Below, one piece after another: positions 1-64,000 of a stretch of 64,000 bases of DNA. The position numbers were made by a program, and so were the translations under genes. Below the pieces are notes generated by a model. That model had not been told where the DNA came from and made no database searches. It worked only from the letters and a program-made list of their open reading frames with translations. The stretch is taken from assembly GCF_002087085.1 (NCBI RefSeq), contig NZ_MWQY01000012.1, forward strand, positions 62,001 to 126,000, given 5' to 3'. How positions within the stretch are numbered: the first letter of the stretch is position 1; the number at the start of each line of letters is the position of its first letter.

Positions 1-1
1 C

Positions 2-970
2 GGATTTTATTCCACAACCTCGGCCATAACCGTGGATGCCAGGCCGGAACCTCATCTAAGGTTTCACGGCAGCCTGGAAACCTCCCTTGATGCCGATACC
101 CTGGAGTTCAAGAATCCCTATATCAGCGAACTGTTTATTGATTATACCCTGAACAATACCTTTTTCTTCCGGGTCGGAAAGCAGGAGCTTACCTGGGGGC
201 AGGCCCTTCTGCTGGAGAATCCCGCCGACCTTGTATATCGTCTGGACGAAGGCGTGGGCGTACGGGGATCTGCTCCCGTGGGTCCGGGAACCGCGGAAGC
301 TGTGGTCTACAGCAAGGCCAGATGGATCAGCGAGGATTTTGACAATACCGATCCCCGGGCCTTCGCGTACGCCGGTCAGTGGGCCATGAGCAGAGGTTCG
401 TTTTTTCTGGGTTTCTCCGGGCATTACAAGATGAAGGATGATGAAGAAGGCGATCTGGCTACTGCGGCCTCCCTCTCTTTCGGTCTTGGACCCTTTGCCG
501 TGGCCGGCGACTTTGTACAGCACTGGAAAACGCCGGAAGAGCTAGAGCCCGCTGACTGCTGGGATGCTCTGGGACAGATCATCTGGCAGAGTCCGAATCA
601 GAGCTGGACTATTCTGGGAGAGTACTGGTTCGACTCCGAGATTATTGATTACAGCGGGCATTATGCCGGCCTGGGAATAAAACCGCCGAAGATATTCGGC
701 AACAAGTGGCAGCCAGGTTTTACCTGGAAGCATGCCTTTCAGGACGAGTCGGGAGAAGTGGTGCTTGCCATGAGCGGAAAAGTCGCCCCCAACCTGCGGC
801 TGACCCTGGGCGTTCCGGTTATCTACGGAGCGCCGGGTTCGTATTACCGGGAGGAGCTTGTCGAGCAGGTGGAAGAGGACGAGGTCCCCCTGGAATCCGA
901 TGATGCCCGTATTCCGGTGGATAATGTGGTGAGTTTTCTGATCTCGTTGAGTTTCAGTTATTCATTCTAA
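2..970 (+). CDS. Hypothetical outer-membrane beta-barrel-like protein, probably 5'-truncated by the window edge
   Basis: Frame is open from position 2. Alternating aromatic/polar strand-like segments, C-terminal ...SFSYSF (terminal Phe), RVGKQELTWG segment. Lies directly upstream of an ABC ATPase. Confidence 0.55.
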   Translation, partial: GFYSTTSAITVDARPEPHLRFHGSLETSLDADTLEFKNPYISELFIDYTLNNTFFFRVGKQELTWGQALLLENPADLVYRLDEGVGVRGSAPVGPGTAEAVVYSKARWISEDFDNTDPRAFAYAGQWAMSRGSFFLGFSGHYKMKDDEEGDLATAASLSFGLGPFAVAGDFVQHWKTPEELEPADCWDALGQIIWQSPNQSWTILGEYWFDSEIIDYSGHYAGLGIKPPKIFGNKWQPGFTWKHAFQDESGEVVLAMSGKVAPNLRLTLGVPVIYGAPGSYYREELVEQVEEDEVPLESDDARIPVDNVVSFLISLSFSYSF

Positions 971-984
971 AAAGGGTGTAATTC

Positions 985-1719
985 ATGAATAATCCCGAGA
1001 ATCAGGTAAAGGAAAAGAGTAAAAACGCAGCCCCGGCCACGGAGCTGAGCAGCGTCTGGAAGATATACCACCTGGGAAAGACCGAGGTTCCCGCCATAAA
1101 GGGGGTGGACCTCAGTATAAAAGAGGGTGATTTTGCAACCATCGCCGGGCCCAGCGGCAGCGGAAAATCGACGCTGCTGAACCTTATCGGCTGCATCGAC
1201 GTACCCAGCCGCGGGGAGGTAAAGGTCGTTGGACACGATACCTCCTCCTTGAGCGACAGCGAGATAACACGGCTCCGTCACAGGGCCATCGGTTTTATTT
1301 TTCAGTCCTTTAACCTGATGCCGGTGCTGAACATCTACGAGAACGTGGAGTTTCCCCTGCTGCTGGGGCCCAAACCCCCGCCCAAAGCGGAACGCCGGGA
1401 ATACGCGGACTACCTTATTGAGCAGGTGGGGCTTACGGAGTGGCGTAAACACCGGCCCAACGAGCTCTCCGGCGGCCAGAGGCAGCGGGTGGCAATCGCC
1501 CGAGCCCTGGTTACAAAACCCTCCATAGTCCTGGCGGATGAACCCACGGCAAACCTGGATTCGAAGACCGGTACAGCCATTATCGAGCTTATGAAAAGCA
1601 TAAACGCCGAGCTGTCCACAACCTTCATATTCTCGACCCACGACCCTACAATCGTGGATATAGCAGACCATGTCATACGCCTGCACGACGGCGAGGTTAC
1701 CGAAGAACTGCGGCGGTAA
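985..1719 (+). CDS. ABC transporter ATP-binding protein (LolD/MacB-like)
   Basis: Walker [10 protein letters not shown], signature [15 protein letters not shown], Walker [13 protein letters not shown]-loop STHD. Confidence 0.93.
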
Positions 1720-1882
1720 GCGGAGTTTTATTGCCGAGGCGCTGAGGGTGCGGAGAGGAAACTACTGGGGCTATTTAGTAGTTCTCTCGGAATAAATTCA
1801 GGTATATTTGAAATCAGGAAATGATTCTTCGGGTTGTATAAGGAATGAACAATTCGAGGAGTTTTAGGTGGGAGATCCGGCA

Positions 1883-2200
1883 ATGACCATTGGTCCTGAA
1901 GAACTGCAGAAAATCGGCGATTATGTGCGGCTGCATCTGGCTGAATGGATGGGGAACGTCCGCAGCGAACGGGACACTGGCCTTATGGAACGGTCGATCA
2001 GGATCGAAGAGGAACTGAAAGCCCAGCGACAGATCATGGAAACCCGCTTTGAGGCCATGGACAGGCGTTTTGAATCCATGGACGCTCGTTTTGAAGCCAT
2101 ACAGAAGCAGATGGACGTACGCTTCACCAGCATGCAGTGGATGATGGGGTTGGGCTTTACCCTGACGGCGGCCCTTATGGGGGTGTTCAACTTTTTCTGA
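1883..2200 (+). CDS. Small coiled-coil protein with heptad repeats and C-terminal membrane anchor (Bdr/DUF1640-like)
   Basis: Tandem MDxRFE(A/S) heptads (21-bp repeats at 2036, 2057, 2078) followed by a hydrophobic tail WMMGLGFTLTAALMGVF. GGGAG RBS upstream of ATG 1883. Confidence 0.7.
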   Translation: MTIGPEELQKIGDYVRLHLAEWMGNVRSERDTGLMERSIRIEEELKAQRQIMETRFEAMDRRFESMDARFEAIQKQMDVRFTSMQWMMGLGFTLTAALMGVFNFF

Positions 2201-2207
2201 CGTGGTG

Positions 2208-2238
2208 TTGGAACAAAGATGGGGATGATGGGAAGGAT
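2208..2238 (+). repeat. Family A dispersed repeat (TTGGAACAAAGAT-GGGGATGAT-GGGAAGGAT)
   Basis: 31-bp motif with GAT at an exact 9-bp period; recurs 9 times in the window. Confidence 0.85.
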
Positions 2239-2255
2239 AGAGAAGAATTCTTTTT

Positions 2256-2295
2256 CCACAGAGGCTCCGAGGGCTCGGAGAGGAGAACCACAGAG
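2256..2295 (+). repeat. Family B dispersed repeat (CCACAGAG-GCTCCGAG-GGCTCGGAG...CCACAGAG)
   Basis: GAG-ended units at 8/9-bp spacing. A degenerate copy lies at 1733-1755. Confidence 0.75.
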
Positions 2296-2311
2296 TGGAC
2301 TCTGAAGGGTT

Positions 2312-2342
2312 TTGGAACAAAGATAGACAAGATAGAAAGGAT
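2312..2342 (+). repeat. Family A dispersed repeat
   Basis: TTGGAACAAAGAT-AGACAAGAT-AGAAAGGAT. Confidence 0.85.
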
Positions 2343-2373
2343 CTTCTGGTAAAAGGTTTCGGGTATGCTGGAT

Positions 2374-2573
2374 ATGAAGATTAAATATTTTTCTGATACA
2401 GACACGGCGCTTGTTAGTTTTCTTCCAATGTAATCGAAGAAACAAGAGAGATAAGTGAAAGCATATATATTGATGCAGATGGGAATTTGGTGAACATGAC
2501 CATTGAACATGCCAAGCATTCGGGAATTCTAAAATCAATCAGTTATGAAGAGATCGATTCGAAAATAGCATAG
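2374..2573 (+). pseudogene. Frameshifted DUF2283-like small protein
   Basis: ATG 2374 gives MKIKYFSDTDTALV and then runs into TAA. After a 1-nt frameshift near 2415 the frame reads FSSNVIEETREISESIYIDADGNLVNMTIEHAK...KIA* (TAG 2571-2573), matching the DUF2283 pattern (Y..D.D.L...D.DG....I.I). Confidence 0.7.
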
Positions 2574-2585
2574 GATACCAGCGTT

Positions 2586-2616
2586 TTGAAACAAAGATAG
2601 AGAGGATGGAAAGGAC
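2586..2616 (+). repeat. Family A dispersed repeat
   Basis: TTGAAACAAAGAT-AGAGAGGAT-GGAAAGGAC. Confidence 0.8.
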
Positions 2617-2647
2617 TCTATACTAACTGTTGTATCCTGTGAAAAAC

Positions 2648-2673
2648 GCTGTGCCCTTTGTGCATCCGTGGCT
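2648..2673 (-). repeat. Family B dispersed repeat (inverted, degenerate)
   Basis: Reverse complement reads AGCCACGGAT-GCACAAAG-GGCACAGC. Confidence 0.55.
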
Positions 2674-2733
2674 AATTCTTCCGATTATGTGAATCTTTGT
2701 TCCATAAAAAATGAAAGGAAAACATAACCATAT

Positions 2734-4521
2734 ATGAAATCACCATTTGGACATATTGGGGCGGTTATTAATCTCTTAGAGCCGCGAGAAAAGCGAAGCC
2801 TGATGTTTGTATTTGCAGGTGCTGTCTTCATGTCGATGATACAGATTATCGGCGTAGGCAGTATTATGCCCTTTATTTCAGTTGCCGCGAACCCGGATAT
2901 TATTCACAACAACGAATACTTGAGCTGGGCTTACAATTTTTTCAGATTTAGTAATGAAACCTCGTTTCTCATTGTCTTGGGAGTTGGTGTCTTAATCTTT
3001 ATGTTGCTGACTAACGTCAGCAAAGCATTTTACCACTATATTAAGGTGCGTTTTACAAATATGCGCCGTCATACACTTGCTCTTAAGCTTATGAAGGGAT
3101 ATCTGAGTCAACGGTATCCGTATTTTCTACAGAGGAACAGTTACGATTTTATTCGAAACATTACTGCTGAAATTGCTCAAATGATCCAGGGGACCTTGAT
3201 TCAGTTCGTGGAACTTATTTCCATGGCTATTCAGGTGTTAATGCTCACGTTGTTTCTGTTTGTCGTAAACCCTGGTGGTACAGCCATAATGTTTGGCGCT
3301 ATCGTATTTGTATATGGGCTTATCTATCTCGGTGTTCGCAAGCTGGTAAAAAGGCTGGGAGTCGAGCGTTTTGAAATGAGCGTAGCCCTGTCAAGGATTG
3401 TGAGCGAAGCCTTCTGGGGGATCAAAGAGGTAAAAATACTTGGTGTAGAAAATGTTTTTTTGAATGAATTTTCTCCTCCCTCCAGAAAACTTGCCTGGAG
3501 TGTTTCAAAGAACGAAGTAATAAGCGATGTTCCCAAGTTTACACTGGAAGCAATTGCATTCTCCGCGATAATGATATTTGTACTGGTTACAATGGTCAAA
3601 TCTGGAGATTTCTCCGATATAGCAGCGACTGTTTCGTTGTATGCATATGCAGGGTACCGATTGATCCCAGCCGTACAGGGATTGTTCAAAGCTCTGACGA
3701 AACTACGCTATGGAGTCGGTACCGCCGATAAAATCCTGAATGAGTTTAATGATATAAAAGAAGGAGAAATTCTTCCAACAGGTTTGATTAAAGAACTGCC
3801 TTTTTCACAGGATTTACGCTTAGATAACCTGGAGTTTACATACCCTGAGGCGGATAAGCCTGTATTACGGCAGATTAACCTGACAATATCCAAAAATACC
3901 CTGGTTGGGTTCGCCGGTAAAACCGGTTCGGGAAAGACGACACTTATAGATATTATTCTCGGGCTGCATAGACCCGGGAAAGGCCGTCTGCTCGTTGATA
4001 ATACAGAAATAAATGAAGATAATCTTCGTAACTGGCAAAAAAATCTGGGTTACGTACCGCAGACAATATACCTGAGCAACGACAGCATAGCCTCGAATAT
4101 TGCGTTTGGAATCCGTCGTAATGAAATTGACATGGAGGCGGTAAAACGCGCGGCTCATATGGCACAGCTTGACGATTTTATTGAGACTGAACTTGCGCAG
4201 GGATATGACACGGAAATAGGTGAGCGGGGCGTTCGCTTAAGCGGCGGTCAGCGGCAGAGGGTTGGAATCGCACGCGCACTGTACCGTAATCCGGATGTGC
4301 TGATCCTTGATGAAGCAACCAGTGCCCTGGATGTGCATACAGAAGAAGCTGTTATGGAGGCTATAGATTTACTGATGGGGACCAAAACAATTATTATGAT
4401 AGCCCATCGACTGAGTACCCTGGAAAAGTGCAATACCATATATTTACTGGATCAAGGTAATATAATCGATGCCGGGACACATGCCGAGCTGATTCAGCGA
4501 AATCCATATTTTTCTAAGTGA
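2734..4521 (+). CDS. ABC transporter permease/ATP-binding fusion, PglK/WlaB/MsbA-like glycan flippase
   Basis: N-terminal TM domain; Walker [47 protein letters not shown]. First gene of the glycan cluster. Confidence 0.88.
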   Translation: MKSPFGHIGAVINLLEPREKRSLMFVFAGAVFMSMIQIIGVGSIMPFISVAANPDIIHNNEYLSWAYNFFRFSNETSFLIVLGVGVLIFMLLTNVSKAFYHYIKVRFTNMRRHTLALKLMKGYLSQRYPYFLQRNSYDFIRNITAEIAQMIQGTLIQFVELISMAIQVLMLTLFLFVVNPGGTAIMFGAIVFVYGLIYLGVRKLVKRLGVERFEMSVALSRIVSEAFWGIKEVKILGVENVFLNEFSPPSRKLAWSVSKNEVISDVPKFTLEAIAFSAIMIFVLVTMVKSGDFSDIAATVSLYAYAGYRLIPAVQGLFKALTKLRYGVGTADKILNEFNDIKEGEILPTGLIKELPFSQDLRLDNLEFTYPEADKPVLRQINLTISKNTLVGFAGKTGSGKTTLIDIILGLHRPGKGRLLVDNTEINEDNLRNWQKNLGYVPQTIYLSNDSIASNIAFGIRRNEIDMEAVKRAAHMAQLDDFIETELAQGYDTEIGERGVRLSGGQRQRVGIARALYRNPDVLILDEATSALDVHTEEAVMEAIDLLMGTKTIIMIAHRLSTLEKCNTIYLLDQGNIIDAGTHAELIQRNPYFSK

Positions 4522-4696
4522 TTATTGCTTAATTGAAGAGTATCACCGTACCAATATTTTCTCTTAGATATAAATGAATAAGACCTATGCGTAATAATTA
4601 TTCTCTATTTAGTGAGATAGATTATTAATTGTCATATAAATTACTAAATCGAACGTTGTTCAAAAGTACTATGCACTACTGAATCCAGGAGGGTTT

Positions 4697-5380
4697 ATGA
4701 AAATATTTTGTCCATCAATTCGACCTCAATATTATGAAGAATTAGCACAATCTGTAAAACCATTTGAAACAGAGTATATCAATGGAAATGGTTTTTCTTC
4801 ATTTGCGGCGCTATGCAACAAAATATTTAGAGAAAATGATCAAAGTTTTTTCATTATTGCTAATGATAAAGCAAGGCCTAATCCAGACAACATCGATAAA
4901 ATGCTAAACTTGCATAAGGATGGATTTGGATTTGTTGCACTATACAGAATGGGTTTTTTCTTGGTAGATAAAATAGTTCTTTCTAAGGTAGGATTGCTAG
5001 ATGAAAGATTTTCTGACGGCGGTTATGAGGATAATGATTATTATATCAGATTAAAAAAAAATAATATAGGTTCCTATATAAATGAGGAAATAAATTATTT
5101 ATTGAATGTAACAACTTTATGGAAACATAAAAAAAGTGCCGAGTTCTTTAGTCGCAAGTATAAAATTGATCATCGTAATAAAAAAATAATTGTAAAAATA
5201 TCTGATGAAGAAAAAAATACAGTTGAATGTTTTGATCGAGGAAAATTAAAAAATTGGGAAGAAAGTTTTCTTTGTACAATTCCACTAGTTACTTATAAAG
5301 CGCATTTTGAGGTAGTTTTAAAAGAATATGATATAGTTAATGAAAGAAAAATAAAAAAAGTATTTAGTTGGTGGAAATAA
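4697..5380 (+). CDS. Putative GT-A fold (GT2-like) glycosyltransferase
   Basis: VGLLDERFSDGGYEDNDY resembles the GT2 C-terminal motif; GGAGG RBS; very AT-rich. Confidence 0.6.
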   Translation: MKIFCPSIRPQYYEELAQSVKPFETEYINGNGFSSFAALCNKIFRENDQSFFIIANDKARPNPDNIDKMLNLHKDGFGFVALYRMGFFLVDKIVLSKVGLLDERFSDGGYEDNDYYIRLKKNNIGSYINEEINYLLNVTTLWKHKKSAEFFSRKYKIDHRNKKIIVKISDEEKNTVECFDRGKLKNWEESFLCTIPLVTYKAHFEVVLKEYDIVNERKIKKVFSWWK

Positions 5381-6305
5381 ATTACACTATAAATAAGGTT
5401 CCATAAAAAATAAATACTCTTAGAATAGTTAGTTTGTTAGGATTTCTCTTGATAAAGTGCACAAAATGTGTACAGAAATAGTATTCATCTGACAGTTGTC
5501 GCTAAATAAATATCTCTATGCTACTGAAATTGGTGTTTTTTTCTCCGATCCAGTCCAAGAACGTTCGCAGTTTAGATAACTAAAATAAGCTAACATTTCC
5601 TCTGATTGGGTTAAGCAACCAAACCAAACCAATCCTTAAAGAGAGTTAACAGTGCCAAAGATTACTACAATCTTCTATCTCAGTTCATAGGAGACTCTGC
5701 CCCTCCTTTTGAGATGCTGAAATGGATAATAGTAGAGTATCTGATGCTGTTCAAAGTAAAAATGCTCAGTATATATCGGGTCTGAATCTAAAAATGATGA
5801 CTTCAGTGTATGAAATTTTAAATAGAAAATTCCCGAAAATGATTATAGAATAGAAATATCCGAAGGGCGTGATTGCGAAATAAGTCAGGCTCAACGGAGC
5901 AATCAGAAGGTGAAGAACCGCCTGAATCTTTCTAACGACGGCGCTGGATTGCAAGAATGTCGGGTTTGAAGAAATCGGGAACCGGATCTACCGAATTTTC
6001 TTCCGAGAAAACTTGCTAAGGTGTGCAGATATGAAAGAGCTGATGGTCTACAATATCGTAACCTATAAGGAAGCGCTATAATTGTAAGGGATGTGCTTGG
6101 TTAATAGTCCGTGATGTCTTTGTTTGTACAAGAATTGTTATTCGCTTTACCGTAGTATGTATTTGTCATCAATTTCAAATAGAAAAGAAACTTCAATTAA
6201 CAGATAAACTGGGGATCTGAGTATTACAGGTTATTTTAGTCCTCTTTTATTGAATTGTAGATTATTTCTGAATTTTATTTTGGAAAACCGAAAAGGAAAC
6301 TTCAA

Positions 6306-7499
6306 TTGAAAATATTATTTGTTGCTATGACTAATAGTATTCATACGGCACGTTGGATTGAACAACTAAGAGGAACATCACTTTGTGTGCATGTTTTTCC
6401 TTCAATAAATACAGATAGAATACACCCATTACTAAAAAGGAAAAATGTTATTTTTCATATTCCTTGGCAGATTAAATATCGTAAAAATAATTTATTTAGA
6501 AAATTATTTTTACGGATATATTATCATTTTTATGGAAAAACAAATCGATTTTATGTCGAAGATCAATTAAGAAAAGTAATACTAAAAATTAAACCGGATA
6601 TCATCCACAGTCTTGAAACACAACATAGTGGGTATCTTGTAAATGCTGTAAAATCTAATTGGTATGGTCATTTTAGGTTTCCTAAATGGATCCATACGAA
6701 TTGGGGAAGTGATATATATCTTTTCGGAAGACTCACTGATCACGTACAATCTATACGCCATGTATTAGCTAATTGCGATTATTATTCATCTGAAAGTTAC
6801 CGAGATAATACTCTCGCGAGACAGTACGGATTTAGTGGACATGTTTTTGCTCCTTTTCCTAATACAGGAGGATTCCATCTATATAATTTGCTAGAGTGCA
6901 GATCCAGGGTAAAAACTAGTGAAAGAAAGGAAATAATGGTGAAAGGGTATCAGGGGTGGGCTGGACGAGCGCTGTTCGCATTAGCCGCACTAAAGATGAT
7001 ATCTGAGCACCTAAGTGGATACACTATAAATATTTTTAGTAATCCTGATGGATATGATATAAAAATCGCGGCTGAATTATTTGAACATGATACTGGAATT
7101 AAGGTTAATGTGTTACCTTATATTAATAATTATAATGAAATGTTAAGTCTCTATTCGCGGGCAAGAATATATATAGGGTTAAGCATTAGCGATGCAATTA
7201 GTACTTCTTTATTAGAATCAATGGTAATGGGAACCTTTCCAATACAGTCTGATACATCTACTGCAAACGAATGGATAAATAATGGTGTAACAGGTTTCAT
7301 CGTTCCCCCCGAAGATTTAATTAAGATATCAAATAAAGTTAGAGTAGCTATATTTAACGACTCGTTAGTAGATAACGCTGCAGAAAAAAATTTAGTAATT
7401 GCAAAAAATCGTTTAAACTATGACCTTGTTCGAAGAAAAACATTGGGAATTTATGATAAAATAAAAGCAGATATTGGAAAGGAAAGCTATGATGTTTAA
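6306..7499 (+). CDS. Glycosyltransferase family 4 (GT-B)
   Basis: MKILFVA...HTARW, KPDIIHS, WGSDI, DAISTSLLESMVMG (EX7E-like), INNGVTGFIVPP. Confidence 0.85.
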   Translation: MKILFVAMTNSIHTARWIEQLRGTSLCVHVFPSINTDRIHPLLKRKNVIFHIPWQIKYRKNNLFRKLFLRIYYHFYGKTNRFYVEDQLRKVILKIKPDIIHSLETQHSGYLVNAVKSNWYGHFRFPKWIHTNWGSDIYLFGRLTDHVQSIRHVLANCDYYSSESYRDNTLARQYGFSGHVFAPFPNTGGFHLYNLLECRSRVKTSERKEIMVKGYQGWAGRALFALAALKMISEHLSGYTINIFSNPDGYDIKIAAELFEHDTGIKVNVLPYINNYNEMLSLYSRARIYIGLSISDAISTSLLESMVMGTFPIQSDTSTANEWINNGVTGFIVPPEDLIKISNKVRVAIFNDSLVDNAAEKNLVIAKNRLNYDLVRRKTLGIYDKIKADIGKESYDV

Positions 7500-8499
7500 T
7501 CAAAATACTTTAATGATAACCGGTGGAACCGGTTCTTTTGGAAATGCTGTTTTAAAGCGTTTCTTGGATTCAAATATTAAAGAAATTCGTATTCTCTCTC
7601 GCGATGAAAAAAAACAGGATGATATGCGAAAGAAGTACGACAATGACAAGTTAAGGTTTTATATTGGAGATGTAAGAGATTATAATTCAATCAAAGATGC
7701 ATTTATTGGTGTGGATTATGTTTTTCATGCTGCAGCGTTAAAACAGGTTCCCTCCTGCGAGTTTTTTCCAATCGAAGCGGTGAAAACAAATATCATTGGA
7801 AGTGACAATGTTATTACTGCGTGTATGGCCGCGGGGGTAAAACGTGCGGTGTTTTTAAGTACAGACAAGGCGGCATATCCTATCAATGCGATGGGTATGA
7901 GTAAGGCATTGATGGAAAAGAATGTAATTGCACGAAGTCGAAGTATTGATCCTAAAAATGGCCCGATATTATGCATTACCCGATATGGAAATGTTATGGC
8001 GTCCCGTGGTTCGGTTATACCATTGTTTTCTAAACAGATAGAGAATAAAAAACCTGTTACCATAACAGATCCTTCAATGACCAGGTTTTTAATGTCCCTG
8101 GATGATGCTGTTGATCTGGTATTATATGCATACAAACATGGAAAATCCGGAGATTTGTTTGTACAGAAAGCCCCCGCGTGTACTATAAATGATCTTGCTG
8201 ATGCGATAATGGCATATAAAGATATTACTGTAGAAAAAAATATTATTGGAACCAGACATGGAGAGAAGGTGTTTGAAACGCTGGTGACAAAAGAAGAAAT
8301 GGTAAGGTCTGTTGATAAAGGAGATTATTTCCGAATACTCCCTGATAATCGAGATCTGAATTATTCTCAATATTTTTCCGAAGGTGATTCAAGTGTACAG
8401 CAAATACAGGAATACACCTCGCATAACACTCACCGCTTGGACGTTCAAGGTGTGCTGAAATTGTTAAAAAAACTTGGAAACTTAGAGGAACAGGCATAG
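7489..8499 (+). CDS. fnlA: UDP-GlcNAc 4,6-dehydratase/5-epimerase (FnlA/WbjB/CapE family)
   Basis: ITGGTGSFG, SRDEKKQDDMR, HAAALKQVPSCEFFP, LSTDKAAYPINAMGMSKA, RYGNVMASRGSVIP. Confidence 0.9.
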   Translation: MMFNQNTLMITGGTGSFGNAVLKRFLDSNIKEIRILSRDEKKQDDMRKKYDNDKLRFYIGDVRDYNSIKDAFIGVDYVFHAAALKQVPSCEFFPIEAVKTNIIGSDNVITACMAAGVKRAVFLSTDKAAYPINAMGMSKALMEKNVIARSRSIDPKNGPILCITRYGNVMASRGSVIPLFSKQIENKKPVTITDPSMTRFLMSLDDAVDLVLYAYKHGKSGDLFVQKAPACTINDLADAIMAYKDITVEKNIIGTRHGEKVFETLVTKEEMVRSVDKGDYFRILPDNRDLNYSQYFSEGDSSVQQIQEYTSHNTHRLDVQGVLKLLKKLGNLEEQA

Positions 8500-9368
8500 T
8501 GAGTAATCGTATTCTCGTTCTCGGCTCGTCTGGCATGGCTGGTCATGTAATAACAAAATATTTGGGACAGAAAGCTGAATTTGTAGTGTTCGATTGCGGA
8601 CCCAGAAAAAAACTTACTCCCAAAACATTTTTATGCGATATTGTCAGTGACACTGAATTAGCTGGTGTATTAGATGAAACCCGCCCGGATGTAATTATTA
8701 ATTGCATTGGTGTTCTGGTTAAAGAATCAGAGAATGATCATGTCTCAGCTATTACAGTAAATACTCTTCTTCCTCATCGTTTGTCTAAGATTTGTGAGAA
8801 CAGGAATATAAAGTTCATTCATTTAAGCACAGATTGTGTCTTTTCCGGAACTGCAGGTCCATATAAAATAGATGATTGTAAAGACGCATTCGATTTCTAC
8901 GGGAAAACAAAGAGTCTCGGAGAGATTGATTATGGAGATCATTTAACAATAAGAACTTCAATTGTCGGCCCTGAACTTGGTCATCATGGAACAGGTTTGT
9001 TGCACTGGTTTTTTACACAGAAAGGTACAATAAACGGCTATACAAGGGCGCTGTGGTCCGGGGTGACTACTCTGGAACTCGCACGAATTATCGAAATTAT
9101 TGTCAAAGAAAAAATAAGTATATCCGGTATTCAACAAATATCCGTGACTGAGGGTATTTCTAAATTTGATTTGCTATCGATCGTGAATAAGAAATTTCAT
9201 CGTGGGTTAAATATTGCCCCGGTAGATGAACCTAAAGTTGACAAGCGACTGATTCATAGCGCACCAGAAAATATAGAGCCAAATCCTTATAATAGACAGT
9301 TTGATGATTTATATTTATGGATGCAGGAATATAAGCAGTTATATAAGGAGTATTTTACATCCAGATGA
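8499..9368 (+). CDS. RmlD-like SDR sugar-nucleotide reductase (QnlA/WbvR-type)
   Basis: LVLGSSGMAG, PDVIINCIG, HLSTDCVFSG, YGKTK, RTSIVGPEL. No C-terminal cupin domain. Confidence 0.8.
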   Translation: MSNRILVLGSSGMAGHVITKYLGQKAEFVVFDCGPRKKLTPKTFLCDIVSDTELAGVLDETRPDVIINCIGVLVKESENDHVSAITVNTLLPHRLSKICENRNIKFIHLSTDCVFSGTAGPYKIDDCKDAFDFYGKTKSLGEIDYGDHLTIRTSIVGPELGHHGTGLLHWFFTQKGTINGYTRALWSGVTTLELARIIEIIVKEKISISGIQQISVTEGISKFDLLSIVNKKFHRGLNIAPVDEPKVDKRLIHSAPENIEPNPYNRQFDDLYLWMQEYKQLYKEYFTSR

Positions 9369-10486
9369 AAGTAATGGTAATTGTCGGCACCCGACCTGAA
9401 ATAATCCGTTTATCCAGAGTCATTATTCTTCTTCGAGAGACTTTTGATTGTGTTTTTGTACATACTGGCCAAAACTATTCTTATGAGCTTGGCGAGATTT
9501 TTTATAAAGATCTCGAGTTAGATCCGCCCGATTACTATTTAAACGCCGTGGGAAATACTCTTGCTGAAACATTAGGCTTGATAATATCAAAGTCTGATGA
9601 AGTTATGGAAAAAGAGGCACCTGATGCACTCCTTGTTCTAGGGGATACAAACAGTGCTTTATCCGTTATTCCGGCAAAAAGAAGGAAAATCCCTATTTTT
9701 CATTTTGAAGCCGGGAATAGATGTTTTGACCAACGCGTACCGGAAGAAATAAACAGGAGAATCGTAGACCATACAGCGGATATTAATTTGACGTATAGTG
9801 AAATCGCCAAGCAGAATTTACTTCGTGAGGGATTACCGATGGATAGAGTGTTCAATATCGGAAGTCCAATGTTCGAGGTCCTTGAATGCTATAAAGATAA
9901 GATTAACCAGGCTAAAGTGCTTGAAAAATTCGGTCTCAAACCTGATCACTATTTTGTATTAAGTGCGCATCGGGAAGAAAATGTCGACAGTAAAGACAAG
10001 CTAAATGATTTGATGTCTGCTATAGAGAGTGTTTTAGTTGATTACCCGTTTCCGATTCTTTTTTCTGTACATCCGAGGACAGAAAAGAAATTGAAAGAGC
10101 ATGGCCTTATGCTGAATGACAGAATCATAGCCTCTAAACCTCTATGTTTTACAGAATATGTAGCGCTGCAAAAGCATGCATATTGTGTTTTATCTGATAG
10201 TGGAACGATAACGGAAGAATCTGCAATTCTGAATATCCCTGCTTTGAACTTGAGGGAGACACATGAGAGACATGAGGGGATGGAAAAAGCAGCTGTAACC
10301 ATGACCGGCTTTGATCCGAAGTTAATTAAAATCGGCATAAACATTGCGCGACGACAAGTCGATAGAACAGAAGTTCAACTCAACAGTATTCCGGACTATG
10401 CTCAGAAGAATATTTCAGAAAAAGTAGTTAAAATAATTCTTAGCTATACCTCATATATCAATAGGAAATCGTGGCTAAAAGTGTGA
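9365..10486 (+). CDS. Non-hydrolysing UDP-N-acetylhexosamine 2-epimerase (FnlC/WbjD/QnlB family)
   Basis: VGTRPEIIRLS, HTGQNY, LGDTNS, EAGNRCFDQRVPEEINR, HREENVD, SDSGTITEE. Confidence 0.9.
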   Translation: MKVMVIVGTRPEIIRLSRVIILLRETFDCVFVHTGQNYSYELGEIFYKDLELDPPDYYLNAVGNTLAETLGLIISKSDEVMEKEAPDALLVLGDTNSALSVIPAKRRKIPIFHFEAGNRCFDQRVPEEINRRIVDHTADINLTYSEIAKQNLLREGLPMDRVFNIGSPMFEVLECYKDKINQAKVLEKFGLKPDHYFVLSAHREENVDSKDKLNDLMSAIESVLVDYPFPILFSVHPRTEKKLKEHGLMLNDRIIASKPLCFTEYVALQKHAYCVLSDSGTITEESAILNIPALNLRETHERHEGMEKAAVTMTGFDPKLIKIGINIARRQVDRTEVQLNSIPDYAQKNISEKVVKIILSYTSYINRKSWLKV

Positions 10487-10562
10487 ATTTCGGTCAATGA
10501 TCAAGCTTCCAGACAGGATATATATTCTCCAGTAAACCAGCAAACATAACAGAGGAAGATGA

Positions 10563-11543
10563 ATGGCATCGATTGCTATAAAACCTAAAGTATCTATACT
10601 GATTCCCGTATATAACGGTTCAAATTTTCTTAAGCAGGCTATTGACAGCGCTATAGGACAGAATTACACAGAAAAGGAAATCATCGTAATCAATGATGGA
10701 TCGAATGACAACGGCGCTACCAGAAAAGATGCTGAGTCATTCGTTCCCAATATTATGTACTATGAGAAGGAAAATGGCGGCGTCGCATCTGCATTAAACC
10801 TGGGAATAGAAAAATCAACCGGAGAATATATTTCGTGGCTTAGTCATGATGATTTTTATTATCCAAATAAGCTTGAAGATCAAATCTCTTACGTGACGAG
10901 TCTGGAAAACAATAAAGTTATTGTATTTTCGAATGAAGATATGGTAGATGAGAACAATATTGTTATTCGGCCCGCATTTCAACGTAAATTTGATAACTCT
11001 AAGTTTTATAGAGAATTATTAGTTAAGAAATTTATAGGAGGTTGTTCCTTGCTCATTCCCAGGAAAGCTTTTGATAGGTGTGGGGAATTTGATGAATCGC
11101 TTCGAACAGTCCAGGATTACGATATGTGGTTCAGGATGCTCAATAACGGCTATACATTTTCTTATTATCAGATAACATCTGGCGCAAAAAGGCGACACGG
11201 TGGACAGGATTCTCAACAAAAAAAAGAACTTCGCAGAAAAGAGAAAATTGTTCTGTTAAAAAGAGCTTTAACATCAATGACGGATGAAGTACTTCAAAAA
11301 AACTTTCCTAAAGGGTCCGGTGATTTCTTCACGATTGCCAGATCATTTTATAAACAGGGACTGTCTGAAGTTTATTTGTATTGTTTTGAAAGAGGTCTAA
11401 GGATAAGAACAGGTTTTAGGCAGCGATTATTGACAGTCCCCAGCTGTATATATACAAAGATATATCCTTTTTTCTATGAAAAGAGAAAAGCGATGAAAGA
11501 AATAATCAAAATCTTCTTGAAATCTGTAAGTAAGAAAAGATAA
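10563..11543 (+). CDS. Glycosyltransferase family 2
   Basis: VSILIPVYN, INDGSND, NGGVASALN, WLSHDD, QDYDMW. Confidence 0.9.
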   Translation: MASIAIKPKVSILIPVYNGSNFLKQAIDSAIGQNYTEKEIIVINDGSNDNGATRKDAESFVPNIMYYEKENGGVASALNLGIEKSTGEYISWLSHDDFYYPNKLEDQISYVTSLENNKVIVFSNEDMVDENNIVIRPAFQRKFDNSKFYRELLVKKFIGGCSLLIPRKAFDRCGEFDESLRTVQDYDMWFRMLNNGYTFSYYQITSGAKRRHGGQDSQQKKELRRKEKIVLLKRALTSMTDEVLQKNFPKGSGDFFTIARSFYKQGLSEVYLYCFERGLRIRTGFRQRLLTVPSCIYTKIYPFFYEKRKAMKEIIKIFLKSVSKKR

Positions 11544-11547
11544 CTGA

Positions 11548-12726
11548 ATGAAAATCCTCCATTTCATTCCAAAGTTCTCTTCAATATCGCAATCCTTTAT
11601 TTATGATTTGCTATTACGATTGGATAAGATAGATCATGTCGACAACACAGTTCTGACGTATAAACGTAGTCAGGAAAAAGAACGCCCGTATAAGGATGTT
11701 AAGATAATAAAATCAAATACATTAATGGAACGGTTAATGTATAAAATATTGAGAAAAATCGGCTGTAAACGTATCGTCGCACCGAACATTCGTGCCCTGA
11801 GAAGGGAACTTAATAAAAAAAATGATTATGATATATTTCATGCTCATTTTGGTAATTCCGCATATAAAGCATTCATTGCTGACGATTCTGTAGAGTTTGC
11901 CATTAAAACAGTAGTAAGTATTCATGGAACGGACATAACAAAGAACTTTGCATCCAAGAAAAAGTATAGAGAGGTATTGATTTCGGCAGCGAATCGAGGT
12001 TGCATATTTCTGGCTAATTCACAGTTTTTAGCTTCAAAAGCAATTGAATTAGGACTACCGCGTGAAAACATAAAAATAGTCTACAACACTGTAAATGAAA
12101 AATTTCTCAACGCTGAACGGGAGTTACCATACGCTGATGGTCCCCTCAGAATAATCAGTATCGGGAGACTGATTGATGTCAAAGGACATGAGTATTTGAT
12201 TCGGGCTGTACCGGTTTTAAAACGGAATATCAAAAATATACAGCTGAGTATTGTCGGAGATGGTATCAATCTTAGTAAGCTCAAGAACCTTGTGCATGAC
12301 TTGGGAATTGATGAGAATGTACATTTTTTGGGTTCCGTATCACACGATAAACTGCCTGAGATTTTATCAAATCATCATATTTATGTTCAGCCATCGATAA
12401 TTTACGAGAAGACCGGACAGGAAGAGTCCTTTGGGATAGTTATTCTTGAAGCATTAGCAGTTGGTTTGCCGGTAATTGTAACAAATACCGGTGGAATGCC
12501 GGAAGTCGTTAATTTTACTTCATCGAAATGGGCAAAAATCATTCCTCAGAAGGACGAGATGAGTATAGCGAAGGCTGTTAATGAAATAATAGATAATAAT
12601 AAGAGTTTTAAATTGAAAGATCCGGATCGAATTAATATCTTAGAAAAATACACTGCTGAAAAGCAAACAGAAACACTTCTCGATATTTATTCTGATGTTA
12701 TTGGTAATTATGCTGATGAAACTTAA
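11548..12726 (+). CDS. Glycosyltransferase family 4 (WcaL-like)
   Basis: HAHFG, HGTDI, IGRLIDVKG, ESFGIVILEALAVGLPVI. Confidence 0.9.
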   Translation: MKILHFIPKFSSISQSFIYDLLLRLDKIDHVDNTVLTYKRSQEKERPYKDVKIIKSNTLMERLMYKILRKIGCKRIVAPNIRALRRELNKKNDYDIFHAHFGNSAYKAFIADDSVEFAIKTVVSIHGTDITKNFASKKKYREVLISAANRGCIFLANSQFLASKAIELGLPRENIKIVYNTVNEKFLNAERELPYADGPLRIISIGRLIDVKGHEYLIRAVPVLKRNIKNIQLSIVGDGINLSKLKNLVHDLGIDENVHFLGSVSHDKLPEILSNHHIYVQPSIIYEKTGQEESFGIVILEALAVGLPVIVTNTGGMPEVVNFTSSKWAKIIPQKDEMSIAKAVNEIIDNNKSFKLKDPDRINILEKYTAEKQTETLLDIYSDVIGNYADET

Positions 12727-13597
12727 AAGAAAAATATTAGGGACTGTAAGAAAACGATTGAATACCTTGAAACTCGGAGAAAAATCTGAACCAGTGCTGC
12801 AGGATCCTCGGGAGTTCCTCTACTCAAATCTAATACCGAGATTTACTGTTGAATTACCGGTAAAAAAAGGCAGGTATCTTGGTTGGTTTGATCTTGACAG
12901 AGAGGGTTTTTCGCCGATTATTCTGGCACTTCATAATTGGAATCAAAATGGGAAGAATAAGGAATCTTTTTATGGGATCCTTGCGCTTTACGCAAAGGTC
13001 GTTGTAATAGATAACCCGAATAAAAAATTATTTTTCAACTCTGAGTTTACTGTTTTTCCGGAAAAATCAGAAGCTCGAAGAATGATATACCCTTGGGATA
13101 CAGGTTCTGTTGAAAGCAGGTATAACGAGCATCTTGAAAAGGTAAGAAAAGAGAATAAGAAATACGGCCTGATGAATTCTTTTGAATCGATTGGTGACAT
13201 TAATTCATGTTCTGATAAAAAACTAAAAATGGAAGCAGAACGGTTTTGTCGACTTGCTGAATCCATAGGCGAATATGGATATAAGAAACAGCCACGGGGG
13301 CAAATTTCTGGTAGTGTATATCTTGCAGGACCTGAGTATGTCTGGGCGGTAGATGGGGGGCACCATCGAGCCCCAGTCCTATCATATCTGGGGTATGAGA
13401 GAATTCCTGTCGTAGTACGTAGATTTGTCAGAAGGGAAGAGGTTGCATTCTGGCCTCAGGTTGTTTCCGGACTCTATAGTGAAGAAGCAGCGCTCCATGT
13501 TTTTGATAACTTCTTCTATAGTCGCCAACCAGATTCCTTTAACGAATGGAAAGAGCATCCTGTCGTAGAAGAAATAAGGCGGAAGAATATTAAATGA
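12716..13597 (+). CDS. Hypothetical protein with ParB/Srx-like motif
   Basis: LAESIGEYGY...WAVDGGHHRAPVLSYLGYERIPV resembles the ParB/sulfiredoxin DGxHR core. Confidence 0.55.
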   Translation: MKLKRKILGTVRKRLNTLKLGEKSEPVLQDPREFLYSNLIPRFTVELPVKKGRYLGWFDLDREGFSPIILALHNWNQNGKNKESFYGILALYAKVVVIDNPNKKLFFNSEFTVFPEKSEARRMIYPWDTGSVESRYNEHLEKVRKENKKYGLMNSFESIGDINSCSDKKLKMEAERFCRLAESIGEYGYKKQPRGQISGSVYLAGPEYVWAVDGGHHRAPVLSYLGYERIPVVVRRFVRREEVAFWPQVVSGLYSEEAALHVFDNFFYSRQPDSFNEWKEHPVVEEIRRKNIK

Positions 13598-14115
13598 AGA
13601 ATATGATAAAGAAGATCAGGATAATTAAAAAGAAAATTCTGTGTTCTATGTATACTCGAGCTGCTTACCGTAAAGCCGGATCTGTGGGGAAAAATTTAAA
13701 GGTGTATTTCCCTGTAAAACTTACCAAAAATACGTTTATCGGTAACGATTGCGGGTTCAATGAGTTAAAGATATTCGGCCATGGTAAGGTAACAATCGGC
13801 GATAACTTTCATTCCGGAAGAGATTGCAAGATCATCACACATGTTCATAATTATGATGAGGGAGTTACCATACCATTTGACAACACTTTTATTGTAAGGG
13901 ATATACAAATAGAGGATTTTGTCTGGATTGGATCATACGTAATAATCCTGGGTGGTGTTACCCTGGGTGAAGGTTGCATTATTCAGGCGGGCTCTGTTGT
14001 GGTAAACGACATTCCCCCTATGGCTATTGCCGGCGGACATCCTGCAAAGGTTTTTAAATATCGGGATACTGAACACTTTACAAAGCTGAAAAACGAAAAG
14101 AAATTCTTAAAATAA
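13594..14115 (+). CDS. Hexapeptide-repeat O-acetyltransferase
   Basis: IEDFVWIGSYVIILGGVTLGEGCIIQAGSVV...AGGHPAK left-handed beta-helix signature. Confidence 0.88.
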   Translation: MKNMIKKIRIIKKKILCSMYTRAAYRKAGSVGKNLKVYFPVKLTKNTFIGNDCGFNELKIFGHGKVTIGDNFHSGRDCKIITHVHNYDEGVTIPFDNTFIVRDIQIEDFVWIGSYVIILGGVTLGEGCIIQAGSVVVNDIPPMAIAGGHPAKVFKYRDTEHFTKLKNEKKFLK

Positions 14116-14120
14116 AGAAA

Positions 14121-15203
14121 TCACACCATACTATGCTCGCCGGCGCATATATACAACTGAACGCTGTCGCGATCTGCCTCATTTAAAAATCTTTCGATAC
14201 GTTTTCCGAAAGATTCAAATGAATAGTTTGTTTCATAGTAAGCATTGATGTTCATCCTCAAGGTCGAGGTGTGGTTTGCATTTATTTTACCGGTTGCAAT
14301 TTCTTTCAGGATGTCAACAAGATTCTGTGTAGTCTGCCAGGTAAAACAGTTTTCCTTATCCTGGAGTTCGGGGTGGAAAATATGCGGAAACTGGGTAATT
14401 GGAACAGCACCTGCAGCCATGGATTCGATCTGATTGTGACACCAGGGATACAGGATTCCCGGGGTATAGATAAAATAGTCGGTTTCCGACAGCAGGCGTA
14501 ACCATTGGTGCTGTGGAATCCCTGCCTTCTGCGTGTCCATTATTACTACTTTGTTTCTGAGATAACCTGATTCCATTTTTTCCAGCAGGTCTTCGTATGA
14601 TCCAGGAAAGTAAGAATAGTCTGATGAAAGATTGTCCCTGATCGCTGCAATTATCTCGTACCGTGTATTAATATTGAAGTAATCTTTTGTCCGCCGGTTC
14701 GTATACTTTCTCTCCAGAATATTTCCTGCAAAGAATGCAGCAATCTTTCTTTCATGTTTTACGGATAACGAACGGGCAAAGCTTTCATTTTCCTTTGACA
14801 TTAAATCGGGATGAAAACCTATGGGATAGAAAATATCCCGCACAGGATCTACTTTATCCGTAAAAATGTTGTAATTTATCCTGACAGTTTTGTTGGAAAC
14901 AGCAGCTGGGGTATCTGAAACAATAAGTGTATTCTTTTTTTTGAATGATTTTGATACAAGTACAAAACCCTTATCACGGGTTATGCCAAAGAAATATTTT
15001 CTGTGGATAAAATTGAAAAAAGGAATGTGTACAAAGCAGCTATACCCTGCTTCCCGAAAAAGGTAGTAAATATGGGACAACCTTCGTATTGCTCCTGTTG
15101 ATACCTCCAATAATTCTATGTAGACTGAATCAGAAGGTATGTTGCTTTTGTTTTTCAACAGTAACGAGAAGTACAATATAGAATTTCGAAGCATTCTCAG
15201 CAT
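14121..15203 (-). CDS. Hypothetical glycosyltransferase-like protein
   Basis: FFAGN, PGILYPWCHNQIESMAAGAVPI resemble a GT-B/exostosin-like C-terminus; opposite strand to the rest of the cluster. Confidence 0.55.
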   Translation of the reverse strand: MLRMLRNSILYFSLLLKNKSNIPSDSVYIELLEVSTGAIRRLSHIYYLFREAGYSCFVHIPFFNFIHRKYFFGITRDKGFVLVSKSFKKKNTLIVSDTPAAVSNKTVRINYNIFTDKVDPVRDIFYPIGFHPDLMSKENESFARSLSVKHERKIAAFFAGNILERKYTNRRTKDYFNINTRYEIIAAIRDNLSSDYSYFPGSYEDLLEKMESGYLRNKVVIMDTQKAGIPQHQWLRLLSETDYFIYTPGILYPWCHNQIESMAAGAVPITQFPHIFHPELQDKENCFTWQTTQNLVDILKEIATGKINANHTSTLRMNINAYYETNYSFESFGKRIERFLNEADRDSVQLYICAGEHSMV

Positions 15204-15296
15204 TATATAACCATCTATCTTGTTGGTGTGAAATTATAAATGAAGCATGCATAATGCGTAAATTGTTGTCAATAGACGTTTTAATCGGAGAAGAAC

Positions 15297-16178
15297 ATGA
15301 CAGATATAACCTACTCCCCCCCCACCGTAATCGCAGAAATCGGTTGTAACCATAAGGGAGAAATGGACATTGCCAAAGAACTGATCAAGATGGCCGCCAT
15401 CTTCTGCAAGGCACCGGTGGCTAAATTCCAGAAACGCACCCCCAGAGAGCTGTTGAGCGAGGAACAATACAACGCTCCCCATCCCAACCCCATGCATGCC
15501 TACGGAGAAACCTACGGCGCCCACCGGGAGTACCTGGAACTGACGGTGGACCAGCATCGGGAACTGATGGACTATTGTAACGAGTTCGGCGTTGTGTACA
15601 GCTCTTCTGTTTGGGACATGACTTCCGCACGGGAGATTGCATCTCTTGATCCGAAACTGATCAAGGTGCCTTCCGCCATGAATAACTATACGGCAATGCT
15701 GGAATACCTCTGCGATAACTACGGCGGACAGATCCATATCTCCACGGGAATGTCCACCACCGAAGAGGTCGACGATATGGTCGCCTTGTTCGAAAAAAAA
15801 GGACGCGCGAAGGACCTGGTACTCTATGCCTGTACCTCCGGTTACCCGGTACCTTTCGAGGACGTCAAGCTTCTGGATATTCCGGACCTTATACAACGCT
15901 ACGGCGGACGTGTAGGGGACTTCGGCTTCTCCGGGCATCATCTGGGTATCGCTATCGATGTGGCTGCCTATGCTCTGGGGGCAACCTGGATCGAGCGCCA
16001 TTTTACCCTGGATCGTACCTGGAAGGGGACCGACCATGCGGCATCCCTGGAGCCCGACGGTCTCCGGCGACTGGTGCGCGATCTGAATGCGACGTATAAG
16101 TCCATGGGGCGTAAAGACGGCGGCCTTCTGGACATCGAGGTGGAACAGCGGGAAAAACTCAAATGGAGGGCACGCTAG
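15297..16178 (+). CDS. neuB: N-acetylneuraminate/nonulosonate (9-phosphate) synthase, NeuB family, short form without C-terminal SAF domain
   Basis: IAEIGCNHKG, KFQKR, KVPSA, STGM, CTSGYP, GFSGH, IERHFTLDRTWKGTDHAASLEP. Confidence 0.88.
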   Translation: MTDITYSPPTVIAEIGCNHKGEMDIAKELIKMAAIFCKAPVAKFQKRTPRELLSEEQYNAPHPNPMHAYGETYGAHREYLELTVDQHRELMDYCNEFGVVYSSSVWDMTSAREIASLDPKLIKVPSAMNNYTAMLEYLCDNYGGQIHISTGMSTTEEVDDMVALFEKKGRAKDLVLYACTSGYPVPFEDVKLLDIPDLIQRYGGRVGDFGFSGHHLGIAIDVAAYALGATWIERHFTLDRTWKGTDHAASLEPDGLRRLVRDLNATYKSMGRKDGGLLDIEVEQREKLKWRAR

Positions 16179-17347
16179 GCGTGGCTGTCGCGTTTATCCC
16201 GGTCCGGGGGGGGAGCAAGTCGATCCCCTTGAAGAATATAAAACCCTTCTGCAGCAAACCCCTTGTCTACTGGAACCTCCAGGCTCTTGAGCATGCCGAC
16301 GGGGTTGATCATGTTGTTGTTGCCACCGATTCCGACGCAATTGAACAGGCCGTCGCCGGTTTCGGATTTTCGAAGCTGGAGGTCTACCGCAGGAAGGCCG
16401 CCAACGCCACGGATACCGCCTCTACCGAAGCGGTAATGCTGGAGTATCTTGAAGCCCATCCGCTGAAAAGTGAGGAGCTGTTCATTCTTGTGCAGGCCAC
16501 CTCTCCTCTGACCCGCACGGAGGACTTTGCCGGTGCCCTGGAGTACTTCCGGACCTCGGACTGCGACAGTCTCCTCTCCTGCGTGCGTACAAAGCGTTTC
16601 TTCTGGCGTGAAGACGGTACTCCCCTTAACTACGATTACCGGAATCGCCCCCGCAGGCAGGAGTTCGACGGACTTCTTATGGAGAACGGGGCCTTCTACA
16701 TCAACCGTGCCGGCAATATCCTGTGGGACAAAAACCGGCTTTCCGGAAAGATCGCCGTGTATGAAATGCCGGAGTTTACCTCCGTGGAAATCGACGAGCC
16801 CGACGACTGGATCATCGCCGAATCCATAATGAGGAGGCACTCTCCCGAACGGATTTCAGAGGAAAAGCCGGAGCTTAAACTTTTCCTGAGCGACGTAGAC
16901 GGCACCCTTACCGATGCAGGTATGTACTATGATCAGGCCGGTGGAGAATGGAAAAAATTCAACACCCACGACGGCAAGGGTTTCGAGCTGCTGCGCAGCA
17001 GGGGCATAAAAACCGGAATCCTGACCAGCGAAAACACGGCGATCGTGGAACGCCGCGCCAACAAGCTTAAAGTGGATTTTCTGGTGCAGGATGTATCCGC
17101 CGGAGGTAAACTGAACGCAGCGGAGGAGCTCTGCAAAAAGCTCGGGATTTCTCTCTCCTCTGTCGCATATATCGGGGACGATATAAACTGCGCGGAGCTC
17201 CTCAGAGCCGTGGGCTTTGCGGCCTGCCCGGCCGATGCGCTGCCTGCGGTCAAACGGATTCCCGGTATCCGGGTACTATCCCTTCCCGGGGGGCACGGTG
17301 CGGTGCGGGAGTTTATCGATCTGCTTCTGGACGGGTCGGATGCATAA
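16163..17347 (+). CDS. neuA: Acylneuraminate cytidylyltransferase fused to KdsC/YrbI-like HAD phosphatase
   Basis: IPVRGGSKSIPLKN, QATSPL, ENGAFY, EIDEPDD in the N-terminal part; DVDGTLTD, YIGDDINC, GGHGAVRE in the C-terminal part. Confidence 0.9.
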   Translation: MEGTLGVAVAFIPVRGGSKSIPLKNIKPFCSKPLVYWNLQALEHADGVDHVVVATDSDAIEQAVAGFGFSKLEVYRRKAANATDTASTEAVMLEYLEAHPLKSEELFILVQATSPLTRTEDFAGALEYFRTSDCDSLLSCVRTKRFFWREDGTPLNYDYRNRPRRQEFDGLLMENGAFYINRAGNILWDKNRLSGKIAVYEMPEFTSVEIDEPDDWIIAESIMRRHSPERISEEKPELKLFLSDVDGTLTDAGMYYDQAGGEWKKFNTHDGKGFELLRSRGIKTGILTSENTAIVERRANKLKVDFLVQDVSAGGKLNAAEELCKKLGISLSSVAYIGDDINCAELLRAVGFAACPADALPAVKRIPGIRVLSLPGGHGAVREFIDLLLDGSDA

Positions 17348-18572
17348 GGACCGGACAGTAGAATCGCCCCTTGCAGCCTGCGCGGAATATCTGGTATCGG
17401 AGAACCGCAATTCCGATCTCCCCGTGGCGGAGCGGCTTAAAATACAGAAAAAGACCTTCTACGGGAAGGTCCTGGGGCGGCTGTTTTTCTTTCACTGGCC
17501 CGGAGCCCTTCTTTTTCTTCTTTTTTCCATCCCCCGGCGGGAACGGGTGCGGCAGTACCGCGGCATGGTTCTGGCGGACCACTCCAGCAGGGTAATCGAC
17601 CATGCTCTCGCCATGGCCTGGGGCAGGGACTACAAAAATGAGCGGGAGCAGTTCGCAACAAGCAGGGCCTCCCTGGCCGGAGTGTACCTCGCCCTTTTGC
17701 GGCGTCGCGGGTATCTTAAGGAAGCCTTCCAGGCGGCGAATGTACAGCATGTAACGGAATACATACGCCTGGTGCGACTGTTTCATTTTTATCTTGTCTG
17801 GAAGGCCTGGTTTAAGAAAAACCGCCCCACAGCGGTCCTGATCGCCCGCACCAATGATCAAAACAGGCTTGCCCTGGGAGTCGTTGCCCAGGAAGAGGGG
17901 GTTCCCCTGGGGGCTTTTACAGTAGCCCGGGTTACCCTTCAGCGGCAGCTTCCCTTTTCCGTACATACGGCTTTCTGCTGGACTTCCCGGCAGGCCCGGG
18001 ACTATAAAGCTGCAGGGGTGTCTGCGGTCCGCATGCCGGTCCCGGTACTGAAGAATAGTAAGCTTCCTGTCCCGGAGCCGGGAAAGGGTCGCTACGGACT
18101 GCTCCTGAACGCTAAGATCGATACGGCAAAACTCGATGCATGGCTGGAGGAGCTTTTTCGCCTTCAAGGTATAGACAACCTCCACATCCGTCCTCATCCA
18201 GGATTCAATGAGGAAAAACTCTCCCGGATCTCCAGGGGAAAAATCTGCGACTGGCGTCAGCCCCTGTCGGAATACCTTGAAGAACTTGACCTGGCTTTTG
18301 CGGTGAACTCCCATGCTGTTATCGACGCCCTGTTACATGGCATACCGGTAGTCTATCTTGGGGGACTGGACCCTTACGAATACGACCTTCACGGATACGT
18401 TAAAGACGGTATTGTAATTCCCTGGGAAGAGGTAAAGGAGTTTCCCGCTTCTGTAGACGCTTTCTATTCATCCAGGGGATTCAGGGAACGCTGGAATACC
18501 GACGAATTTGAAACATCTCCCCGGGCGGAACAGGAAGCCGTCAAAGAACTCGCCGGAGGCTCCCTTAGGTGA
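17340..18572 (+). CDS. Putative GT-B nonulosonate transferase / capsule biosynthesis protein
   Basis: HIRPHP and NSHAVIDALLHGIPVV motifs resemble CMP-sugar (KpsS/KpsC/sialyltransferase-like) transferases. ATG 17340 overlaps the end of neuA. Confidence 0.5.
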   Translation: MHKDRTVESPLAACAEYLVSENRNSDLPVAERLKIQKKTFYGKVLGRLFFFHWPGALLFLLFSIPRRERVRQYRGMVLADHSSRVIDHALAMAWGRDYKNEREQFATSRASLAGVYLALLRRRGYLKEAFQAANVQHVTEYIRLVRLFHFYLVWKAWFKKNRPTAVLIARTNDQNRLALGVVAQEEGVPLGAFTVARVTLQRQLPFSVHTAFCWTSRQARDYKAAGVSAVRMPVPVLKNSKLPVPEPGKGRYGLLLNAKIDTAKLDAWLEELFRLQGIDNLHIRPHPGFNEEKLSRISRGKICDWRQPLSEYLEELDLAFAVNSHAVIDALLHGIPVVYLGGLDPYEYDLHGYVKDGIVIPWEEVKEFPASVDAFYSSRGFRERWNTDEFETSPRAEQEAVKELAGGSLR

Positions 18573-20512
18573 AATCAGCGCGACACGTCAGGCATTATAT
18601 TGAAAGAGTACTGGATTTTATCAGGCGGGATATGCTCAGGAAAAAGGGTAAACGTCGCTATATTCATCCCCGCCTGGGGGTTGAGGGTTTTTTCAGGGAA
18701 CTGAAAAACCGGGACGTCAGTTATTCCGTACTGCGCTGGTTTGAATCCCTGCCGAGGGTGGAAGCGGGGGAAGACATCGACCTTCTGGTGGCCGATGAAG
18801 ATCTTGCTAAAATGAACGATCTTTTCCGGGGATCCCGCTCCTGGGGAACCCCCTGCGATATCTATACCGCAAGCGGTCTTCCGGGGAGCTCCTTCCGGGG
18901 AATAGCCTATTTTCCGGAGCACCTGGCCCTGGAGCTCCTTGAAACAGCGGTATGGCAGAACGATCTTGTCCGGGTACCCGATGCGAAGCGGCACTGCCTA
19001 TCCATGATCTACCATGTTCTCTACCACAAGGGCTATGACGCGGGGCTGCCCTCGGAGCTTGCGAAGGAACACGGGCGGAGCGTGCCGGATGCTGCTTCAG
19101 TTGATCATGATTACGCGGACGTCCTCTCCCGCTGTGCCAGTGCGGCAGAGCTTGATCTTCCACCCCTGACTCTGGAGGACCTGGACGGCTTTCTGGAAAA
19201 ACAGCGCTGGCAACCCTCCAGGGACGCACTGGAAAAACTCTCCGCCCGGAACCTCTGGGTGCATGACAGGTTCTTTGCGGATATCCCCGGTATGGAGCAT
19301 CATTGGCGGGGTTTCTCGGTGTTCATTGTCCGGGAACGCGGTGTGCAGTACCTGGACCTGGTTAGAACCATGCTCTTCGATGCGGGGTTTGAAACTCTCC
19401 TTGACCGGCCCCTGGAGGGCCCCGCACGGGAGACCGCCGCCAGGACCCTGCGGGGGGGCAACTGGAACCGGGGCCCCTGGCCGGTAAGCGGAGGAGTTCC
19501 TGCCCACTGTATTGCCGTAAACGACAGTTTTGTCCTGGAGCCTTCCGATAAACTGATCGCAAAACACAAGGGACTTGCCAACAGCCGCTTGTGGGACACG
19601 AAAATCCGAATCAGGGACGCCGTAAACGCCCTGCAGCCCCGCTCCACTCAGTGCAATATTCTCCATTCCGCGGATAATCCCCGGCAGGGACTGGAATACC
19701 TGCAAACGGCTTTGCCGGATGTTTCCGTTGAACAGATCGACGGGCGCCTCAAAGAGATCCACGGGTCTGTCAGTATCCCCTTCAGGATTGTCGGTCACCA
19801 GAACGGCTATTCCAGGAGGGCCAGGGTCTCCCTCGTTGAGTACGGCGACGCTCAGGCGATTGCCAAGGTTTATCGGCCCGGGCGGGAATGTTTTATGGAA
19901 CGCGAAATACTGGCCAGAGAGCTGGGCCGTGAACTGCCGGAAACAGTTCCGGTGCTGGAAAAAGGCCCCTCCTGGTTTGTCATGCCCCGGTACCGGGATG
20001 TGTTGAACCACGACAGACTGCTTCCTCTGGGGATTATAAAACGGGTAAGGGCCGTCCTGCTGCATTACCGCAGGGCAGGGTACGAGCTTATAGATTTTAA
20101 ACCGAAAAACCTGATTCTGGATGCTGAAGAAGGACTCAAGGTTATCGATTTTGAGTTTATGCAGCCGACAGAGAACCCGGAGGAGACAAACAAAACAGGG
20201 AGCTCTCAGTCCCTGAAAGGGAACTACTGCTGGTACCGGGTACCCCCCGGCTTTTCCGGGGACCTTCCGGTTATGACTGCAAGCCGCAGGAACAATTACT
20301 ACCGTTTCTGGTTTTCCGCTACAGCCCTTCCCAGGTTCTGTGTCGTACGGGATTATCCAGTACCCCTGTTGGCGCTTATCAGGGTGTTCTTTATTCTTCC
20401 CGCCTGGGCCATGAGGACGGTACGGAAAAATCGGGGCCGTATCAGGGAAGGCCGGCGGGCGCTCAGGTCGAGGATTATTGCTTTAGGGAAAAAGATACTG
20501 GGATATACCTGA
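18569..20512 (+). CDS. Multidomain hypothetical protein (nucleotidyltransferase-like, NDK-like and kinase-like domains)
   Basis: YSVLR...GEDIDLLV; VFIVRERG...NILHSADN; AIAKVY..ERE..DFKPKNLI..KVIDFE. Confidence 0.6.
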   Translation: MKSARHVRHYIERVLDFIRRDMLRKKGKRRYIHPRLGVEGFFRELKNRDVSYSVLRWFESLPRVEAGEDIDLLVADEDLAKMNDLFRGSRSWGTPCDIYTASGLPGSSFRGIAYFPEHLALELLETAVWQNDLVRVPDAKRHCLSMIYHVLYHKGYDAGLPSELAKEHGRSVPDAASVDHDYADVLSRCASAAELDLPPLTLEDLDGFLEKQRWQPSRDALEKLSARNLWVHDRFFADIPGMEHHWRGFSVFIVRERGVQYLDLVRTMLFDAGFETLLDRPLEGPARETAARTLRGGNWNRGPWPVSGGVPAHCIAVNDSFVLEPSDKLIAKHKGLANSRLWDTKIRIRDAVNALQPRSTQCNILHSADNPRQGLEYLQTALPDVSVEQIDGRLKEIHGSVSIPFRIVGHQNGYSRRARVSLVEYGDAQAIAKVYRPGRECFMEREILARELGRELPETVPVLEKGPSWFVMPRYRDVLNHDRLLPLGIIKRVRAVLLHYRRAGYELIDFKPKNLILDAEEGLKVIDFEFMQPTENPEETNKTGSSQSLKGNYCWYRVPPGFSGDLPVMTASRRNNYYRFWFSATALPRFCVVRDYPVPLLALIRVFFILPAWAMRTVRKNRGRIREGRRALRSRIIALGKKILGYT

Positions 20513-21606
20513 TGAAGAAGGCTTCTGCTGCGTTTATGGGAATTTTCCTGTGTTCCGCGCTTTACGCGGCGGACTTCGGTTTTTCCTGGAAAAACGAATG
20601 GGGATGGGTCGATAACTTCCATGATGAGTATAATCTGTACATAGATTCGCTTGAGCTGGGAATTCACGCGGATATTGATGAATACAATTTCCTGTATTCA
20701 GAACTGGGGAAGAAGGATTCCGACAGTCTGGATATGGATGCGGAATGGAATAAAGTAATAATTGGCACCGATATCGGCGGATACCTTGGATTTACAGGCG
20801 TACATCTGATCCTGAAAAACGGGTATGACGAACACGGCGGCGGGGAAGAGTATTCGGATTTTGGCCTGGTCGGCTATGCCGGTATAGGGACAGAGATGGC
20901 TGATCTGCAGAAAGACTGGGGGATCGGTTTGACTGTTACTTCCGGTGTTTTTCAGGCGTCTGTCGCCTCATCGTGGAACCTCGGCGTCGACAGCCTTGAC
21001 GGGGCTGTCGTGAATGTCGATTCCGGGCGTCAGGTTCAGTTTTTTGCCGGAGCTGTAGATATGCTTCCCGGTCTCTCTTTTGAGGCCGGCCTACGGCTTG
21101 ACCCCGATCGCAGAGGTACAACCCTTGTCTGCGATGCCGCTTACCGGATACCCCTCGAGGATTCGGTGATGACTTTCGGCGGCTCCGTGGCCCATACGAA
21201 TCTTGAAGGAACGGATTTTACCGATATTTACGGGCTTTACACTCCTGCCTTTGAAACAGTTTTCGGGCTTGGTGCGGAAATCAGGAGGGTCCTTAACGAG
21301 GATACCGAACTCTATGCGTCTGTTTCCTATAAGGGGGACGAAATTGAAGCTGTGCGGGCGCTGGGAGGCGGTGCGGGAATCAGCCATGGCGGAATCGGGG
21401 CGGAAGCAGCCACAAGTTATCATATGACCCTTTCCGCCGGAGACCCGATTTTTGAGGGACTCGATCTTTCCGTCTTTGCGGATGTCGGTGTTGCCGAATT
21501 TACCCTTGGCTATGTATTCACCGATGGATACGGCTGGAGCAGCAACTCCATTGCACCCATGACAGCCATCGGCGGGGCCTACATGAATTTTACATCGGAA
21601 TTCTGA
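20512..21606 (+). CDS. Secreted / outer-membrane beta-barrel-like protein
   Basis: Signal peptide (ALYA|AD), amphipathic strand-like segments, terminal Phe. Confidence 0.55.
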   Translation: MKKASAAFMGIFLCSALYAADFGFSWKNEWGWVDNFHDEYNLYIDSLELGIHADIDEYNFLYSELGKKDSDSLDMDAEWNKVIIGTDIGGYLGFTGVHLILKNGYDEHGGGEEYSDFGLVGYAGIGTEMADLQKDWGIGLTVTSGVFQASVASSWNLGVDSLDGAVVNVDSGRQVQFFAGAVDMLPGLSFEAGLRLDPDRRGTTLVCDAAYRIPLEDSVMTFGGSVAHTNLEGTDFTDIYGLYTPAFETVFGLGAEIRRVLNEDTELYASVSYKGDEIEAVRALGGGAGISHGGIGAEAATSYHMTLSAGDPIFEGLDLSVFADVGVAEFTLGYVFTDGYGWSSNSIAPMTAIGGAYMNFTSEF

Positions 21607-21614
21607 AAATCATT

Positions 21615-22670
21615 ATGCGAAGTCTTATTCTGGTATCGGTGCTGATCTTATCCTCCTGTTTCTATTCCTACGAGACGGGCATCCGCCCGATCAACGTGTC
21701 CGATCCGGTTACCCACGACAGCGATGATCCAGCGATATGGATTGATTCTGCAACACCTGGAAACAGCCTTATCCTCGGTACCGACAAAGGCGGTGATGGG
21801 GCGCTGTATGTCTACGACATTCAGGGAAATGAAATACCGGGCCTGACAATTTCCGGCCTTGATACGCCGAATAATGTGGATGTGGAGTACGGACTGGATC
21901 CATCCGGGTTCGACTATGATATTGCTGTTGTTACCGAACGTGGACGCCAACAGCTGCGGATCTACAGTCTGCCGGGTATGATTCCCATCGATAACGGTGG
22001 TATTCCCATGTTCGTCGGGGAATCCAACCGTAACTGTATGGGGATTTCATTGTATAAACGCCCCGGTGACGGTGAAATTTTTGCCGTCGTCAGCAGAAAC
22101 GGCGGTCCTTCCGGCAGCTATCTGTGGCAGTATCGGCTTGATGTAGATGGTGCCGGAATAGTAACCGCGGCTCATGTACGCTCCTTCGGCCTCTTCAGCG
22201 ACAGGTCCCAGATAGAGAGCGTTGTCGTGGATGATGAACTGGGATTTATCTATTATTCCGACGAACTTGCGGGGGTCAGAAAATACCACGCGGACCCGGA
22301 TCATCCTGATGCGGATGAACAGCTTTCCCTGATCGGTCTCCGGGACTTTTCCAGAGAATCAGAAGGAATTTCAATCTACGATCTGGGTGATGGTACCGGG
22401 TATATTATAGTCTCTGACCAGAAAGCGAACAGCTTCAATATTTATCCCAGGGAAGGAACTGCAGCTGACGGAAACCACCACCCCCTTATCAAGCGGGTGG
22501 ATGTCCAGGCAGAAGACAGCGACGGCAACGAAATCGGGAGTACTACAGTTTTCCCCCTTTATGCAGGCGGCCTGTTCGTCGCCATGTCCACAGACAGGAC
22601 CTTCCATTATTACGCCTGGGATCAGATCGCAAATGCTCCAGGAGAACCCCTTCGCAGTCTCTCTGATTAA
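21615..22670 (+). CDS. Beta-propeller 3-phytase (likely lipoprotein)
   Basis: DSDDPAIW, LILGTDK, NNVDV, ESEGISIY, YIIVSDQ, SDG, GLFVA motifs; lipobox LSSC. Confidence 0.88.
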   Translation: MRSLILVSVLILSSCFYSYETGIRPINVSDPVTHDSDDPAIWIDSATPGNSLILGTDKGGDGALYVYDIQGNEIPGLTISGLDTPNNVDVEYGLDPSGFDYDIAVVTERGRQQLRIYSLPGMIPIDNGGIPMFVGESNRNCMGISLYKRPGDGEIFAVVSRNGGPSGSYLWQYRLDVDGAGIVTAAHVRSFGLFSDRSQIESVVVDDELGFIYYSDELAGVRKYHADPDHPDADEQLSLIGLRDFSRESEGISIYDLGDGTGYIIVSDQKANSFNIYPREGTAADGNHHPLIKRVDVQAEDSDGNEIGSTTVFPLYAGGLFVAMSTDRTFHYYAWDQIANAPGEPLRSLSD

Positions 22671-22695
22671 AAATTGATAACAAAGGATAGAATCA

Positions 22696-23553
22696 ATGCA
22701 CAGCACCCAAGCCCGGGTTTCAGTAATAATCCCCACCTATAAACGGCCGATCGAGCTCAAGCGGGCACTGGACAGCGTACTGCTCCAGGATTATACGGAT
22801 TACGAGATTCTGGTAATTGATGATAACCCGCCGCAGAGCGAAACCCGAAGGGCCACAGAAGAGCTGATCTCCTCACTTGAGGGACCGATAGTACACATAA
22901 AGAATAAAGAGTCCCTGGGGGGCGCCGGGGCGCGAAACGAGGGCATTCGACAGGCAAAGGGAGAGTTAATCGCTTTTCTGGACGACGACGATCAGTGGCT
23001 TGCCGGCAAGCTCAGGGCCCAGGTGGAGCTTCTTGATTCTCTGGATAAGAATGTCTGCAGCGTGGATACCGGGTTTTACGAGGTGGACGAAACAAAGGAT
23101 ACCAGAAAAATCGTGGAACCTGCCCTGCGCGGGGCCATTTTTGACGAGCTTCTGGTCAAGCATAAGGGACGGGCTCCAAAACTCTCCACCATGCTCTGCC
23201 GTGCCGCAGCCCTCCGGGAAGTCGGCATGTTCGACCCGGAACTGCCCGCCCGACAGGACCTTGACCTCTACCTGCGGCTGGCCAGGAAATATACCTTCGA
23301 ATATATAAAAGAACCCCTGGCGGTAAAGTATATCCACTCCTCGGGCCGCATTACCGGAAATGTGCAAAGCAAGATCCGCGCCTTCGACCTCTATTACAGG
23401 AAGTACCATGACGATTTCTGCTCCCGCCCCCCGCTGCACCGCATCTTCCTGCGCAAGCAGGCCCTGTGGCTGCTTGTTGCCCGGCAATACAGGCGAGGCC
23501 TTGCCACCCTGCTACGGAGCATTGTACCGATCTGTCACGGAAACAGGAAATAA
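22696..23553 (+). CDS. Glycosyltransferase family 2
   Basis: VSVIIPTYKR, VIDD, GGAGARNEG, AFLDDDD, QDLDL. Confidence 0.9.
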   Translation: MHSTQARVSVIIPTYKRPIELKRALDSVLLQDYTDYEILVIDDNPPQSETRRATEELISSLEGPIVHIKNKESLGGAGARNEGIRQAKGELIAFLDDDDQWLAGKLRAQVELLDSLDKNVCSVDTGFYEVDETKDTRKIVEPALRGAIFDELLVKHKGRAPKLSTMLCRAAALREVGMFDPELPARQDLDLYLRLARKYTFEYIKEPLAVKYIHSSGRITGNVQSKIRAFDLYYRKYHDDFCSRPPLHRIFLRKQALWLLVARQYRRGLATLLRSIVPICHGNRK

Positions 23554-23758
23554 GGAGATTCACCACAGAGACACGGAGCCCACAGAGATCTTTAGTTTCT
23601 GGAAAAGAAATCTGTTGCCTTTTTCTCTATAAAATCCGGGCCGTTTAGCCCTGTTCTAATATAATTTCTTTCCAAAACTCTCTGTGCACTCTGAGACTCC
23701 GTGGCCGTCTTCCTTCCCCGAACTCTTATCCTTCCCATCTTCCCCATCCTTGTTCCAA
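23550..23758. repeat. Composite inverted repeat element: B(+) 23563-23587, B(-) 23680-23704, A(-) 23728-23758
   Basis: CCACAGAG-ACACGGAG-CCCACAGAG faces the reverse-complement copy CCACGGAG-TCTCAGAG-TGCACAGAG. An inner inverted pair TGGAAAAGAAAT / ATTTCTTTCCA lies between them. The A copy reads TTGGAACAAGGAT-GGGGAAGAT-GGGAAGGAT on the minus strand. Confidence 0.82.
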
Positions 23759-23789
23759 ATTCCTCCCCCTTTCATGTATACTCTATTTT

Positions 23790-24473
23790 ATGATCATCGA
23801 ACTCATCGGGCTTCCAGGCTGCGGTAAATCCCACATTTCCGTCCTGCTTGCAGAACGCCTGCGTAACGCCGGTATACCCGCCCTGGAACCCTCCCGCCGG
23901 ATCGGCCACGGCAGACCATTGCCTCGCCTGGCCGCCAAATCCGCCTGTGCTCTTGCCTTCCTTCTTCTGCACCCCATCAACACTATCCGGACTGTCCTCG
24001 CGGTGGCGCATACCCGACAGACCTCCCTGAATAACCTTGCAAAATCCCTGTTCAACCTCCTCTTCGTCCGCGGCCTGTTTGTACTGTTCCCGCAGAAAAA
24101 CCGGGTTTTGCTCCTTGACCAGGGACTCGTCCAGGGCTGCGCTTCGGTGCATTTTTCCGCTTCCCGACCGCTGGCGCAGGGCTTTTTAGCTTCCCTGCCG
24201 GTGCCGAAACTTGTGCTGCACATCCGGGCCGACCGGGAAACAGTAATCCGGCGTCTCGGTAAACGGGTCACGGGCGCAGGGAGCCGGGTGGAGGAGAATC
24301 CCGCTGAGCAGCTCTCACGCTATGCCGAGGCTCTTGAATCCCTGACAGACAGGCCGCCTCTTGAAGCTGCGCGAATAATCGAGATGAGGAATAATGGGGA
24401 CAGTAAAACGCTTGATAAAGATCTGGATGCTGTGGTTGAGAAGATCGTACAAATGTACAAGTCTTCCAGGTGA
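23790..24473 (+). CDS. P-loop kinase (thymidylate/nucleotide-kinase-like)
   Basis: IIELIGLPGCGKS Walker A, LLLDQG, ETVIRRLGKR lid-like segment. Confidence 0.65.
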   Translation: MIIELIGLPGCGKSHISVLLAERLRNAGIPALEPSRRIGHGRPLPRLAAKSACALAFLLLHPINTIRTVLAVAHTRQTSLNNLAKSLFNLLFVRGLFVLFPQKNRVLLLDQGLVQGCASVHFSASRPLAQGFLASLPVPKLVLHIRADRETVIRRLGKRVTGAGSRVEENPAEQLSRYAEALESLTDRPPLEAARIIEMRNNGDSKTLDKDLDAVVEKIVQMYKSSR

Positions 24474-24484
24474 CCAAAAATCCT

Positions 24485-24775
24485 TTATGCCGTCTCTTTC
24501 AGTTTTCCGGAAAGATATTTATGCAGAACCATGGAGACTAATGTCTGATAAGGGATCCCCTCTTCAAGGGCGCGAATCTTCAGGTTCTTGAGATCTCGTT
24601 CGGATATACGGATGTTCATCCGTTTGTCCTTTTTGAGAGTCGCTTGTGCCCGTTGCATAGCGTCGCTTATCTCTTTTTCCCTGTTTTTACGTATCGAAAC
24701 AAACTCATCATTCTTTATTGATTCCATGAGTTCTTTTTCTTCACTATCTAATGGTTCAAAATGCTTATCTTTCAT
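24485..24775 (-). CDS. CopG/BrnA-like antitoxin
   Basis: KKDKRMNIRISERDL...ALEEGIPYQTLVSMVLH ribbon-helix-helix pattern; overlaps the toxin gene. Confidence 0.82.
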   Translation of the reverse strand: MKDKHFEPLDSEEKELMESIKNDEFVSIRKNREKEISDAMQRAQATLKKDKRMNIRISERDLKNLKIRALEEGIPYQTLVSMVLHKYLSGKLKETA

Positions 24776-25061
24776 TTTGTTCCTCTCCTGAAGGTAAATA
24801 TTTTTTCGTGTATATCCTGCTGGGAAATATCGTCTTCAAGAAAATCACGTCTTCTTTTTCATGCTTTACATATGGCACAACATAAATGTAATTGTTGAGG
24901 TTGATCAAATATAATTTTTGATCCGGGTATCTCTCAGAATTTGGATGCTGTAAAATATCGACAACCTTTCCTTCACTTATACATAAAATTATTTCTTCGA
25001 AGGAGATTGAGCGTTTATCTTTCAGCTGTTCATTTTTCTCATCATTCCAATCGAAGGTCAT
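24765..25061 (-). CDS. BrnT-family toxin
   Basis: MTFDWNDEKNEQLK.KR.ISFEEI, HPN..RYP.Q, FLKTIFPSR. Confidence 0.82.
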   Translation of the reverse strand: MTFDWNDEKNEQLKDKRSISFEEIILCISEGKVVDILQHPNSERYPDQKLYLINLNNYIYVVPYVKHEKEDVIFLKTIFPSRIYTKKYLPSGEEQNER

Positions 25062-25066
25062 GAGTA

Positions 25067-25095
25067 AAAATAATAACGAGTGTGCCTTTTGTCAA
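25067..25095 (-). promoter_or_regulatory. Putative sigma-70 promoter of the BrnT-type operon
   Basis: Minus strand TTGACA-17 bp-TATTTT, 5 nt before the ATG. Confidence 0.5.
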
Positions 25096-25130
25096 TATGT
25101 CTGTTGTAAAAGTTGCTTATTGGCTTCCGA

Positions 25131-25312
25131 ATGCTTCTTTATCCACCACCTCTTTGTTTCAAAATTCGGAACAAGATATACAGGATCAAAAGGATAAGGA
25201 GATCCACCACCGAGACACCAAGCCCACAGAGTATCCCCTTATTGTTCCTCAGTACCCCCTGCCGCTCTGTAGCCATGCTTTATCCTGCCTATTCTCCCCA
25301 TCTCTGTTCCAT
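25131..25312. repeat. Composite nested inverted element: A(-) 25131-25162, A(+) 25166-25195, B(+) 25207-25231, B(-) 25248-25273, A(-) 25282-25312
   Basis: Direct reading of the A and B motifs on both strands; symmetric A>B> <B<A order. Confidence 0.82.
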
Positions 25313-25400
25313 ATTTTCTTTGTGTTTCCCCGCACTGTTGATGGCTGCCGTTTTATTCCGTATGATGTAGCATCAGATCACCAGCCCAAGGATATAAAGC

Positions 25401-26372
25401 ATGCGAATCATCATTACCGGGGCCGCCGGTTTTATCGGCTCAAATCTGTCCCGCCGCCTTATCGGCGGTCACAGAGTAATCGGCATAGATAATTTCGACC
25501 CCTTCTACGATCGACGGATCAAGGAGCGCAACCTGGTCGGTTTGAAGGATCACACAAACTTCCGCCTGTATGAGGCGGACATTACCGATGCTTCAGAAAT
25601 GGAGAGGATATTCCAGGAAGAAAAACCGGATCTGGTGGTGCACCTGGCGGCCAGGGCGGGGGTTCGTCCCTCCATAGAAAACCCGGCGGGCTATGCCGAG
25701 ACCAATATAAACGGCACCATCTCCCTTCTGCAGGCCGCCCGTAAAGCCGGAGTCCGGGATTTCGTCTTTGCCTCCTCCTCCTCGGTCTACGGTAATACGA
25801 AGGAAGTCCCCTTTTCCGAGAGCTCCTTCGTGGACCATCCCATCTCTCCCTACGCGGCCACCAAAAAAGCGGGAGAGCTGATCTGTCACACCTACAGCCA
25901 TCTCTACGGTATGCGCATCGCCTCTTTGCGTTTTTTTACCGTCTACGGCAGGGGGCAGCGGCCGGACCTGGCTATCGCCAAGTTTACCCGCATGATCGAC
26001 CATGACGAGGAGATCCCCTTTTACGGCGACGGAACGACTGAGAGGGACTACACCTATATCGACGATATCCTGGACGGTATTCAGGGGGCTGTCCGATGGC
26101 TTCTGGAACAGAAGGAAGGCACCCACGAAGTCTTCAATCTGGGAGAATCCCATACCACCACGCTGTCCGATCTGGTAGCGACCATCGAAAAGGCCCTCGG
26201 GAAAAAGGCGAGGATAAAGCGGCTCCCCATGCAGCCCGGGGATGTACTGCGTACTTTTGCGGACGTGTCAAAGGCCCGGAAAGCTTTCGGCTACAATCCT
26301 TCGACCCTGCTTGCCGGGGGGGTAGAGGCGTATATAAAGTGGTACCGGGAGAACTCCGGGACGAGATATTGA
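25401..26372 (+). CDS. NAD-dependent epimerase (UDP-glucuronate 4-epimerase-like)
   Basis: TGAAGFIGS, HLAARAGVRPS, ASSSSVYG, YAATKK, LRFFTVYG, RPDLAI, QPGDV. Confidence 0.9.
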   Translation: MRIIITGAAGFIGSNLSRRLIGGHRVIGIDNFDPFYDRRIKERNLVGLKDHTNFRLYEADITDASEMERIFQEEKPDLVVHLAARAGVRPSIENPAGYAETNINGTISLLQAARKAGVRDFVFASSSSVYGNTKEVPFSESSFVDHPISPYAATKKAGELICHTYSHLYGMRIASLRFFTVYGRGQRPDLAIAKFTRMIDHDEEIPFYGDGTTERDYTYIDDILDGIQGAVRWLLEQKEGTHEVFNLGESHTTTLSDLVATIEKALGKKARIKRLPMQPGDVLRTFADVSKARKAFGYNPSTLLAGGVEAYIKWYRENSGTRY

Positions 26373-26398
26373 CGTGCGGAATTATTAATATTTACATG

Positions 26399-26426
26399 GT
26401 ATGCAATATGTAGTAGTTTTGCATAC
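26399..26426. promoter_or_regulatory. Inverted-repeat operator upstream of the VapBC-type operon
   Basis: GTATGCAA-N12-TTGCATAC perfect 8-bp inverted repeat just before the AGGAGG RBS. Confidence 0.6.
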
Positions 26427-26437
26427 AGGAGGAGCGT

Positions 26438-26683
26438 ATGCCCTTATTACAGGTCAGAGACATTCCGGAAGATTTGTATGAAAAACTATCCCGTGTTGCC
26501 GAGCAGGATAATCGAAGTATTGCTCAGGAAACAATTGTTTTATTGAAGCAGGCACTGGCCTACAAAGAAAGCAGAATCTCCAGACGAAAAAGGATTTTAC
26601 ACGAGATTAGCAGCAATAAAGTCGAGAATGCTGACACCTTTCCGGATCCGGCTGATTTGCTGCGGGAAGATCGAGGCAGATGA
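26438..26683 (+). CDS. FitA-like ribbon-helix-helix antitoxin
   Basis: MPLLQVRDIPEDLYEKL..VAEQDNRSIAQE; ends DLLREDR; stop overlaps the toxin start. Confidence 0.82.
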   Translation: MPLLQVRDIPEDLYEKLSRVAEQDNRSIAQETIVLLKQALAYKESRISRRKRILHEISSNKVENADTFPDPADLLREDRGR

Positions 26684-27075
26684 TTGTTGTATTGGATGCC
26701 AGTGCGGGAATTGAGATAGCATTGGTACGGGAGAAATCCGCAATTTTATCTGCTGTTCTGGAAAAAGCCACGAAGGTTATTACTTCCGATTTGTATAAAG
26801 CAGAAACGGGGAACGTGATCTGGAAATACTATATCGCCGGGCTATTAAAAAGGGATGAAGTATTTCGGAGATTATCATACTGCGACAATTTAATAGATGA
26901 CTATGTAGACATTGCCGAGAATAATGAAGAAGCCTTAATTGAAGGAATACGATTGAATCATTCAATTTATGATCTTCTATATTTCACCCTGGCCAGACGA
27001 AAAGGCGCAATATTGATGACTCTCGACAAAAAGCTTAAAGAGATCGCCATAAACAATGGAATCGAAGTGGTATAA
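26680..27075 (+). CDS. vapC: VapC-family PIN-domain toxin
   Basis: VVLDAS, E.GNVIWK, SIYDLLY, LMTLDKKL: PIN acidic tetrad. Confidence 0.88.
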   Translation: MIVVLDASAGIEIALVREKSAILSAVLEKATKVITSDLYKAETGNVIWKYYIAGLLKRDEVFRRLSYCDNLIDDYVDIAENNEEALIEGIRLNHSIYDLLYFTLARRKGAILMTLDKKLKEIAINNGIEVV

Positions 27076-27079
27076 AAAA

Positions 27080-28165
27080 CTACTCCTCTTCTTCCCGCCG
27101 TATCTTGTTTTTCTGAACATGCTTGTGGGTATAGTGGATCACGGTAAAAAAGAGGGTGACGATTAATCCCGCGGACAGAAAAAGGAATACCCCCACCTCC
27201 TGGGAGTGGCTGGTCAGTGGTACGGCGATTACGCAGAGGGCTATCTGCAGGGAGTAAATAATAGCCAGCAGGCTGCGGCTGCTGAATCCAAGGTTCAGCA
27301 GTTTGTGGTGCAGGTGCGAGCGATCCGGGGAAAAGACGCTTTTTTTGTCCCGCAGGCGGCGCCAGACGGCGGCGATGGTGTCGCTGATGGGTATCGCCAG
27401 AATTATCATGGCGTGGGCCAGGGAAATGCTTTCGCCATGGTCGGATCCCTGGTCGATCAGGGGCAGAACGGCCACCATGAATCCGAGGAACTGACTTCCT
27501 CCGTCCCCCATAAAGAGCTTTGCCGGGGGCAGGTTGAAAACCAGAAAACCCCAGACAGCCCCTGCCAGGATAAAGCTGCCCATGGCTGCCTGGTAGTTTT
27601 CCTTGGTCAGGAAGAGGATACCGAAGCTGATGGCAGCGATGGAGGTTATGCCTCCTGCCAGACCGTCGGAACCGTCTATCATGTTGACGGCATTGATGAT
27701 GCCGATGATCCAGATCAGGGTCAGGGGATAACGGAAAAGTCCGAACTTAAGGGAATCGGGAAAAAACGGGATCGCTATCCGCTTGAAGGTGAAATCGGCA
27801 GCCAGCACCAGAACGGCGGCAATCAGCTGTATGACGATTTTATTCCGGGCATGAAGATTCCGCAGATCATCGACTACTCCGAAGAGGAAAATCAGCAGGC
27901 CGGCTATAATTACCAGGATAAAGCGGAATCCCCAGTTGTCCGGCAGAGGAAACTGGCGCTCCAGAACAAAGGTAAAAACAAGGATTGTCAGTATATAGGC
28001 GCTGAAAAAACCCAGGCCGCCCAGGCGTGATATCTCGCCGGTATGTATCTTGCGATGGTCCTGGTCGTCGTACCAGCCCATCCGATGGGAGAGCTTCATA
28101 ATAAGCGGCATGGAAGCCAGGGAAATCAGGAATGCCATAAGGGGCGCCGTAAGTAAAACGTGCAT
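27080..28165 (-). CDS. wecA: Undecaprenyl-phosphate GlcNAc-1-phosphate transferase (WecA/TagO, MraY family)
   Basis: RKIH...SRLGGL, GVVDDL, NAVNMIDGSDGLA, FNLPPAKLFMGDGGS, PDRSHLHHKL. Confidence 0.88.
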   Translation of the reverse strand: MHVLLTAPLMAFLISLASMPLIMKLSHRMGWYDDQDHRKIHTGEISRLGGLGFFSAYILTILVFTFVLERQFPLPDNWGFRFILVIIAGLLIFLFGVVDDLRNLHARNKIVIQLIAAVLVLAADFTFKRIAIPFFPDSLKFGLFRYPLTLIWIIGIINAVNMIDGSDGLAGGITSIAAISFGILFLTKENYQAAMGSFILAGAVWGFLVFNLPPAKLFMGDGGSQFLGFMVAVLPLIDQGSDHGESISLAHAMIILAIPISDTIAAVWRRLRDKKSVFSPDRSHLHHKLLNLGFSSRSLLAIIYSLQIALCVIAVPLTSHSQEVGVFLFLSAGLIVTLFFTVIHYTHKHVQKNKIRREEEE

Positions 28166-28168
28166 CGC

Positions 28169-29293
28169 TTAACCTCTGCCTTTTAATATATCATCGACAG
28201 TTTGCAGGTAGGTGTTTATTACAATCGCCTCATCAAAGTTTTCTTTTACCAGTTTCCTGGAGGCCTTTCCCATGGCCTCTATTTCCGTGTCTGAAAGATT
28301 CAGCATCTTTTCCATCTTGTCCGCCAGATCCGCGGTGTCTCCGGGGCGGCACAGGAAGCCGTTGATTCCGTCCATAACCGGTTCCCGGGTCCCCACGGAG
28401 TCCGCGGCGATAAGGGGCTTTCCCATGGAAGCTGCTTCGAGGAGTGAGCGGGGCACCCCTTCACGATAGCGGGAAGGCAGGACCATGCAGTCCGCCTGGG
28501 CCAGAGCCTCCCGGATCTCGTCGGTGGGGCCGGGGACTTCTATGATGCCCCGTTCCTCTGCGGAGTTCAGGAGCTTCTTGTCTGCCGCCCAGGGATCGCT
28601 GCTGTCGTAGGGTCCGACCAGCATAAATCGGACCTCCGGATGCCGGGCTTTGACCTTCTCCGCAGCGGCGATAAAATCTTCCACCCCCTTGGCTTTCAGA
28701 AGCCGGCCGACGAAGAGGAAGCAGAAGGGCCCCTCCGGTCGAGGACGGGGTGCAAAGTAATCGGGATTGACCCCTGAGCCGGGAAGCCGCCCGGTCTGAT
28801 GTTTACGAACGAGTTTGCCGTCAAGAAAGAGCCTGCGGTCGTCGCTGTTCTGGAAAAAGATCATGTCCGCCCGGCTGAAGGCGTAACGGTAGAGCATGCG
28901 TACAGCCGCCTGCAGCGGCCCGTGGCGTTCGAAGACGGTTCCCAGGCCGGTAATGTTGTTGACGACGGGTATCCCCAGCCCTTTGGCTGCAATGGAACCG
29001 TAAATGTTGGGTTTTATCGTATACTGCAGTATGATTGAAGGAGAGAGTTCCCGGTAGATCCGCTTGTACTGGGACAGGGTCTTCAGGTCCCGGAGGGGAT
29101 TGATTCCCTTGGCGTCGAGTTCTATATCCCGGTACCCCAGGCCCATTTCGATCAGCTTTTCGGTGTAATCGTCCCGGGGAGCAACGACGCTTAAACGGTA
29201 GCCCGCATTCTGCAGGGCCTGGATAAGGGGCCTGCGGGTGTTCCAGACGTACCAGCAGCCGTTGTAGGATATGACTATGTGCTCTTTCTCCAT
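28169..29293 (-). CDS. Glycosyltransferase family 4 (PglA/CapM-like)
   Basis: YTIKPNIYG, TGLG, FQNSDD, PGSGV, GRLLKAKG, YREGVPRSLLEAASMG. Start moved to ATG 29293 (MEKEHIVISY). Confidence 0.9.
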   Translation of the reverse strand: MEKEHIVISYNGCWYVWNTRRPLIQALQNAGYRLSVVAPRDDYTEKLIEMGLGYRDIELDAKGINPLRDLKTLSQYKRIYRELSPSIILQYTIKPNIYGSIAAKGLGIPVVNNITGLGTVFERHGPLQAAVRMLYRYAFSRADMIFFQNSDDRRLFLDGKLVRKHQTGRLPGSGVNPDYFAPRPRPEGPFCFLFVGRLLKAKGVEDFIAAAEKVKARHPEVRFMLVGPYDSSDPWAADKKLLNSAEERGIIEVPGPTDEIREALAQADCMVLPSRYREGVPRSLLEAASMGKPLIAADSVGTREPVMDGINGFLCRPGDTADLADKMEKMLNLSDTEIEAMGKASRKLVKENFDEAIVINTYLQTVDDILKGRG

Positions 29294-29315
29294 TATTCCG
29301 TTACTATTGCATAAA

Positions 29316-30491
29316 ATGGCACTATTGGCAAAGACCGTCGGTTTTGCTGCGGTGATGCTCTGCATGCTCCCGATGTTTCTGGGTGGCTGTACGACAGAAA
29401 CCTGGGGCCGGTCGCGGACAACGCTGTACACCAGAGCCGCTGAGGGAGCCGGTGAAACGGCTGATGGGAGAATCCCTGAACGGGAACGCCTGCTTGTAGA
29501 GATGGACAGGCGCCGGGAAGAAGGCGCCGCGGAGTCCCGCCGGCTTATTGAGAAGTTTTTTCCTGATTCCGGGACGCTTGTATCTGAAGATCCGGAGGCG
29601 GCACGGGCGGCGGAGGCGGGGGAACTGAAGGCCGCCAGTGCAGCCTGGTGGGGTTTTGATGCCGGGGACGCCACGGATGCCCTGGCAGTAGCCTTGACCG
29701 CACCGGTGGAACTGCTTGTTATTCCCGCCATGGAAGGTCCGTGGATTTCCGGTCCCCTGGAAATAGACGGCCCCCGGCACATCCTTTTTGAACCCGGGGC
29801 GGAGCTCCTGGCAAGGGAGGGGGACTTCCGGGAGACCCGGGACACCCTGCTGCGTGTTTATCGAAAGGAGGATCTTGGCTTGACCGGCTACGGTGCCGGC
29901 ATCGCCATGCGCAAGTCTGATTACACCAAAGAACCCTACCAGTGGTCCCAGCACCGGCATGCCCTTGCGATTCTGGAATCCCGGAATATCCGTGTTGAAG
30001 GCTTCTCCATCGAGAGCGCCGGGGGTGACGGGATCTACATCGGACAAAGAAGGGGCGGACCGGTTCCACGGAACATTCTGCTTAAGAACCTTGTGCTGCG
30101 GAACAACTATCGGCAGGGGGTTTCGGTTATCTCTGTGGACGGTTTCCGTATGGAATATACTCATATATCCCATACCGGCGGGACTCCTCCGGGAGCGGCC
30201 ATCGATTTCGAACCCAACTCCGGACTGTACGGTCTGACCGATTGTGTCGTTGATTCCTGTCTCTTCGAGAAAAACGCCGGAGCGGCCCTTACGGTGCATC
30301 TTCCGAATGTGCTGGATACCCATCCTCCCGTGTCGATCCTGATACGGGACAGCCTGATTCTGGGAAATCCCCTCTCCCTGTGGGTCCACGGCCTTGGAAA
30401 CGGCGCACGGGGCAGCCTGGAGTTCAGTAATACCCGGGTTCGCGGTCTCGGCATTACCGGGCGCTCGGAGAGTTTCAGGATTATCCGCTAA
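29316..30491 (+). CDS. Right-handed parallel beta-helix (pectin-lyase-like) lipoprotein
   Basis: Lipobox LGGC; GGDGIYIG, NNYRQGVSVIS, GTPPGAAIDFEPN. Confidence 0.75.
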   Translation: MALLAKTVGFAAVMLCMLPMFLGGCTTETWGRSRTTLYTRAAEGAGETADGRIPERERLLVEMDRRREEGAAESRRLIEKFFPDSGTLVSEDPEAARAAEAGELKAASAAWWGFDAGDATDALAVALTAPVELLVIPAMEGPWISGPLEIDGPRHILFEPGAELLAREGDFRETRDTLLRVYRKEDLGLTGYGAGIAMRKSDYTKEPYQWSQHRHALAILESRNIRVEGFSIESAGGDGIYIGQRRGGPVPRNILLKNLVLRNNYRQGVSVISVDGFRMEYTHISHTGGTPPGAAIDFEPNSGLYGLTDCVVDSCLFEKNAGAALTVHLPNVLDTHPPVSILIRDSLILGNPLSLWVHGLGNGARGSLEFSNTRVRGLGITGRSESFRIIR

Positions 30492-30582
30492 GGCGGTACT
30501 CCGGCTGTCAGTGGTAAAAAGAGTTTTTTTTCTGTAGTATGCGGAAACAGGAAAAAAGATTTTCATAACAGGAGACATCTGT

Positions 30583-32247
30583 ATGCGGCGTCTTGCTTTT
30601 TATACGATCTTTCTTATGGCGGTACTGCTCCCCTTTACCGTCTTTGCCCTGGATATTACCGATCCTCTGGGCGATATATACGATGACATTCAGGTCTGGT
30701 ACGAAGCCGGGCTTATCGATGAGGTACCCTCCCTGCGGCCCTATCCGGCACAGGTGCTGGTGGCCGTTCTCAGGCAGGTGACCGCCCATTCTTCCACCCC
30801 GGCGGCCGACCGGCAGCAGGCGGAAGCCTACCTGGCGGCCCTCGAGGCTGAACGGGATATCGACGGGGTCTGGTTCGGCAAAGCCCAGCTGAAAAGCAGC
30901 GAGTCCGAGGAGTACCTCTTCGGCGGCGCCGGTATCGAGTACAACACCTGGTTCAGCGACTATGTCGCCCTGAACGGCCGCTGGGTAGCCTTCGGCAAGT
31001 ACGAGGGGGACGGCTACTATCCTGCGGGGGAGGGCCGGGAGCTGGACAGCTTCGACGACAATGCCGAGATGGCCGTGGCGGGACACCAGATCGACCTGCG
31101 GCAGCTCTTTACCAACTCCTTCAGTTTCGGCACCGACTCCCTCTATTTTCAGGCGGGAATCCACCGCAGCTCCTACGGTCCGGTTTTCGACAACGGCGCC
31201 GTCCTGGGAGGCTACGCCCATTACGCCCCCACCTTCAACGTGGTCTGGGACGAGGGCGGAAAGTTCGGCATGACCACGACCTATATGGAGCTCACCGCCA
31301 GCAACTACTACGGCGAGGAGGTCTTCTCCGACAAGCGCATGGCCATGCAGACCTATACCTACCGTCCGGTGGAATGGGCGGAATTCGAGTTCCTGCAGAG
31401 CATCGTCTACGGAAACCGTTTTGACCTGGTCTATTTTGTGCCCTTCAGTTTTCTCTTCTACAACCAGAACCTGGCGGGCTACGAGGACAACAGCTGGATG
31501 GGTTTTTCTGCGGCCCTGGATCTGCCCAGGCAGACGGGCTTCAACGCCGTGATCTATATCGATGATGCCCACTTCAACGATTTTCTGCGCTTCGACTTCA
31601 ACACCATGTTCAAGGCGGCCATCAACACCGAGTTCACCTGGACCCCCATGCACAGGTATCTGCGCCGCCTGTCCCTGGACTACCTGGCGGTGACGCCCTA
31701 TACCTACTCCCACAAAAGCGGGCGCTTTTCTGATTATCCGGAAACTGTGGGTGATGATGCAGTAAAATACTCTAAGTGGCTCGCGGAGAACGCCAACTAC
31801 CTGAATTACACCAGCTACGGGGACACCCTGGGGCCGGTGCTGGATCCCAACTCCGACCGTCTTACCCTGAAGTACAACGCCCGTCCCCTTCCCGGCCTGG
31901 ACGTCAAGCTTATCGGTCGCATGATCCGCCACGGGAATCCCACCGCGGAAGGTTATAATTCAGATGGAGTAACCGACGGATCCGTATACGACGACGGCTA
32001 CGACGATAACGAGGAGCATACCTTCAAGGACCTGCGCTTCCTTACCCAGGATGAGCTTGAGTACACCTTTACCGCCGGCTTTGACCTGGGCTACACCTTC
32101 GATCTAGATCCCCACACCATAAAGCTGCTCTTCGGCTACCGCCTCGAGCACATCCGGAACAAGATGAACGACGGCTACCCGGTCAAGGGCGACAACGAAA
32201 CCAGCCACTACCTGATGGGCGGTTTCGCCTACTCGTACCAGTTTTAG
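30583..32247 (+). CDS. Wzi-like capsule-assembly outer-membrane protein
   Basis: Signal peptide; PSLRPYP helical N-terminus; YxxPF...DNSWMG; LGPVLDPNSDRL; terminal YQF. Confidence 0.6.
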   Translation: MRRLAFYTIFLMAVLLPFTVFALDITDPLGDIYDDIQVWYEAGLIDEVPSLRPYPAQVLVAVLRQVTAHSSTPAADRQQAEAYLAALEAERDIDGVWFGKAQLKSSESEEYLFGGAGIEYNTWFSDYVALNGRWVAFGKYEGDGYYPAGEGRELDSFDDNAEMAVAGHQIDLRQLFTNSFSFGTDSLYFQAGIHRSSYGPVFDNGAVLGGYAHYAPTFNVVWDEGGKFGMTTTYMELTASNYYGEEVFSDKRMAMQTYTYRPVEWAEFEFLQSIVYGNRFDLVYFVPFSFLFYNQNLAGYEDNSWMGFSAALDLPRQTGFNAVIYIDDAHFNDFLRFDFNTMFKAAINTEFTWTPMHRYLRRLSLDYLAVTPYTYSHKSGRFSDYPETVGDDAVKYSKWLAENANYLNYTSYGDTLGPVLDPNSDRLTLKYNARPLPGLDVKLIGRMIRHGNPTAEGYNSDGVTDGSVYDDGYDDNEEHTFKDLRFLTQDELEYTFTAGFDLGYTFDLDPHTIKLLFGYRLEHIRNKMNDGYPVKGDNETSHYLMGGFAYSYQF

Positions 32248-32259
32248 GAAACTGTACCA

Positions 32260-34005
32260 ATGCAGCCGGGAGTTCGCATAAAGCATTCAGCCTCTTTAAT
32301 TCTTCTGTTGTTTTCTGCTGCTCTGTTCGGGCAGAACCGTCAGGCGATCATCCCCTATGATTCTTCCCTGGTGGCGGAGCTGGGCATGGTCTACCGGGAG
32401 CTGGGAATGGCCCTGCCCTCGGATACGGCCCCCTGGACGGAGGCGGAGTTCCTCCTCATGCTGGACCGGGCCTATAATCAGGGCGGGCGGCTCTCCCCCG
32501 CGGCCAAGACTATCCTTGCGGGGATCCGGAAAGACTTAGAGAAAGATCCTGTCTACACGGAATTCGACGGTGCCCTGGCCGTCGATGCTTCGTTGAGCAT
32601 CGCGCTGGAGGGCTACCTGGGTTTTGTGGGTGACGATGAGAACAGGGAGTGGCTCAGGGGGTACGGAGAGCGGGAAGCTTTGCTTTTTGTTCCCGTGGAG
32701 CTCTACCTGCTGGACAATTTCTACGCCATGACCAGTCTGAGTCTTTCCCAGGACTACTTTGCGGTCCTGGACAGGCAGGAGAGCGGCAGCAACCTCCCCC
32801 TGGGCTTCAACGATCTTGAAAGCATGTACCCCCTGCATACCGCCCTCTCCGCCGGGGGGGAGCACTGGAACATCCGCTTTGCCCGGGAGACCCTGAACTG
32901 GGGAAGCGGCAAAACGGGAAACCTGCTGCTTGGGGCCAACGGTACGGTTCACGATTTTATCGAGCTGACTAGCTTCTGGAACCGCTTCAAGTTCACTTTT
33001 CTGCTGCTGGGCCAGGACACCTCGGCCTGGGACTGGGTGGACACGAATGGCAATGGGATTATTGATGCAGGCGATGGCGGCACGTTGTATACCGCCGGGA
33101 ACGAGATCTTTATCGCTCCAGTCTACGACAACAAGAACGACTCTTTTAACGATGCTGTATCCAGCCAGGAGACGGTACGCAACTTTCTGGCCCACAGGCT
33201 GGAGTTCCTCCCCCGGGACAACCTGCGCCTGGTCTTTACCGAGGCGGTCATGTATCAGGATCCCAGCTTTCAGTTCCGCTACCTGAATCCCATGATGGCC
33301 TTTCACAACTGGTACCAGACCGGCAGCGCCAACTACTTTATTACCCTGGAGGCCGATTATCTGCCCCTGCCGGGAGTTCGGCTCTACGGACAGTTCCTGG
33401 GAGACCAGATCGCCTTCTATTTCAACCGTCAAAGCGGCACCTACTCTGATGTTCCCGCCGCCATGGGTTACCTGGCGGGGCTGGATCTGCAGAAACCCCT
33501 TGCGGAGGGCTATCTTTTCGGCGGCCTGGAGTGGGTCAAGCTGGACCCCTACAACTACATCGACCGTTCCGGAATCAACCTCTGGTATCAGCGCCGAATT
33601 CTGAGCAACTACCTCGGCGGCCACCAGGCCCTGGTCATCACGCCCCTGGGCTACGAGAAAGGACCGGATTCCATGACCTTTTACGGGGAGTTCGGTTACA
33701 TGGTCCCCGGCAGCTGGGACGCCAAGATCAGCGCCGAGTTCTTCGTAAAGGGGGAAAATACCATAACCACAGTCTGGACCGACGAGGACGGTGCCGCCCA
33801 GGATGTGACCCCGTCGGGGAGCCATCCGATACAGACCCTCATTCTGGGCCTCGAGGGCGGGATGAACGGCTCCATGCTGGGGTTCCCGGACAGCATCTCG
33901 GTGAGTACCGGGGTAAACCTTATCCACGTTGAAAATTTCCTGCACGATCCCCGGGAGGATTTCTGGGACCTGCAGATCTGGTTGTCGGGAAAGTACAGGT
34001 TCTGA
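32260..34005 (+). CDS. Wzi-like capsule-assembly outer-membrane protein (second copy)
   Basis: Signal peptide; WGSGKTGNLLL, AHRLE, YLNP, LYGQF..D, PLGYEKGPDS; terminal YRF. Confidence 0.62.
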   Translation: MQPGVRIKHSASLILLLFSAALFGQNRQAIIPYDSSLVAELGMVYRELGMALPSDTAPWTEAEFLLMLDRAYNQGGRLSPAAKTILAGIRKDLEKDPVYTEFDGALAVDASLSIALEGYLGFVGDDENREWLRGYGEREALLFVPVELYLLDNFYAMTSLSLSQDYFAVLDRQESGSNLPLGFNDLESMYPLHTALSAGGEHWNIRFARETLNWGSGKTGNLLLGANGTVHDFIELTSFWNRFKFTFLLLGQDTSAWDWVDTNGNGIIDAGDGGTLYTAGNEIFIAPVYDNKNDSFNDAVSSQETVRNFLAHRLEFLPRDNLRLVFTEAVMYQDPSFQFRYLNPMMAFHNWYQTGSANYFITLEADYLPLPGVRLYGQFLGDQIAFYFNRQSGTYSDVPAAMGYLAGLDLQKPLAEGYLFGGLEWVKLDPYNYIDRSGINLWYQRRILSNYLGGHQALVITPLGYEKGPDSMTFYGEFGYMVPGSWDAKISAEFFVKGENTITTVWTDEDGAAQDVTPSGSHPIQTLILGLEGGMNGSMLGFPDSISVSTGVNLIHVENFLHDPREDFWDLQIWLSGKYRF

Positions 34006-34016
34006 GAAAATTTTCC

Positions 34017-34045
34017 TTGCCGGATCGGGGTTCCTGTGATAGAAT
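34017..34045 (+). promoter_or_regulatory. Sigma-70 promoter of the LacI/ribokinase operon
   Basis: TTGCCG-17 bp-TAGAAT with an extended -10 TG. Confidence 0.7.
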
Positions 34046-34046
34046 C

Positions 34047-34062
34047 ACTAAAACGTTTTAGT
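34047..34062. promoter_or_regulatory. LacI-family operator 1
   Basis: Perfect 16-bp palindrome ACTAAAACGTTTTAGT with central CG, covering the predicted start site. Confidence 0.88.
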
Positions 34063-34095
34063 TGCGGCCGCCGCCGCTTATTATTTTACCGGATT

Positions 34096-34111
34096 ACTAA
34101 AACGTTTTAGT
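34096..34111. promoter_or_regulatory. LacI-family operator 2
   Basis: Identical palindrome ACTAAAACGTTTTAGT, 49 bp downstream of operator 1. Confidence 0.88.
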
Positions 34112-34126
34112 TAAAGTGGAGGATCT

Positions 34127-35131
34127 GTGGCTGCGAACATAAAAGATGTCGCCCGTCTGGCGGGTGTTTCTATTACAACGGTTTCACAAATACTCAACAA
34201 GAAGCAGGATTTCCCGGTCCGGGAGGAAACCCGCAAGCGGGTTATCGATGCCGCCCGGGAACTGCACTATATACCCAATCCCATTGCACGCAGTCTGGTC
34301 CAGCAAAAGACCCGTCTTGTCGGTATGGCGGTACCCGATTTGCGAAACCCCTTTTTTACCGAGATCGCCCTGGGCTGCCAGGAAGCCGCCGCACAGAGGG
34401 GGTACCGACTGCAGATCGCCAATACAAACGAAGACTTCGACAGTGAACTTCAGCAGCTTCATGAGTTCGCCGCGGAAAAAATGGACGGAATTATCCTTGT
34501 TCCGGCCGCCCGAAGAGACAGCCGGAAAGAGCAGAGCAGCATCTTCAATCTGCCGATTGTAAACGTGGACAGAACGGCCGGTTATCCGGATATCTGCGGT
34601 TCAATATACGTGAACAGCGAAAAAGGCGCGTATGAAGCGGTCTCCTATCTTCTTCGCCGCGGAAGAAGGAGAATTGCCTTTCTGGCCGGACCCCTCAGCA
34701 GTAAAACGGTTACGGATCGTCTTGAAGGATTCAGAAAAGCCCTGGAAGAAAACGGGCTGTCCTGCAGTGAGAAGGACGTTTTTGAGGGAGGTTTCGAACA
34801 GAACTGGGGTTTTATGATAACGGAGAAAATCATTTCCTCCGAATCTCCCTACGATGCATTTTTCTGCGGCGATGACCTTATCGCTTTGGGGGCTATAAGC
34901 GCACTGCAGAAGAAGGGGTTACAGGTTCCCGGGGATATTGCGGTTATAGGGTTTGACGACATCTTTGTCTCGGAACTTATCTATCCCAAACTGACAACGG
35001 TACGTCAGCCCAGTTATGATCTCGGCCTGCGGTCGATGGAGCTTCTGATAAAGAACATTGAATCGGAGCAGGATGTTCCGGAAAAGATCATTACACTCGA
35101 ATCTGAATTCATTACAAGAGAGTCTGCTTAG
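34127..35131 (+). CDS. LacI-family transcriptional repressor (RbsR/PurR-like)
   Basis: NIKDVARLAGVSITTVS HTH, YIPNPIARSL hinge, VIGFDD, PKLTTVRQP. Confidence 0.93.
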   Translation: MAANIKDVARLAGVSITTVSQILNKKQDFPVREETRKRVIDAARELHYIPNPIARSLVQQKTRLVGMAVPDLRNPFFTEIALGCQEAAAQRGYRLQIANTNEDFDSELQQLHEFAAEKMDGIILVPAARRDSRKEQSSIFNLPIVNVDRTAGYPDICGSIYVNSEKGAYEAVSYLLRRGRRRIAFLAGPLSSKTVTDRLEGFRKALEENGLSCSEKDVFEGGFEQNWGFMITEKIISSESPYDAFFCGDDLIALGAISALQKKGLQVPGDIAVIGFDDIFVSELIYPKLTTVRQPSYDLGLRSMELLIKNIESEQDVPEKIITLESEFITRESA

Positions 35132-35132
35132 G

Positions 35133-36050
35133 ATGAAGAATATAGTCGTTGTCGGCAGTTTGAACCAGGACATTTCCATCAGCGTCAGGCGTTTGCCTGT
35201 AGAAGGAGAAACGGTTCTAGCCAGGGCTGTACGAAAAGGAATCGGAGGAAAAGGCGCGAACCAGGCCATCGCGGCTTCCAGGCTGGGAGGGGAGGTTTCC
35301 ATGATCGGGTTCGTGGGGAATGACTCTGCGGGAAACGAAATGCTGGAGGCGGTTAAGGGCGGCGGAGTTGACTGTTCAGGAATCGGGATATCCGACCGGG
35401 AAAGGACAGGAAAAGCATATATCACGGTTGACGATGCAGGCAGGAATACTATCGTTGTCGATTCGGGAGCGAATTCCTGCGTAACGCCGGAATTCCTGGA
35501 GACGCTGCTGCACGACCGGATAGACGCCAATACGATCGTGCTTATGCAGATGGAGATCCCCCGCGAGTCGCTGCTGTATGGAATAGAGTATGCGAAAAAA
35601 CGTAACGCTTTTGTCATCCTCAATCCGGCTCCCGCTGCAAAGCTCCCCCGGGAGGTCTATTCGGGCATCGACATACTGACGCCGAACGAAACGGAACTTG
35701 CAATTCTCTCTTCTGCGGCAGGCAAAGATATCGCCGCCATGTCGACGGACCTCGTAAAAAACGGTACGGCCTGTGTCGTGGTTACCCTGGGGGCAGAAGG
35801 TGCCGGGATAATCCTGAACGGTACTGGCGTCCGTCGCGTTCAGGCTCCTTCGGTGAATGCTGTTGATACTACCGGGGCCGGCGACTGCTTCAACGGCGCA
35901 CTTGCTGCAGCCCTGGCACAAGGATATCGCCTTGATGATGCAGTTTTATTCGCGGTTCGTGCCGCATCCTTCAGTGTATCCAGCTTCGGTACAATAACCT
36001 CGTATCCTGATGAATCGCAGATGGAAATGACTTTTGGGGGAAATGCATGA
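35133..36050 (+). CDS. rbsK: Ribokinase (PfkB family)
   Basis: VVGSLNQD, GGKGANQAIAASRLG, NPAPA, TPNETE, DTTGAGDCFNG. Confidence 0.9.
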   Translation: MKNIVVVGSLNQDISISVRRLPVEGETVLARAVRKGIGGKGANQAIAASRLGGEVSMIGFVGNDSAGNEMLEAVKGGGVDCSGIGISDRERTGKAYITVDDAGRNTIVVDSGANSCVTPEFLETLLHDRIDANTIVLMQMEIPRESLLYGIEYAKKRNAFVILNPAPAAKLPREVYSGIDILTPNETELAILSSAAGKDIAAMSTDLVKNGTACVVVTLGAEGAGIILNGTGVRRVQAPSVNAVDTTGAGDCFNGALAAALAQGYRLDDAVLFAVRAASFSVSSFGTITSYPDESQMEMTFGGNA

Positions 36051-37057
36051 TGAACAGACGAAAAATAATAATCGACACCGATCCGGGAATCGACGATGCC
36101 TTTGCAATCATAGCTGCCTTGTCCTGTTCACAGTTTGAAGTTCTCGGCATTACCGTGGTGGGAGGAAACAATCAGCTCAACTCATGCGTGAACAACGCCC
36201 TCGGGCTGGTCTCCCTGATGGACAGCCGATGTCCTGTTCATGCCGGAGCCCCGGTGTCGCTGAATGAGTTGCGCCTTGGAAAGACCGCGGTGGAGCATTC
36301 CACGGAAACCCATGGCAAGGGGGGACTCGGCGGCGTGTCGCTTCCGGGGGACCCTGCCGGGCTTTCGACGGTTCATGCAGCCGATTTCATTGCGGAGACG
36401 GTGCGTTCGAATCCGGGGGAGGTGGAAATCGTCACCCTTGGCCCTCTGACGAATATTGCACTGGCCATGGAAAGGCAGCCGGGTCTGCTGCAGGACGTAA
36501 AGTGCATATGGTCCATGGGCGGAGGAGTGGAAAAAGGAAACAGGACCGTAGTTGCGGAGTTCAATTACTGGGCTGATCCCGAAGCCGCGGCCCGCGTCTT
36601 TGCACAGGGCCAGAGTACCAGCCTCAACATGATAGGTCTTGATGTTACAACGAAAACCTCGTTTTCCATGAATGATCTGTTTTTTCTGAAACTCGAAGGC
36701 GGACGTCTCGGAAAGTTCTTCCACGATATAACGGAACAGTATACCCGTGTGTACTGGGAAAGATTCCGTCTGTGCGGTTGTGTAATACACGATCTGGTAG
36801 CCATGATGATCGCCATTGATCCCTCACTCTGCGGCGAGGGGGACGTCTTCCCCCGGGTTAACGTTCGGATAGAAACGGAAGGTATGTGCCGGGGACAGAC
36901 CCTCGTGGATCTTCATAATCACAGGGATCTCCGGGATCTGCCGAGAAACGCCTCTGTTTACATGGGAATTGACCGGAATCGATACAAATTGAGGTTCTTT
37001 GAAACAGTATTCAAGGATGTATCACAACTCTATGAGAAACATGTCCTGGGGACATAA
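36047..37057 (+). CDS. Nucleoside hydrolase (IU-NH family)
   Basis: DTDPGIDDA, HGKGGLG, GPLTNIA, AEFNYWADPEAA, IHD. Confidence 0.92.
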   Translation: MMNRRKIIIDTDPGIDDAFAIIAALSCSQFEVLGITVVGGNNQLNSCVNNALGLVSLMDSRCPVHAGAPVSLNELRLGKTAVEHSTETHGKGGLGGVSLPGDPAGLSTVHAADFIAETVRSNPGEVEIVTLGPLTNIALAMERQPGLLQDVKCIWSMGGGVEKGNRTVVAEFNYWADPEAAARVFAQGQSTSLNMIGLDVTTKTSFSMNDLFFLKLEGGRLGKFFHDITEQYTRVYWERFRLCGCVIHDLVAMMIAIDPSLCGEGDVFPRVNVRIETEGMCRGQTLVDLHNHRDLRDLPRNASVYMGIDRNRYKLRFFETVFKDVSQLYEKHVLGT

Positions 37058-37076
37058 ATATAAAGGAGAGAATCGT

Positions 37077-37664
37077 ATGAAAAAACTTGGCATGATGTCG
37101 CTGCTGATTATTCCAATCGGAATAGCCATCAATGTGGTTTGTCGGCAGGTAACCCAAATGCTCGCCCTGCCTATTTTCCTGGATACCATAGGCACGGTCC
37201 TGGTAGGTGTATTGACCGGGCCGATAGGGGGCATGATAACCGGACTGCTTACCAATGCCGTACGGGCTGCGACGGTCAACCCCGTTTCGCTGTATTTTGC
37301 TCCCGTCAGCGGTGTTATCGGTCTTATCGCGGGACTGGCGTCGAAGAATAATTTCTACTCAAACTGGATTCAGATTTGTATTGTAGGATTGGTTCTTGCC
37401 CTTGCCGGCGTAGTCACAGCCACGCCCATTGCGGTTATTGCTTTCGGCGGCGCTGATGGCAGCGGAAGTTCCATTGTCACAGGCTTTTTCCTTGCGACAG
37501 GCAAGGGTATCTGGCAATCAGTATTTTCTTCAAAAATAATTACGGAGACAGTTGATAAAATTCTTTCGCTGATTGTCGCCATTGTCATCATAAAGAGCGT
37601 ACCGGAAAGTACGCTGGTAAAATTTCCTCTTGGAATGAATAAAATTCAAATAAAGAAATCATAA
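37077..37664 (+). CDS. ECF transporter substrate-binding S component
   Basis: About 195 aa, highly hydrophobic, IPIGIAIN...LPIFLDTIGT...GP..G..TGLLTN; followed by T and A components. Confidence 0.85.
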   Translation: MKKLGMMSLLIIPIGIAINVVCRQVTQMLALPIFLDTIGTVLVGVLTGPIGGMITGLLTNAVRAATVNPVSLYFAPVSGVIGLIAGLASKNNFYSNWIQICIVGLVLALAGVVTATPIAVIAFGGADGSGSSIVTGFFLATGKGIWQSVFSSKIITETVDKILSLIVAIVIIKSVPESTLVKFPLGMNKIQIKKS

Positions 37665-37675
37665 TTGTAGAGGTT

Positions 37676-37717
37676 CCTCGAGGCGCGCACCTGAAACCAG
37701 GGGTGTACGCCTTGAGG
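37676..37717. other. Intercistronic GC-rich stem-loop
   Basis: CCTCGAGGCG...CGCCTTGAGG outer stem with inner CTG-AAAC-CAG; no U tract. Confidence 0.6.
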
Positions 37718-37756
37718 TTCAGCTGATGTTTTTGCGGAGCCTGGGGAGAATCTGAA

Positions 37757-38506
37757 TTGAATTCGAAAAGCTGTCTATCGAAATTGTATCCCGTATCCAA
37801 GCTGACTGCAGCTCTGGTCATCGCCCTTACCGGGGTCCTGATTCAATGGGATCTTTTTGGCTATGTGGTGGTTCTGCCCCTGCTGTTTATCCTGGCGGCG
37901 GCGGACGGAAAGTTAAAAAGTTTCTTCGTAAAGATGTACGGAATGCTTGTTTTCCTTGCGATAACCATCTTCCTTATAAAAGGATTGTTTCATCCCTCGG
38001 AGGATATTCTGTTCTCGTTCTGGATAATAAAAATCAAGACCGAGGGAGCCAGAGATGCCCTGAGACTGATATCGCGGGTAATCAGCATAGCCGGGGCGCT
38101 GCTGCTGTTTTTCGAGACCACAGACCTTGAGGATTTTATGGTATCTCTCGTCAAGCTCGGTATGCCGTATACCGCTGCGTACATATTCTTATCCACCCTT
38201 CAGATTGTTCCTGATCTGATTAAACGGAGCAAAACCATCATGCAGGCCCAGAGGGCAAGGGGAATCGAGACCGAGGGGAATGTGCTGGTACGGACAAAAG
38301 CCTTTATTCCGGTTATCAGTCCTCTGATAATCTCCTCGATCACTGAAATCGAGGACCGGGTAATAACCCTTGAATCCCGGGCTTTTTCCGTAAAGGGAAA
38401 ACGGATATTTCTTGTGGAACCGAGGGCTGGAGCGGTCGACTATATGATCGGCGGTGTTTTCCTTCTGGCCTTTGTAATCTTTCTATGGATGAGGTATTTC
38501 GCATGA
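37757..38506 (+). CDS. ecfT: ECF transporter transmembrane T component
   Basis: AQRARG and LESRAF Arg motifs; TM helices. Confidence 0.88.
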   Translation: MNSKSCLSKLYPVSKLTAALVIALTGVLIQWDLFGYVVVLPLLFILAAADGKLKSFFVKMYGMLVFLAITIFLIKGLFHPSEDILFSFWIIKIKTEGARDALRLISRVISIAGALLLFFETTDLEDFMVSLVKLGMPYTAAYIFLSTLQIVPDLIKRSKTIMQAQRARGIETEGNVLVRTKAFIPVISPLIISSITEIEDRVITLESRAFSVKGKRIFLVEPRAGAVDYMIGGVFLLAFVIFLWMRYFA

Positions 38507-39363
38507 AGGCCCTGGAGATACGAGATGTGTCGTTCCGGTATCCGATCGGCAAAGATTTTGTTTTGAAGAATATATCCTTCTGTGTTGATCACGGAGAATT
38601 CCTCGCAGTTGTCGGTGCGAACGGTGGGGGAAAAACCACCCTCTGCAATATTCTGCGTGGATTTATTCCGGAGTTTCAGAACGGCTGTGATTTCTCCGGT
38701 GAAGTCCTCATCAACGGAAGAAAGATCTCCGATTACAGCAGCGGAGACCTGGCGCGAGAGGTCGGCTTTGTTTTTCAGAATCCCTTTATTCAGATCAGCG
38801 GAGTAAAGAAGACTGTATTTGAAGAGATCGCCTTCGGTCTCGAGAACCTGGGAACGCCGAAAGAGGAAATGAGAAAAAGCGTAACGGATATTATCGAACT
38901 CCTGAGAATCGGAGATTTGAAGGATAAGCATCCCGCTGAATTGTCAGGAGGACAGCGGCAAAGGGTCGCGCTGGCATCCGTTCTTGTGATGAATCCGGAC
39001 ATCCTCATCATCGATGAACCGACGTCTCAACTGGACCCCCAGGGAACTCAGGAAATCTTTGATATTATCAGAATCATGAAGGAACAGAATAAAACGATTA
39101 TTCTTGTTGAGCACAAGATCGACCTTATCAGCGAATACGCGGACAGGGTAATTCTTCTGAATGATAAAGGCATACTGATCGATGATACGGTGGATGCCGT
39201 ACTCTCGGATAAAATCCTGTTGAACAACGGGGTCCCCATGCCGGAGATCGCGGAAGTTGCCGATATGTATCTTCAGTTAAAAGAAAAGAAAACAGATCGA
39301 CTGCCTGTAAATATGGAACAGGGAATACGGTTCTTTCGGGACAGCATGGGGGAAGTGAGTTAA
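38503..39363 (+). CDS. ecfA: ECF transporter ATPase
   Basis: [33 protein letters not shown]. Confidence 0.88.
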   Translation: MKALEIRDVSFRYPIGKDFVLKNISFCVDHGEFLAVVGANGGGKTTLCNILRGFIPEFQNGCDFSGEVLINGRKISDYSSGDLAREVGFVFQNPFIQISGVKKTVFEEIAFGLENLGTPKEEMRKSVTDIIELLRIGDLKDKHPAELSGGQRQRVALASVLVMNPDILIIDEPTSQLDPQGTQEIFDIIRIMKEQNKTIILVEHKIDLISEYADRVILLNDKGILIDDTVDAVLSDKILLNNGVPMPEIAEVADMYLQLKEKKTDRLPVNMEQGIRFFRDSMGEVS

Positions 39364-40203
39364 ATGGAAGGTATCCTGGCGGAAAATATCACCTTTTCGT
39401 ATCCTGACGGTTACACTGCGGTGGAGGATGTTTCTCTGCATATCAGTGCGGGAGAAAGTGTCGCGATTGTGGGGCAGAACGGGGCCGGTAAGACGACCAT
39501 GGTAAAAATGTTCAATGCCCTTCTGAGACCGGCATCCGGAAGAATCCTGATCGACGGAAAGGATATCGCCGGTATGAGCACAGCGGCGGTATCCAAATTC
39601 GTAGGGTATGTGTTTCAGAATCCGGGGGATCAGATCTTCAACAATACAGTGTACAACGAGATCGCCTACATATTGCGGTATAACAAGTGTGATGCCGAGA
39701 CACTGGACTCTCTTGTCCGGGATGCTGCTGAACTCTGCGGTATATCGGAATACCTGTCCATGAATCCCTATGATCTGCCCTTTTCATTACGCAAGTTTGT
39801 GACCATCGCGGTTGTAATAGCCATGGGATCGAAATATATCATTCTCGACGAACCGACAGCTGGTCAGGACCTTGATGGTCTACACCGTCAGAGGGATATC
39901 ATTCAGGAGCTGGTTGGTCGGGGAAAAACGATTATTACAATTACCCACGATATGCGTTTTGTCATAGAAAATTTCCAGAGGGTAATTGCCATGGCGGACA
40001 AACGTATTGTCGCCGATGCTCCACGGGAAGAACTGTTCTGGGATTTTGACGTACTTGAAAAATGTTCCCTCAAGCAGCCGAGGATTGCCGATCTGGCCCG
40101 GAATCTTGGTTTTCCGGGACGCATAATCAGCAAGAAAGATTTTCTTGATCATGCGACGGAGGGAGAAAAAGCGGAATTCTGCAGTAATCAAAGAACGCAG
40201 TAA
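39364..40203 (+). CDS. ecfA: ECF transporter ATPase (second)
   Basis: GQNGAGKTT, VFQNP..Q, degenerate signature (PYDLPFS), DEPTAGQD, ITHDM. Confidence 0.86.
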   Translation: MEGILAENITFSYPDGYTAVEDVSLHISAGESVAIVGQNGAGKTTMVKMFNALLRPASGRILIDGKDIAGMSTAAVSKFVGYVFQNPGDQIFNNTVYNEIAYILRYNKCDAETLDSLVRDAAELCGISEYLSMNPYDLPFSLRKFVTIAVVIAMGSKYIILDEPTAGQDLDGLHRQRDIIQELVGRGKTIITITHDMRFVIENFQRVIAMADKRIVADAPREELFWDFDVLEKCSLKQPRIADLARNLGFPGRIISKKDFLDHATEGEKAEFCSNQRTQ

Positions 40204-40267
40204 AATATCGCCCGGCCTTCAGGATCTTTGTATATTAGAAGAACAATAATCATTCTGGAGGCTTACT

Positions 40268-40477
40268 ATGAAAAAGAATATGGGTACCCTGGACCGCAGT
40301 ATTCGAACGATTCTTGCCCTGCTTGTGGCCGTTCTCTATTTTACCGGTCAGATCAGCGGGACTGCCGCAATCATCCTGGGAATAATTGCTGTGGTTTTTC
40401 TTCTTACAAGTATTGTTTCTTTTTGTCCCCTGTATACCTTTCTTAAGATCGATACCACTGGAAAAAAGAGGGAATAA
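40268..40477 (+). CDS. DUF2892/YgaP-like small membrane protein
   Basis: MKKNMGTLDRSIR...LLTSIVSFCPLY..LKIDT. Confidence 0.85.
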   Translation: MKKNMGTLDRSIRTILALLVAVLYFTGQISGTAAIILGIIAVVFLLTSIVSFCPLYTFLKIDTTGKKRE

Positions 40478-40529
40478 AGGGATATATTTCTGCACGTACT
40501 ACCACCCTTCAGCTTGAAAGGCGGTTATT

Positions 40530-41615
40530 GTGGATTTTTACAAGAACCTTCCTGCCGGGGTATTTATCGGCTCTGTAAGCGCTCTGGAGCTCTATTACGG
40601 AAAAGAGCTGTCCGAACCGGTGAACCTTGTTCTGAGGGGAAGCCTTACGGATGTTGCCCGGGAATTTGACGATGTCGATTTTCCAGGTATAGAAGGCTGC
40701 GACGCTGTGGCCCGTTATGAAGGGCATACCTGTTTGATCAGCTGTATCGACGAAGATGAACCCTTTCCCAGAATGCCGTTCTCGGTTCAGAATCTCTATT
40801 ACGATCCACGGCGAAGGGTCTTTATGGACCCTCTGAATATTTATTATGACATCCGCCGCAGAGAACCCCGTCTGCTGGACGAGGTATGCTGCGATGAACA
40901 GACCGTAATCGAAGGCGCTCTGCTCTATTCCCGATTCAAATATCCACGAAACAGGTTTTACAGAGGCCTGGACTACAACTGGGAGCATATCTCAGTTTAC
41001 GAACAGCGTTTGCTCTTGTCCCGGATACTTAAGGGTAAATACGCCCATCGGGGGCTGGATATCCTGATGCGCACCGGGTTTATTTCCACCCACTGGCCGG
41101 AACTGGCCCGTATGGATGCCACCGAACATGCCAAGGAGCATCATCCCGAGGGAAACGCCTGGGAACACACCCTGGAGACCTTCCGGTACCGGAAAAACAC
41201 CGACCTTGCTCTCTCCCTCGGACTCCTGCTTCACGACGCCGGTAAACCGGCGGCAAAACGGAACGAAGGAAACACCTTTGACCGCCATGCTCAGATAGGA
41301 ACCGGGATCGCCAGGCGATTTCTGGAACGCCTCGAATTTGAAAGAGACCTGCAGGATGAGGTGGTTTTCCTGGTCCGGGAACACATGCTGCCCGCCTTTA
41401 TTCCCCGGCTTCCCACCTACCGGACCGAACGGAGCATGTCCTCCCCCTGGTTTCCGAAGCTTCTGGAGCTCTTCCGCTGCGACCTCTCCTCCACATTCCG
41501 CGGGCCGGAGAAATACTACGAAGCCTGTACCACCTACCGAAGCTTCCTGAAATACCGGAAGAACCCCTTCAGGACTGCGGAAGGAAAAAAACAGCTGAGA
41601 CTCTACGTTGAATAG
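40530..41615 (+). CDS. HD-domain protein related to tRNA nucleotidyltransferase / poly(A) polymerase, with degenerate head domain
   Basis: WPELA..., HHPEGNAWEHTL, LLLHDAGKP, HAQIG, REHM, CD. Confidence 0.75.
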   Translation: MDFYKNLPAGVFIGSVSALELYYGKELSEPVNLVLRGSLTDVAREFDDVDFPGIEGCDAVARYEGHTCLISCIDEDEPFPRMPFSVQNLYYDPRRRVFMDPLNIYYDIRRREPRLLDEVCCDEQTVIEGALLYSRFKYPRNRFYRGLDYNWEHISVYEQRLLLSRILKGKYAHRGLDILMRTGFISTHWPELARMDATEHAKEHHPEGNAWEHTLETFRYRKNTDLALSLGLLLHDAGKPAAKRNEGNTFDRHAQIGTGIARRFLERLEFERDLQDEVVFLVREHMLPAFIPRLPTYRTERSMSSPWFPKLLELFRCDLSSTFRGPEKYYEACTTYRSFLKYRKNPFRTAEGKKQLRLYVE

Positions 41616-41621
41616 GGGAAT

Positions 41622-42066
41622 TTGGAACAGGTATGGGGAGGATGGGAAAGATACAGTAAGCGCCCATATCCTTATTTCTCGCTGCTACTCCGCGTCTCCC
41701 TTCTGCGTTACTCTGCGGCCTCTGCGTGATCCCTTCTCCCTGTAGTGGATCTCTTTTTCCGAATCGAGAAACATGGACAGTAAGAAAACCATGGAGTCGC
41801 TGAGAACACGGAGAAACACAGAGGAAGTATGGAACAAAGATGGGGAGGATGGCCAGGATGGGTGTAGAAGTAGAAACTGATGATCCTGAACCTTGCGAGT
41901 TACGCACTTAGGTAAATCACAGTCACAACTACTCCGCGTCCCCCTCTGCGCCCTCACCGACCTCTGCGCGGCCTTATTCCTCCGCGTCTCCCTTCTGCGT
42001 CCTCACCGTCCTCTGCGTAGTCCTAATCCTCAGCGTTACTCTGCGTCCTTTGCGGTCTCTGCGGCG
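41622..42066. repeat. Dense mosaic of family A (41622-41652, 41829-41859) and family B (41688-41728 -, 41789-41823 +, 41932-41971 -, 41980-42019 -, 42029-42066 -) repeats
   Basis: Intergenic region between convergent genes. Three near-identical ~41-bp copies beginning CTCCGCGTC...CCTCTGCG. Confidence 0.88.
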
Positions 42067-42080
42067 TATCTTTTCGCACC

Positions 42081-43400
42081 TTACCCGAAGCTCTTCAGCA
42101 AATACTCCTTCAACGCTTCCAGGCTGTTCTCCACCATCACCGATTTCTTCTCGAGCTCCATGACCCCTGCCAGCTGTTCAGGTACAGGGGGCTTTTTGGC
42201 TGTGGCCTGCTCCACGATCTCGGTAAATTTTCCCGGAGCGGCTGTCCCGAGGCTTATGATCTGCGGTTTTTCGTTTCCCCGGTAGGCTTCAAGAAAGCGT
42301 CTGGATGCCAGGTATCCCACGGCAGTATGGGGGCACAGGAATTCCCCGGTCGCTTTTTCCACCTTCGCAATGGTCTCGAGGGTCTCGGCGTCGGTAACAG
42401 TGTCTCCGGTAATGACCGCGCTCATCTCTTCCCAGTCTCCCCCGAAAATTGCCAGAAGGCGTTCGAAATTGCTCGGATCACCCACGTCCATGGCGTTCGA
42501 GTAGGTCTGAACCGAGGGACGGGGGGTAAAAATACTGGATTCCAGATACTCAGGGACCACATCGTTTACGTTGGTGGCGGCAATAAAACGTTCGACCTCA
42601 AGACCCCAGCTCCAGGCAAGAACTCCCGCAGTCAGGTTGCCGAAATTCCCCGAGGGGACGCAGAACAGAAGGGGCCTCTCATTCCGGGAGACCTGCGCGG
42701 CAGCCCAGATATAATAAAAGGACTGGGGCAGAAGCCGACCCAGGTTGATGGAGTTGGCGGAACTCAACAGAATACGATCGATCAGCTCCCCGTCCACAAA
42801 GGCCTCTTTAACCATGCGCTGACAGTCGTCAAAGGAGCCTTTAACCTCCAGGGCGCTGATGTTGCCCCCCAGGGTGGTCAGCTGTTTCTCCTGAAGGGGA
42901 CTGACCCTGCCGGAGGGGTAGAGAATCACCACATCGATATTGGAGGATCCGTAAAAGGCCCGGGCTACGGCACTCCCGGTATCCCCGGAGGTGGCCGTCA
43001 GTATTACTGCCCTCTCGTCCCTTCCGGCGAGGATCGAATCCATAACCGCGGCGAGAAAGCTCGCACCGAAATCCTTGAAGGCGCAGGATGGTCCGTGAAA
43101 CAGTTCCAGAATGGAGAGGTCCTCGTCCATCTTACGCAGAACCGGCGAAAAGGAAAACGCACGCTCGCAGACGGCTTGGGCCTCCTCCCTGCTGAACTCC
43201 TGGGGCAGCAGCGTGTGGAGGGTTCTTCCTGCAATCTCGGTAAAAGGGGTATCAGGAGAAAAGGAGCGGAAGAGTTCCCGCAGATCGGGGACTGTGTCGG
43301 GATGGTACAAGCCTCCGTCCGGAGCGAGGCCGCGGAATACCGCCTCCTTGAAGCTGATCTTCTTATCCGGCGACCGGGTACTGGCAAAGGCGATGGCCAT
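42081..43400 (-). CDS. thrC: Threonine synthase
   Basis: GLAPDGGLY, ELFHGPSCAFKDFGA (PLP lysine), ATSGDTG, SANSINLGRL, VPSGNFGN. Confidence 0.95.
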   Translation of the reverse strand: MAIAFASTRSPDKKISFKEAVFRGLAPDGGLYHPDTVPDLRELFRSFSPDTPFTEIAGRTLHTLLPQEFSREEAQAVCERAFSFSPVLRKMDEDLSILELFHGPSCAFKDFGASFLAAVMDSILAGRDERAVILTATSGDTGSAVARAFYGSSNIDVVILYPSGRVSPLQEKQLTTLGGNISALEVKGSFDDCQRMVKEAFVDGELIDRILLSSANSINLGRLLPQSFYYIWAAAQVSRNERPLLFCVPSGNFGNLTAGVLAWSWGLEVERFIAATNVNDVVPEYLESSIFTPRPSVQTYSNAMDVGDPSNFERLLAIFGGDWEEMSAVITGDTVTDAETLETIAKVEKATGEFLCPHTAVGYLASRRFLEAYRGNEKPQIISLGTAAPGKFTEIVEQATAKKPPVPEQLAGVMELEKKSVMVENSLEALKEYLLKSFG

Positions 43401-44788
43401 TACTGTACCTCCTCCAGAAATGCCTTATGCACGGCATTGAGTGCGGCGCTCCGGCTCTCCTGATGAATAACAAAGCTGATATTTCGCTCCGAGGATCCCT
43501 GGGCTATAGCGAGAACATTGATGTTGGCCCGACCGAGAGCACTGAAAAGGCGGCCGGAAATTCCCGGGGTACCCCGCATGTTCTCACCCACCACGGCGAT
43601 AATCTCCAGTTCATTTACAAGCTCGATGCTCTGGATCATTCTGTAGCGCAGTTCCTCCGCCAGTTCGGTTTTCAGCGCGGCTACCGCAAGGGCTGCCTCT
43701 TTTTCACGGCAGACCATGCAGATGCTGTGCTCCGAGGAGGCCTGGGATATCATGATGATGTTTACCTTTGCGTGGGCCAGGGCACTGAAAACACGGGAAG
43801 CGACTCCGGGATGACCGAGCATGCCGCCGCCTTCGATGTTGATCAGGGCGACATTTTCAATGGAGGCAATGCCGGTAATGGGGGCTGATCCACCTTTGGC
43901 TCCGGCTGCGATCCTGGTCCCTGGAACGTCCGGATTCAGGGTGTTTTTAATATAGATGGAGATATTCTTGTCCACGGCGGGAAGCATGGTGTAGGGGTGA
44001 ATGACCTCTGCCCCGAAATAGGAAAGCTCCATGGCGTCTTCCAGGGATATCTCCGGCAGAACAAAGGCCGTCGGAACGAGCCTGGGGTCCGCTGAGAGTA
44101 CGCCGTCCACATCGGTCCAGATTTCCACCCTGTCGGCATCGATGGCGGCTCCCACCAGGGAGGCGGTGTAGTCTGAGCCGTTGCGCCCGAGGGTGGTGGT
44201 GACGCCCTTCTCGGTACGGGCGATAAAGCCGGTAACGACGGCAATACCTTCCACCTTTGAAAGGGTCTGGCGGATCAGGGGATAACTGGCTTCAAAATCG
44301 ACCTTTGCGTTGCCGTGGCTTGAATCGGTGACAATCATGCTGCGGGCGTCAACATACTGTGCCGGAGTTCCGCTGGCGCTGAGATACGAGGCAATCAGTC
44401 TGCAGTTTATTCGCTCACCGAAGCTCATGATCATATCCATGGTTCTGACGGAACATTCCCTGACCAGTTCAACACCGTGGAGTATGTCGGATAGCTCGTC
44501 GAGAAGGGTTCCTATCTCCTTTTCAATGGTTTTCGCAGTATCGTTACCGAAAAGGGCGGCAATGGCTTCCTTCTGCCGGGTTTTTATTTCCTCAACCAGT
44601 CGCCGATAGGCGGGATCGCCCTTTTCTGCTGATGTCGCTGCGTCGATCAGCATATCGGTAATACCTTTCATGGCGGAGAAAACCAGGACGACTGGCTCCG
44701 AGGAAGCAGCCCTGCGGGCTATATCGCTTACATGCTGAATCTTTTCTGCATCTTTGACGGAACTTCCGCCGAATTTCATGACCTTCAT
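43400..44788 (-). CDS. Aspartate kinase with two ACT domains (no homoserine dehydrogenase domain)
   Basis: VMKFGGSSV, TLGRNGSDYTA, WTDVDGV..ADPR, ISQASSEHSI, AIAQGSSERNIS. Confidence 0.92.
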   Translation of the reverse strand: MKVMKFGGSSVKDAEKIQHVSDIARRAASSEPVVLVFSAMKGITDMLIDAATSAEKGDPAYRRLVEEIKTRQKEAIAALFGNDTAKTIEKEIGTLLDELSDILHGVELVRECSVRTMDMIMSFGERINCRLIASYLSASGTPAQYVDARSMIVTDSSHGNAKVDFEASYPLIRQTLSKVEGIAVVTGFIARTEKGVTTTLGRNGSDYTASLVGAAIDADRVEIWTDVDGVLSADPRLVPTAFVLPEISLEDAMELSYFGAEVIHPYTMLPAVDKNISIYIKNTLNPDVPGTRIAAGAKGGSAPITGIASIENVALINIEGGGMLGHPGVASRVFSALAHAKVNIIMISQASSEHSICMVCREKEAALAVAALKTELAEELRYRMIQSIELVNELEIIAVVGENMRGTPGISGRLFSALGRANINVLAIAQGSSERNISFVIHQESRSAALNAVHKAFLEEVQ

Positions 44789-44889
44789 GGGCAATCCTGT
44801 TGATAAGTGATTTGATCTGACTATACAAAATTACCGGGTAAAAAAAAAGAGTGGCACATACCCTTCTTCCTTGGTATGATTTGCATCGT

Positions 44890-46071
44890 ATGAGCCTTTT
44901 GTACCGGCTTTCAGCAGGTATATGCATTATAACCGTCTCATTTCTCCTTATTCATTGCAGTACAGGCCCCAATGTTGTTCCAGCTGTTCCTGTGCAGACG
45001 GATAAGGAGCTGAGTGAAGGGCAAGGCGGGGACCAGGTCTCCGGCACGGGGAATGCTGCGGATCGTTCCGAGGAGCTTTCCGGAGAGATACCTTCTGAAA
45101 AGGACCTGCAGAGCTTTGCATCTCTTCTGAATTCCGAAATACGACCGGTTCTGGATTACAACGGCAAGCCCCTGATGGAAACATGGCAGCGGGATGGCAG
45201 GATCTATGGTGCGGTACTCTGTGTACAGAATGACGGGGAGTATCGGTTTCCGGTTCTTTCTGATCTTTCACGCATGTACGAACAGGAGTCCCGGCAGTTT
45301 TTCTATGTGGCAAACATACAAGGCTACAGAGGAAAGGTGTTTTTAGCCTATATAACGGAGCTGGGGGATTTCCCGGTTATCGATCGCTACTCGGCAGCTC
45401 CTTTCGGCAGCGCCTCGGCACCGGTGGCGCTCAATGTGGGGTTCCAGACCGGAGAAGGGGGAGAAGAAATTATCCTGTTCCTCAATGAGCGGGAAGCTGA
45501 ATCCATCAGACTGCGCCAGAACTCTGCTTCCTATGCACAGCGGCGGGATCTGGACGGAGACGGCATTAATGATGTTCTTCTGTACGAGGCAATTTACGAA
45601 GAGGGAACCGGCAAGGAGACCTTTGTATCCTGGTATCGCTGGGACGGTAAGGGTCTTTCCATCTACCAGACCACCACAATAGTCAGAAGACTTAATGAAT
45701 ATCTCCGGGGGGCTGCCGATCTGCTGGAGGAACACAGCTTTGACCGTTTTATCTCCCGTTATGTCGCGCCTCCGGAAAAACAGTCGCTGCTGCTGACCCT
45801 TCCCTTTGAAGAGGCTTTTCACCGATTATTCTCCCCGGACAGGCAGATGTCCGTTCACGTTCCCCTGGATCGGGGTGCCTTTGCCTCGATACGGCGGGTA
45901 GCCTTCCCGAATATTCTTGAGAATCCCTTTAACGTGGCTGCGAAGGAGTACTCGGTGGAGCTGCCTGTCCATTTTATCGCTGATCGTGATTACCGCTATA
46001 CCGTTCGTCTTCTGATGGATTCCAATCCCTTCAAGGACCGTCCTTTCAATTTCGTTCCCCGGCAGCCTTGA
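44890..46071 (+). CDS. Hypothetical lipoprotein
   Basis: Signal peptide ending LIHC; DLDGDGINDVLL calcium-binding-like motif. Confidence 0.6.
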   Translation: MSLLYRLSAGICIITVSFLLIHCSTGPNVVPAVPVQTDKELSEGQGGDQVSGTGNAADRSEELSGEIPSEKDLQSFASLLNSEIRPVLDYNGKPLMETWQRDGRIYGAVLCVQNDGEYRFPVLSDLSRMYEQESRQFFYVANIQGYRGKVFLAYITELGDFPVIDRYSAAPFGSASAPVALNVGFQTGEGGEEIILFLNEREAESIRLRQNSASYAQRRDLDGDGINDVLLYEAIYEEGTGKETFVSWYRWDGKGLSIYQTTTIVRRLNEYLRGAADLLEEHSFDRFISRYVAPPEKQSLLLTLPFEEAFHRLFSPDRQMSVHVPLDRGAFASIRRVAFPNILENPFNVAAKEYSVELPVHFIADRDYRYTVRLLMDSNPFKDRPFNFVPRQP

Positions 46072-46103
46072 ACAGCATCCAAGGCTAGGATAGATTTCTC
46101 AAT

Positions 46104-47387
46104 ATGTACAGTTATAAAATAGAGGGGAATATCCCCTTAAAGGGGACAATAAAAGCGAGCGGCAACAAGAATGCCGCCTTGCCCTGTCTTGCAGCCTGTC
46201 TCCTGACCGATCAGCCGGTTATTTTACGGAACATTCCTGATATTGAAGACGTTTCGGTAATGCTTCAGATATTGAACACCCTTGGTGCAAAAGCGGAGCA
46301 TCGGGGAAACGGCACTGTGGCGGTCTGTTGTGCCGACACTCCCAAGTCTGAGGTTCCCGCCGACCAGGCCCGGGATATCAGGGCCTCGATTCTCTTTGCC
46401 GGTTCCCTGCTGGCACGGACCGGAAAGGTCCTGCTTCCTCCTCCCGGGGGAGACGTAATCGGCCGCAGGCGGCTGGATACCCACTTCATGGCTTTTTCGG
46501 AACTGGGAGCGCGGGTCGAGGTGGACGGAATCTTCAAGCTCACCGCCAACAAGCTGGTGGGGGCGGATCTGTTTCTGGACGAGGCCTCGGTTACGGCAAC
46601 GGAAAACGCCCTGATGGCATCGGTAACGGCGGAGGGCACCACGGTAATCCGAAACGCCGCTTCCGAGCCCCATGTTCAGGACCTCTGCAACATGCTGAAC
46701 TCCATGGGGGCTAAAATCAGCGGAATCGGTTCCAACATCCTGACCATCCAGGGGGTTAAAAAGCTTAAAGGTGCCGATTTTTCCATCGGCGCGGACTTCA
46801 TGGAGGTGGGAAGCTTTATCGGTCTTGCGGCGGTTACCCGGGGAGAGATCGAGATTCAGAATGCCAATCCCGAGCACCTGCGCATGACAAAAATCGCCTT
46901 TAACAAACTGGGAATCCACTGGGAGACCGACGGCAGCACCATCCGGGTTCCGGCGGGTCAGAATATGCGGGTCATGCCCGATCTCGGGGGTATGATTCCC
47001 CATATCGATGATGCTCCATGGCCGGGGTTTCCTGCGGACCTGACCAGCATTATTACCGTCGTTGCCACCCAGGTTGAAGGAACGGTGCTGGTTCATGAGA
47101 AGATGTTCGAATCACGGCTCTTTTTCGTGGACAAGCTTATCGGCATGGGGGCAATGATTGTGCTTTGCGATCCCCACCGGGCTGTTGTTACCGGTCCGTC
47201 CCGTCTTCGGGGTGCTGACCTTATTTCTCCCGATGTACGTGCCGGCATGGCCATGGTTCTGGCCGCCCTCTGCGCGGAGGGGACGAGCATGATACACAAT
47301 GTTTACCAGATCGAACGGGGATACGAAAATCTCTGTGACCGCCTGGCGAATCTGGGTGCGAGGATCGAGCGTATTTCCAATCGTTAA
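46104..47387 (+). CDS. murA: UDP-N-acetylglucosamine 1-carboxyvinyltransferase
   Basis: [61 protein letters not shown]. Confidence 0.95.
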
Positions 47388-47791
47388 TCTTTTCTGCGGG
47401 AGTTTATGATTCTGTCATGGGCTTCCCTGATTTTCAGGAATGCCTCCTCCGAGGTTTTTCGCTGGGCCTCGCTCAGATAAAGCCCGGTATCGGGATGAAA
47501 CTGGGACGCCAGGTTCTTGTAGACCCTTCGTACTTCCGTGAGATTCGCTTCCGGTTTGAGTCCCAGGATTTTATAGTCCTCTTCCCGGGCAGTATGGTCT
47601 TCTTTTTCCGGTGTATGCTGTTTACTCCGCGCTTTTTCCCGGGCAGCTGTGAGCTCCCGGCGCAGAAAATCAGCGTACATAAGCCCCAGTATCAGGGTAA
47701 AAATCAGGCCGAAGAGAATCGATCCGGATATCAGAAAAATCAGAGCAACCAGTAATATGGGGAGAATGGCCAGGCGCTTATACTGAATCAC
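47384..47791 (-). CDS. Membrane-anchored J-domain (DjlA-like) protein
   Basis: Two TM segments, then YKILGL...[11 protein letters not shown]...FLKIREAH (HPD motif). GTG 47791 is the likely start. Confidence 0.78.
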
Positions 47792-49499
47792 TCGTGCTTT
47801 GTCCTGCAAGCAGAATAAGGCTACCGGTAAAGAGCAGTGCCTGCACAAACAGCATCGCCACGAGGCTCAGCAGGAAACCGCTCTGAAGCAGCAGGTATAA
47901 CTGCAGGAGCCGGCTGGCATAGAGATACAGGTCTGACAGAATAAAAACGACAACGGGAATCACCGGAAGCAGCAGCACATGATACCATCGGCGACCGAAA
48001 CGGGCCCGCAGGGCCCAGCCGATGGCGATGCTCAAGGTACCGAATATCAGCAGACTGAAGGGCCGCATACTCCTCATCAAAAGCTCACTCTCCACCGAAG
48101 CGGGGTGAAATCCCCGCTCTTCGTATCCCTTTCGCAGGGCAAGAAGCTCGTGAAGGTACTGCAGTTTAAGGGAGGATTCTGTCATACTGTAGCCCGGTAT
48201 CTCTGTAATCGAGGGAGAGAGAGGCTTCAGGGTTGATGGGGTTCCCCGGGGCGAGCCTTCCAGGTAGACCGGTTCATACACAAGGTCCGGAATGTTCCGG
48301 TGTATTGATTTGAGCATGATAAGCGTACCGTCGGATTCTATGATCTTTCCGGCGGGCACTGTAAAGTGGTAGATAAGGTCTCCCCGGGGTGAAATCCCGA
48401 GAAATTCGATATCAAACGCATAGGCCAGGGTTCCAAGGGACACAAAACGGTTGAAATAGACAAACTCCCGGAGCTCGGGTTCCGATTTATTCAGAAAGAA
48501 GATCCTGTGCCTCCCCGGGATGGGACGTACGTGATCGGTCTCATCGATAAAAAAGGTCTCCTGCCGTACCCGTTTCAGAGCTTCTGAGCTGAAGGTCTGT
48601 ATATCCCTGTCCAGGGGATACTCGTTAAGCAGATCCGTAAAGAGATAATAGGCCTCAATGGTATTTCCCCGGTTCAGCTGGCTGTACGCTTCGCGTTTGC
48701 GGCGGAACAGGTCCCCCGATTCCTTTGCTTCTCTGCTGAATTCTGATTCCTTGATTCTGTTCCAGGCCTCGGCGGCGACCCGTCGGGCATCTTCACGCTG
48801 GGGATCGAGCTGCATTGCCATGTCAGCGTAATAGTGGGCGGAGTAATAATCCCTGCGGGCCAGGTACTCCTGTGCTGTAGCTGTCAGTTCCCCGGCATCC
48901 TGATTCAGCATCTCCGAGCGCCTGGTTTCCGTTTCCTCAGACCTGGAAAGCCCTTCATCGTCTTCATCAAGCTCCAGGGCGGCAGCGGCTTTTTCCCGGC
49001 GCGCCGATACCTCTTCATTATCGGGATCGATGGAAAGATAATAATCGAAGTAGGGCAGCGCTTCCTCGAGCCTGTTCTGAAGGAACAGACGATCGCCCTC
49101 CTTCAGGGAGCCTTCGGCGAAGCGGGTGTTCCCTTTGTACTCTTCAAGACGTACCCTGAGGCCGGGGGCAAAACCTTCAGCGAACATGGTATAGACCGCA
49201 ACAAGAAAGATAAAAATGAGAAGCGAAGTTCCGGTTATCCGGTGGAAATTCAGGGATGAGTTGGGGGTTCCGGAGGCTTTGAAAAAGAAGCTGAAGCTGA
49301 GGAGGATTGCGGAAATTGTAACCGGCATGAATGCTTCAATTGTCCTGATGCCGGCTTCGGTGAAGACCCACTGCCACAGGTATCCGGGAAGAAGTTCCGA
49401 GGCAGGAAAATGGATAAGACCGAGGATAAAAAAACCGAGATATGCAAGGAAGTTGAAGAGCAGAATGATTAAAAGCAGGCGGCGACCGACGTTTTTCAT
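47778..49499 (-). CDS. Membrane protein with TPR-like periplasmic domain (LptF/LptG-like topology)
   Basis: Three N-terminal and three C-terminal TM segments around a helical region containing EEALPYFDYYLSIDPDNEE. Confidence 0.55.
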   Translation of the reverse strand: MKNVGRRLLLIILLFNFLAYLGFFILGLIHFPASELLPGYLWQWVFTEAGIRTIEAFMPVTISAILLSFSFFFKASGTPNSSLNFHRITGTSLLIFIFLVAVYTMFAEGFAPGLRVRLEEYKGNTRFAEGSLKEGDRLFLQNRLEEALPYFDYYLSIDPDNEEVSARREKAAAALELDEDDEGLSRSEETETRRSEMLNQDAGELTATAQEYLARRDYYSAHYYADMAMQLDPQREDARRVAAEAWNRIKESEFSREAKESGDLFRRKREAYSQLNRGNTIEAYYLFTDLLNEYPLDRDIQTFSSEALKRVRQETFFIDETDHVRPIPGRHRIFFLNKSEPELREFVYFNRFVSLGTLAYAFDIEFLGISPRGDLIYHFTVPAGKIIESDGTLIMLKSIHRNIPDLVYEPVYLEGSPRGTPSTLKPLSPSITEIPGYSMTESSLKLQYLHELLALRKGYEERGFHPASVESELLMRSMRPFSLLIFGTLSIAIGWALRARFGRRWYHVLLLPVIPVVVFILSDLYLYASRLLQLYLLLQSGFLLSLVAMLFVQALLFTGSLILLAGQSTSDSV

Positions 49500-50437
49500 C
49501 TGCCCGTCTCGTTTTCGGGGAAGCGGCGGAAAGGAATGAAGATAAGGTCCCAGAGAACAAGCACCGCTCCCGCTCCTGTGAAGATGTAGTGTATAACATC
49601 GGTTAACCTGCGCTCCGGGACAAATGCCTTGAACAGCTCCTGAGCCTCAGATCCCAACAGCAGGGCCGAGAGAAATACAACGATTCTCATGACAAAGAGC
49701 AGATAGACCGCATTCAACAGTGGCCAGGAGGTAAAGCGTCCAAAAATCCAGCAGGCGCATATCAGAAAGCCGAAGGAAGCAATAACCAGCACCGCCTGAT
49801 ATAACGATCTGCTGTAGCTGTAGGCGAAAAAAGAGCTGATCACCGTAAAATCCTGAAATATTCCTCTGATAACAGGCGGGGTCTGCAGGGCCTCGTTGAA
49901 GAAAGGATTTTTTGGTATGCGATCAAGGGATATGTTGCCCAGGCTCACCACTTTGTCGCTGACCTCCTGGATTTTCCCCGCCGTCAGGTTCAGATTACCG
50001 GAAACGGACATAATTACCCCAGGATCACCCTGAGTAAAGGATTTCTCGATGTAGACAGCCCCATCCCGGTAGGAGTGGATTTTTCCCGGGATCTCCACCG
50101 GGGAAGAAACCCGTCGCGGCAGGGGCTGATAGGGACGGAGGTACGCGATCTGCAGGAAAAGCAGGCCGGAAAAACTCAGCCAGAGAGCGATGAACATCAG
50201 CCAGGGAATACCTTTGCCTCCCTGCAGCATCAGGATCAGAATTACCAGAGCGACAAGGGATGCAGGAACCAGTACTGCGTACAGGCTGCGAAAAATAAGC
50301 CCGGCATGTTCATGCATCCCGGTAATCTGCATGGGGTTTTCGCACCAGCTGTACACATAGACGCCCAGTGTAAGTATAAAAGCGCATAACAGGTAGATGA
50401 GAAGATACTTTACAGGAATAAGAACTGTCCCTTTCAC
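49496..50437 (-). CDS. Hypothetical membrane protein
   Basis: Multi-TM ORF; stop overlaps the next start; GTG 50437 is the likely start. Confidence 0.55.
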   Translation of the reverse strand: MKGTVLIPVKYLLIYLLCAFILTLGVYVYSWCENPMQITGMHEHAGLIFRSLYAVLVPASLVALVILILMLQGGKGIPWLMFIALWLSFSGLLFLQIAYLRPYQPLPRRVSSPVEIPGKIHSYRDGAVYIEKSFTQGDPGVIMSVSGNLNLTAGKIQEVSDKVVSLGNISLDRIPKNPFFNEALQTPPVIRGIFQDFTVISSFFAYSYSRSLYQAVLVIASFGFLICACWIFGRFTSWPLLNAVYLLFVMRIVVFLSALLLGSEAQELFKAFVPERRLTDVIHYIFTGAGAVLVLWDLIFIPFRRFPENETGR

Positions 50438-50510
50438 TATGCTCACTTCGAAACGAATCGTAGCATGAGGACCGCCCCCTGACAAGCATTCAAAATGTAA
50501 TACGCACAAC

Positions 50511-50754
50511 TTATCCACATTGGATTTCTGGTACATCTACTAAGGTTTGGGAACAGAAATTTACTATTTCTTTGTATAGCGTGCAGAACTGCAATGGAGT
50601 TTTTGAAGATATGGGTTTAATTCATTATCCAGAAAGAACTTATTTGTCCTGCCGTGTTCGCCCTGTACAGGCACGCTTTCAGCAAAATGCTTATGCTGTA
50701 TGTATTTAGCTGTTATCCGGAACTTATTCAGAACTTATCCACAATCTATTCAGA
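50511..50754 (+). promoter_or_regulatory. DnaA-box cluster
   Basis: Perfect TTATCCACA at 50511 and 50735; variants TTATCCAGA 50625, TTATCCGGA 50713, TTATTCAGA 50724, CTATTCAGA 50746. All in one orientation in an AT-rich intergenic region. Confidence 0.7.
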
Positions 50755-51441
50755 TCAGCGGAGCATATAGCCCCCGGGACGGCAGGTCAGGATGACAGTA
50801 CGAACCTCCGGAGGGAGGGCTGCTTTCATTTTTTTCCGCAGTTTTGCGATATGCATGTCAATTGCCCGGGATTCTTCACGGTGGACTCCCCACAACAGGT
50901 AAGACAGCAGTTCCTTTTCCACACGCTTCTGCCGGTTTCGTACCAGGGTTCGCAGTATCGTTTCCTCCGCAGGACTCAGTATTGCACTTCCCCCGGGACC
51001 CAGACATTCGTTGTTTCTCAGACGCAGGTCTCCCCAGGGGTAATCGAGGTTGACGGCATTACGAATCTGCTGTGCTCTGGTCAACAGTTCCCGCTCGTCC
51101 CAGGGTTCCTTGAGATAATCGCTGCAGCCGGCAAGAAAACTGCCCGGAAGGCCGTAGGCGGGTCCATATACAAAAACAGCTTTTCCCGTCAGGAAAGGAA
51201 CCGATCGCAGCCAGAACAGGCAGCTGAGGGGAATTAAGTAGAGATCTATCCGTGTGTCTGTGAGGGGTTCATCACTGAAGCAGAAGGCGATTCCTCTGTT
51301 TTCGCGGGCAAACAGATTCAGTCGAAGCTCCAGTTCTTCTTCCCGGGGCGCCAGATTGACAAGAATTCCCTGGGAAACTCCTGAGAAGAAAGAGGTGTAT
51401 ACATTCTTTTCGGGGATAAGTCCGGATTGATCAGCTTTCAC
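50755..51441 (-). CDS. OmpR/PhoB-type winged-helix regulator with degenerate receiver domain
   Basis: AGCSDYLKEPW..ELLTR; LSPAEETIL; SRAIDMHIAKLRKK; RPGGYML. Confidence 0.78.
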   Translation of the reverse strand: MKADQSGLIPEKNVYTSFFSGVSQGILVNLAPREEELELRLNLFARENRGIAFCFSDEPLTDTRIDLYLIPLSCLFWLRSVPFLTGKAVFVYGPAYGLPGSFLAGCSDYLKEPWDERELLTRAQQIRNAVNLDYPWGDLRLRNNECLGPGGSAILSPAEETILRTLVRNRQKRVEKELLSYLLWGVHREESRAIDMHIAKLRKKMKAALPPEVRTVILTCRPGGYMLR

Positions 51442-51514
51442 AGGTTTTTACAAATATACTTTTTCAACATTACAATAAAATTCAAGAAAACAGGAGAACA
51501 GGTCTGTTTTTTCT

Positions 51515-52066
51515 CTATCCCAGAAATACCTGCCCTGAATTGTCGATGGCCAGAATGGTTTTGCACTCGGAGCAGCGAAAACGTCCCGATTTGGTCGCCT
51601 TGAGTTTCTTGCCGCAGATCGGGCACTGGAAAATCTTCGGAAAAACATCGGTGGAACCGCTCTTTCCATCGGAATTGAAAAAATCAACCGCTTCGTTGAG
51701 ATTGTCCTTGATGTTAAAGAACTGAGAGAAACCGAGGAGCTGAAAAACTTCGTATACCTTGGGCTGGATCTCCAGCAGGACCAGATCGCCTCCCCGGGGT
51801 TTTACCGCCTTGAGAAATGCGGTAAACGAGCCAATTCCCGTACTGGAGACATAGTTGAGACCACCGCAGTTAAAAATCAGCTTGGTATAACCGCTTTCTA
51901 CAGCCCGGGTAACTCTTTTTTGAAAGAAGTTGGAATTATAGGTGTCGATATATCCTGTAAGATACAGCACCAGACATCCGTCGACGGAGTCGACTTTCTG
52001 CAGGCGGATCTTGAGGCTGTCGTCCTTTTCGTCGTCAAAACCAGCTACAATGTCGTTATTGCTCAT
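51515..52066 (-). CDS. Anti-sigma-factor antagonist (STAS) with C-terminal zinc ribbon
   Basis: GYIDTYN, LNYVSSTGIG, VFQLLGF; CPIC...CSEC. Confidence 0.85.
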   Translation of the reverse strand: MSNNDIVAGFDDEKDDSLKIRLQKVDSVDGCLVLYLTGYIDTYNSNFFQKRVTRAVESGYTKLIFNCGGLNYVSSTGIGSFTAFLKAVKPRGGDLVLLEIQPKVYEVFQLLGFSQFFNIKDNLNEAVDFFNSDGKSGSTDVFPKIFQCPICGKKLKATKSGRFRCSECKTILAIDNSGQVFLG

Positions 52067-52293
52067 GTGACCTCTTTCATCAGAAATGGAATTCCTCAGA
52101 CTATGCTAATAGTATAGGGCTCTCCATTCTTTGTCAAATTATTACCACATATTCCCGAAATTACAAGACATTTATCAGTATTATCCGGGAATCCCTATAA
52201 TCTTTTCATCGGCTAAAGTCTGCTTCATCTTAACTGCTTACTTGACCGGTAATAAGCTAAGGACGTAAGATTATTGCAAAGGGGGAGTAACCT

Positions 52294-52770
52294 ATGCTGC
52301 GATCTGTTCTCCTTGTACTGCTGATTGCTTTATGCGGGATCTCTGTTTCGGCGGAAACTCCGTTCCAGGCGCTTTCGGATATCCTGGATCTGGAGGCTTC
52401 CCTTAAGGCCGTGAGCACCGATCCGGCTCTTATTGAGGAGCTGCGGGATAATCAGCGACTGGTACTCTTTACCGGGACCATCGCCGCCAGAAAGATAATC
52501 AACGGAGACGAGGCCGATTTTATCGGGGAACTGGAGCTGATAGATGGAGAATGGCACGGGACAAGCGCCGTCTCCATGTATAAAAGCTACCTTCGCCTCG
52601 AGGGACCCCGGTATTACGGAACGATACCCGAACGGCGAAGCCGCCGGCAGGACCCCAGGGAGATCGAAACAAACACCCGCTATCTGGTTATCGGGGAGGT
52701 TATTGATCTCCGGCGGGAGGACAGGGGGGTTTTTCCTGTCATTAATGTGATGTTTCTGCGCCGGATATAG
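52294..52770 (+). CDS. Hypothetical secreted protein
   Basis: Signal peptide (VSA|ET), GGGGAG RBS. Confidence 0.6.
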   Translation: MLRSVLLVLLIALCGISVSAETPFQALSDILDLEASLKAVSTDPALIEELRDNQRLVLFTGTIAARKIINGDEADFIGELELIDGEWHGTSAVSMYKSYLRLEGPRYYGTIPERRSRRQDPREIETNTRYLVIGEVIDLRREDRGVFPVINVMFLRRI

Positions 52771-52797
52771 TGCCTCAATCCCATGGCCCCTCCTGTA

Positions 52798-53907
52798 TCA
52801 GCTGAACAGCAGGTCTTCTCCCCGTATCAGGTCGGATTCTGCAATCAGCGCTGCCCGGGTAAGACAGGAGCTGAGCTGACGAATGTTTCCCGGCCAGTCA
52901 TAATCCAGTAAACGGTCCATTGCCCGGTGATCCAGGCGTTTATCCTTTTTTCGGAGAAGGTGGAAGGTCAGGAGGGGAATGTCCTCCTTTCGTTCCCGCA
53001 GCGGAGGGATGTGGATGGGGAGAATATTCAGGCGATAGAAGAGGTCTTCCCTGAAGCACTTTTCCGTGACCATTTCTTTCAGGTCCCGGTTGGTGGCGGC
53101 GATAAAGCGCGTATCCACGCTAACCGGTCTGTTCGAACCCAGGGGGTGAAAAACCCCCTCCTCGATAACCCGCAGCAGTTTGGCCTGATGGTCCATGGGG
53201 AGTTCTCCGATTTCGTCCAGGAAAAAACTTCCTCCGTTGCTGAGTACCAGTCCGCCCGCCCGGTCTACGGCCCCCGTGTAGGAGCCGGTTTTTGTTCCGA
53301 AAAGCTCGGACTCGATCAGGGCCGGGGGAATGGCGCCGCAGTTCCGGAAGCAGAAAGGTCCATCTCTGCGGGGTGAAAGCTTGTGAATAATCTCCGCCGC
53401 AACCCCTTTTCCCGTGCCGCTTTCGCCGCTCAGTAATACTGGCTGGTTTGAGGCGGCGAACTTTTCCATCAGCTGTTTTACCTGCCTGATTGCGGTACTT
53501 TCTCCGAGGAAGCCGTCAAATACCGAATTTTCGCCGCAACACAGGGGTTCCGTGTTTCTGCATAAAAGTTCCGTGCACAGCCTGGTTATTGTACCGGGTT
53601 GGGGCGGATCAGGAAGCCAGTCATAGGCCCCCAGCTTCAGGGCCTGTACAATCGAGTTTACCTCCGAACGGGGGGCCAGGGCCAGAATCGCCGGGGAAAA
53701 TGCCTTTCTGCGGATTTCCTTGAGAACTTTCTGCCAGTCCCGTATACCGAGATCGAGAATGACAGTGTTAAAGGATTCATGACCCCGGCAATCCTCGATG
53801 GAGCGGCACACTTCGGTACAGGAAGAGGGAGGCACCATGGCATCAATGAGGGAGGATGTAAGTGTATTGTCTGTAATAATCAGTAGTTTCAACATTTTTA
53901 ATTGCAT
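52798..53907 (-). CDS. Sigma-54-interacting AAA+ response regulator (NtrC-like), apparently lacking a C-terminal HTH
   Basis: Receiver domain; GESGTGKG, ESELFG..GSYTGA, FLDEIGE, AATNRDL, FREDLFYRL, WPGNIRQL. True start may be ATG 53895. Confidence 0.88.
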   Translation of the reverse strand: MQLKMLKLLIITDNTLTSSLIDAMVPPSSCTEVCRSIEDCRGHESFNTVILDLGIRDWQKVLKEIRRKAFSPAILALAPRSEVNSIVQALKLGAYDWLPDPPQPGTITRLCTELLCRNTEPLCCGENSVFDGFLGESTAIRQVKQLMEKFAASNQPVLLSGESGTGKGVAAEIIHKLSPRRDGPFCFRNCGAIPPALIESELFGTKTGSYTGAVDRAGGLVLSNGGSFFLDEIGELPMDHQAKLLRVIEEGVFHPLGSNRPVSVDTRFIAATNRDLKEMVTEKCFREDLFYRLNILPIHIPPLRERKEDIPLLTFHLLRKKDKRLDHRAMDRLLDYDWPGNIRQLSSCLTRAALIAESDLIRGEDLLFS

Positions 53908-54005
53908 CCATAGTACACCATAACTCGGGATTTTGCAAGTAATTGGTCAGTCCACAGCGTTTTTCTGATTGACATGGAGGCTGGCTGCACGCGAGAATAG
54001 AAACG

Positions 54006-54449
54006 ATGATCACCGAACGCCCGCTTCTCGGACTCTTTGACCGCGCCGCCATATACCGGCTTTTTTTACTTGTTCTTGCAGTTTCTCTGCTCTTTATCGC
54101 TGAAATAAGCCTCTATGCCCGGGCTTTTTCCCTCTTTTCTCTGGACCTGGTTCTGGCTGTTACAGCGGGAACCGGTTTTCTGGCCTTTTTCTGGCTCGTG
54201 CTGATGGTACGGCGACTTCTTAACCGTATCCTTAAGGAGATCCGGACGGGGGTATTTCCGGAGCAGCTTGTCGTCCGTCTTCTGGGGGTCATATCCGGGG
54301 GGCTTCTGCTGTTGCTCCCGGGCTTTATTACCGATTTCCTTGGTCTTGTGATACTCCTGAGTTTCCTCAAAAGGCTTGCCGGCAGGATACTTCTGGCTGT
54401 CTACGGAGAGAGGATCAAAGGCGCCTACGAGTATCTCAAGCTTTCCTGA
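54006..54449 (+). CDS. fxsA: FxsA-family membrane protein
   Basis: GGLLLLLPGFITDFLG motif. Confidence 0.75.
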   Translation: MITERPLLGLFDRAAIYRLFLLVLAVSLLFIAEISLYARAFSLFSLDLVLAVTAGTGFLAFFWLVLMVRRLLNRILKEIRTGVFPEQLVVRLLGVISGGLLLLLPGFITDFLGLVILLSFLKRLAGRILLAVYGERIKGAYEYLKLS

Positions 54450-55188
54450 TGCGGGCAGAGAGCATTGCGAAGCTGAAAAAAAGGTAAGCGAATCCACGCA
54501 GCGTCCGCCACGGGCGTTTCAGGAGAAGGGGCAGCACATAACGGCCTTTCTCCCAGGATTCCCGGGAGATTCTTTTCTTTTTCCCGGCAAAAATTTCAAA
54601 ACAGTCGCCGCAGTAGATGTATATTCCCTCCGAGAGTCTGTCACGGTTCTCCAGAAGCCATTTTTCCCGGCCCTTGATGCCCCGGCCGGTAAGCAGCAGG
54701 GACGGCGATGCCTTGCGAATGGCCAGAAGAATATTCTCCTCCGCCGGCCGCTTGTAATGACCCGCGCAGCGCCCCACGATATTGAGACCCGGAAAAGAGG
54801 TACGCAGGTTTGAAGTGGATATCTGGATATTACCGTGGGTTGACCCCAGAAGGTAGACCGATTTCCCGTAACGCTCCAGGCAGCCCAGAAGCTTGATAAT
54901 AAAATCAAAGGGCATGTAGGTGGCGGGTACCGGCCGTTTGAGAAAGCGGCATACCCGTCCTGTTCCGCGGGTAACGGGGATAACCAGGCTCGCTTCCTGG
55001 AGAATGCGGGCGCGCTCATGACTGTGCCGGGCCCGGATAAGGTCCCAGGTCTCCACCAGAACTATCTGGTGTTTTCCTCCCCGTTCCAGCATCTCCCTGA
55101 CTGCAGCGTCGAGGTTCTCCTCCGGCAGATCGTGTACCGGTACGGAAAGAAAATCTATGCGCCGTGTTCCGGCGACTTTAACTGCCAT
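54436..55188 (-). CDS. WecB/TagA/CpsF-family glycosyltransferase (degenerate)
   Basis: SVYLLGS, FPGLNIVG...GHY, IRKASPSLLLTG.G...EKW, FEIFAG. Confidence 0.75.
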   Translation of the reverse strand: MAVKVAGTRRIDFLSVPVHDLPEENLDAAVREMLERGGKHQIVLVETWDLIRARHSHERARILQEASLVIPVTRGTGRVCRFLKRPVPATYMPFDFIIKLLGCLERYGKSVYLLGSTHGNIQISTSNLRTSFPGLNIVGRCAGHYKRPAEENILLAIRKASPSLLLTGRGIKGREKWLLENRDRLSEGIYIYCGDCFEIFAGKKKRISRESWEKGRYVLPLLLKRPWRTLRGFAYLFFSFAMLSARIRKA

Positions 55189-55925
55189 CTCCCTGACTCC
55201 CGCAGAATAGTCTGTACCGCCGCGACAGCGTAGATGGCCGCGGTTTCGGCCCGGAGTACGCTGTCTCCCAGGTAGATCGAATCATAATGCAAGGAAGAGA
55301 AAAGTTCCAGTTCCTTATGGGAAAATCCGCCCTCAGGGCCGATCAGAAGCCCGATCCTGCCGGATGTGTTCTGCAACAGTCCGTGCAGACCAGAATCCCC
55401 CAGGGGTTTCTCGTGAAAAAAAAGGACCGTATCCAGGTCCCTGGTAGTTGCTTTCAGGTCTTTGTGCCTTATGGGGAGCAGTATTTCCGGGGGGATCCCT
55501 GTTCCGCTCTGCTGCAGAGCTTCCCTGGCGACTTTTTTCCAGCGTTCCTGTTTACGCCGGAAGTCCCCGGGCTCGAGCCTGACGCTGGAATGATCACTTA
55601 GAAAAGGGACAATCCTGCGCACACCGCATTCCGTTGCCTGCCGCACAACCTGGTCCATCTTTTTCCCCCTGGGGATACCAAGGATGAGACTCAGCTGGAA
55701 GTCCGCCTCCGGTACTTTTTTGTTCTGCGGACGAATCTTCACAGAGGTGCTTTCGCTGTCCATGGACAATATGCAGCAGTCAAAGCGTCTGCCGGCGCTG
55801 TCGAGGGCCGGAAATTCGATTCCGGGACTCAGGCGCAGCACCCTGCTCAGATAATGGTGTTCCCCGCCGGTCAGAACGAGGTCCTCCTCGCCGGACCAGG
55901 AGGGGGGCAGCACAAACTGGCGCAT
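55155..55925 (-). CDS. rsmE: 16S rRNA m3U1498 methyltransferase
   Basis: HHYLSRVLRL, QATECGV, EALQQSG, IGPEGGFS, LGDSVLRAETA. Confidence 0.93.
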   Translation of the reverse strand: MRQFVLPPSWSGEEDLVLTGGEHHYLSRVLRLSPGIEFPALDSAGRRFDCCILSMDSESTSVKIRPQNKKVPEADFQLSLILGIPRGKKMDQVVRQATECGVRRIVPFLSDHSSVRLEPGDFRRKQERWKKVAREALQQSGTGIPPEILLPIRHKDLKATTRDLDTVLFFHEKPLGDSGLHGLLQNTSGRIGLLIGPEGGFSHKELELFSSLHYDSIYLGDSVLRAETAAIYAVAAVQTILRESGRWQLKSPEHGA

Positions 55926-56329
55926 CAGGCAGATGGTATAAGCTGTACAAATACCGAGCGGTTCCGGGGACCGTCAAACTCGGTCAGATAGATTCCCTGC
56001 CAGGTCCCCAGGGTCAGTCTGCCGTCGTGTACCGGAATCGAAACGCTGGGGCCCATCATGCTGGTCTTGATGTGGGCTGCGGAATTGCCCTCCGCATGGG
56101 CGTAGCCGTCCTGAAAGGGGACAATCCTGTTCAGTTCCATCAGCATGTCCCGCTGTACGTCGGGGTCGGCGGCCTCGTTTATCGTAACTCCGCAGGTGGT
56201 GTGGGGGATGTAGACGAGGCAGATCCCCTCCCGGAGACCTGCGTCGGCGACAATCCGTTTTACCTGGCTGCTGATATCCATGAATACGGTCTGCCCGGTG
56301 GTTTTTATCTTGAAATTGATAAAAGACAT
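55925..56329 (-). CDS. yjbQ: YjbQ/UPF0047 family protein
   Basis: PHTTCGVTINE.ADPDV, HAEGNSAAHIK, LGTWQGIYLTEFDGPR.R. Confidence 0.92.
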   Translation of the reverse strand: MSFINFKIKTTGQTVFMDISSQVKRIVADAGLREGICLVYIPHTTCGVTINEAADPDVQRDMLMELNRIVPFQDGYAHAEGNSAAHIKTSMMGPSVSIPVHDGRLTLGTWQGIYLTEFDGPRNRSVFVQLIPSA

Positions 56330-56331
56330 AA

Positions 56332-57741
56332 TTACCGCACCTCCCCGGACTCGAGCATCTCCACAGCCCGCTGAAGAACCTTGTCGAACTCCAGGTCGTA
56401 GACCGGAGGAAAATCCATGCGGCGGTTGTATTCGCTGCGGACAAGAAAACGTATGTCCCGTTCATCGAGACTGATCCCCTGGTTCCGGAGTCTGTCGATA
56501 AAGGCGTCTACCTTCTCCGGGTCTTCCCGGGGATTCTCCTCCACAAAGGAAACGATGGTGTTGTTTTCGAATATCTGCTGCAGAGACGCCTGTTCCTCTT
56601 CACTCAGTTCTTCCGGGGGTATACCCAGATCCGGCTCTACTCCGACCTCATCCACGCTGATACCCGCCGGGGTGTAGTAGCGGGCAATGGTCAGTTTGAA
56701 TCCGGTTTCTCCGAACTCTCTGACCCATTGAACGGATCCCTTGCCGTAGGTGGTTTCACCGATCAGGTATCCCCGGCCGGAATCCTTCATGGCACCGGCA
56801 AAGATCTCCGACGCAGATGCGGATCCCTTGTCCACCAGCACAATTACCGGTACCGTCTCCGGGATTTCCGTGGAAGAATCCGCGGTAAAGCGCTTGTTTT
56901 CGCTGGGAATCCGGGAACGGGTACTTACGATAGTCCCGGAATCGAGAAAGAGGTCCGCCACATCGACGACGGAATCAAGCAGACCGCCGGGGTTTCCCCT
57001 GACGTCGACGATAATGGACCGGTATCCCCGCTCTTCAAAGAAGTCGAAGGCCTCCCGTACCCTGTCGTCGGTATAGGGGGTCCAGTCGACGATGCGGAGG
57101 TACGCGATAGTGCCGATCATATCCTGCTTTATGGTGGGAACCTCGATAATCGCCCTGGTAATGGTAACATCAAAACTGATGGAATCCCGTCTGAGGATCT
57201 TAACCTTAACCTCTGTTCCCGGGGGGCCTTTCAGCTTGTCCACGACCTCGTCCAGGGTCAGTTCTTCGGTGGATTCTCCTTCCACGGCAGTGATATGGTC
57301 CCCGGCATGGATGCCGGCCCGGTACGCCGGGGCCCCTTCAATGGGCGAGACAACCTCGACGTACTGTGGATAGGGCCGCCGGGGGGTGGGTTCCAGCTCC
57401 AGGGAAGGATCCGGCTTGGATATGATCAGACCTACGCCGCCGAAGCGTCCGGTGGTGGTGTTGCGGAGCAGCCGCATATCGTTTTTCGTCAGGTAGACCG
57501 AATAGGGATCGTCGAGGCTTTCAAAAAGTCCCTTGATGGCTCCCATGTAGAGGGTTTCCGGGTCTATTTCCTCCACGTAGTTATCCTGTACGTATCTGAA
57601 CAGAAAATTGAACATGTTCAGGTATTCCTGGGTATTCTCGGTCTGGGATTCCGCTGTCAGAACCGGGTTTGACAGGGCAGAAAACGAGATAAAAACCGCC
57701 AGGACGGTGGCCATGATCAGCAGTACAGGTTTCAGTTTCAT
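56332..57741 (-). CDS. ctpA: C-terminal processing peptidase S41 with PDZ domain
   Basis: LDDPYSVYL, GRFGGVG, PAYRAGI, DVRGNPGG, SASASEI, TYGKGSVQ. Confidence 0.92.
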   Translation of the reverse strand: MKLKPVLLIMATVLAVFISFSALSNPVLTAESQTENTQEYLNMFNFLFRYVQDNYVEEIDPETLYMGAIKGLFESLDDPYSVYLTKNDMRLLRNTTTGRFGGVGLIISKPDPSLELEPTPRRPYPQYVEVVSPIEGAPAYRAGIHAGDHITAVEGESTEELTLDEVVDKLKGPPGTEVKVKILRRDSISFDVTITRAIIEVPTIKQDMIGTIAYLRIVDWTPYTDDRVREAFDFFEERGYRSIIVDVRGNPGGLLDSVVDVADLFLDSGTIVSTRSRIPSENKRFTADSSTEIPETVPVIVLVDKGSASASEIFAGAMKDSGRGYLIGETTYGKGSVQWVREFGETGFKLTIARYYTPAGISVDEVGVEPDLGIPPEELSEEEQASLQQIFENNTIVSFVEENPREDPEKVDAFIDRLRNQGISLDERDIRFLVRSEYNRRMDFPPVYDLEFDKVLQRAVEMLESGEVR

Positions 57742-57842
57742 GGTGCCTCCTCTATAGATCCTCTATAGAATAGTGTAGCCATTATCGCAAAGAAAATCAC
57801 CTCCTGAAAGCCTCTTAGCCCTTCAACCTTGACTGGTCCAAC

Positions 57843-57871
57843 TTGACTGGCGTAAGTGCTGTACGTACAAT
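57843..57871 (+). promoter_or_regulatory. Sigma-70 promoter, likely producing a leaderless transcript
   Basis: TTGACT-17 bp-TACAAT, 7 nt before ATG 57879. Confidence 0.65.
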
Positions 57872-57878
57872 CGATACT

Positions 57879-58352
57879 ATGATGCGACGTCCCTGGCTGT
57901 TTCTCGGTGAATTTGTATGGGAAATCCTGCGCCTGGCGCTGGTTTTCAACCTGGTTGTGTTACTTGCCAACCGGGAAGGTTTTTTTGATACCGCTGCTCT
58001 CCTGTTTCTGCTGGGTATTCCCGGAACAATCTACCCCGTCGGGATCCTGGCCCTCTTTTTCGAGCCGGACAACTCAAGCCTCCGCATGATCCTTGCCCTG
58101 GGCAAGGGCCTGATGGTTTTAACTGAAGCTGTTTTACTGGGACTCGTTTCTGTTCTGGGGACCTTTCTCTCCCAGGTATTTCCTGCTCTTCTTTCACTGC
58201 GGCTCCCGGCATCCCTTGGTCCTGCGATTCTGATTCTGCTTGTCGCCGATTTGCTTTTCTTCTTCCTTCTGTTATTATTTAAAACGTCCCTCTCCGGGTC
58301 CGGAGAAAGGGGCATTCCCGAACCGCCGATCGTGGAAATCAAGGAGGAGTAG
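57879..58352 (+). CDS. Hypothetical membrane protein
   Basis: Four hydrophobic segments; stop abuts the next ATG. Confidence 0.6.
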   Translation: MMRRPWLFLGEFVWEILRLALVFNLVVLLANREGFFDTAALLFLLGIPGTIYPVGILALFFEPDNSSLRMILALGKGLMVLTEAVLLGLVSVLGTFLSQVFPALLSLRLPASLGPAILILLVADLLFFFLLLLFKTSLSGSGERGIPEPPIVEIKEE

Positions 58353-59495
58353 ATGCAGGTTTTGCCAATAGCAAGCGGTAAAGGCGGAGTCGGCAAGTCT
58401 CTGGTTGCGACGAACCTGTCCATCGCCCTGGCCCAGGCGGGAAAGCAGGTCGTGCTGGCGGATCTTGACCTCGGTGCCTCCAATATTCACCTGGTCCTGG
58501 GCCTGGGATCGGTCCGGGAGGGCATAGGAACCTATCTGGAGAATCCCGGAAAAAAGATTAACGATGTTGTCATCGATTCAGGTTACGAAAACCTGCGTTT
58601 TATTCCCGGAGATGCAGAAATCCCCGGTATTGCGAATATTAAGACTTCCCAGAAAAGGAAGCTCCTGAAGGACCTTGGGTCCCTGGACGCGGATTACCTG
58701 ATAATGGACCTGGGGGCGGGAACGAATAATAATATCCTCGATTTTTTCCTTTACTCAGGGCAGGGAATTGTGGTTACCGCTCCAACCCTGACGGCGACCT
58801 TGAACGCCTATCTTTTTCTGAAGAATGCCATTTTCCGGATCATGAGCAACTCCTTCAAACGTAATTCCGCCGCCTGGGACTACCTGGACAAACTGCGGCA
58901 GGATGGGCAGTCCCTGCAGAAGGTCTATGTCCCCAAGCTGCTTGAGCGGATGAGCGCCGAGGATCCGGAAGGATTTGAGGTTTTCGAACGCAAGATGAGT
59001 CTTTTCCATCCCGGTCTCATCATGAACATGCTGGATGATCCCAAGGAGGGTGTCCGGGCACAGAAGATCCGGCGCTCCTGCAAGGAGTACCTTGGTCTGG
59101 ATCTTGAACACCTGGGAATAATCTACCGTGATCATCTGCAGGATGTAGCCCTGAACTCCCGGCTGCCTATTATTGCCTATAAACCTCAGACGGTCCTTTC
59201 CCAGGCCATCTATCGTATTGCCGACAAGATTCTGCAGCAGGAGGGGGAAAACACCGGTCCCCTGGACTATATGACCCTGGATGACTCCTATTTAACCGCC
59301 GAACTTGAGGCGGAAATAGATTTTGACGCCAGGGTTTTTGAGATGGAGGGGATGCTCAATTCCGGCGCCCTCTCCTATGGGGATCTGGTGGAAACCATCA
59401 AATCGCAGCAGTATGAGATTTCCCAGCTGCGTAAAGAGAATGCTCTTTTAAAAAAGAAGATAGTAAGCCTGATGCAGGACAGACAGGATTTTTAA
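58353..59495 (+). CDS. MinD/FlhG-like P-loop ATPase with C-terminal coiled coil
   Basis: Deviant Walker A SGKGGVGKS, DLDLGASN, DLGAG. Confidence 0.85.
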   Translation: MQVLPIASGKGGVGKSLVATNLSIALAQAGKQVVLADLDLGASNIHLVLGLGSVREGIGTYLENPGKKINDVVIDSGYENLRFIPGDAEIPGIANIKTSQKRKLLKDLGSLDADYLIMDLGAGTNNNILDFFLYSGQGIVVTAPTLTATLNAYLFLKNAIFRIMSNSFKRNSAAWDYLDKLRQDGQSLQKVYVPKLLERMSAEDPEGFEVFERKMSLFHPGLIMNMLDDPKEGVRAQKIRRSCKEYLGLDLEHLGIIYRDHLQDVALNSRLPIIAYKPQTVLSQAIYRIADKILQQEGENTGPLDYMTLDDSYLTAELEAEIDFDARVFEMEGMLNSGALSYGDLVETIKSQQYEISQLRKENALLKKKIVSLMQDRQDF

Positions 59496-59527
59496 TCCTG
59501 CCAGGCTGGGACAGGTAAGAGAGAAGA

Positions 59528-62482
59528 ATGGCGGCGAAGGCAGATTCTGGAGCTTTTCAATTAATTGTTGATGAAACAAAACTATCCGCCGGTATACGAT
59601 TCACCCCCCGGGCTGAAGGTGCCGAATATTCTGCCGAGGATCTCAGGAACTTTCTGACTGCCCAGGGAATACGTCAGGGAATTGACAATAAGGCCCTGTC
59701 CGAAGCCGCTGCACGTTTTTCCGAAGGGGAGGAGTCGGAAGCCGGAATGCTTGCCCTGGGGGAAGCCCCCCGGGATCCGGAACCGGCGCGGTATGAGTGG
59801 GAGGATCTTCCGGTCCCGGAGGATCTGAAATACGAGGCTTCTCTCGTGCTGGATAATGCCCCTCCTCCCGAAATTTTTCAGACCAGGACGGAAAAGGTTA
59901 AACGGCACAGGACGGTCCGAAAAAAAGGGCTTCTTCCTTTTATGCCTGTCAAAGAGAAGACCGTCGAAGTTGTAGAAAAGCTTGAAAAACAGGAAAAGGT
60001 TTATGTCGATCCCCGCGTTCTGGCTTTCGGCTGGTGTGAAAAGGATGCACGCATAGGAACCGTTCAACCCGGGAAGCCCGGGACACCGGGGGTCAATGTT
60101 TTCGGTCAGGCACTGCCTCCTAAAGTCGACAGCCGGTCCTTTTTCTGCGGCCAGGGGATACACCTGGAGAAGGGAACCTTGGTTGCCGGAGATTCCGGTT
60201 TCTTTCGCCGGGGAGATAACTGGATAGATCTTGTTCCCTATACCCTGCATCAGTGGGATGTCTCCCTCTCAGAAGACCGAAATACCTGTTATCTGGACTT
60301 CAATCCCGGATTCAAGGATGCGGCTCCCCCCGCGGCGGAGGATATTGTACACGCAGCCGTGGAACTGGGATATCCAAAGGAAAAGCTCCTGGCAAGTCAG
60401 GATATCCAGAACATGATTGCCGAAGCCGTAAAAGCCGGAACGGCCCTGAGAAAGCAGGGAATCTCCGTGGATGAAGACGGCTGGTTCGCTGTTCGGGTCT
60501 CCGAGGATAAACTGAAGGCACACCTTTCCATACGCAAACGCCGGGGAGGTGGCAAGCCCCTGGTTTTGAAAGAGGTCGGCGCGGCCATTGTCCAGGCAGG
60601 GTTCAAGGGGCTGGATAAGCCTGCGGTTCAGGCGGCTATCATGGAGTTTTACCGCGGTCCAGAGGCTGAAATGCGGGACTATGTTCTGGTGGAGGGAAAA
60701 GCCCCGCTTGCCGGCGATGACGAGAGTTTTTCGTTAAAGGTTACTTCCCTGGCCCAGGCGGATATGTCCGCCATTATCGGGCGGGCCGAACAGCTGCGCA
60801 GGGACGGGCTGATCGACCTGGAATCCTGGAACATCTTCCCCCCGGAGAAGGTCGAAAAGATGGCCCTTGTACGGGCAGAGCAGCTCGTGGGAGAGATAGT
60901 CAAAGGGAAGAACGGCGAGGCGGGAACCGATGTTTTCGGTGCCAGGATCGAAGCTCCAGCCGGAAAGAAGGCGCCTCTTCACGTCTGTGAGGGACTGCGC
61001 ATAGAGAAGAACCTTATTGTGGCCGAGTCCGACGGAGTTCTGGAGATCGGCGAACAGGATGGTACTACCTACCTGCGTCATCACCCTCATAAAAGCGCAT
61101 CGGTGTCTGTACGACTCTCCGAGGACCGGATGAAGGCCGTATTGACGGTCAGCCCTGTGGAAGGGACAGGTTTTCCCGCCACGGAGGAGGATATCCGGGA
61201 GGCCCTTAAGAAAGCCGGGGTGAGTCAGGGGATTGATGAGGAACTCTGTGCGCGGGTCTGTGCCCGGACCTCCCGGGGAGAGGCTGTAAGCGATATGGTC
61301 GTGGCGCGGGGAAGAGCCCCCCGGGATGCAGGCAGGGTGGAGGTAGACTTTAAAATCGACTTCGCCAGTGGAAAAGGGGTAACCATAAACAAGAAAGGGC
61401 AGGCGAATTATCGCAGCCAGGACCGCATGACCACCGTCAATGAGGGGGATTTGATCGCCGAGGTGCGGGTTCCCCAGGGGGAATCGGAACCCGGCTGGGA
61501 TGTAACCGGTAAAACCCTGAACTCCCGCGAGCTGAAGCAGATTCCCCTGGAAGCGGGGGAGCATGTCGAGGTCCGGGAGGAGGAAGCCGGGCTAACCCGA
61601 TTTTACGCTTCCGCTTCCGGAGAACTTATCCGGGAAAAGAACCTCATCAGTGTGCGCAATGTCTATACCATCGCCGGTGACGTGGATATGAAGACGGGTA
61701 ATATAAAGTTCTCGGGTCCGGTCCAGATCAAAGGCTCGGTAATGCCGGGTTTCGTTGTCTTTTCCACCGGTGACGTGCAGATCGGAGGGCTCGTGGATGC
61801 GTCTCTGGTTTCCTCAGAGGGCTCCATATACATCGGGCACGGGGTCAAGGGAGGGGGAAAGGCCGTGCTGCGGTCGAAAAAGAACGTATATGCCGGTTTT
61901 ATCGAGCAGGGACATGTAATGGCCGTGGGAGATATCGTCGTTAAGAACTCCTGCCTGCGTTCCTCCCTTCGCTGCAACGGCAAACTGGTTTTGAAAACCG
62001 ACAAGGGAAACCTGAACGGGGGAATAGTCAAAACCCGGCAGGGAGCGGAGGTCCAGAACCTGGGAAACCCGAACGGTGTAAAGACCCAGGTCTCCTTCGG
62101 CCAGGATTATCTGGTAGCCGACCGCATTCAGGTGGAGGAGAAAGAGATTACCCAGACCCGGGACAAGGTAATAAAGCTGGATTCAATATTGAACCGGCTG
62201 GAAAAGGCGGGGGAGACGGAAAAACTCCATCGGGCCCGGCAGGAAAAGCTGAAGTTTATCAAGCTTATTGAAAAGCGCAGCCTGCGTCTTTTTACCCTGC
62301 GGGAAAAGTATGAAGAACACTACCCCTCCGAGGTGGTTGTGCGGGGCAGCCTGTATCCGGGGGTGGTGTTCGAGAGCCACGGCCGCTATTACGAGGTGGA
62401 CAAAGCCGAATCCGGGGTCGTGGTTTTCTTCGATTCCAGGGTGGGCAAGATCCAGAAAAAGCCGATCAGTAAAGAGGAGTAG
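59528..62482 (+). CDS. FapA/DUF342-family flagellar assembly protein with repeated N-terminal modules
   Basis: Repeated S.D.(L/M)KA.L..GI..G..P modules; G.DV.G; GDVDMKTGNIKF.G.V.I.GSV. Confidence 0.82.
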   Translation: MAAKADSGAFQLIVDETKLSAGIRFTPRAEGAEYSAEDLRNFLTAQGIRQGIDNKALSEAAARFSEGEESEAGMLALGEAPRDPEPARYEWEDLPVPEDLKYEASLVLDNAPPPEIFQTRTEKVKRHRTVRKKGLLPFMPVKEKTVEVVEKLEKQEKVYVDPRVLAFGWCEKDARIGTVQPGKPGTPGVNVFGQALPPKVDSRSFFCGQGIHLEKGTLVAGDSGFFRRGDNWIDLVPYTLHQWDVSLSEDRNTCYLDFNPGFKDAAPPAAEDIVHAAVELGYPKEKLLASQDIQNMIAEAVKAGTALRKQGISVDEDGWFAVRVSEDKLKAHLSIRKRRGGGKPLVLKEVGAAIVQAGFKGLDKPAVQAAIMEFYRGPEAEMRDYVLVEGKAPLAGDDESFSLKVTSLAQADMSAIIGRAEQLRRDGLIDLESWNIFPPEKVEKMALVRAEQLVGEIVKGKNGEAGTDVFGARIEAPAGKKAPLHVCEGLRIEKNLIVAESDGVLEIGEQDGTTYLRHHPHKSASVSVRLSEDRMKAVLTVSPVEGTGFPATEEDIREALKKAGVSQGIDEELCARVCARTSRGEAVSDMVVARGRAPRDAGRVEVDFKIDFASGKGVTINKKGQANYRSQDRMTTVNEGDLIAEVRVPQGESEPGWDVTGKTLNSRELKQIPLEAGEHVEVREEEAGLTRFYASASGELIREKNLISVRNVYTIAGDVDMKTGNIKFSGPVQIKGSVMPGFVVFSTGDVQIGGLVDASLVSSEGSIYIGHGVKGGGKAVLRSKKNVYAGFIEQGHVMAVGDIVVKNSCLRSSLRCNGKLVLKTDKGNLNGGIVKTRQGAEVQNLGNPNGVKTQVSFGQDYLVADRIQVEEKEITQTRDKVIKLDSILNRLEKAGETEKLHRARQEKLKFIKLIEKRSLRLFTLREKYEEHYPSEVVVRGSLYPGVVFESHGRYYEVDKAESGVVVFFDSRVGKIQKKPISKEE

Positions 62483-62486
62483 GTTT

Positions 62487-63431
62487 ATGTCACTACCGCT
62501 GGCCTATCTGCAGTTTCCCGACTGGATATCTCCGGTCATTTTACCCGGCCTGCCCTTTCGCTGGTACGGCCTCATGTATCTCCTTGCCTTCGGGACCGCC
62601 TACCTCCTGGTGCGGTATCAGGTTCGAAGGGAGGAGCCGAAACTCTCCACTGATATTGTGGCGGACCTCTTTTTCTGGATAATCCTCGGCCTGCTTCTGG
62701 GTGGACGCCTGGTTTCTACCCTGATTTATGATACTTCCGGTATCTACTGGGTCAAACCATGGCTGATTTTCTGGCCCTTCGATGAATCCATGCGCTTTGT
62801 GGGGCTTCAGGGGATGTCCTACCATGGCGGCCTGCTGGGCGGAACCATCGGAGGAGTCCTTTTTTGCCGTCGCAGGGGGCTCTCTCCCTGGCTCTGGGCA
62901 GACAGGATTGCCCTGGCTGTCCCCCTGGGGTATACCTTCGGACGTCTGGGCAACTTCATCAACGCCGAGCTCTACGGCCGTGTTACCAGCGCCCCCTGGG
63001 GGATGGTCTTTCCCGGGGCCCCGGAATTTCCCCTCTCCGTCGACTGGGTGGCCGCCATGAGCCGCGAACTGGGTCTGGCAGCGGAGGGAGGCGTAAATCT
63101 GCCCCGGCACCCGAGCCAGCTGTACGAGGCTTTCGGTGAGGGGGTCCTTCTCTGGCTCTTTCTCTGGTTCATCATCCGGAAGCGAAAGAGTTTTAACGGA
63201 TTTATAATGGGGTGGTATCTGATAGGGTACGGGGCTGTCCGCTTTGTAATTGAATACTTCAGGCAGCCCGACAGCAACCTGGGCTTTATAGTCGAACTGG
63301 GTTCTCCCCATTCCATCTATCAGACCGGAAGTTTCCTGAATTTCACCATGGGACAGCTCCTGTGCACTCTGATGATTCTTGCCGGGGCAGGGGTCCTGAT
63401 TTTCGCCGGACATCGCTCCCGGAAATCCTGA
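62487..63431 (+). CDS. lgt: Prolipoprotein diacylglyceryl transferase
   Basis: RWYGLMY, GGRL, GMSYHGG, GRLGNFINAELYGR, RHPSQLYE, RFVIEYFRQPD. Confidence 0.95.
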   Translation: MSLPLAYLQFPDWISPVILPGLPFRWYGLMYLLAFGTAYLLVRYQVRREEPKLSTDIVADLFFWIILGLLLGGRLVSTLIYDTSGIYWVKPWLIFWPFDESMRFVGLQGMSYHGGLLGGTIGGVLFCRRRGLSPWLWADRIALAVPLGYTFGRLGNFINAELYGRVTSAPWGMVFPGAPEFPLSVDWVAAMSRELGLAAEGGVNLPRHPSQLYEAFGEGVLLWLFLWFIIRKRKSFNGFIMGWYLIGYGAVRFVIEYFRQPDSNLGFIVELGSPHSIYQTGSFLNFTMGQLLCTLMILAGAGVLIFAGHRSRKS

Positions 63432-63437
63432 TTCTTA

Positions 63438-63475
63438 TCGGGGATTCCCCGATGCCAGGATAGGGGAATCCCCGA
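63438..63475. terminator. Perfect 13-bp hairpin after lgt
   Basis: TCGGGGATTCCCC-N12-GGGGAATCCCCGA; the T tract is on the minus strand side. Confidence 0.55.
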
Positions 63476-63569
63476 AAAACAGTCTCAAGAATCCCTGATT
63501 GCGGGTTCGTGCTTTCCGCGTGATTATTGATCTGAGATCAGACCAATTTGGTTGCGCAGGAGCATGATC

Positions 63570-64000
63570 ATGATGAATACGGCACAGGTTTCCCGGATTG
63601 AGAATGATGACTATTATGGCATCGACAGCGATCCCCTGGCCCTCTATCTGCGGCAGATTGCCGGATACCGCCTTCTCAGTAAGGCTGAAGAACTCAAGCT
63701 CGGGAAGGACATCGTGGAGCTTCGAGGACAGATAAAAAGCCTGGATAATGATCTGAGCCGCGGTACTATTGATTCTGCGGATTATCGTGCCCTTCGGAAT
63801 TCCCTTGAGGCTGAGCTTGGGCTTCTGAAAAACCGCATGATAACATCTAACCTGCGGCTTGTGGTCTCCATCGCGAAGAGGTATCAGCACCGGGGTTTGA
63901 GCCTGCTGGACCTTATCGACGAAGGCAATATCGGTCTCATCGAGGCGGTTGAACGCTTTGATTATACCAGGGGCTGCAAATTCTCCACCTACGGCACGTG
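63570..64000 (+). CDS. Sigma-70 family RNA polymerase sigma factor (RpoD/RpoS-like, no region 1.1), 3'-truncated by the window edge
   Basis: Not in the ORF track. Manual translation gives [21 protein letters not shown]...[50 protein letters not shown] (regions 1.2-2). AGGAG RBS upstream. Confidence 0.92.

Follow-up and report, generated by a model that had tools for sequence, protein, structure and literature searches.

Short dispersed repeats in a 64,000-nt stretch of a spirochaete genome (the window), together with the genes linked to them, point to an undescribed nuclease-and-repeat system that reshuffles DNA at strain-specific toxin-antitoxin (TA) arrays in this genus. The repeats occur as types A, B and B', referred to as arms, and sequence patterns make it highly probable that they are the cognate sites of GxxExxY proteins. 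The genome of the window is termed G000, with C4 and C34 among its contigs, and was compared with five genomes of the same genus (G001 to G005).

Repeat families in the window and the genome

All 21 copies of the families A and B listed in the initial annotation were recovered in the window, exactly or a few bases off. Only 3 of the 9 A copies and 3 of the 12 B copies match the strict consensus given there exactly, which makes it too narrow a description of either family. Each arm is about 30 nt long, 65-85% alike to others, and consists of a head and three phased units, which are GAT units in the A type and RAG units in the B/B' type. The triplet spacings of B are 8 and 9, giving a period of 8-9 rather than the proposed 9 bp. 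The two families had been called unrelated, yet they share one arm architecture and differ in type, each type going with its own clade of a single protein family. The features of the window are as follows.

1728-1757, + strand: arm B at the left edge of locus 1, 9 nt past the ABC-ATPase stop (22.0 bits)
1868-2200, + strand: cargo gene of a 110-aa coiled-coil protein, labelled 'Bdr-like' in the initial annotation; two copies in the G002 array, at another place in G001
2208-2344, + strand: composite spacer A (2208-2240), B (2253-2282), A (2312-2344); 46.4, 32.7 and 36.9 bits
2374-2573, + strand: cargo remnant flanked by two direct A arms, a DUF2283 gene with a frameshift (GC 0.34)
2586-2618, + strand: arm A (37.8 bits)
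2645-2705, - strand: closing arms B (2645-2674) and A (2673-2705) of locus 1, 24.5 and 26.9 bits; next gene 29 nt on
23560-23589, + strand: arm B at the left edge of locus 2, 7 nt past the GT2 stop (24.8 bits)
23678-23758, - strand: arms B (23678-23707) and A (23726-23758) at the right edge of locus 2; 31.9 and 41.6 bits
23790-24473, + strand: core gene of AAA_18 kinase-like type (GC 0.58), separating locus 2 from locus 3
24485-25061, - strand: cargo of locus 3, BrnT-like toxin (24765-25061) and CopG antitoxin (24485-24775), GC 0.37
25130-25312, both strands: arms of locus 3 by matrix scores, A (25130-25162, -, weak), A (25165-25197, +), B (25204-25233, +), B (25246-25275, -, weak), A (25280-25312, -)
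26438-27075, + strand: VapBC (FitA-like/PIN) pair without arms, absent from close strains; a counter-example outside the system
41622-41654, + strand: arm A at the left edge of locus 4, 7 nt past the HD-gene stop (33.7 bits)
41688-41730, - strand: B' (CGCAGAG) arm from the B' scan
41786-41861, + strand: arms B (41786-41815) and A (41829-41861) of locus 4, by matrix scores
41932-42066, - strand: tandem B' arms ahead of the thrC stop, copy number differing among close strains

Weight matrices for A and B were trained on loci of G002 and G004 only, with none from G000. Scored with these, eight of the nine listed A copies reach 23.7-46.4 bits and the one at 25131(-) is weak with 18.3, while seven of the twelve B copies reach 22-33 bits and the one at 25248(-) is weak with 17.0. 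Four copies of locus 4 (41688, 41932, 41980 and 42029) score at most 2.4 bits with the B matrix because they form the CGCAGAG subfamily, B'. An extra A copy, overlooked in the annotation, lies at 2673-2705(-) with 26.9 bits. The whole-genome matrix scan that had been proposed as a check supports both families, with 27 A matches of at least 20 bits against 0 in shuffled sequence and 15 B matches against 2; B' yielded 61 matches against 1. Of the 44 matches of at least 19 bits, 37 are intergenic, while approximately 92% of the genome is coding according to a simple gene caller made for this analysis. A regex for a third spacer motif, 'C', is too noisy to use (50 matches against 14 in shuffled sequence).

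Arms that accompany no gene are scattered through intergenic gaps with outward-pointing heads, in many cases only a few bases downstream of a stop codon. About 6 of 16 credible arm clusters in G000 contain accessory genes, as judged by eye, and most sites are empty. No published description of these repeats was found in the literature searched, mostly the main text of freely available papers.

GxxExxY genes linked to the arms

The initial annotation had placed the enzyme of a REP/BIME-like system outside the window and regarded the repeats as non-autonomous sites. This agrees with a GxxExxY (PF13366) gene of the GAT clade, GxGFLE[KR], 13 kb upstream of the window (C4:49208-49588), bracketed by an A pair at C4:49149-49626. 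A GxxExxY gene of the second clade, GPGLLE, which goes with RAG units, is found at C4:30534-30962 among B' hairpins. The PF13366 score of 143.9 bits is above the curated cut-off, as are the TIGR04256 scores of three arm-linked genes (146.5, 128.4 and 146.8 bits).

Arm pairs surround GxxExxY genes at 56 of 73 loci and 0 of 65 shifted windows, and in the non-redundant set at 83 of 132 loci and 1 of 105 shifted. The arm type goes with the clade in different phyla: GxGF.E[KR] (n=73) showed 46 GAT and 0 RAG and GxGL (n=44) 1 GAT and 24 RAG, on a fast version of the tree of 132 rows, with the two arm sets drawn mostly from different collections and the match depending on a few clade splits. An arm type was given to 0 of 105 shifted controls, and 46 of the 132 loci are without a typed arm pair. 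Held-out loci picked through Pfam carried RAG arms in 10 of 11 GPGLLE and GAT arms in 2 of 3 GxGF cases, so that 12 of 14 agree without cross-over; several of them bear arms of exactly the window B form. The annotation had suggested looking for a nuclease family that is bracketed by the motifs and shares their distribution, and GxxExxY answers to this.

Among genomes, GAT arms occurred in 8 of 21 with PF13366 compared to 2 of 39 without, and 2 of 10 arm-bearing genomes yielded no PF13366 match. G001 and G005 own an A-flanked gene yet show only 5 and 2 pattern matches (controls 1 and 3), and 20 matches persist in G004, where the A-clade gene carries an internal stop. Type-defining positions of paired arms agree at 0.98-1.0 in cis compared to 0.5 in trans, with linkers at 0.5-0.7 (40 of 54 pairs, period 10). 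Co-variation of protein residues with the CAC/CGC subtype reached a best p of 3e-4 among 128 tests, with at most 4 independent pairs.

GxxExxY proteins are single-domain proteins of 120-140 aa. The structure model (pLDDT 94) has a PD-(D/E)xK fold with D66, E76 and K78 invariant; single-sequence prediction gave a pLDDT of 43 and was of no use. No solved structure is related by sequence (best E 0.037). Fold neighbours include the ssDNA nucleases Cas4 and MGME1. Fold matches at Z of about 8 locate the fold only and say nothing on function. PF13366 is given as 'unknown' in the consulted part of a PD-(D/E)xK survey (PMC3424549). GxxExxY is seldom named in the literature searched.

Cargo, breakpoints and toxin-antitoxin genes

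Orthologous sites within the genus carry differing cargo of up to ten small modules, mostly TA. Locus 1 of G002 comprises ten modules across 7.9 kb with arms in 11 of 11 spacers, and the composite spacer of the window resembles these inter-cassette spacers (aligned to L034:8756-8878). Locus 2 is empty in G000 and holds a 2.4-kb array in G004, and its loop (23593-23728) is substituted in one close strain. Locus 4 is without cargo in G000 and carries cargo in G004, where the roughly 150-nt block opened by the A arm at 41829-41861 is duplicated around an AAA-ATPase gene. The BrnT/CopG pair is missing from three close strains, with joints at 24467/25278 and 24547/25247; its left junction is not at an arm. 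Junctions at arm inner ends do occur in close strains. Aligning orthologous loci, as the annotation had advised, supported cargo that differs between relatives and many breakpoints at the repeats.

Accessory genes had been reported at three of the four loci. The coiled-coil gene, whose product has no Pfam or NCBIfam match, the DUF2283 remnant, whose 3' part matches PF10049 slightly below the cut-off of 23 (E 2e-4, 21.8 bits), and the BrnT pair hold as such, but the kinase (23790-24473) is a conserved core gene in the same place in G001, G002, G003, G004 and G005.

Direct duplications that include non-arm DNA were present at 4 of 9 cargo blocks compared, with a whole-gene duplication at a fifth and a weak one at a sixth, and 3 of 9 showed likeness at arm level only on both sides. 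The duplications around cargo measure 95-160 nt and consist of an arm and site-specific local DNA. Tandem arm-plus-flank arrays of 35-150 nt, starting at arm heads, occurred in the seven stretches examined. G001 and G005 have nothing but a 22-nt gap at the wHTH-metF site, where G000, G002 and G004 hold A-gene-A; no target-site duplication was seen there between genomes that are only about 70% alike.

Enrichment next to TA genes had also been suggested as a check. Thirteen of 59 HicA/MNT/BrnT/PIN genes lie within 1.2 kb of an arm, a zone of 1.1-1.4% of the genome, and all five HicA genes adjoin arms, but 46 of 59 lie elsewhere and the 13 are largely confined to a few arrays.

Proposed mechanism and alternatives

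The predicted GxxExxY nuclease probably cuts DNA at the arms, and the chances that such cutting drives duplication and capture are about even. The best reading overall, which we likewise hold to be evenly balanced, is that arms are GxxExxY sites nicked by the nuclease, seeding local duplication and gene capture. The autonomous unit would be arm-gene-inverted arm, an arrangement seen at C4:49149-49626. The nuclease would bind the phased units and nick at or beside the arm, and repair synthesis from the nick would copy the arm and adjoining DNA in tandem, following the model of BIME amplification proposed for TnpA-REP. The tandem arrays at arm heads and the direct duplications around cargo, both observed, would be its products, with the nick as presumed cause. 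PD-(D/E)xK enzymes make, to our knowledge, no covalent protein-DNA link, so host functions would be required for rejoining. The same breaks may admit foreign small genes that are patched in, and the repeats may act as recombination sites actively acquiring cassettes. Addictive TA modules would be retained, so that arm-separated cassette arrays accumulate, and arrays may shrink by recombination between direct copies. A wider and tentative proposal is an integron analogue without recombinase, in which minimal PD-(D/E)xK nucleases nick their own dispersed, clade-specific phased-triplet sites, duplicate them with their flanks, and build strain-specific TA/defence arrays at many chromosomal places in bacterial phyla and some archaea.

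The alternative that survives best, although we consider it rather unlikely, is that the GxxExxY element merely spreads arms, with duplications and cargo turnover due solely to host RecA recombination and slippage, and TA genes settling in neutral repeat-filled gaps of a variable surface-polysaccharide region. Such passive hot spots would fit the many arm sites within polysaccharide operons, the VapBC pair that varies without arms, the 46 TA-family genes located elsewhere and the arrays that G004 retains despite its broken A-clade gene. Neisseria minimal mobile elements beside dRS3/NIME arrays offer a precedent in the sections of PMC1797815 consulted. However, the duplicated blocks include site-specific non-repeat DNA and several begin at an arm head, arms of this length and likeness appear short for RecA, and every HicA gene adjoins an arm.

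It is improbable that the nuclease is an SsnA-like gatekeeper cleaving arm-bearing ssDNA and thereby restricting or tuning incoming DNA, with arrays as a by-product. The layout resembles NTS-ssnA-NTS, which likewise has intergenic copies scattered close to surface genes, as far as the available text of PMC11893778 describes it, and the fold neighbours Cas4 and MGME1 would suit this role. Single arms, however, are not palindromic, two window arm pairs fold as ssDNA no better than shuffles on both strands (z -0.06 to -1.06), and cargo is enriched at arms rather than excluded. The spacer 2206-2345 alone folds beyond shuffles (z -2.8 and -3.5), through small hairpins inside B.

An RNA-level element, in which paired arms form an mRNA stem (a terminator, a stabiliser or an excised IVS-like stem), is less probable still. 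Outward heads would let paired arms close a stem around the gap, and 16 of 41 arms begin at most 30 nt from a stop codon; against this, wobble pairing on the sense strand is not favoured among the mismatches of paired arms (92 vs 94), many arms stand alone or belong to direct arrays, and Rfam at gathering score gave 0 matches in the window.

The attC core consensus is RYYYAAC...GTTRRRY. That the arms are degenerate attC sites (CALIN) on which the integron integrase of this genome acts is very improbable: IntI is present in G000 (C34:2826-4070, a different contig from the window; TIGR02249 393.7 bits, cut-off 265) and 5 of 5 same-genus genomes and the arrays are TA-rich co-oriented small-gene cassettes, but the integron has its own separate, approximately 160-nt palindromic attC family where A/B reach at most 6.3 bits, 0 of 27 A heads match RYYYAAC, the spacers are direct, purine-rich composites, and G001 and G005 own IntI yet have nearly no arms.

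Implications and comparison with known systems

PF13366 proteins gain predicted substrates, and since one genome holds both clades and both site types, a direct swap experiment becomes feasible. If the preferred reading of nicking at arms is true, it would add a third fold, after HUH (RAYT) and GIY-YIG (Ssn), to the enzymes partnered by a dispersed repeat of their own, and a new way of gathering TA and defence genes into arrays outside integrons. Nucleases of 125 aa with differing 30-nt specificities could serve as tools.

MITEs and MITE-flanked composites, as outlined in the part of PMC3184786 consulted, likewise have outward terminal repeats around a gene-less or gene-bearing interior. The interiors here are site-specific, in contrast, with no conserved element body. 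No short target-site duplication was seen at the wHTH-metF site in genomes about 70% alike, and no matching IS transposase was identified. Integrons and CALINs share the co-oriented, TA-rich and strain-variable small-gene cassettes with related spacers, but the present spacers are not attC, neither intI nor attI lies alongside, the sites are many along the chromosome, and the site-specific flank is duplicated together with cargo.

NTS/SRM-SsnA is similar in that a tiny single-domain nuclease is flanked by its own dispersed site (per the available text of PMC11893778), with PF13366 here in place of GIY-YIG. Site type co-varies with enzyme and copies cluster at surface-structure loci, as also for dRS3/NIME in the sections of PMC11893778 and PMC1797815 consulted. 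The fold differs, and the arm alone forms no hairpin. Ssn itself (small GIY-YIG, cd10448) was rejected as the enzyme: the only GIY-YIG of the arm-bearing genomes G002 and G004 is UvrC-sized, and the small one of G000 sits inside a 23S rRNA insertion that lacks arms.

REP/BIME/REPIN-RAYT systems share intergenic oriented repeats, inverted pairs and strain-variable, locus-specific tandem arrays of repeat and linker; one enzyme gene is bracketed by its own repeats, and capture of neighbouring genes has been proposed (parts of PMC3333891 and PMC6006769). In line with the initial annotation, no Y1/HUH RAYT gene was found, PF01797 having 0 matches in G000 (97% complete) with the control positive in 6 of 14. 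Arms carry phased triplets instead of the GTAG/GTGG (or CGTC) tag and short palindrome of the definition in the consulted text of PMC6006769, the candidate enzyme is a PD-(D/E)xK nuclease, and multi-cassette TA arrays are present. On the best reading, a third enzyme fold here takes part in a partnership like those of REP/RAYT or NTS/Ssn.

Repeat families in the window and genome

All 21 repeat copies listed in the initial annotation were found in the window, and both of its families stand, while their consensus as written was too strict (exact in only 3/9 A and 3/12 B copies). These short arms, each a head plus three phased units, carry GAT units in type A and RAG units in types B and B′. Since GAT arms have unit periods of 10 or 9 and RAG arms of 8 or 9, A is the 9-nt GAT form. 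With weight matrices trained on loci of the same-genus genomes G002 and G004 only, 8/9 A and 7/12 B window copies exceeded 22 bits and two copies were weak. Four of the locus-4 copies listed as B belong to the B′ subfamily (head CGCAGAG), and one further A copy was absent from the list (2673-2705, minus strand).

Arm loci in the window
~1728-2705: locus 1
~23560-23758: locus 2
~24485-25312: locus 3
~41622-42066: locus 4

Scanning the 4.2-Mb host genome (G000) yielded 27 A and 15 B matches of at least 20 bits, against 0 and 2 in shuffled DNA, and 61 B′ matches against 1. About one third of the A copies fall in the window, a surface-polysaccharide region. The window copies had been described as intergenic; across the genome this holds for 37 of 44 matches of at least 19 bits, though 92% of the genome is coding by our own gene caller. 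Arm heads are directed outward from the gap and face a stop codon in 26/41 arms (16 within 30 nt) and a start in 15/41, a count that leaves out matches below 20 bits and one intragenic match and disregards three repeat-made ORFs.

Nuclease genes bracketed by arms

The feature is real and belongs to the nuclease-plus-dispersed-repeat kind. Its enzyme had been placed outside the window, and a motif-flanked nuclease gene of the GxxExxY family (PF13366; ten matches in G000) was found 13 kb upstream of it at C4:49208-49588, between A(+) and A(-). Its G002 and G004 orthologues are likewise A-bracketed, and that of G004 carries an internal stop. Related genes flanked by A-type arms occur in G001, G005 and G003; in the first two, the A-flanked gene is two genes upstream of the wHTH-metF gap, which is empty there and 22 nt long. 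A gene of the second clade, C4:30534-30962, lies amid B′ hairpin units of 127-131 nt.

Outside the genus, where the closest match of the arm-linked protein is labelled Spirochaetaceae (L056), inverted arms occurred at 56/73 GxxExxY loci (78 minus 5 with short flanks) versus 0/65 shifted windows. For all sets combined, arm pairs occurred at 83/132 non-redundant loci (drawn from 191 fetched, 154 usable) versus 1/105 shifted controls. Among 60 genomes sampled from another phylum, where related genomes do not count as independent, GAT arms were present in 8/21 genomes with PF13366 versus 2/39 without.

Arms of the GxGF.E[KR] clade were GAT in 46 cases, RAG in 0, other in 6 and none in 21, while those of the GxGL clade were GAT in 1, RAG in 24 and none in 19; a third clade had mixed types. 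At 14 later loci chosen by Pfam score alone, RAG arms accompanied 10/11 GPGLLE genes, several in the B form seen in the window, and GAT arms 2/3 GxGF genes, with 0 crossed. Arm type tracks GxxExxY clade, a match that depends on few clade splits; at the finer level of single residues, co-variation with the CAC/CGC subtype gave a best p of 3e-4 among 128 tests, from at most 4 independent pairs.

The arm-linked protein was confidently predicted (pLDDT 94) as a minimal PD-(D/E)xK domain. Its top Foldseek match was Cas4 SSO0001 (E 3e-4), and restriction-endonuclease-like chains were likewise among the best (Z 8.0-8.3, rmsd 2.9-3.5, 95-100 residues). D66, E76 and K78, invariant across 67 sequences, form a putative catalytic triad.

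Further G000 GxxExxY genes (C40, C36, C67, C69, C72, C23:235.9-237.9 kb) lack A/B arms and have another kind of hairpin upstream; several are on tiny contigs, two are tandem on C23, and in the tree these arm-less genes fall on separate branches of their own. A third-clade gene at C75:152.0-152.7 kb (L003) has CACRGAA/CACGAA-type arms ahead of what is, judged by eye, probably a type I restriction gene. In G003, L143 (C101:5480-6520) has long A-type unit arrays on each side of its GxxExxY gene, in a single orientation throughout.

Accessory genes between arms

Locus 1 spans 1.0 kb in G000 versus 7.9 kb in G002, where ten co-oriented modules have arms in 11/11 spacers and B(-)/A(-) closes the array.

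Cargo at the four loci
Locus 1, G002: four MNT/HEPN-type pairs, two HicBA-type pairs, a PBECR2-DUF2283 pair, two coiled-coil gene copies and a 74-aa ORF
Locus 2: empty in G000; MNT-HepT, HicAB and DUF4160/DUF2442 in G004; other cargo in G002
Locus 3: BrnT/CopG in G000 and G004; PIN/antitoxin in G002; nothing in G001/G005
Locus 4: AAA-ATPase cargo in G004

Of 59 toxin-antitoxin (TA) family genes in three genomes, 13 have an arm no more than 1.2 kb away, in zones making up 1.1-1.4% of the DNA, and 46 lie elsewhere. Within that distance were HicA 5/5, MNT 5/17, BrnT 1/9 (a search that overlooked the window's own BrnT gene) and PIN 2/28. At hand-picked sites in other phyla arm pairs were mostly empty and a few enclosed genes, both anecdotal observations.

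At L256 and L258 of G342, from another phylum, GAT arms between rml operon genes enclose Uma2 + DUF5615 and also bracket a three-gene AbiU2/Sel1 block. The arm-free gap after metF is another variable slot: in G005 (L046:15450-16030) it contains what looks by eye like a Uma2 gene, and in G001 (L048:10728-11039) the coiled-coil cargo gene. In the window, a LacI/ribokinase/nucleoside-hydrolase/ECF-transporter block (34000-40250) is present in close strains and missing here in G002, G004 and others, and an AT-rich, strain-specific glycosyltransferase block (4500-15300) did not align to fetched same-genus regions.

Duplications and breakpoints

Among cargo-flanking blocks compared on both sides (n=9), four repeat an arm together with site-specific DNA in direct orientation (matches 83/94, 125/141, 87/101 and 129/154); the first takes in the first 14 nt of the kinase gene, a core gene (23790-24473 in the window), and the second begins at an A head. 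The other five were one duplicated gene block (562/651), one weak (80/113) and three alike in arms only. The cargo-free equivalent is a tandem array whose 35-150-nt units, in up to 10 copies, each join an arm to local DNA; the B′ arrays could be misread as CRISPRs or VNTRs.

B′ arm plus local DNA tandem arrays in G000
C65:82262-82930: 10 x 71-73 nt
C3:141360-142060: 4 x 73 nt
C8:41340-48620: 25-47 nt
C12:136980-137800: 5 x 150 nt

Breakpoints had been expected inside the repeats. Where the BrnT pair is missing in close-strain contigs, the right junction lies at an arm's inner end (one run at 25278, two at 25247) and the left junctions lie away from arms, as read from contigs only, in which joints in repeats may be false. 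In these contigs the locus-2 loop was also replaced as far as the end of the A arm at 23728, and B′ copy number varies. The VapBC pair (26438-27075), without arms, is likewise missing from three close-strain contig sets; in contigs without it the epimerase gene has a replaced 3′ end (window 26320-27075, no arms).

Proposed mechanism and comparison with known systems

The association of arms with GxxExxY genes, the clade match, the polymorphism and the duplications are observed; we infer that arms are cut, that cutting causes the duplications and that genes are captured there. GxxExxY proteins would bind and nick arms clade-specifically, and repair synthesis from the nick would copy arm plus flank, much as PMC3333891 models BIME amplification as repair synthesis duplicating repeat and flank. 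Small genes may be patched in at arm breaks and addictive modules retained. That this nuclease-plus-arm system is an integron analogue is possible but less likely than not. Passive recombination hot spots, which would account for the same duplications and for cargo turnover, are unlikely though a serious contender, and SsnA-like restriction of ssDNA is improbable. An RNA element is more doubtful again: triplets are conserved and linkers free, type-defining positions are identical in cis, mismatches between paired arms have no wobble bias by strand (92 vs 94) and folding is weak, which favours DNA sites read by sequence over an RNA stem. That A and B are attC sites is scarcely credible, as the resident integron has its own, unrelated attC family.

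This integron (C34:1-4070) comprises intI (TIGR02249, 393.7 bits) and, upstream of it, a row of palindromic attC sites of ~160 nt, with family copies also on C75, C46, C58, C41, C9 and C24; intI is present in 5/5 same-genus genomes. At C42:640-930 an insertion framed by an inverted repeat of ~22 nt, within an apparent 23S rRNA, contains a small GIY-YIG ORF (~84 aa); searches of G002 and G004 found none like it.

The arms and GxxExxY proteins work similarly to REP/BIME-RAYT and NTS-Ssn and are members of neither. The window had been noted to lack a RAYT, and none was found in the G000 genome either; unlike REP/BIME, the arms also lack a REP tag, and unlike NTS-Ssn there is no arm-flanked GIY-YIG gene. 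In the literature searched, no description of the A/B repeats was found. New here are a single genome in which two GxxExxY clades occur with two types of arm, TA arrays of several cassettes, and duplications anchored at arms.
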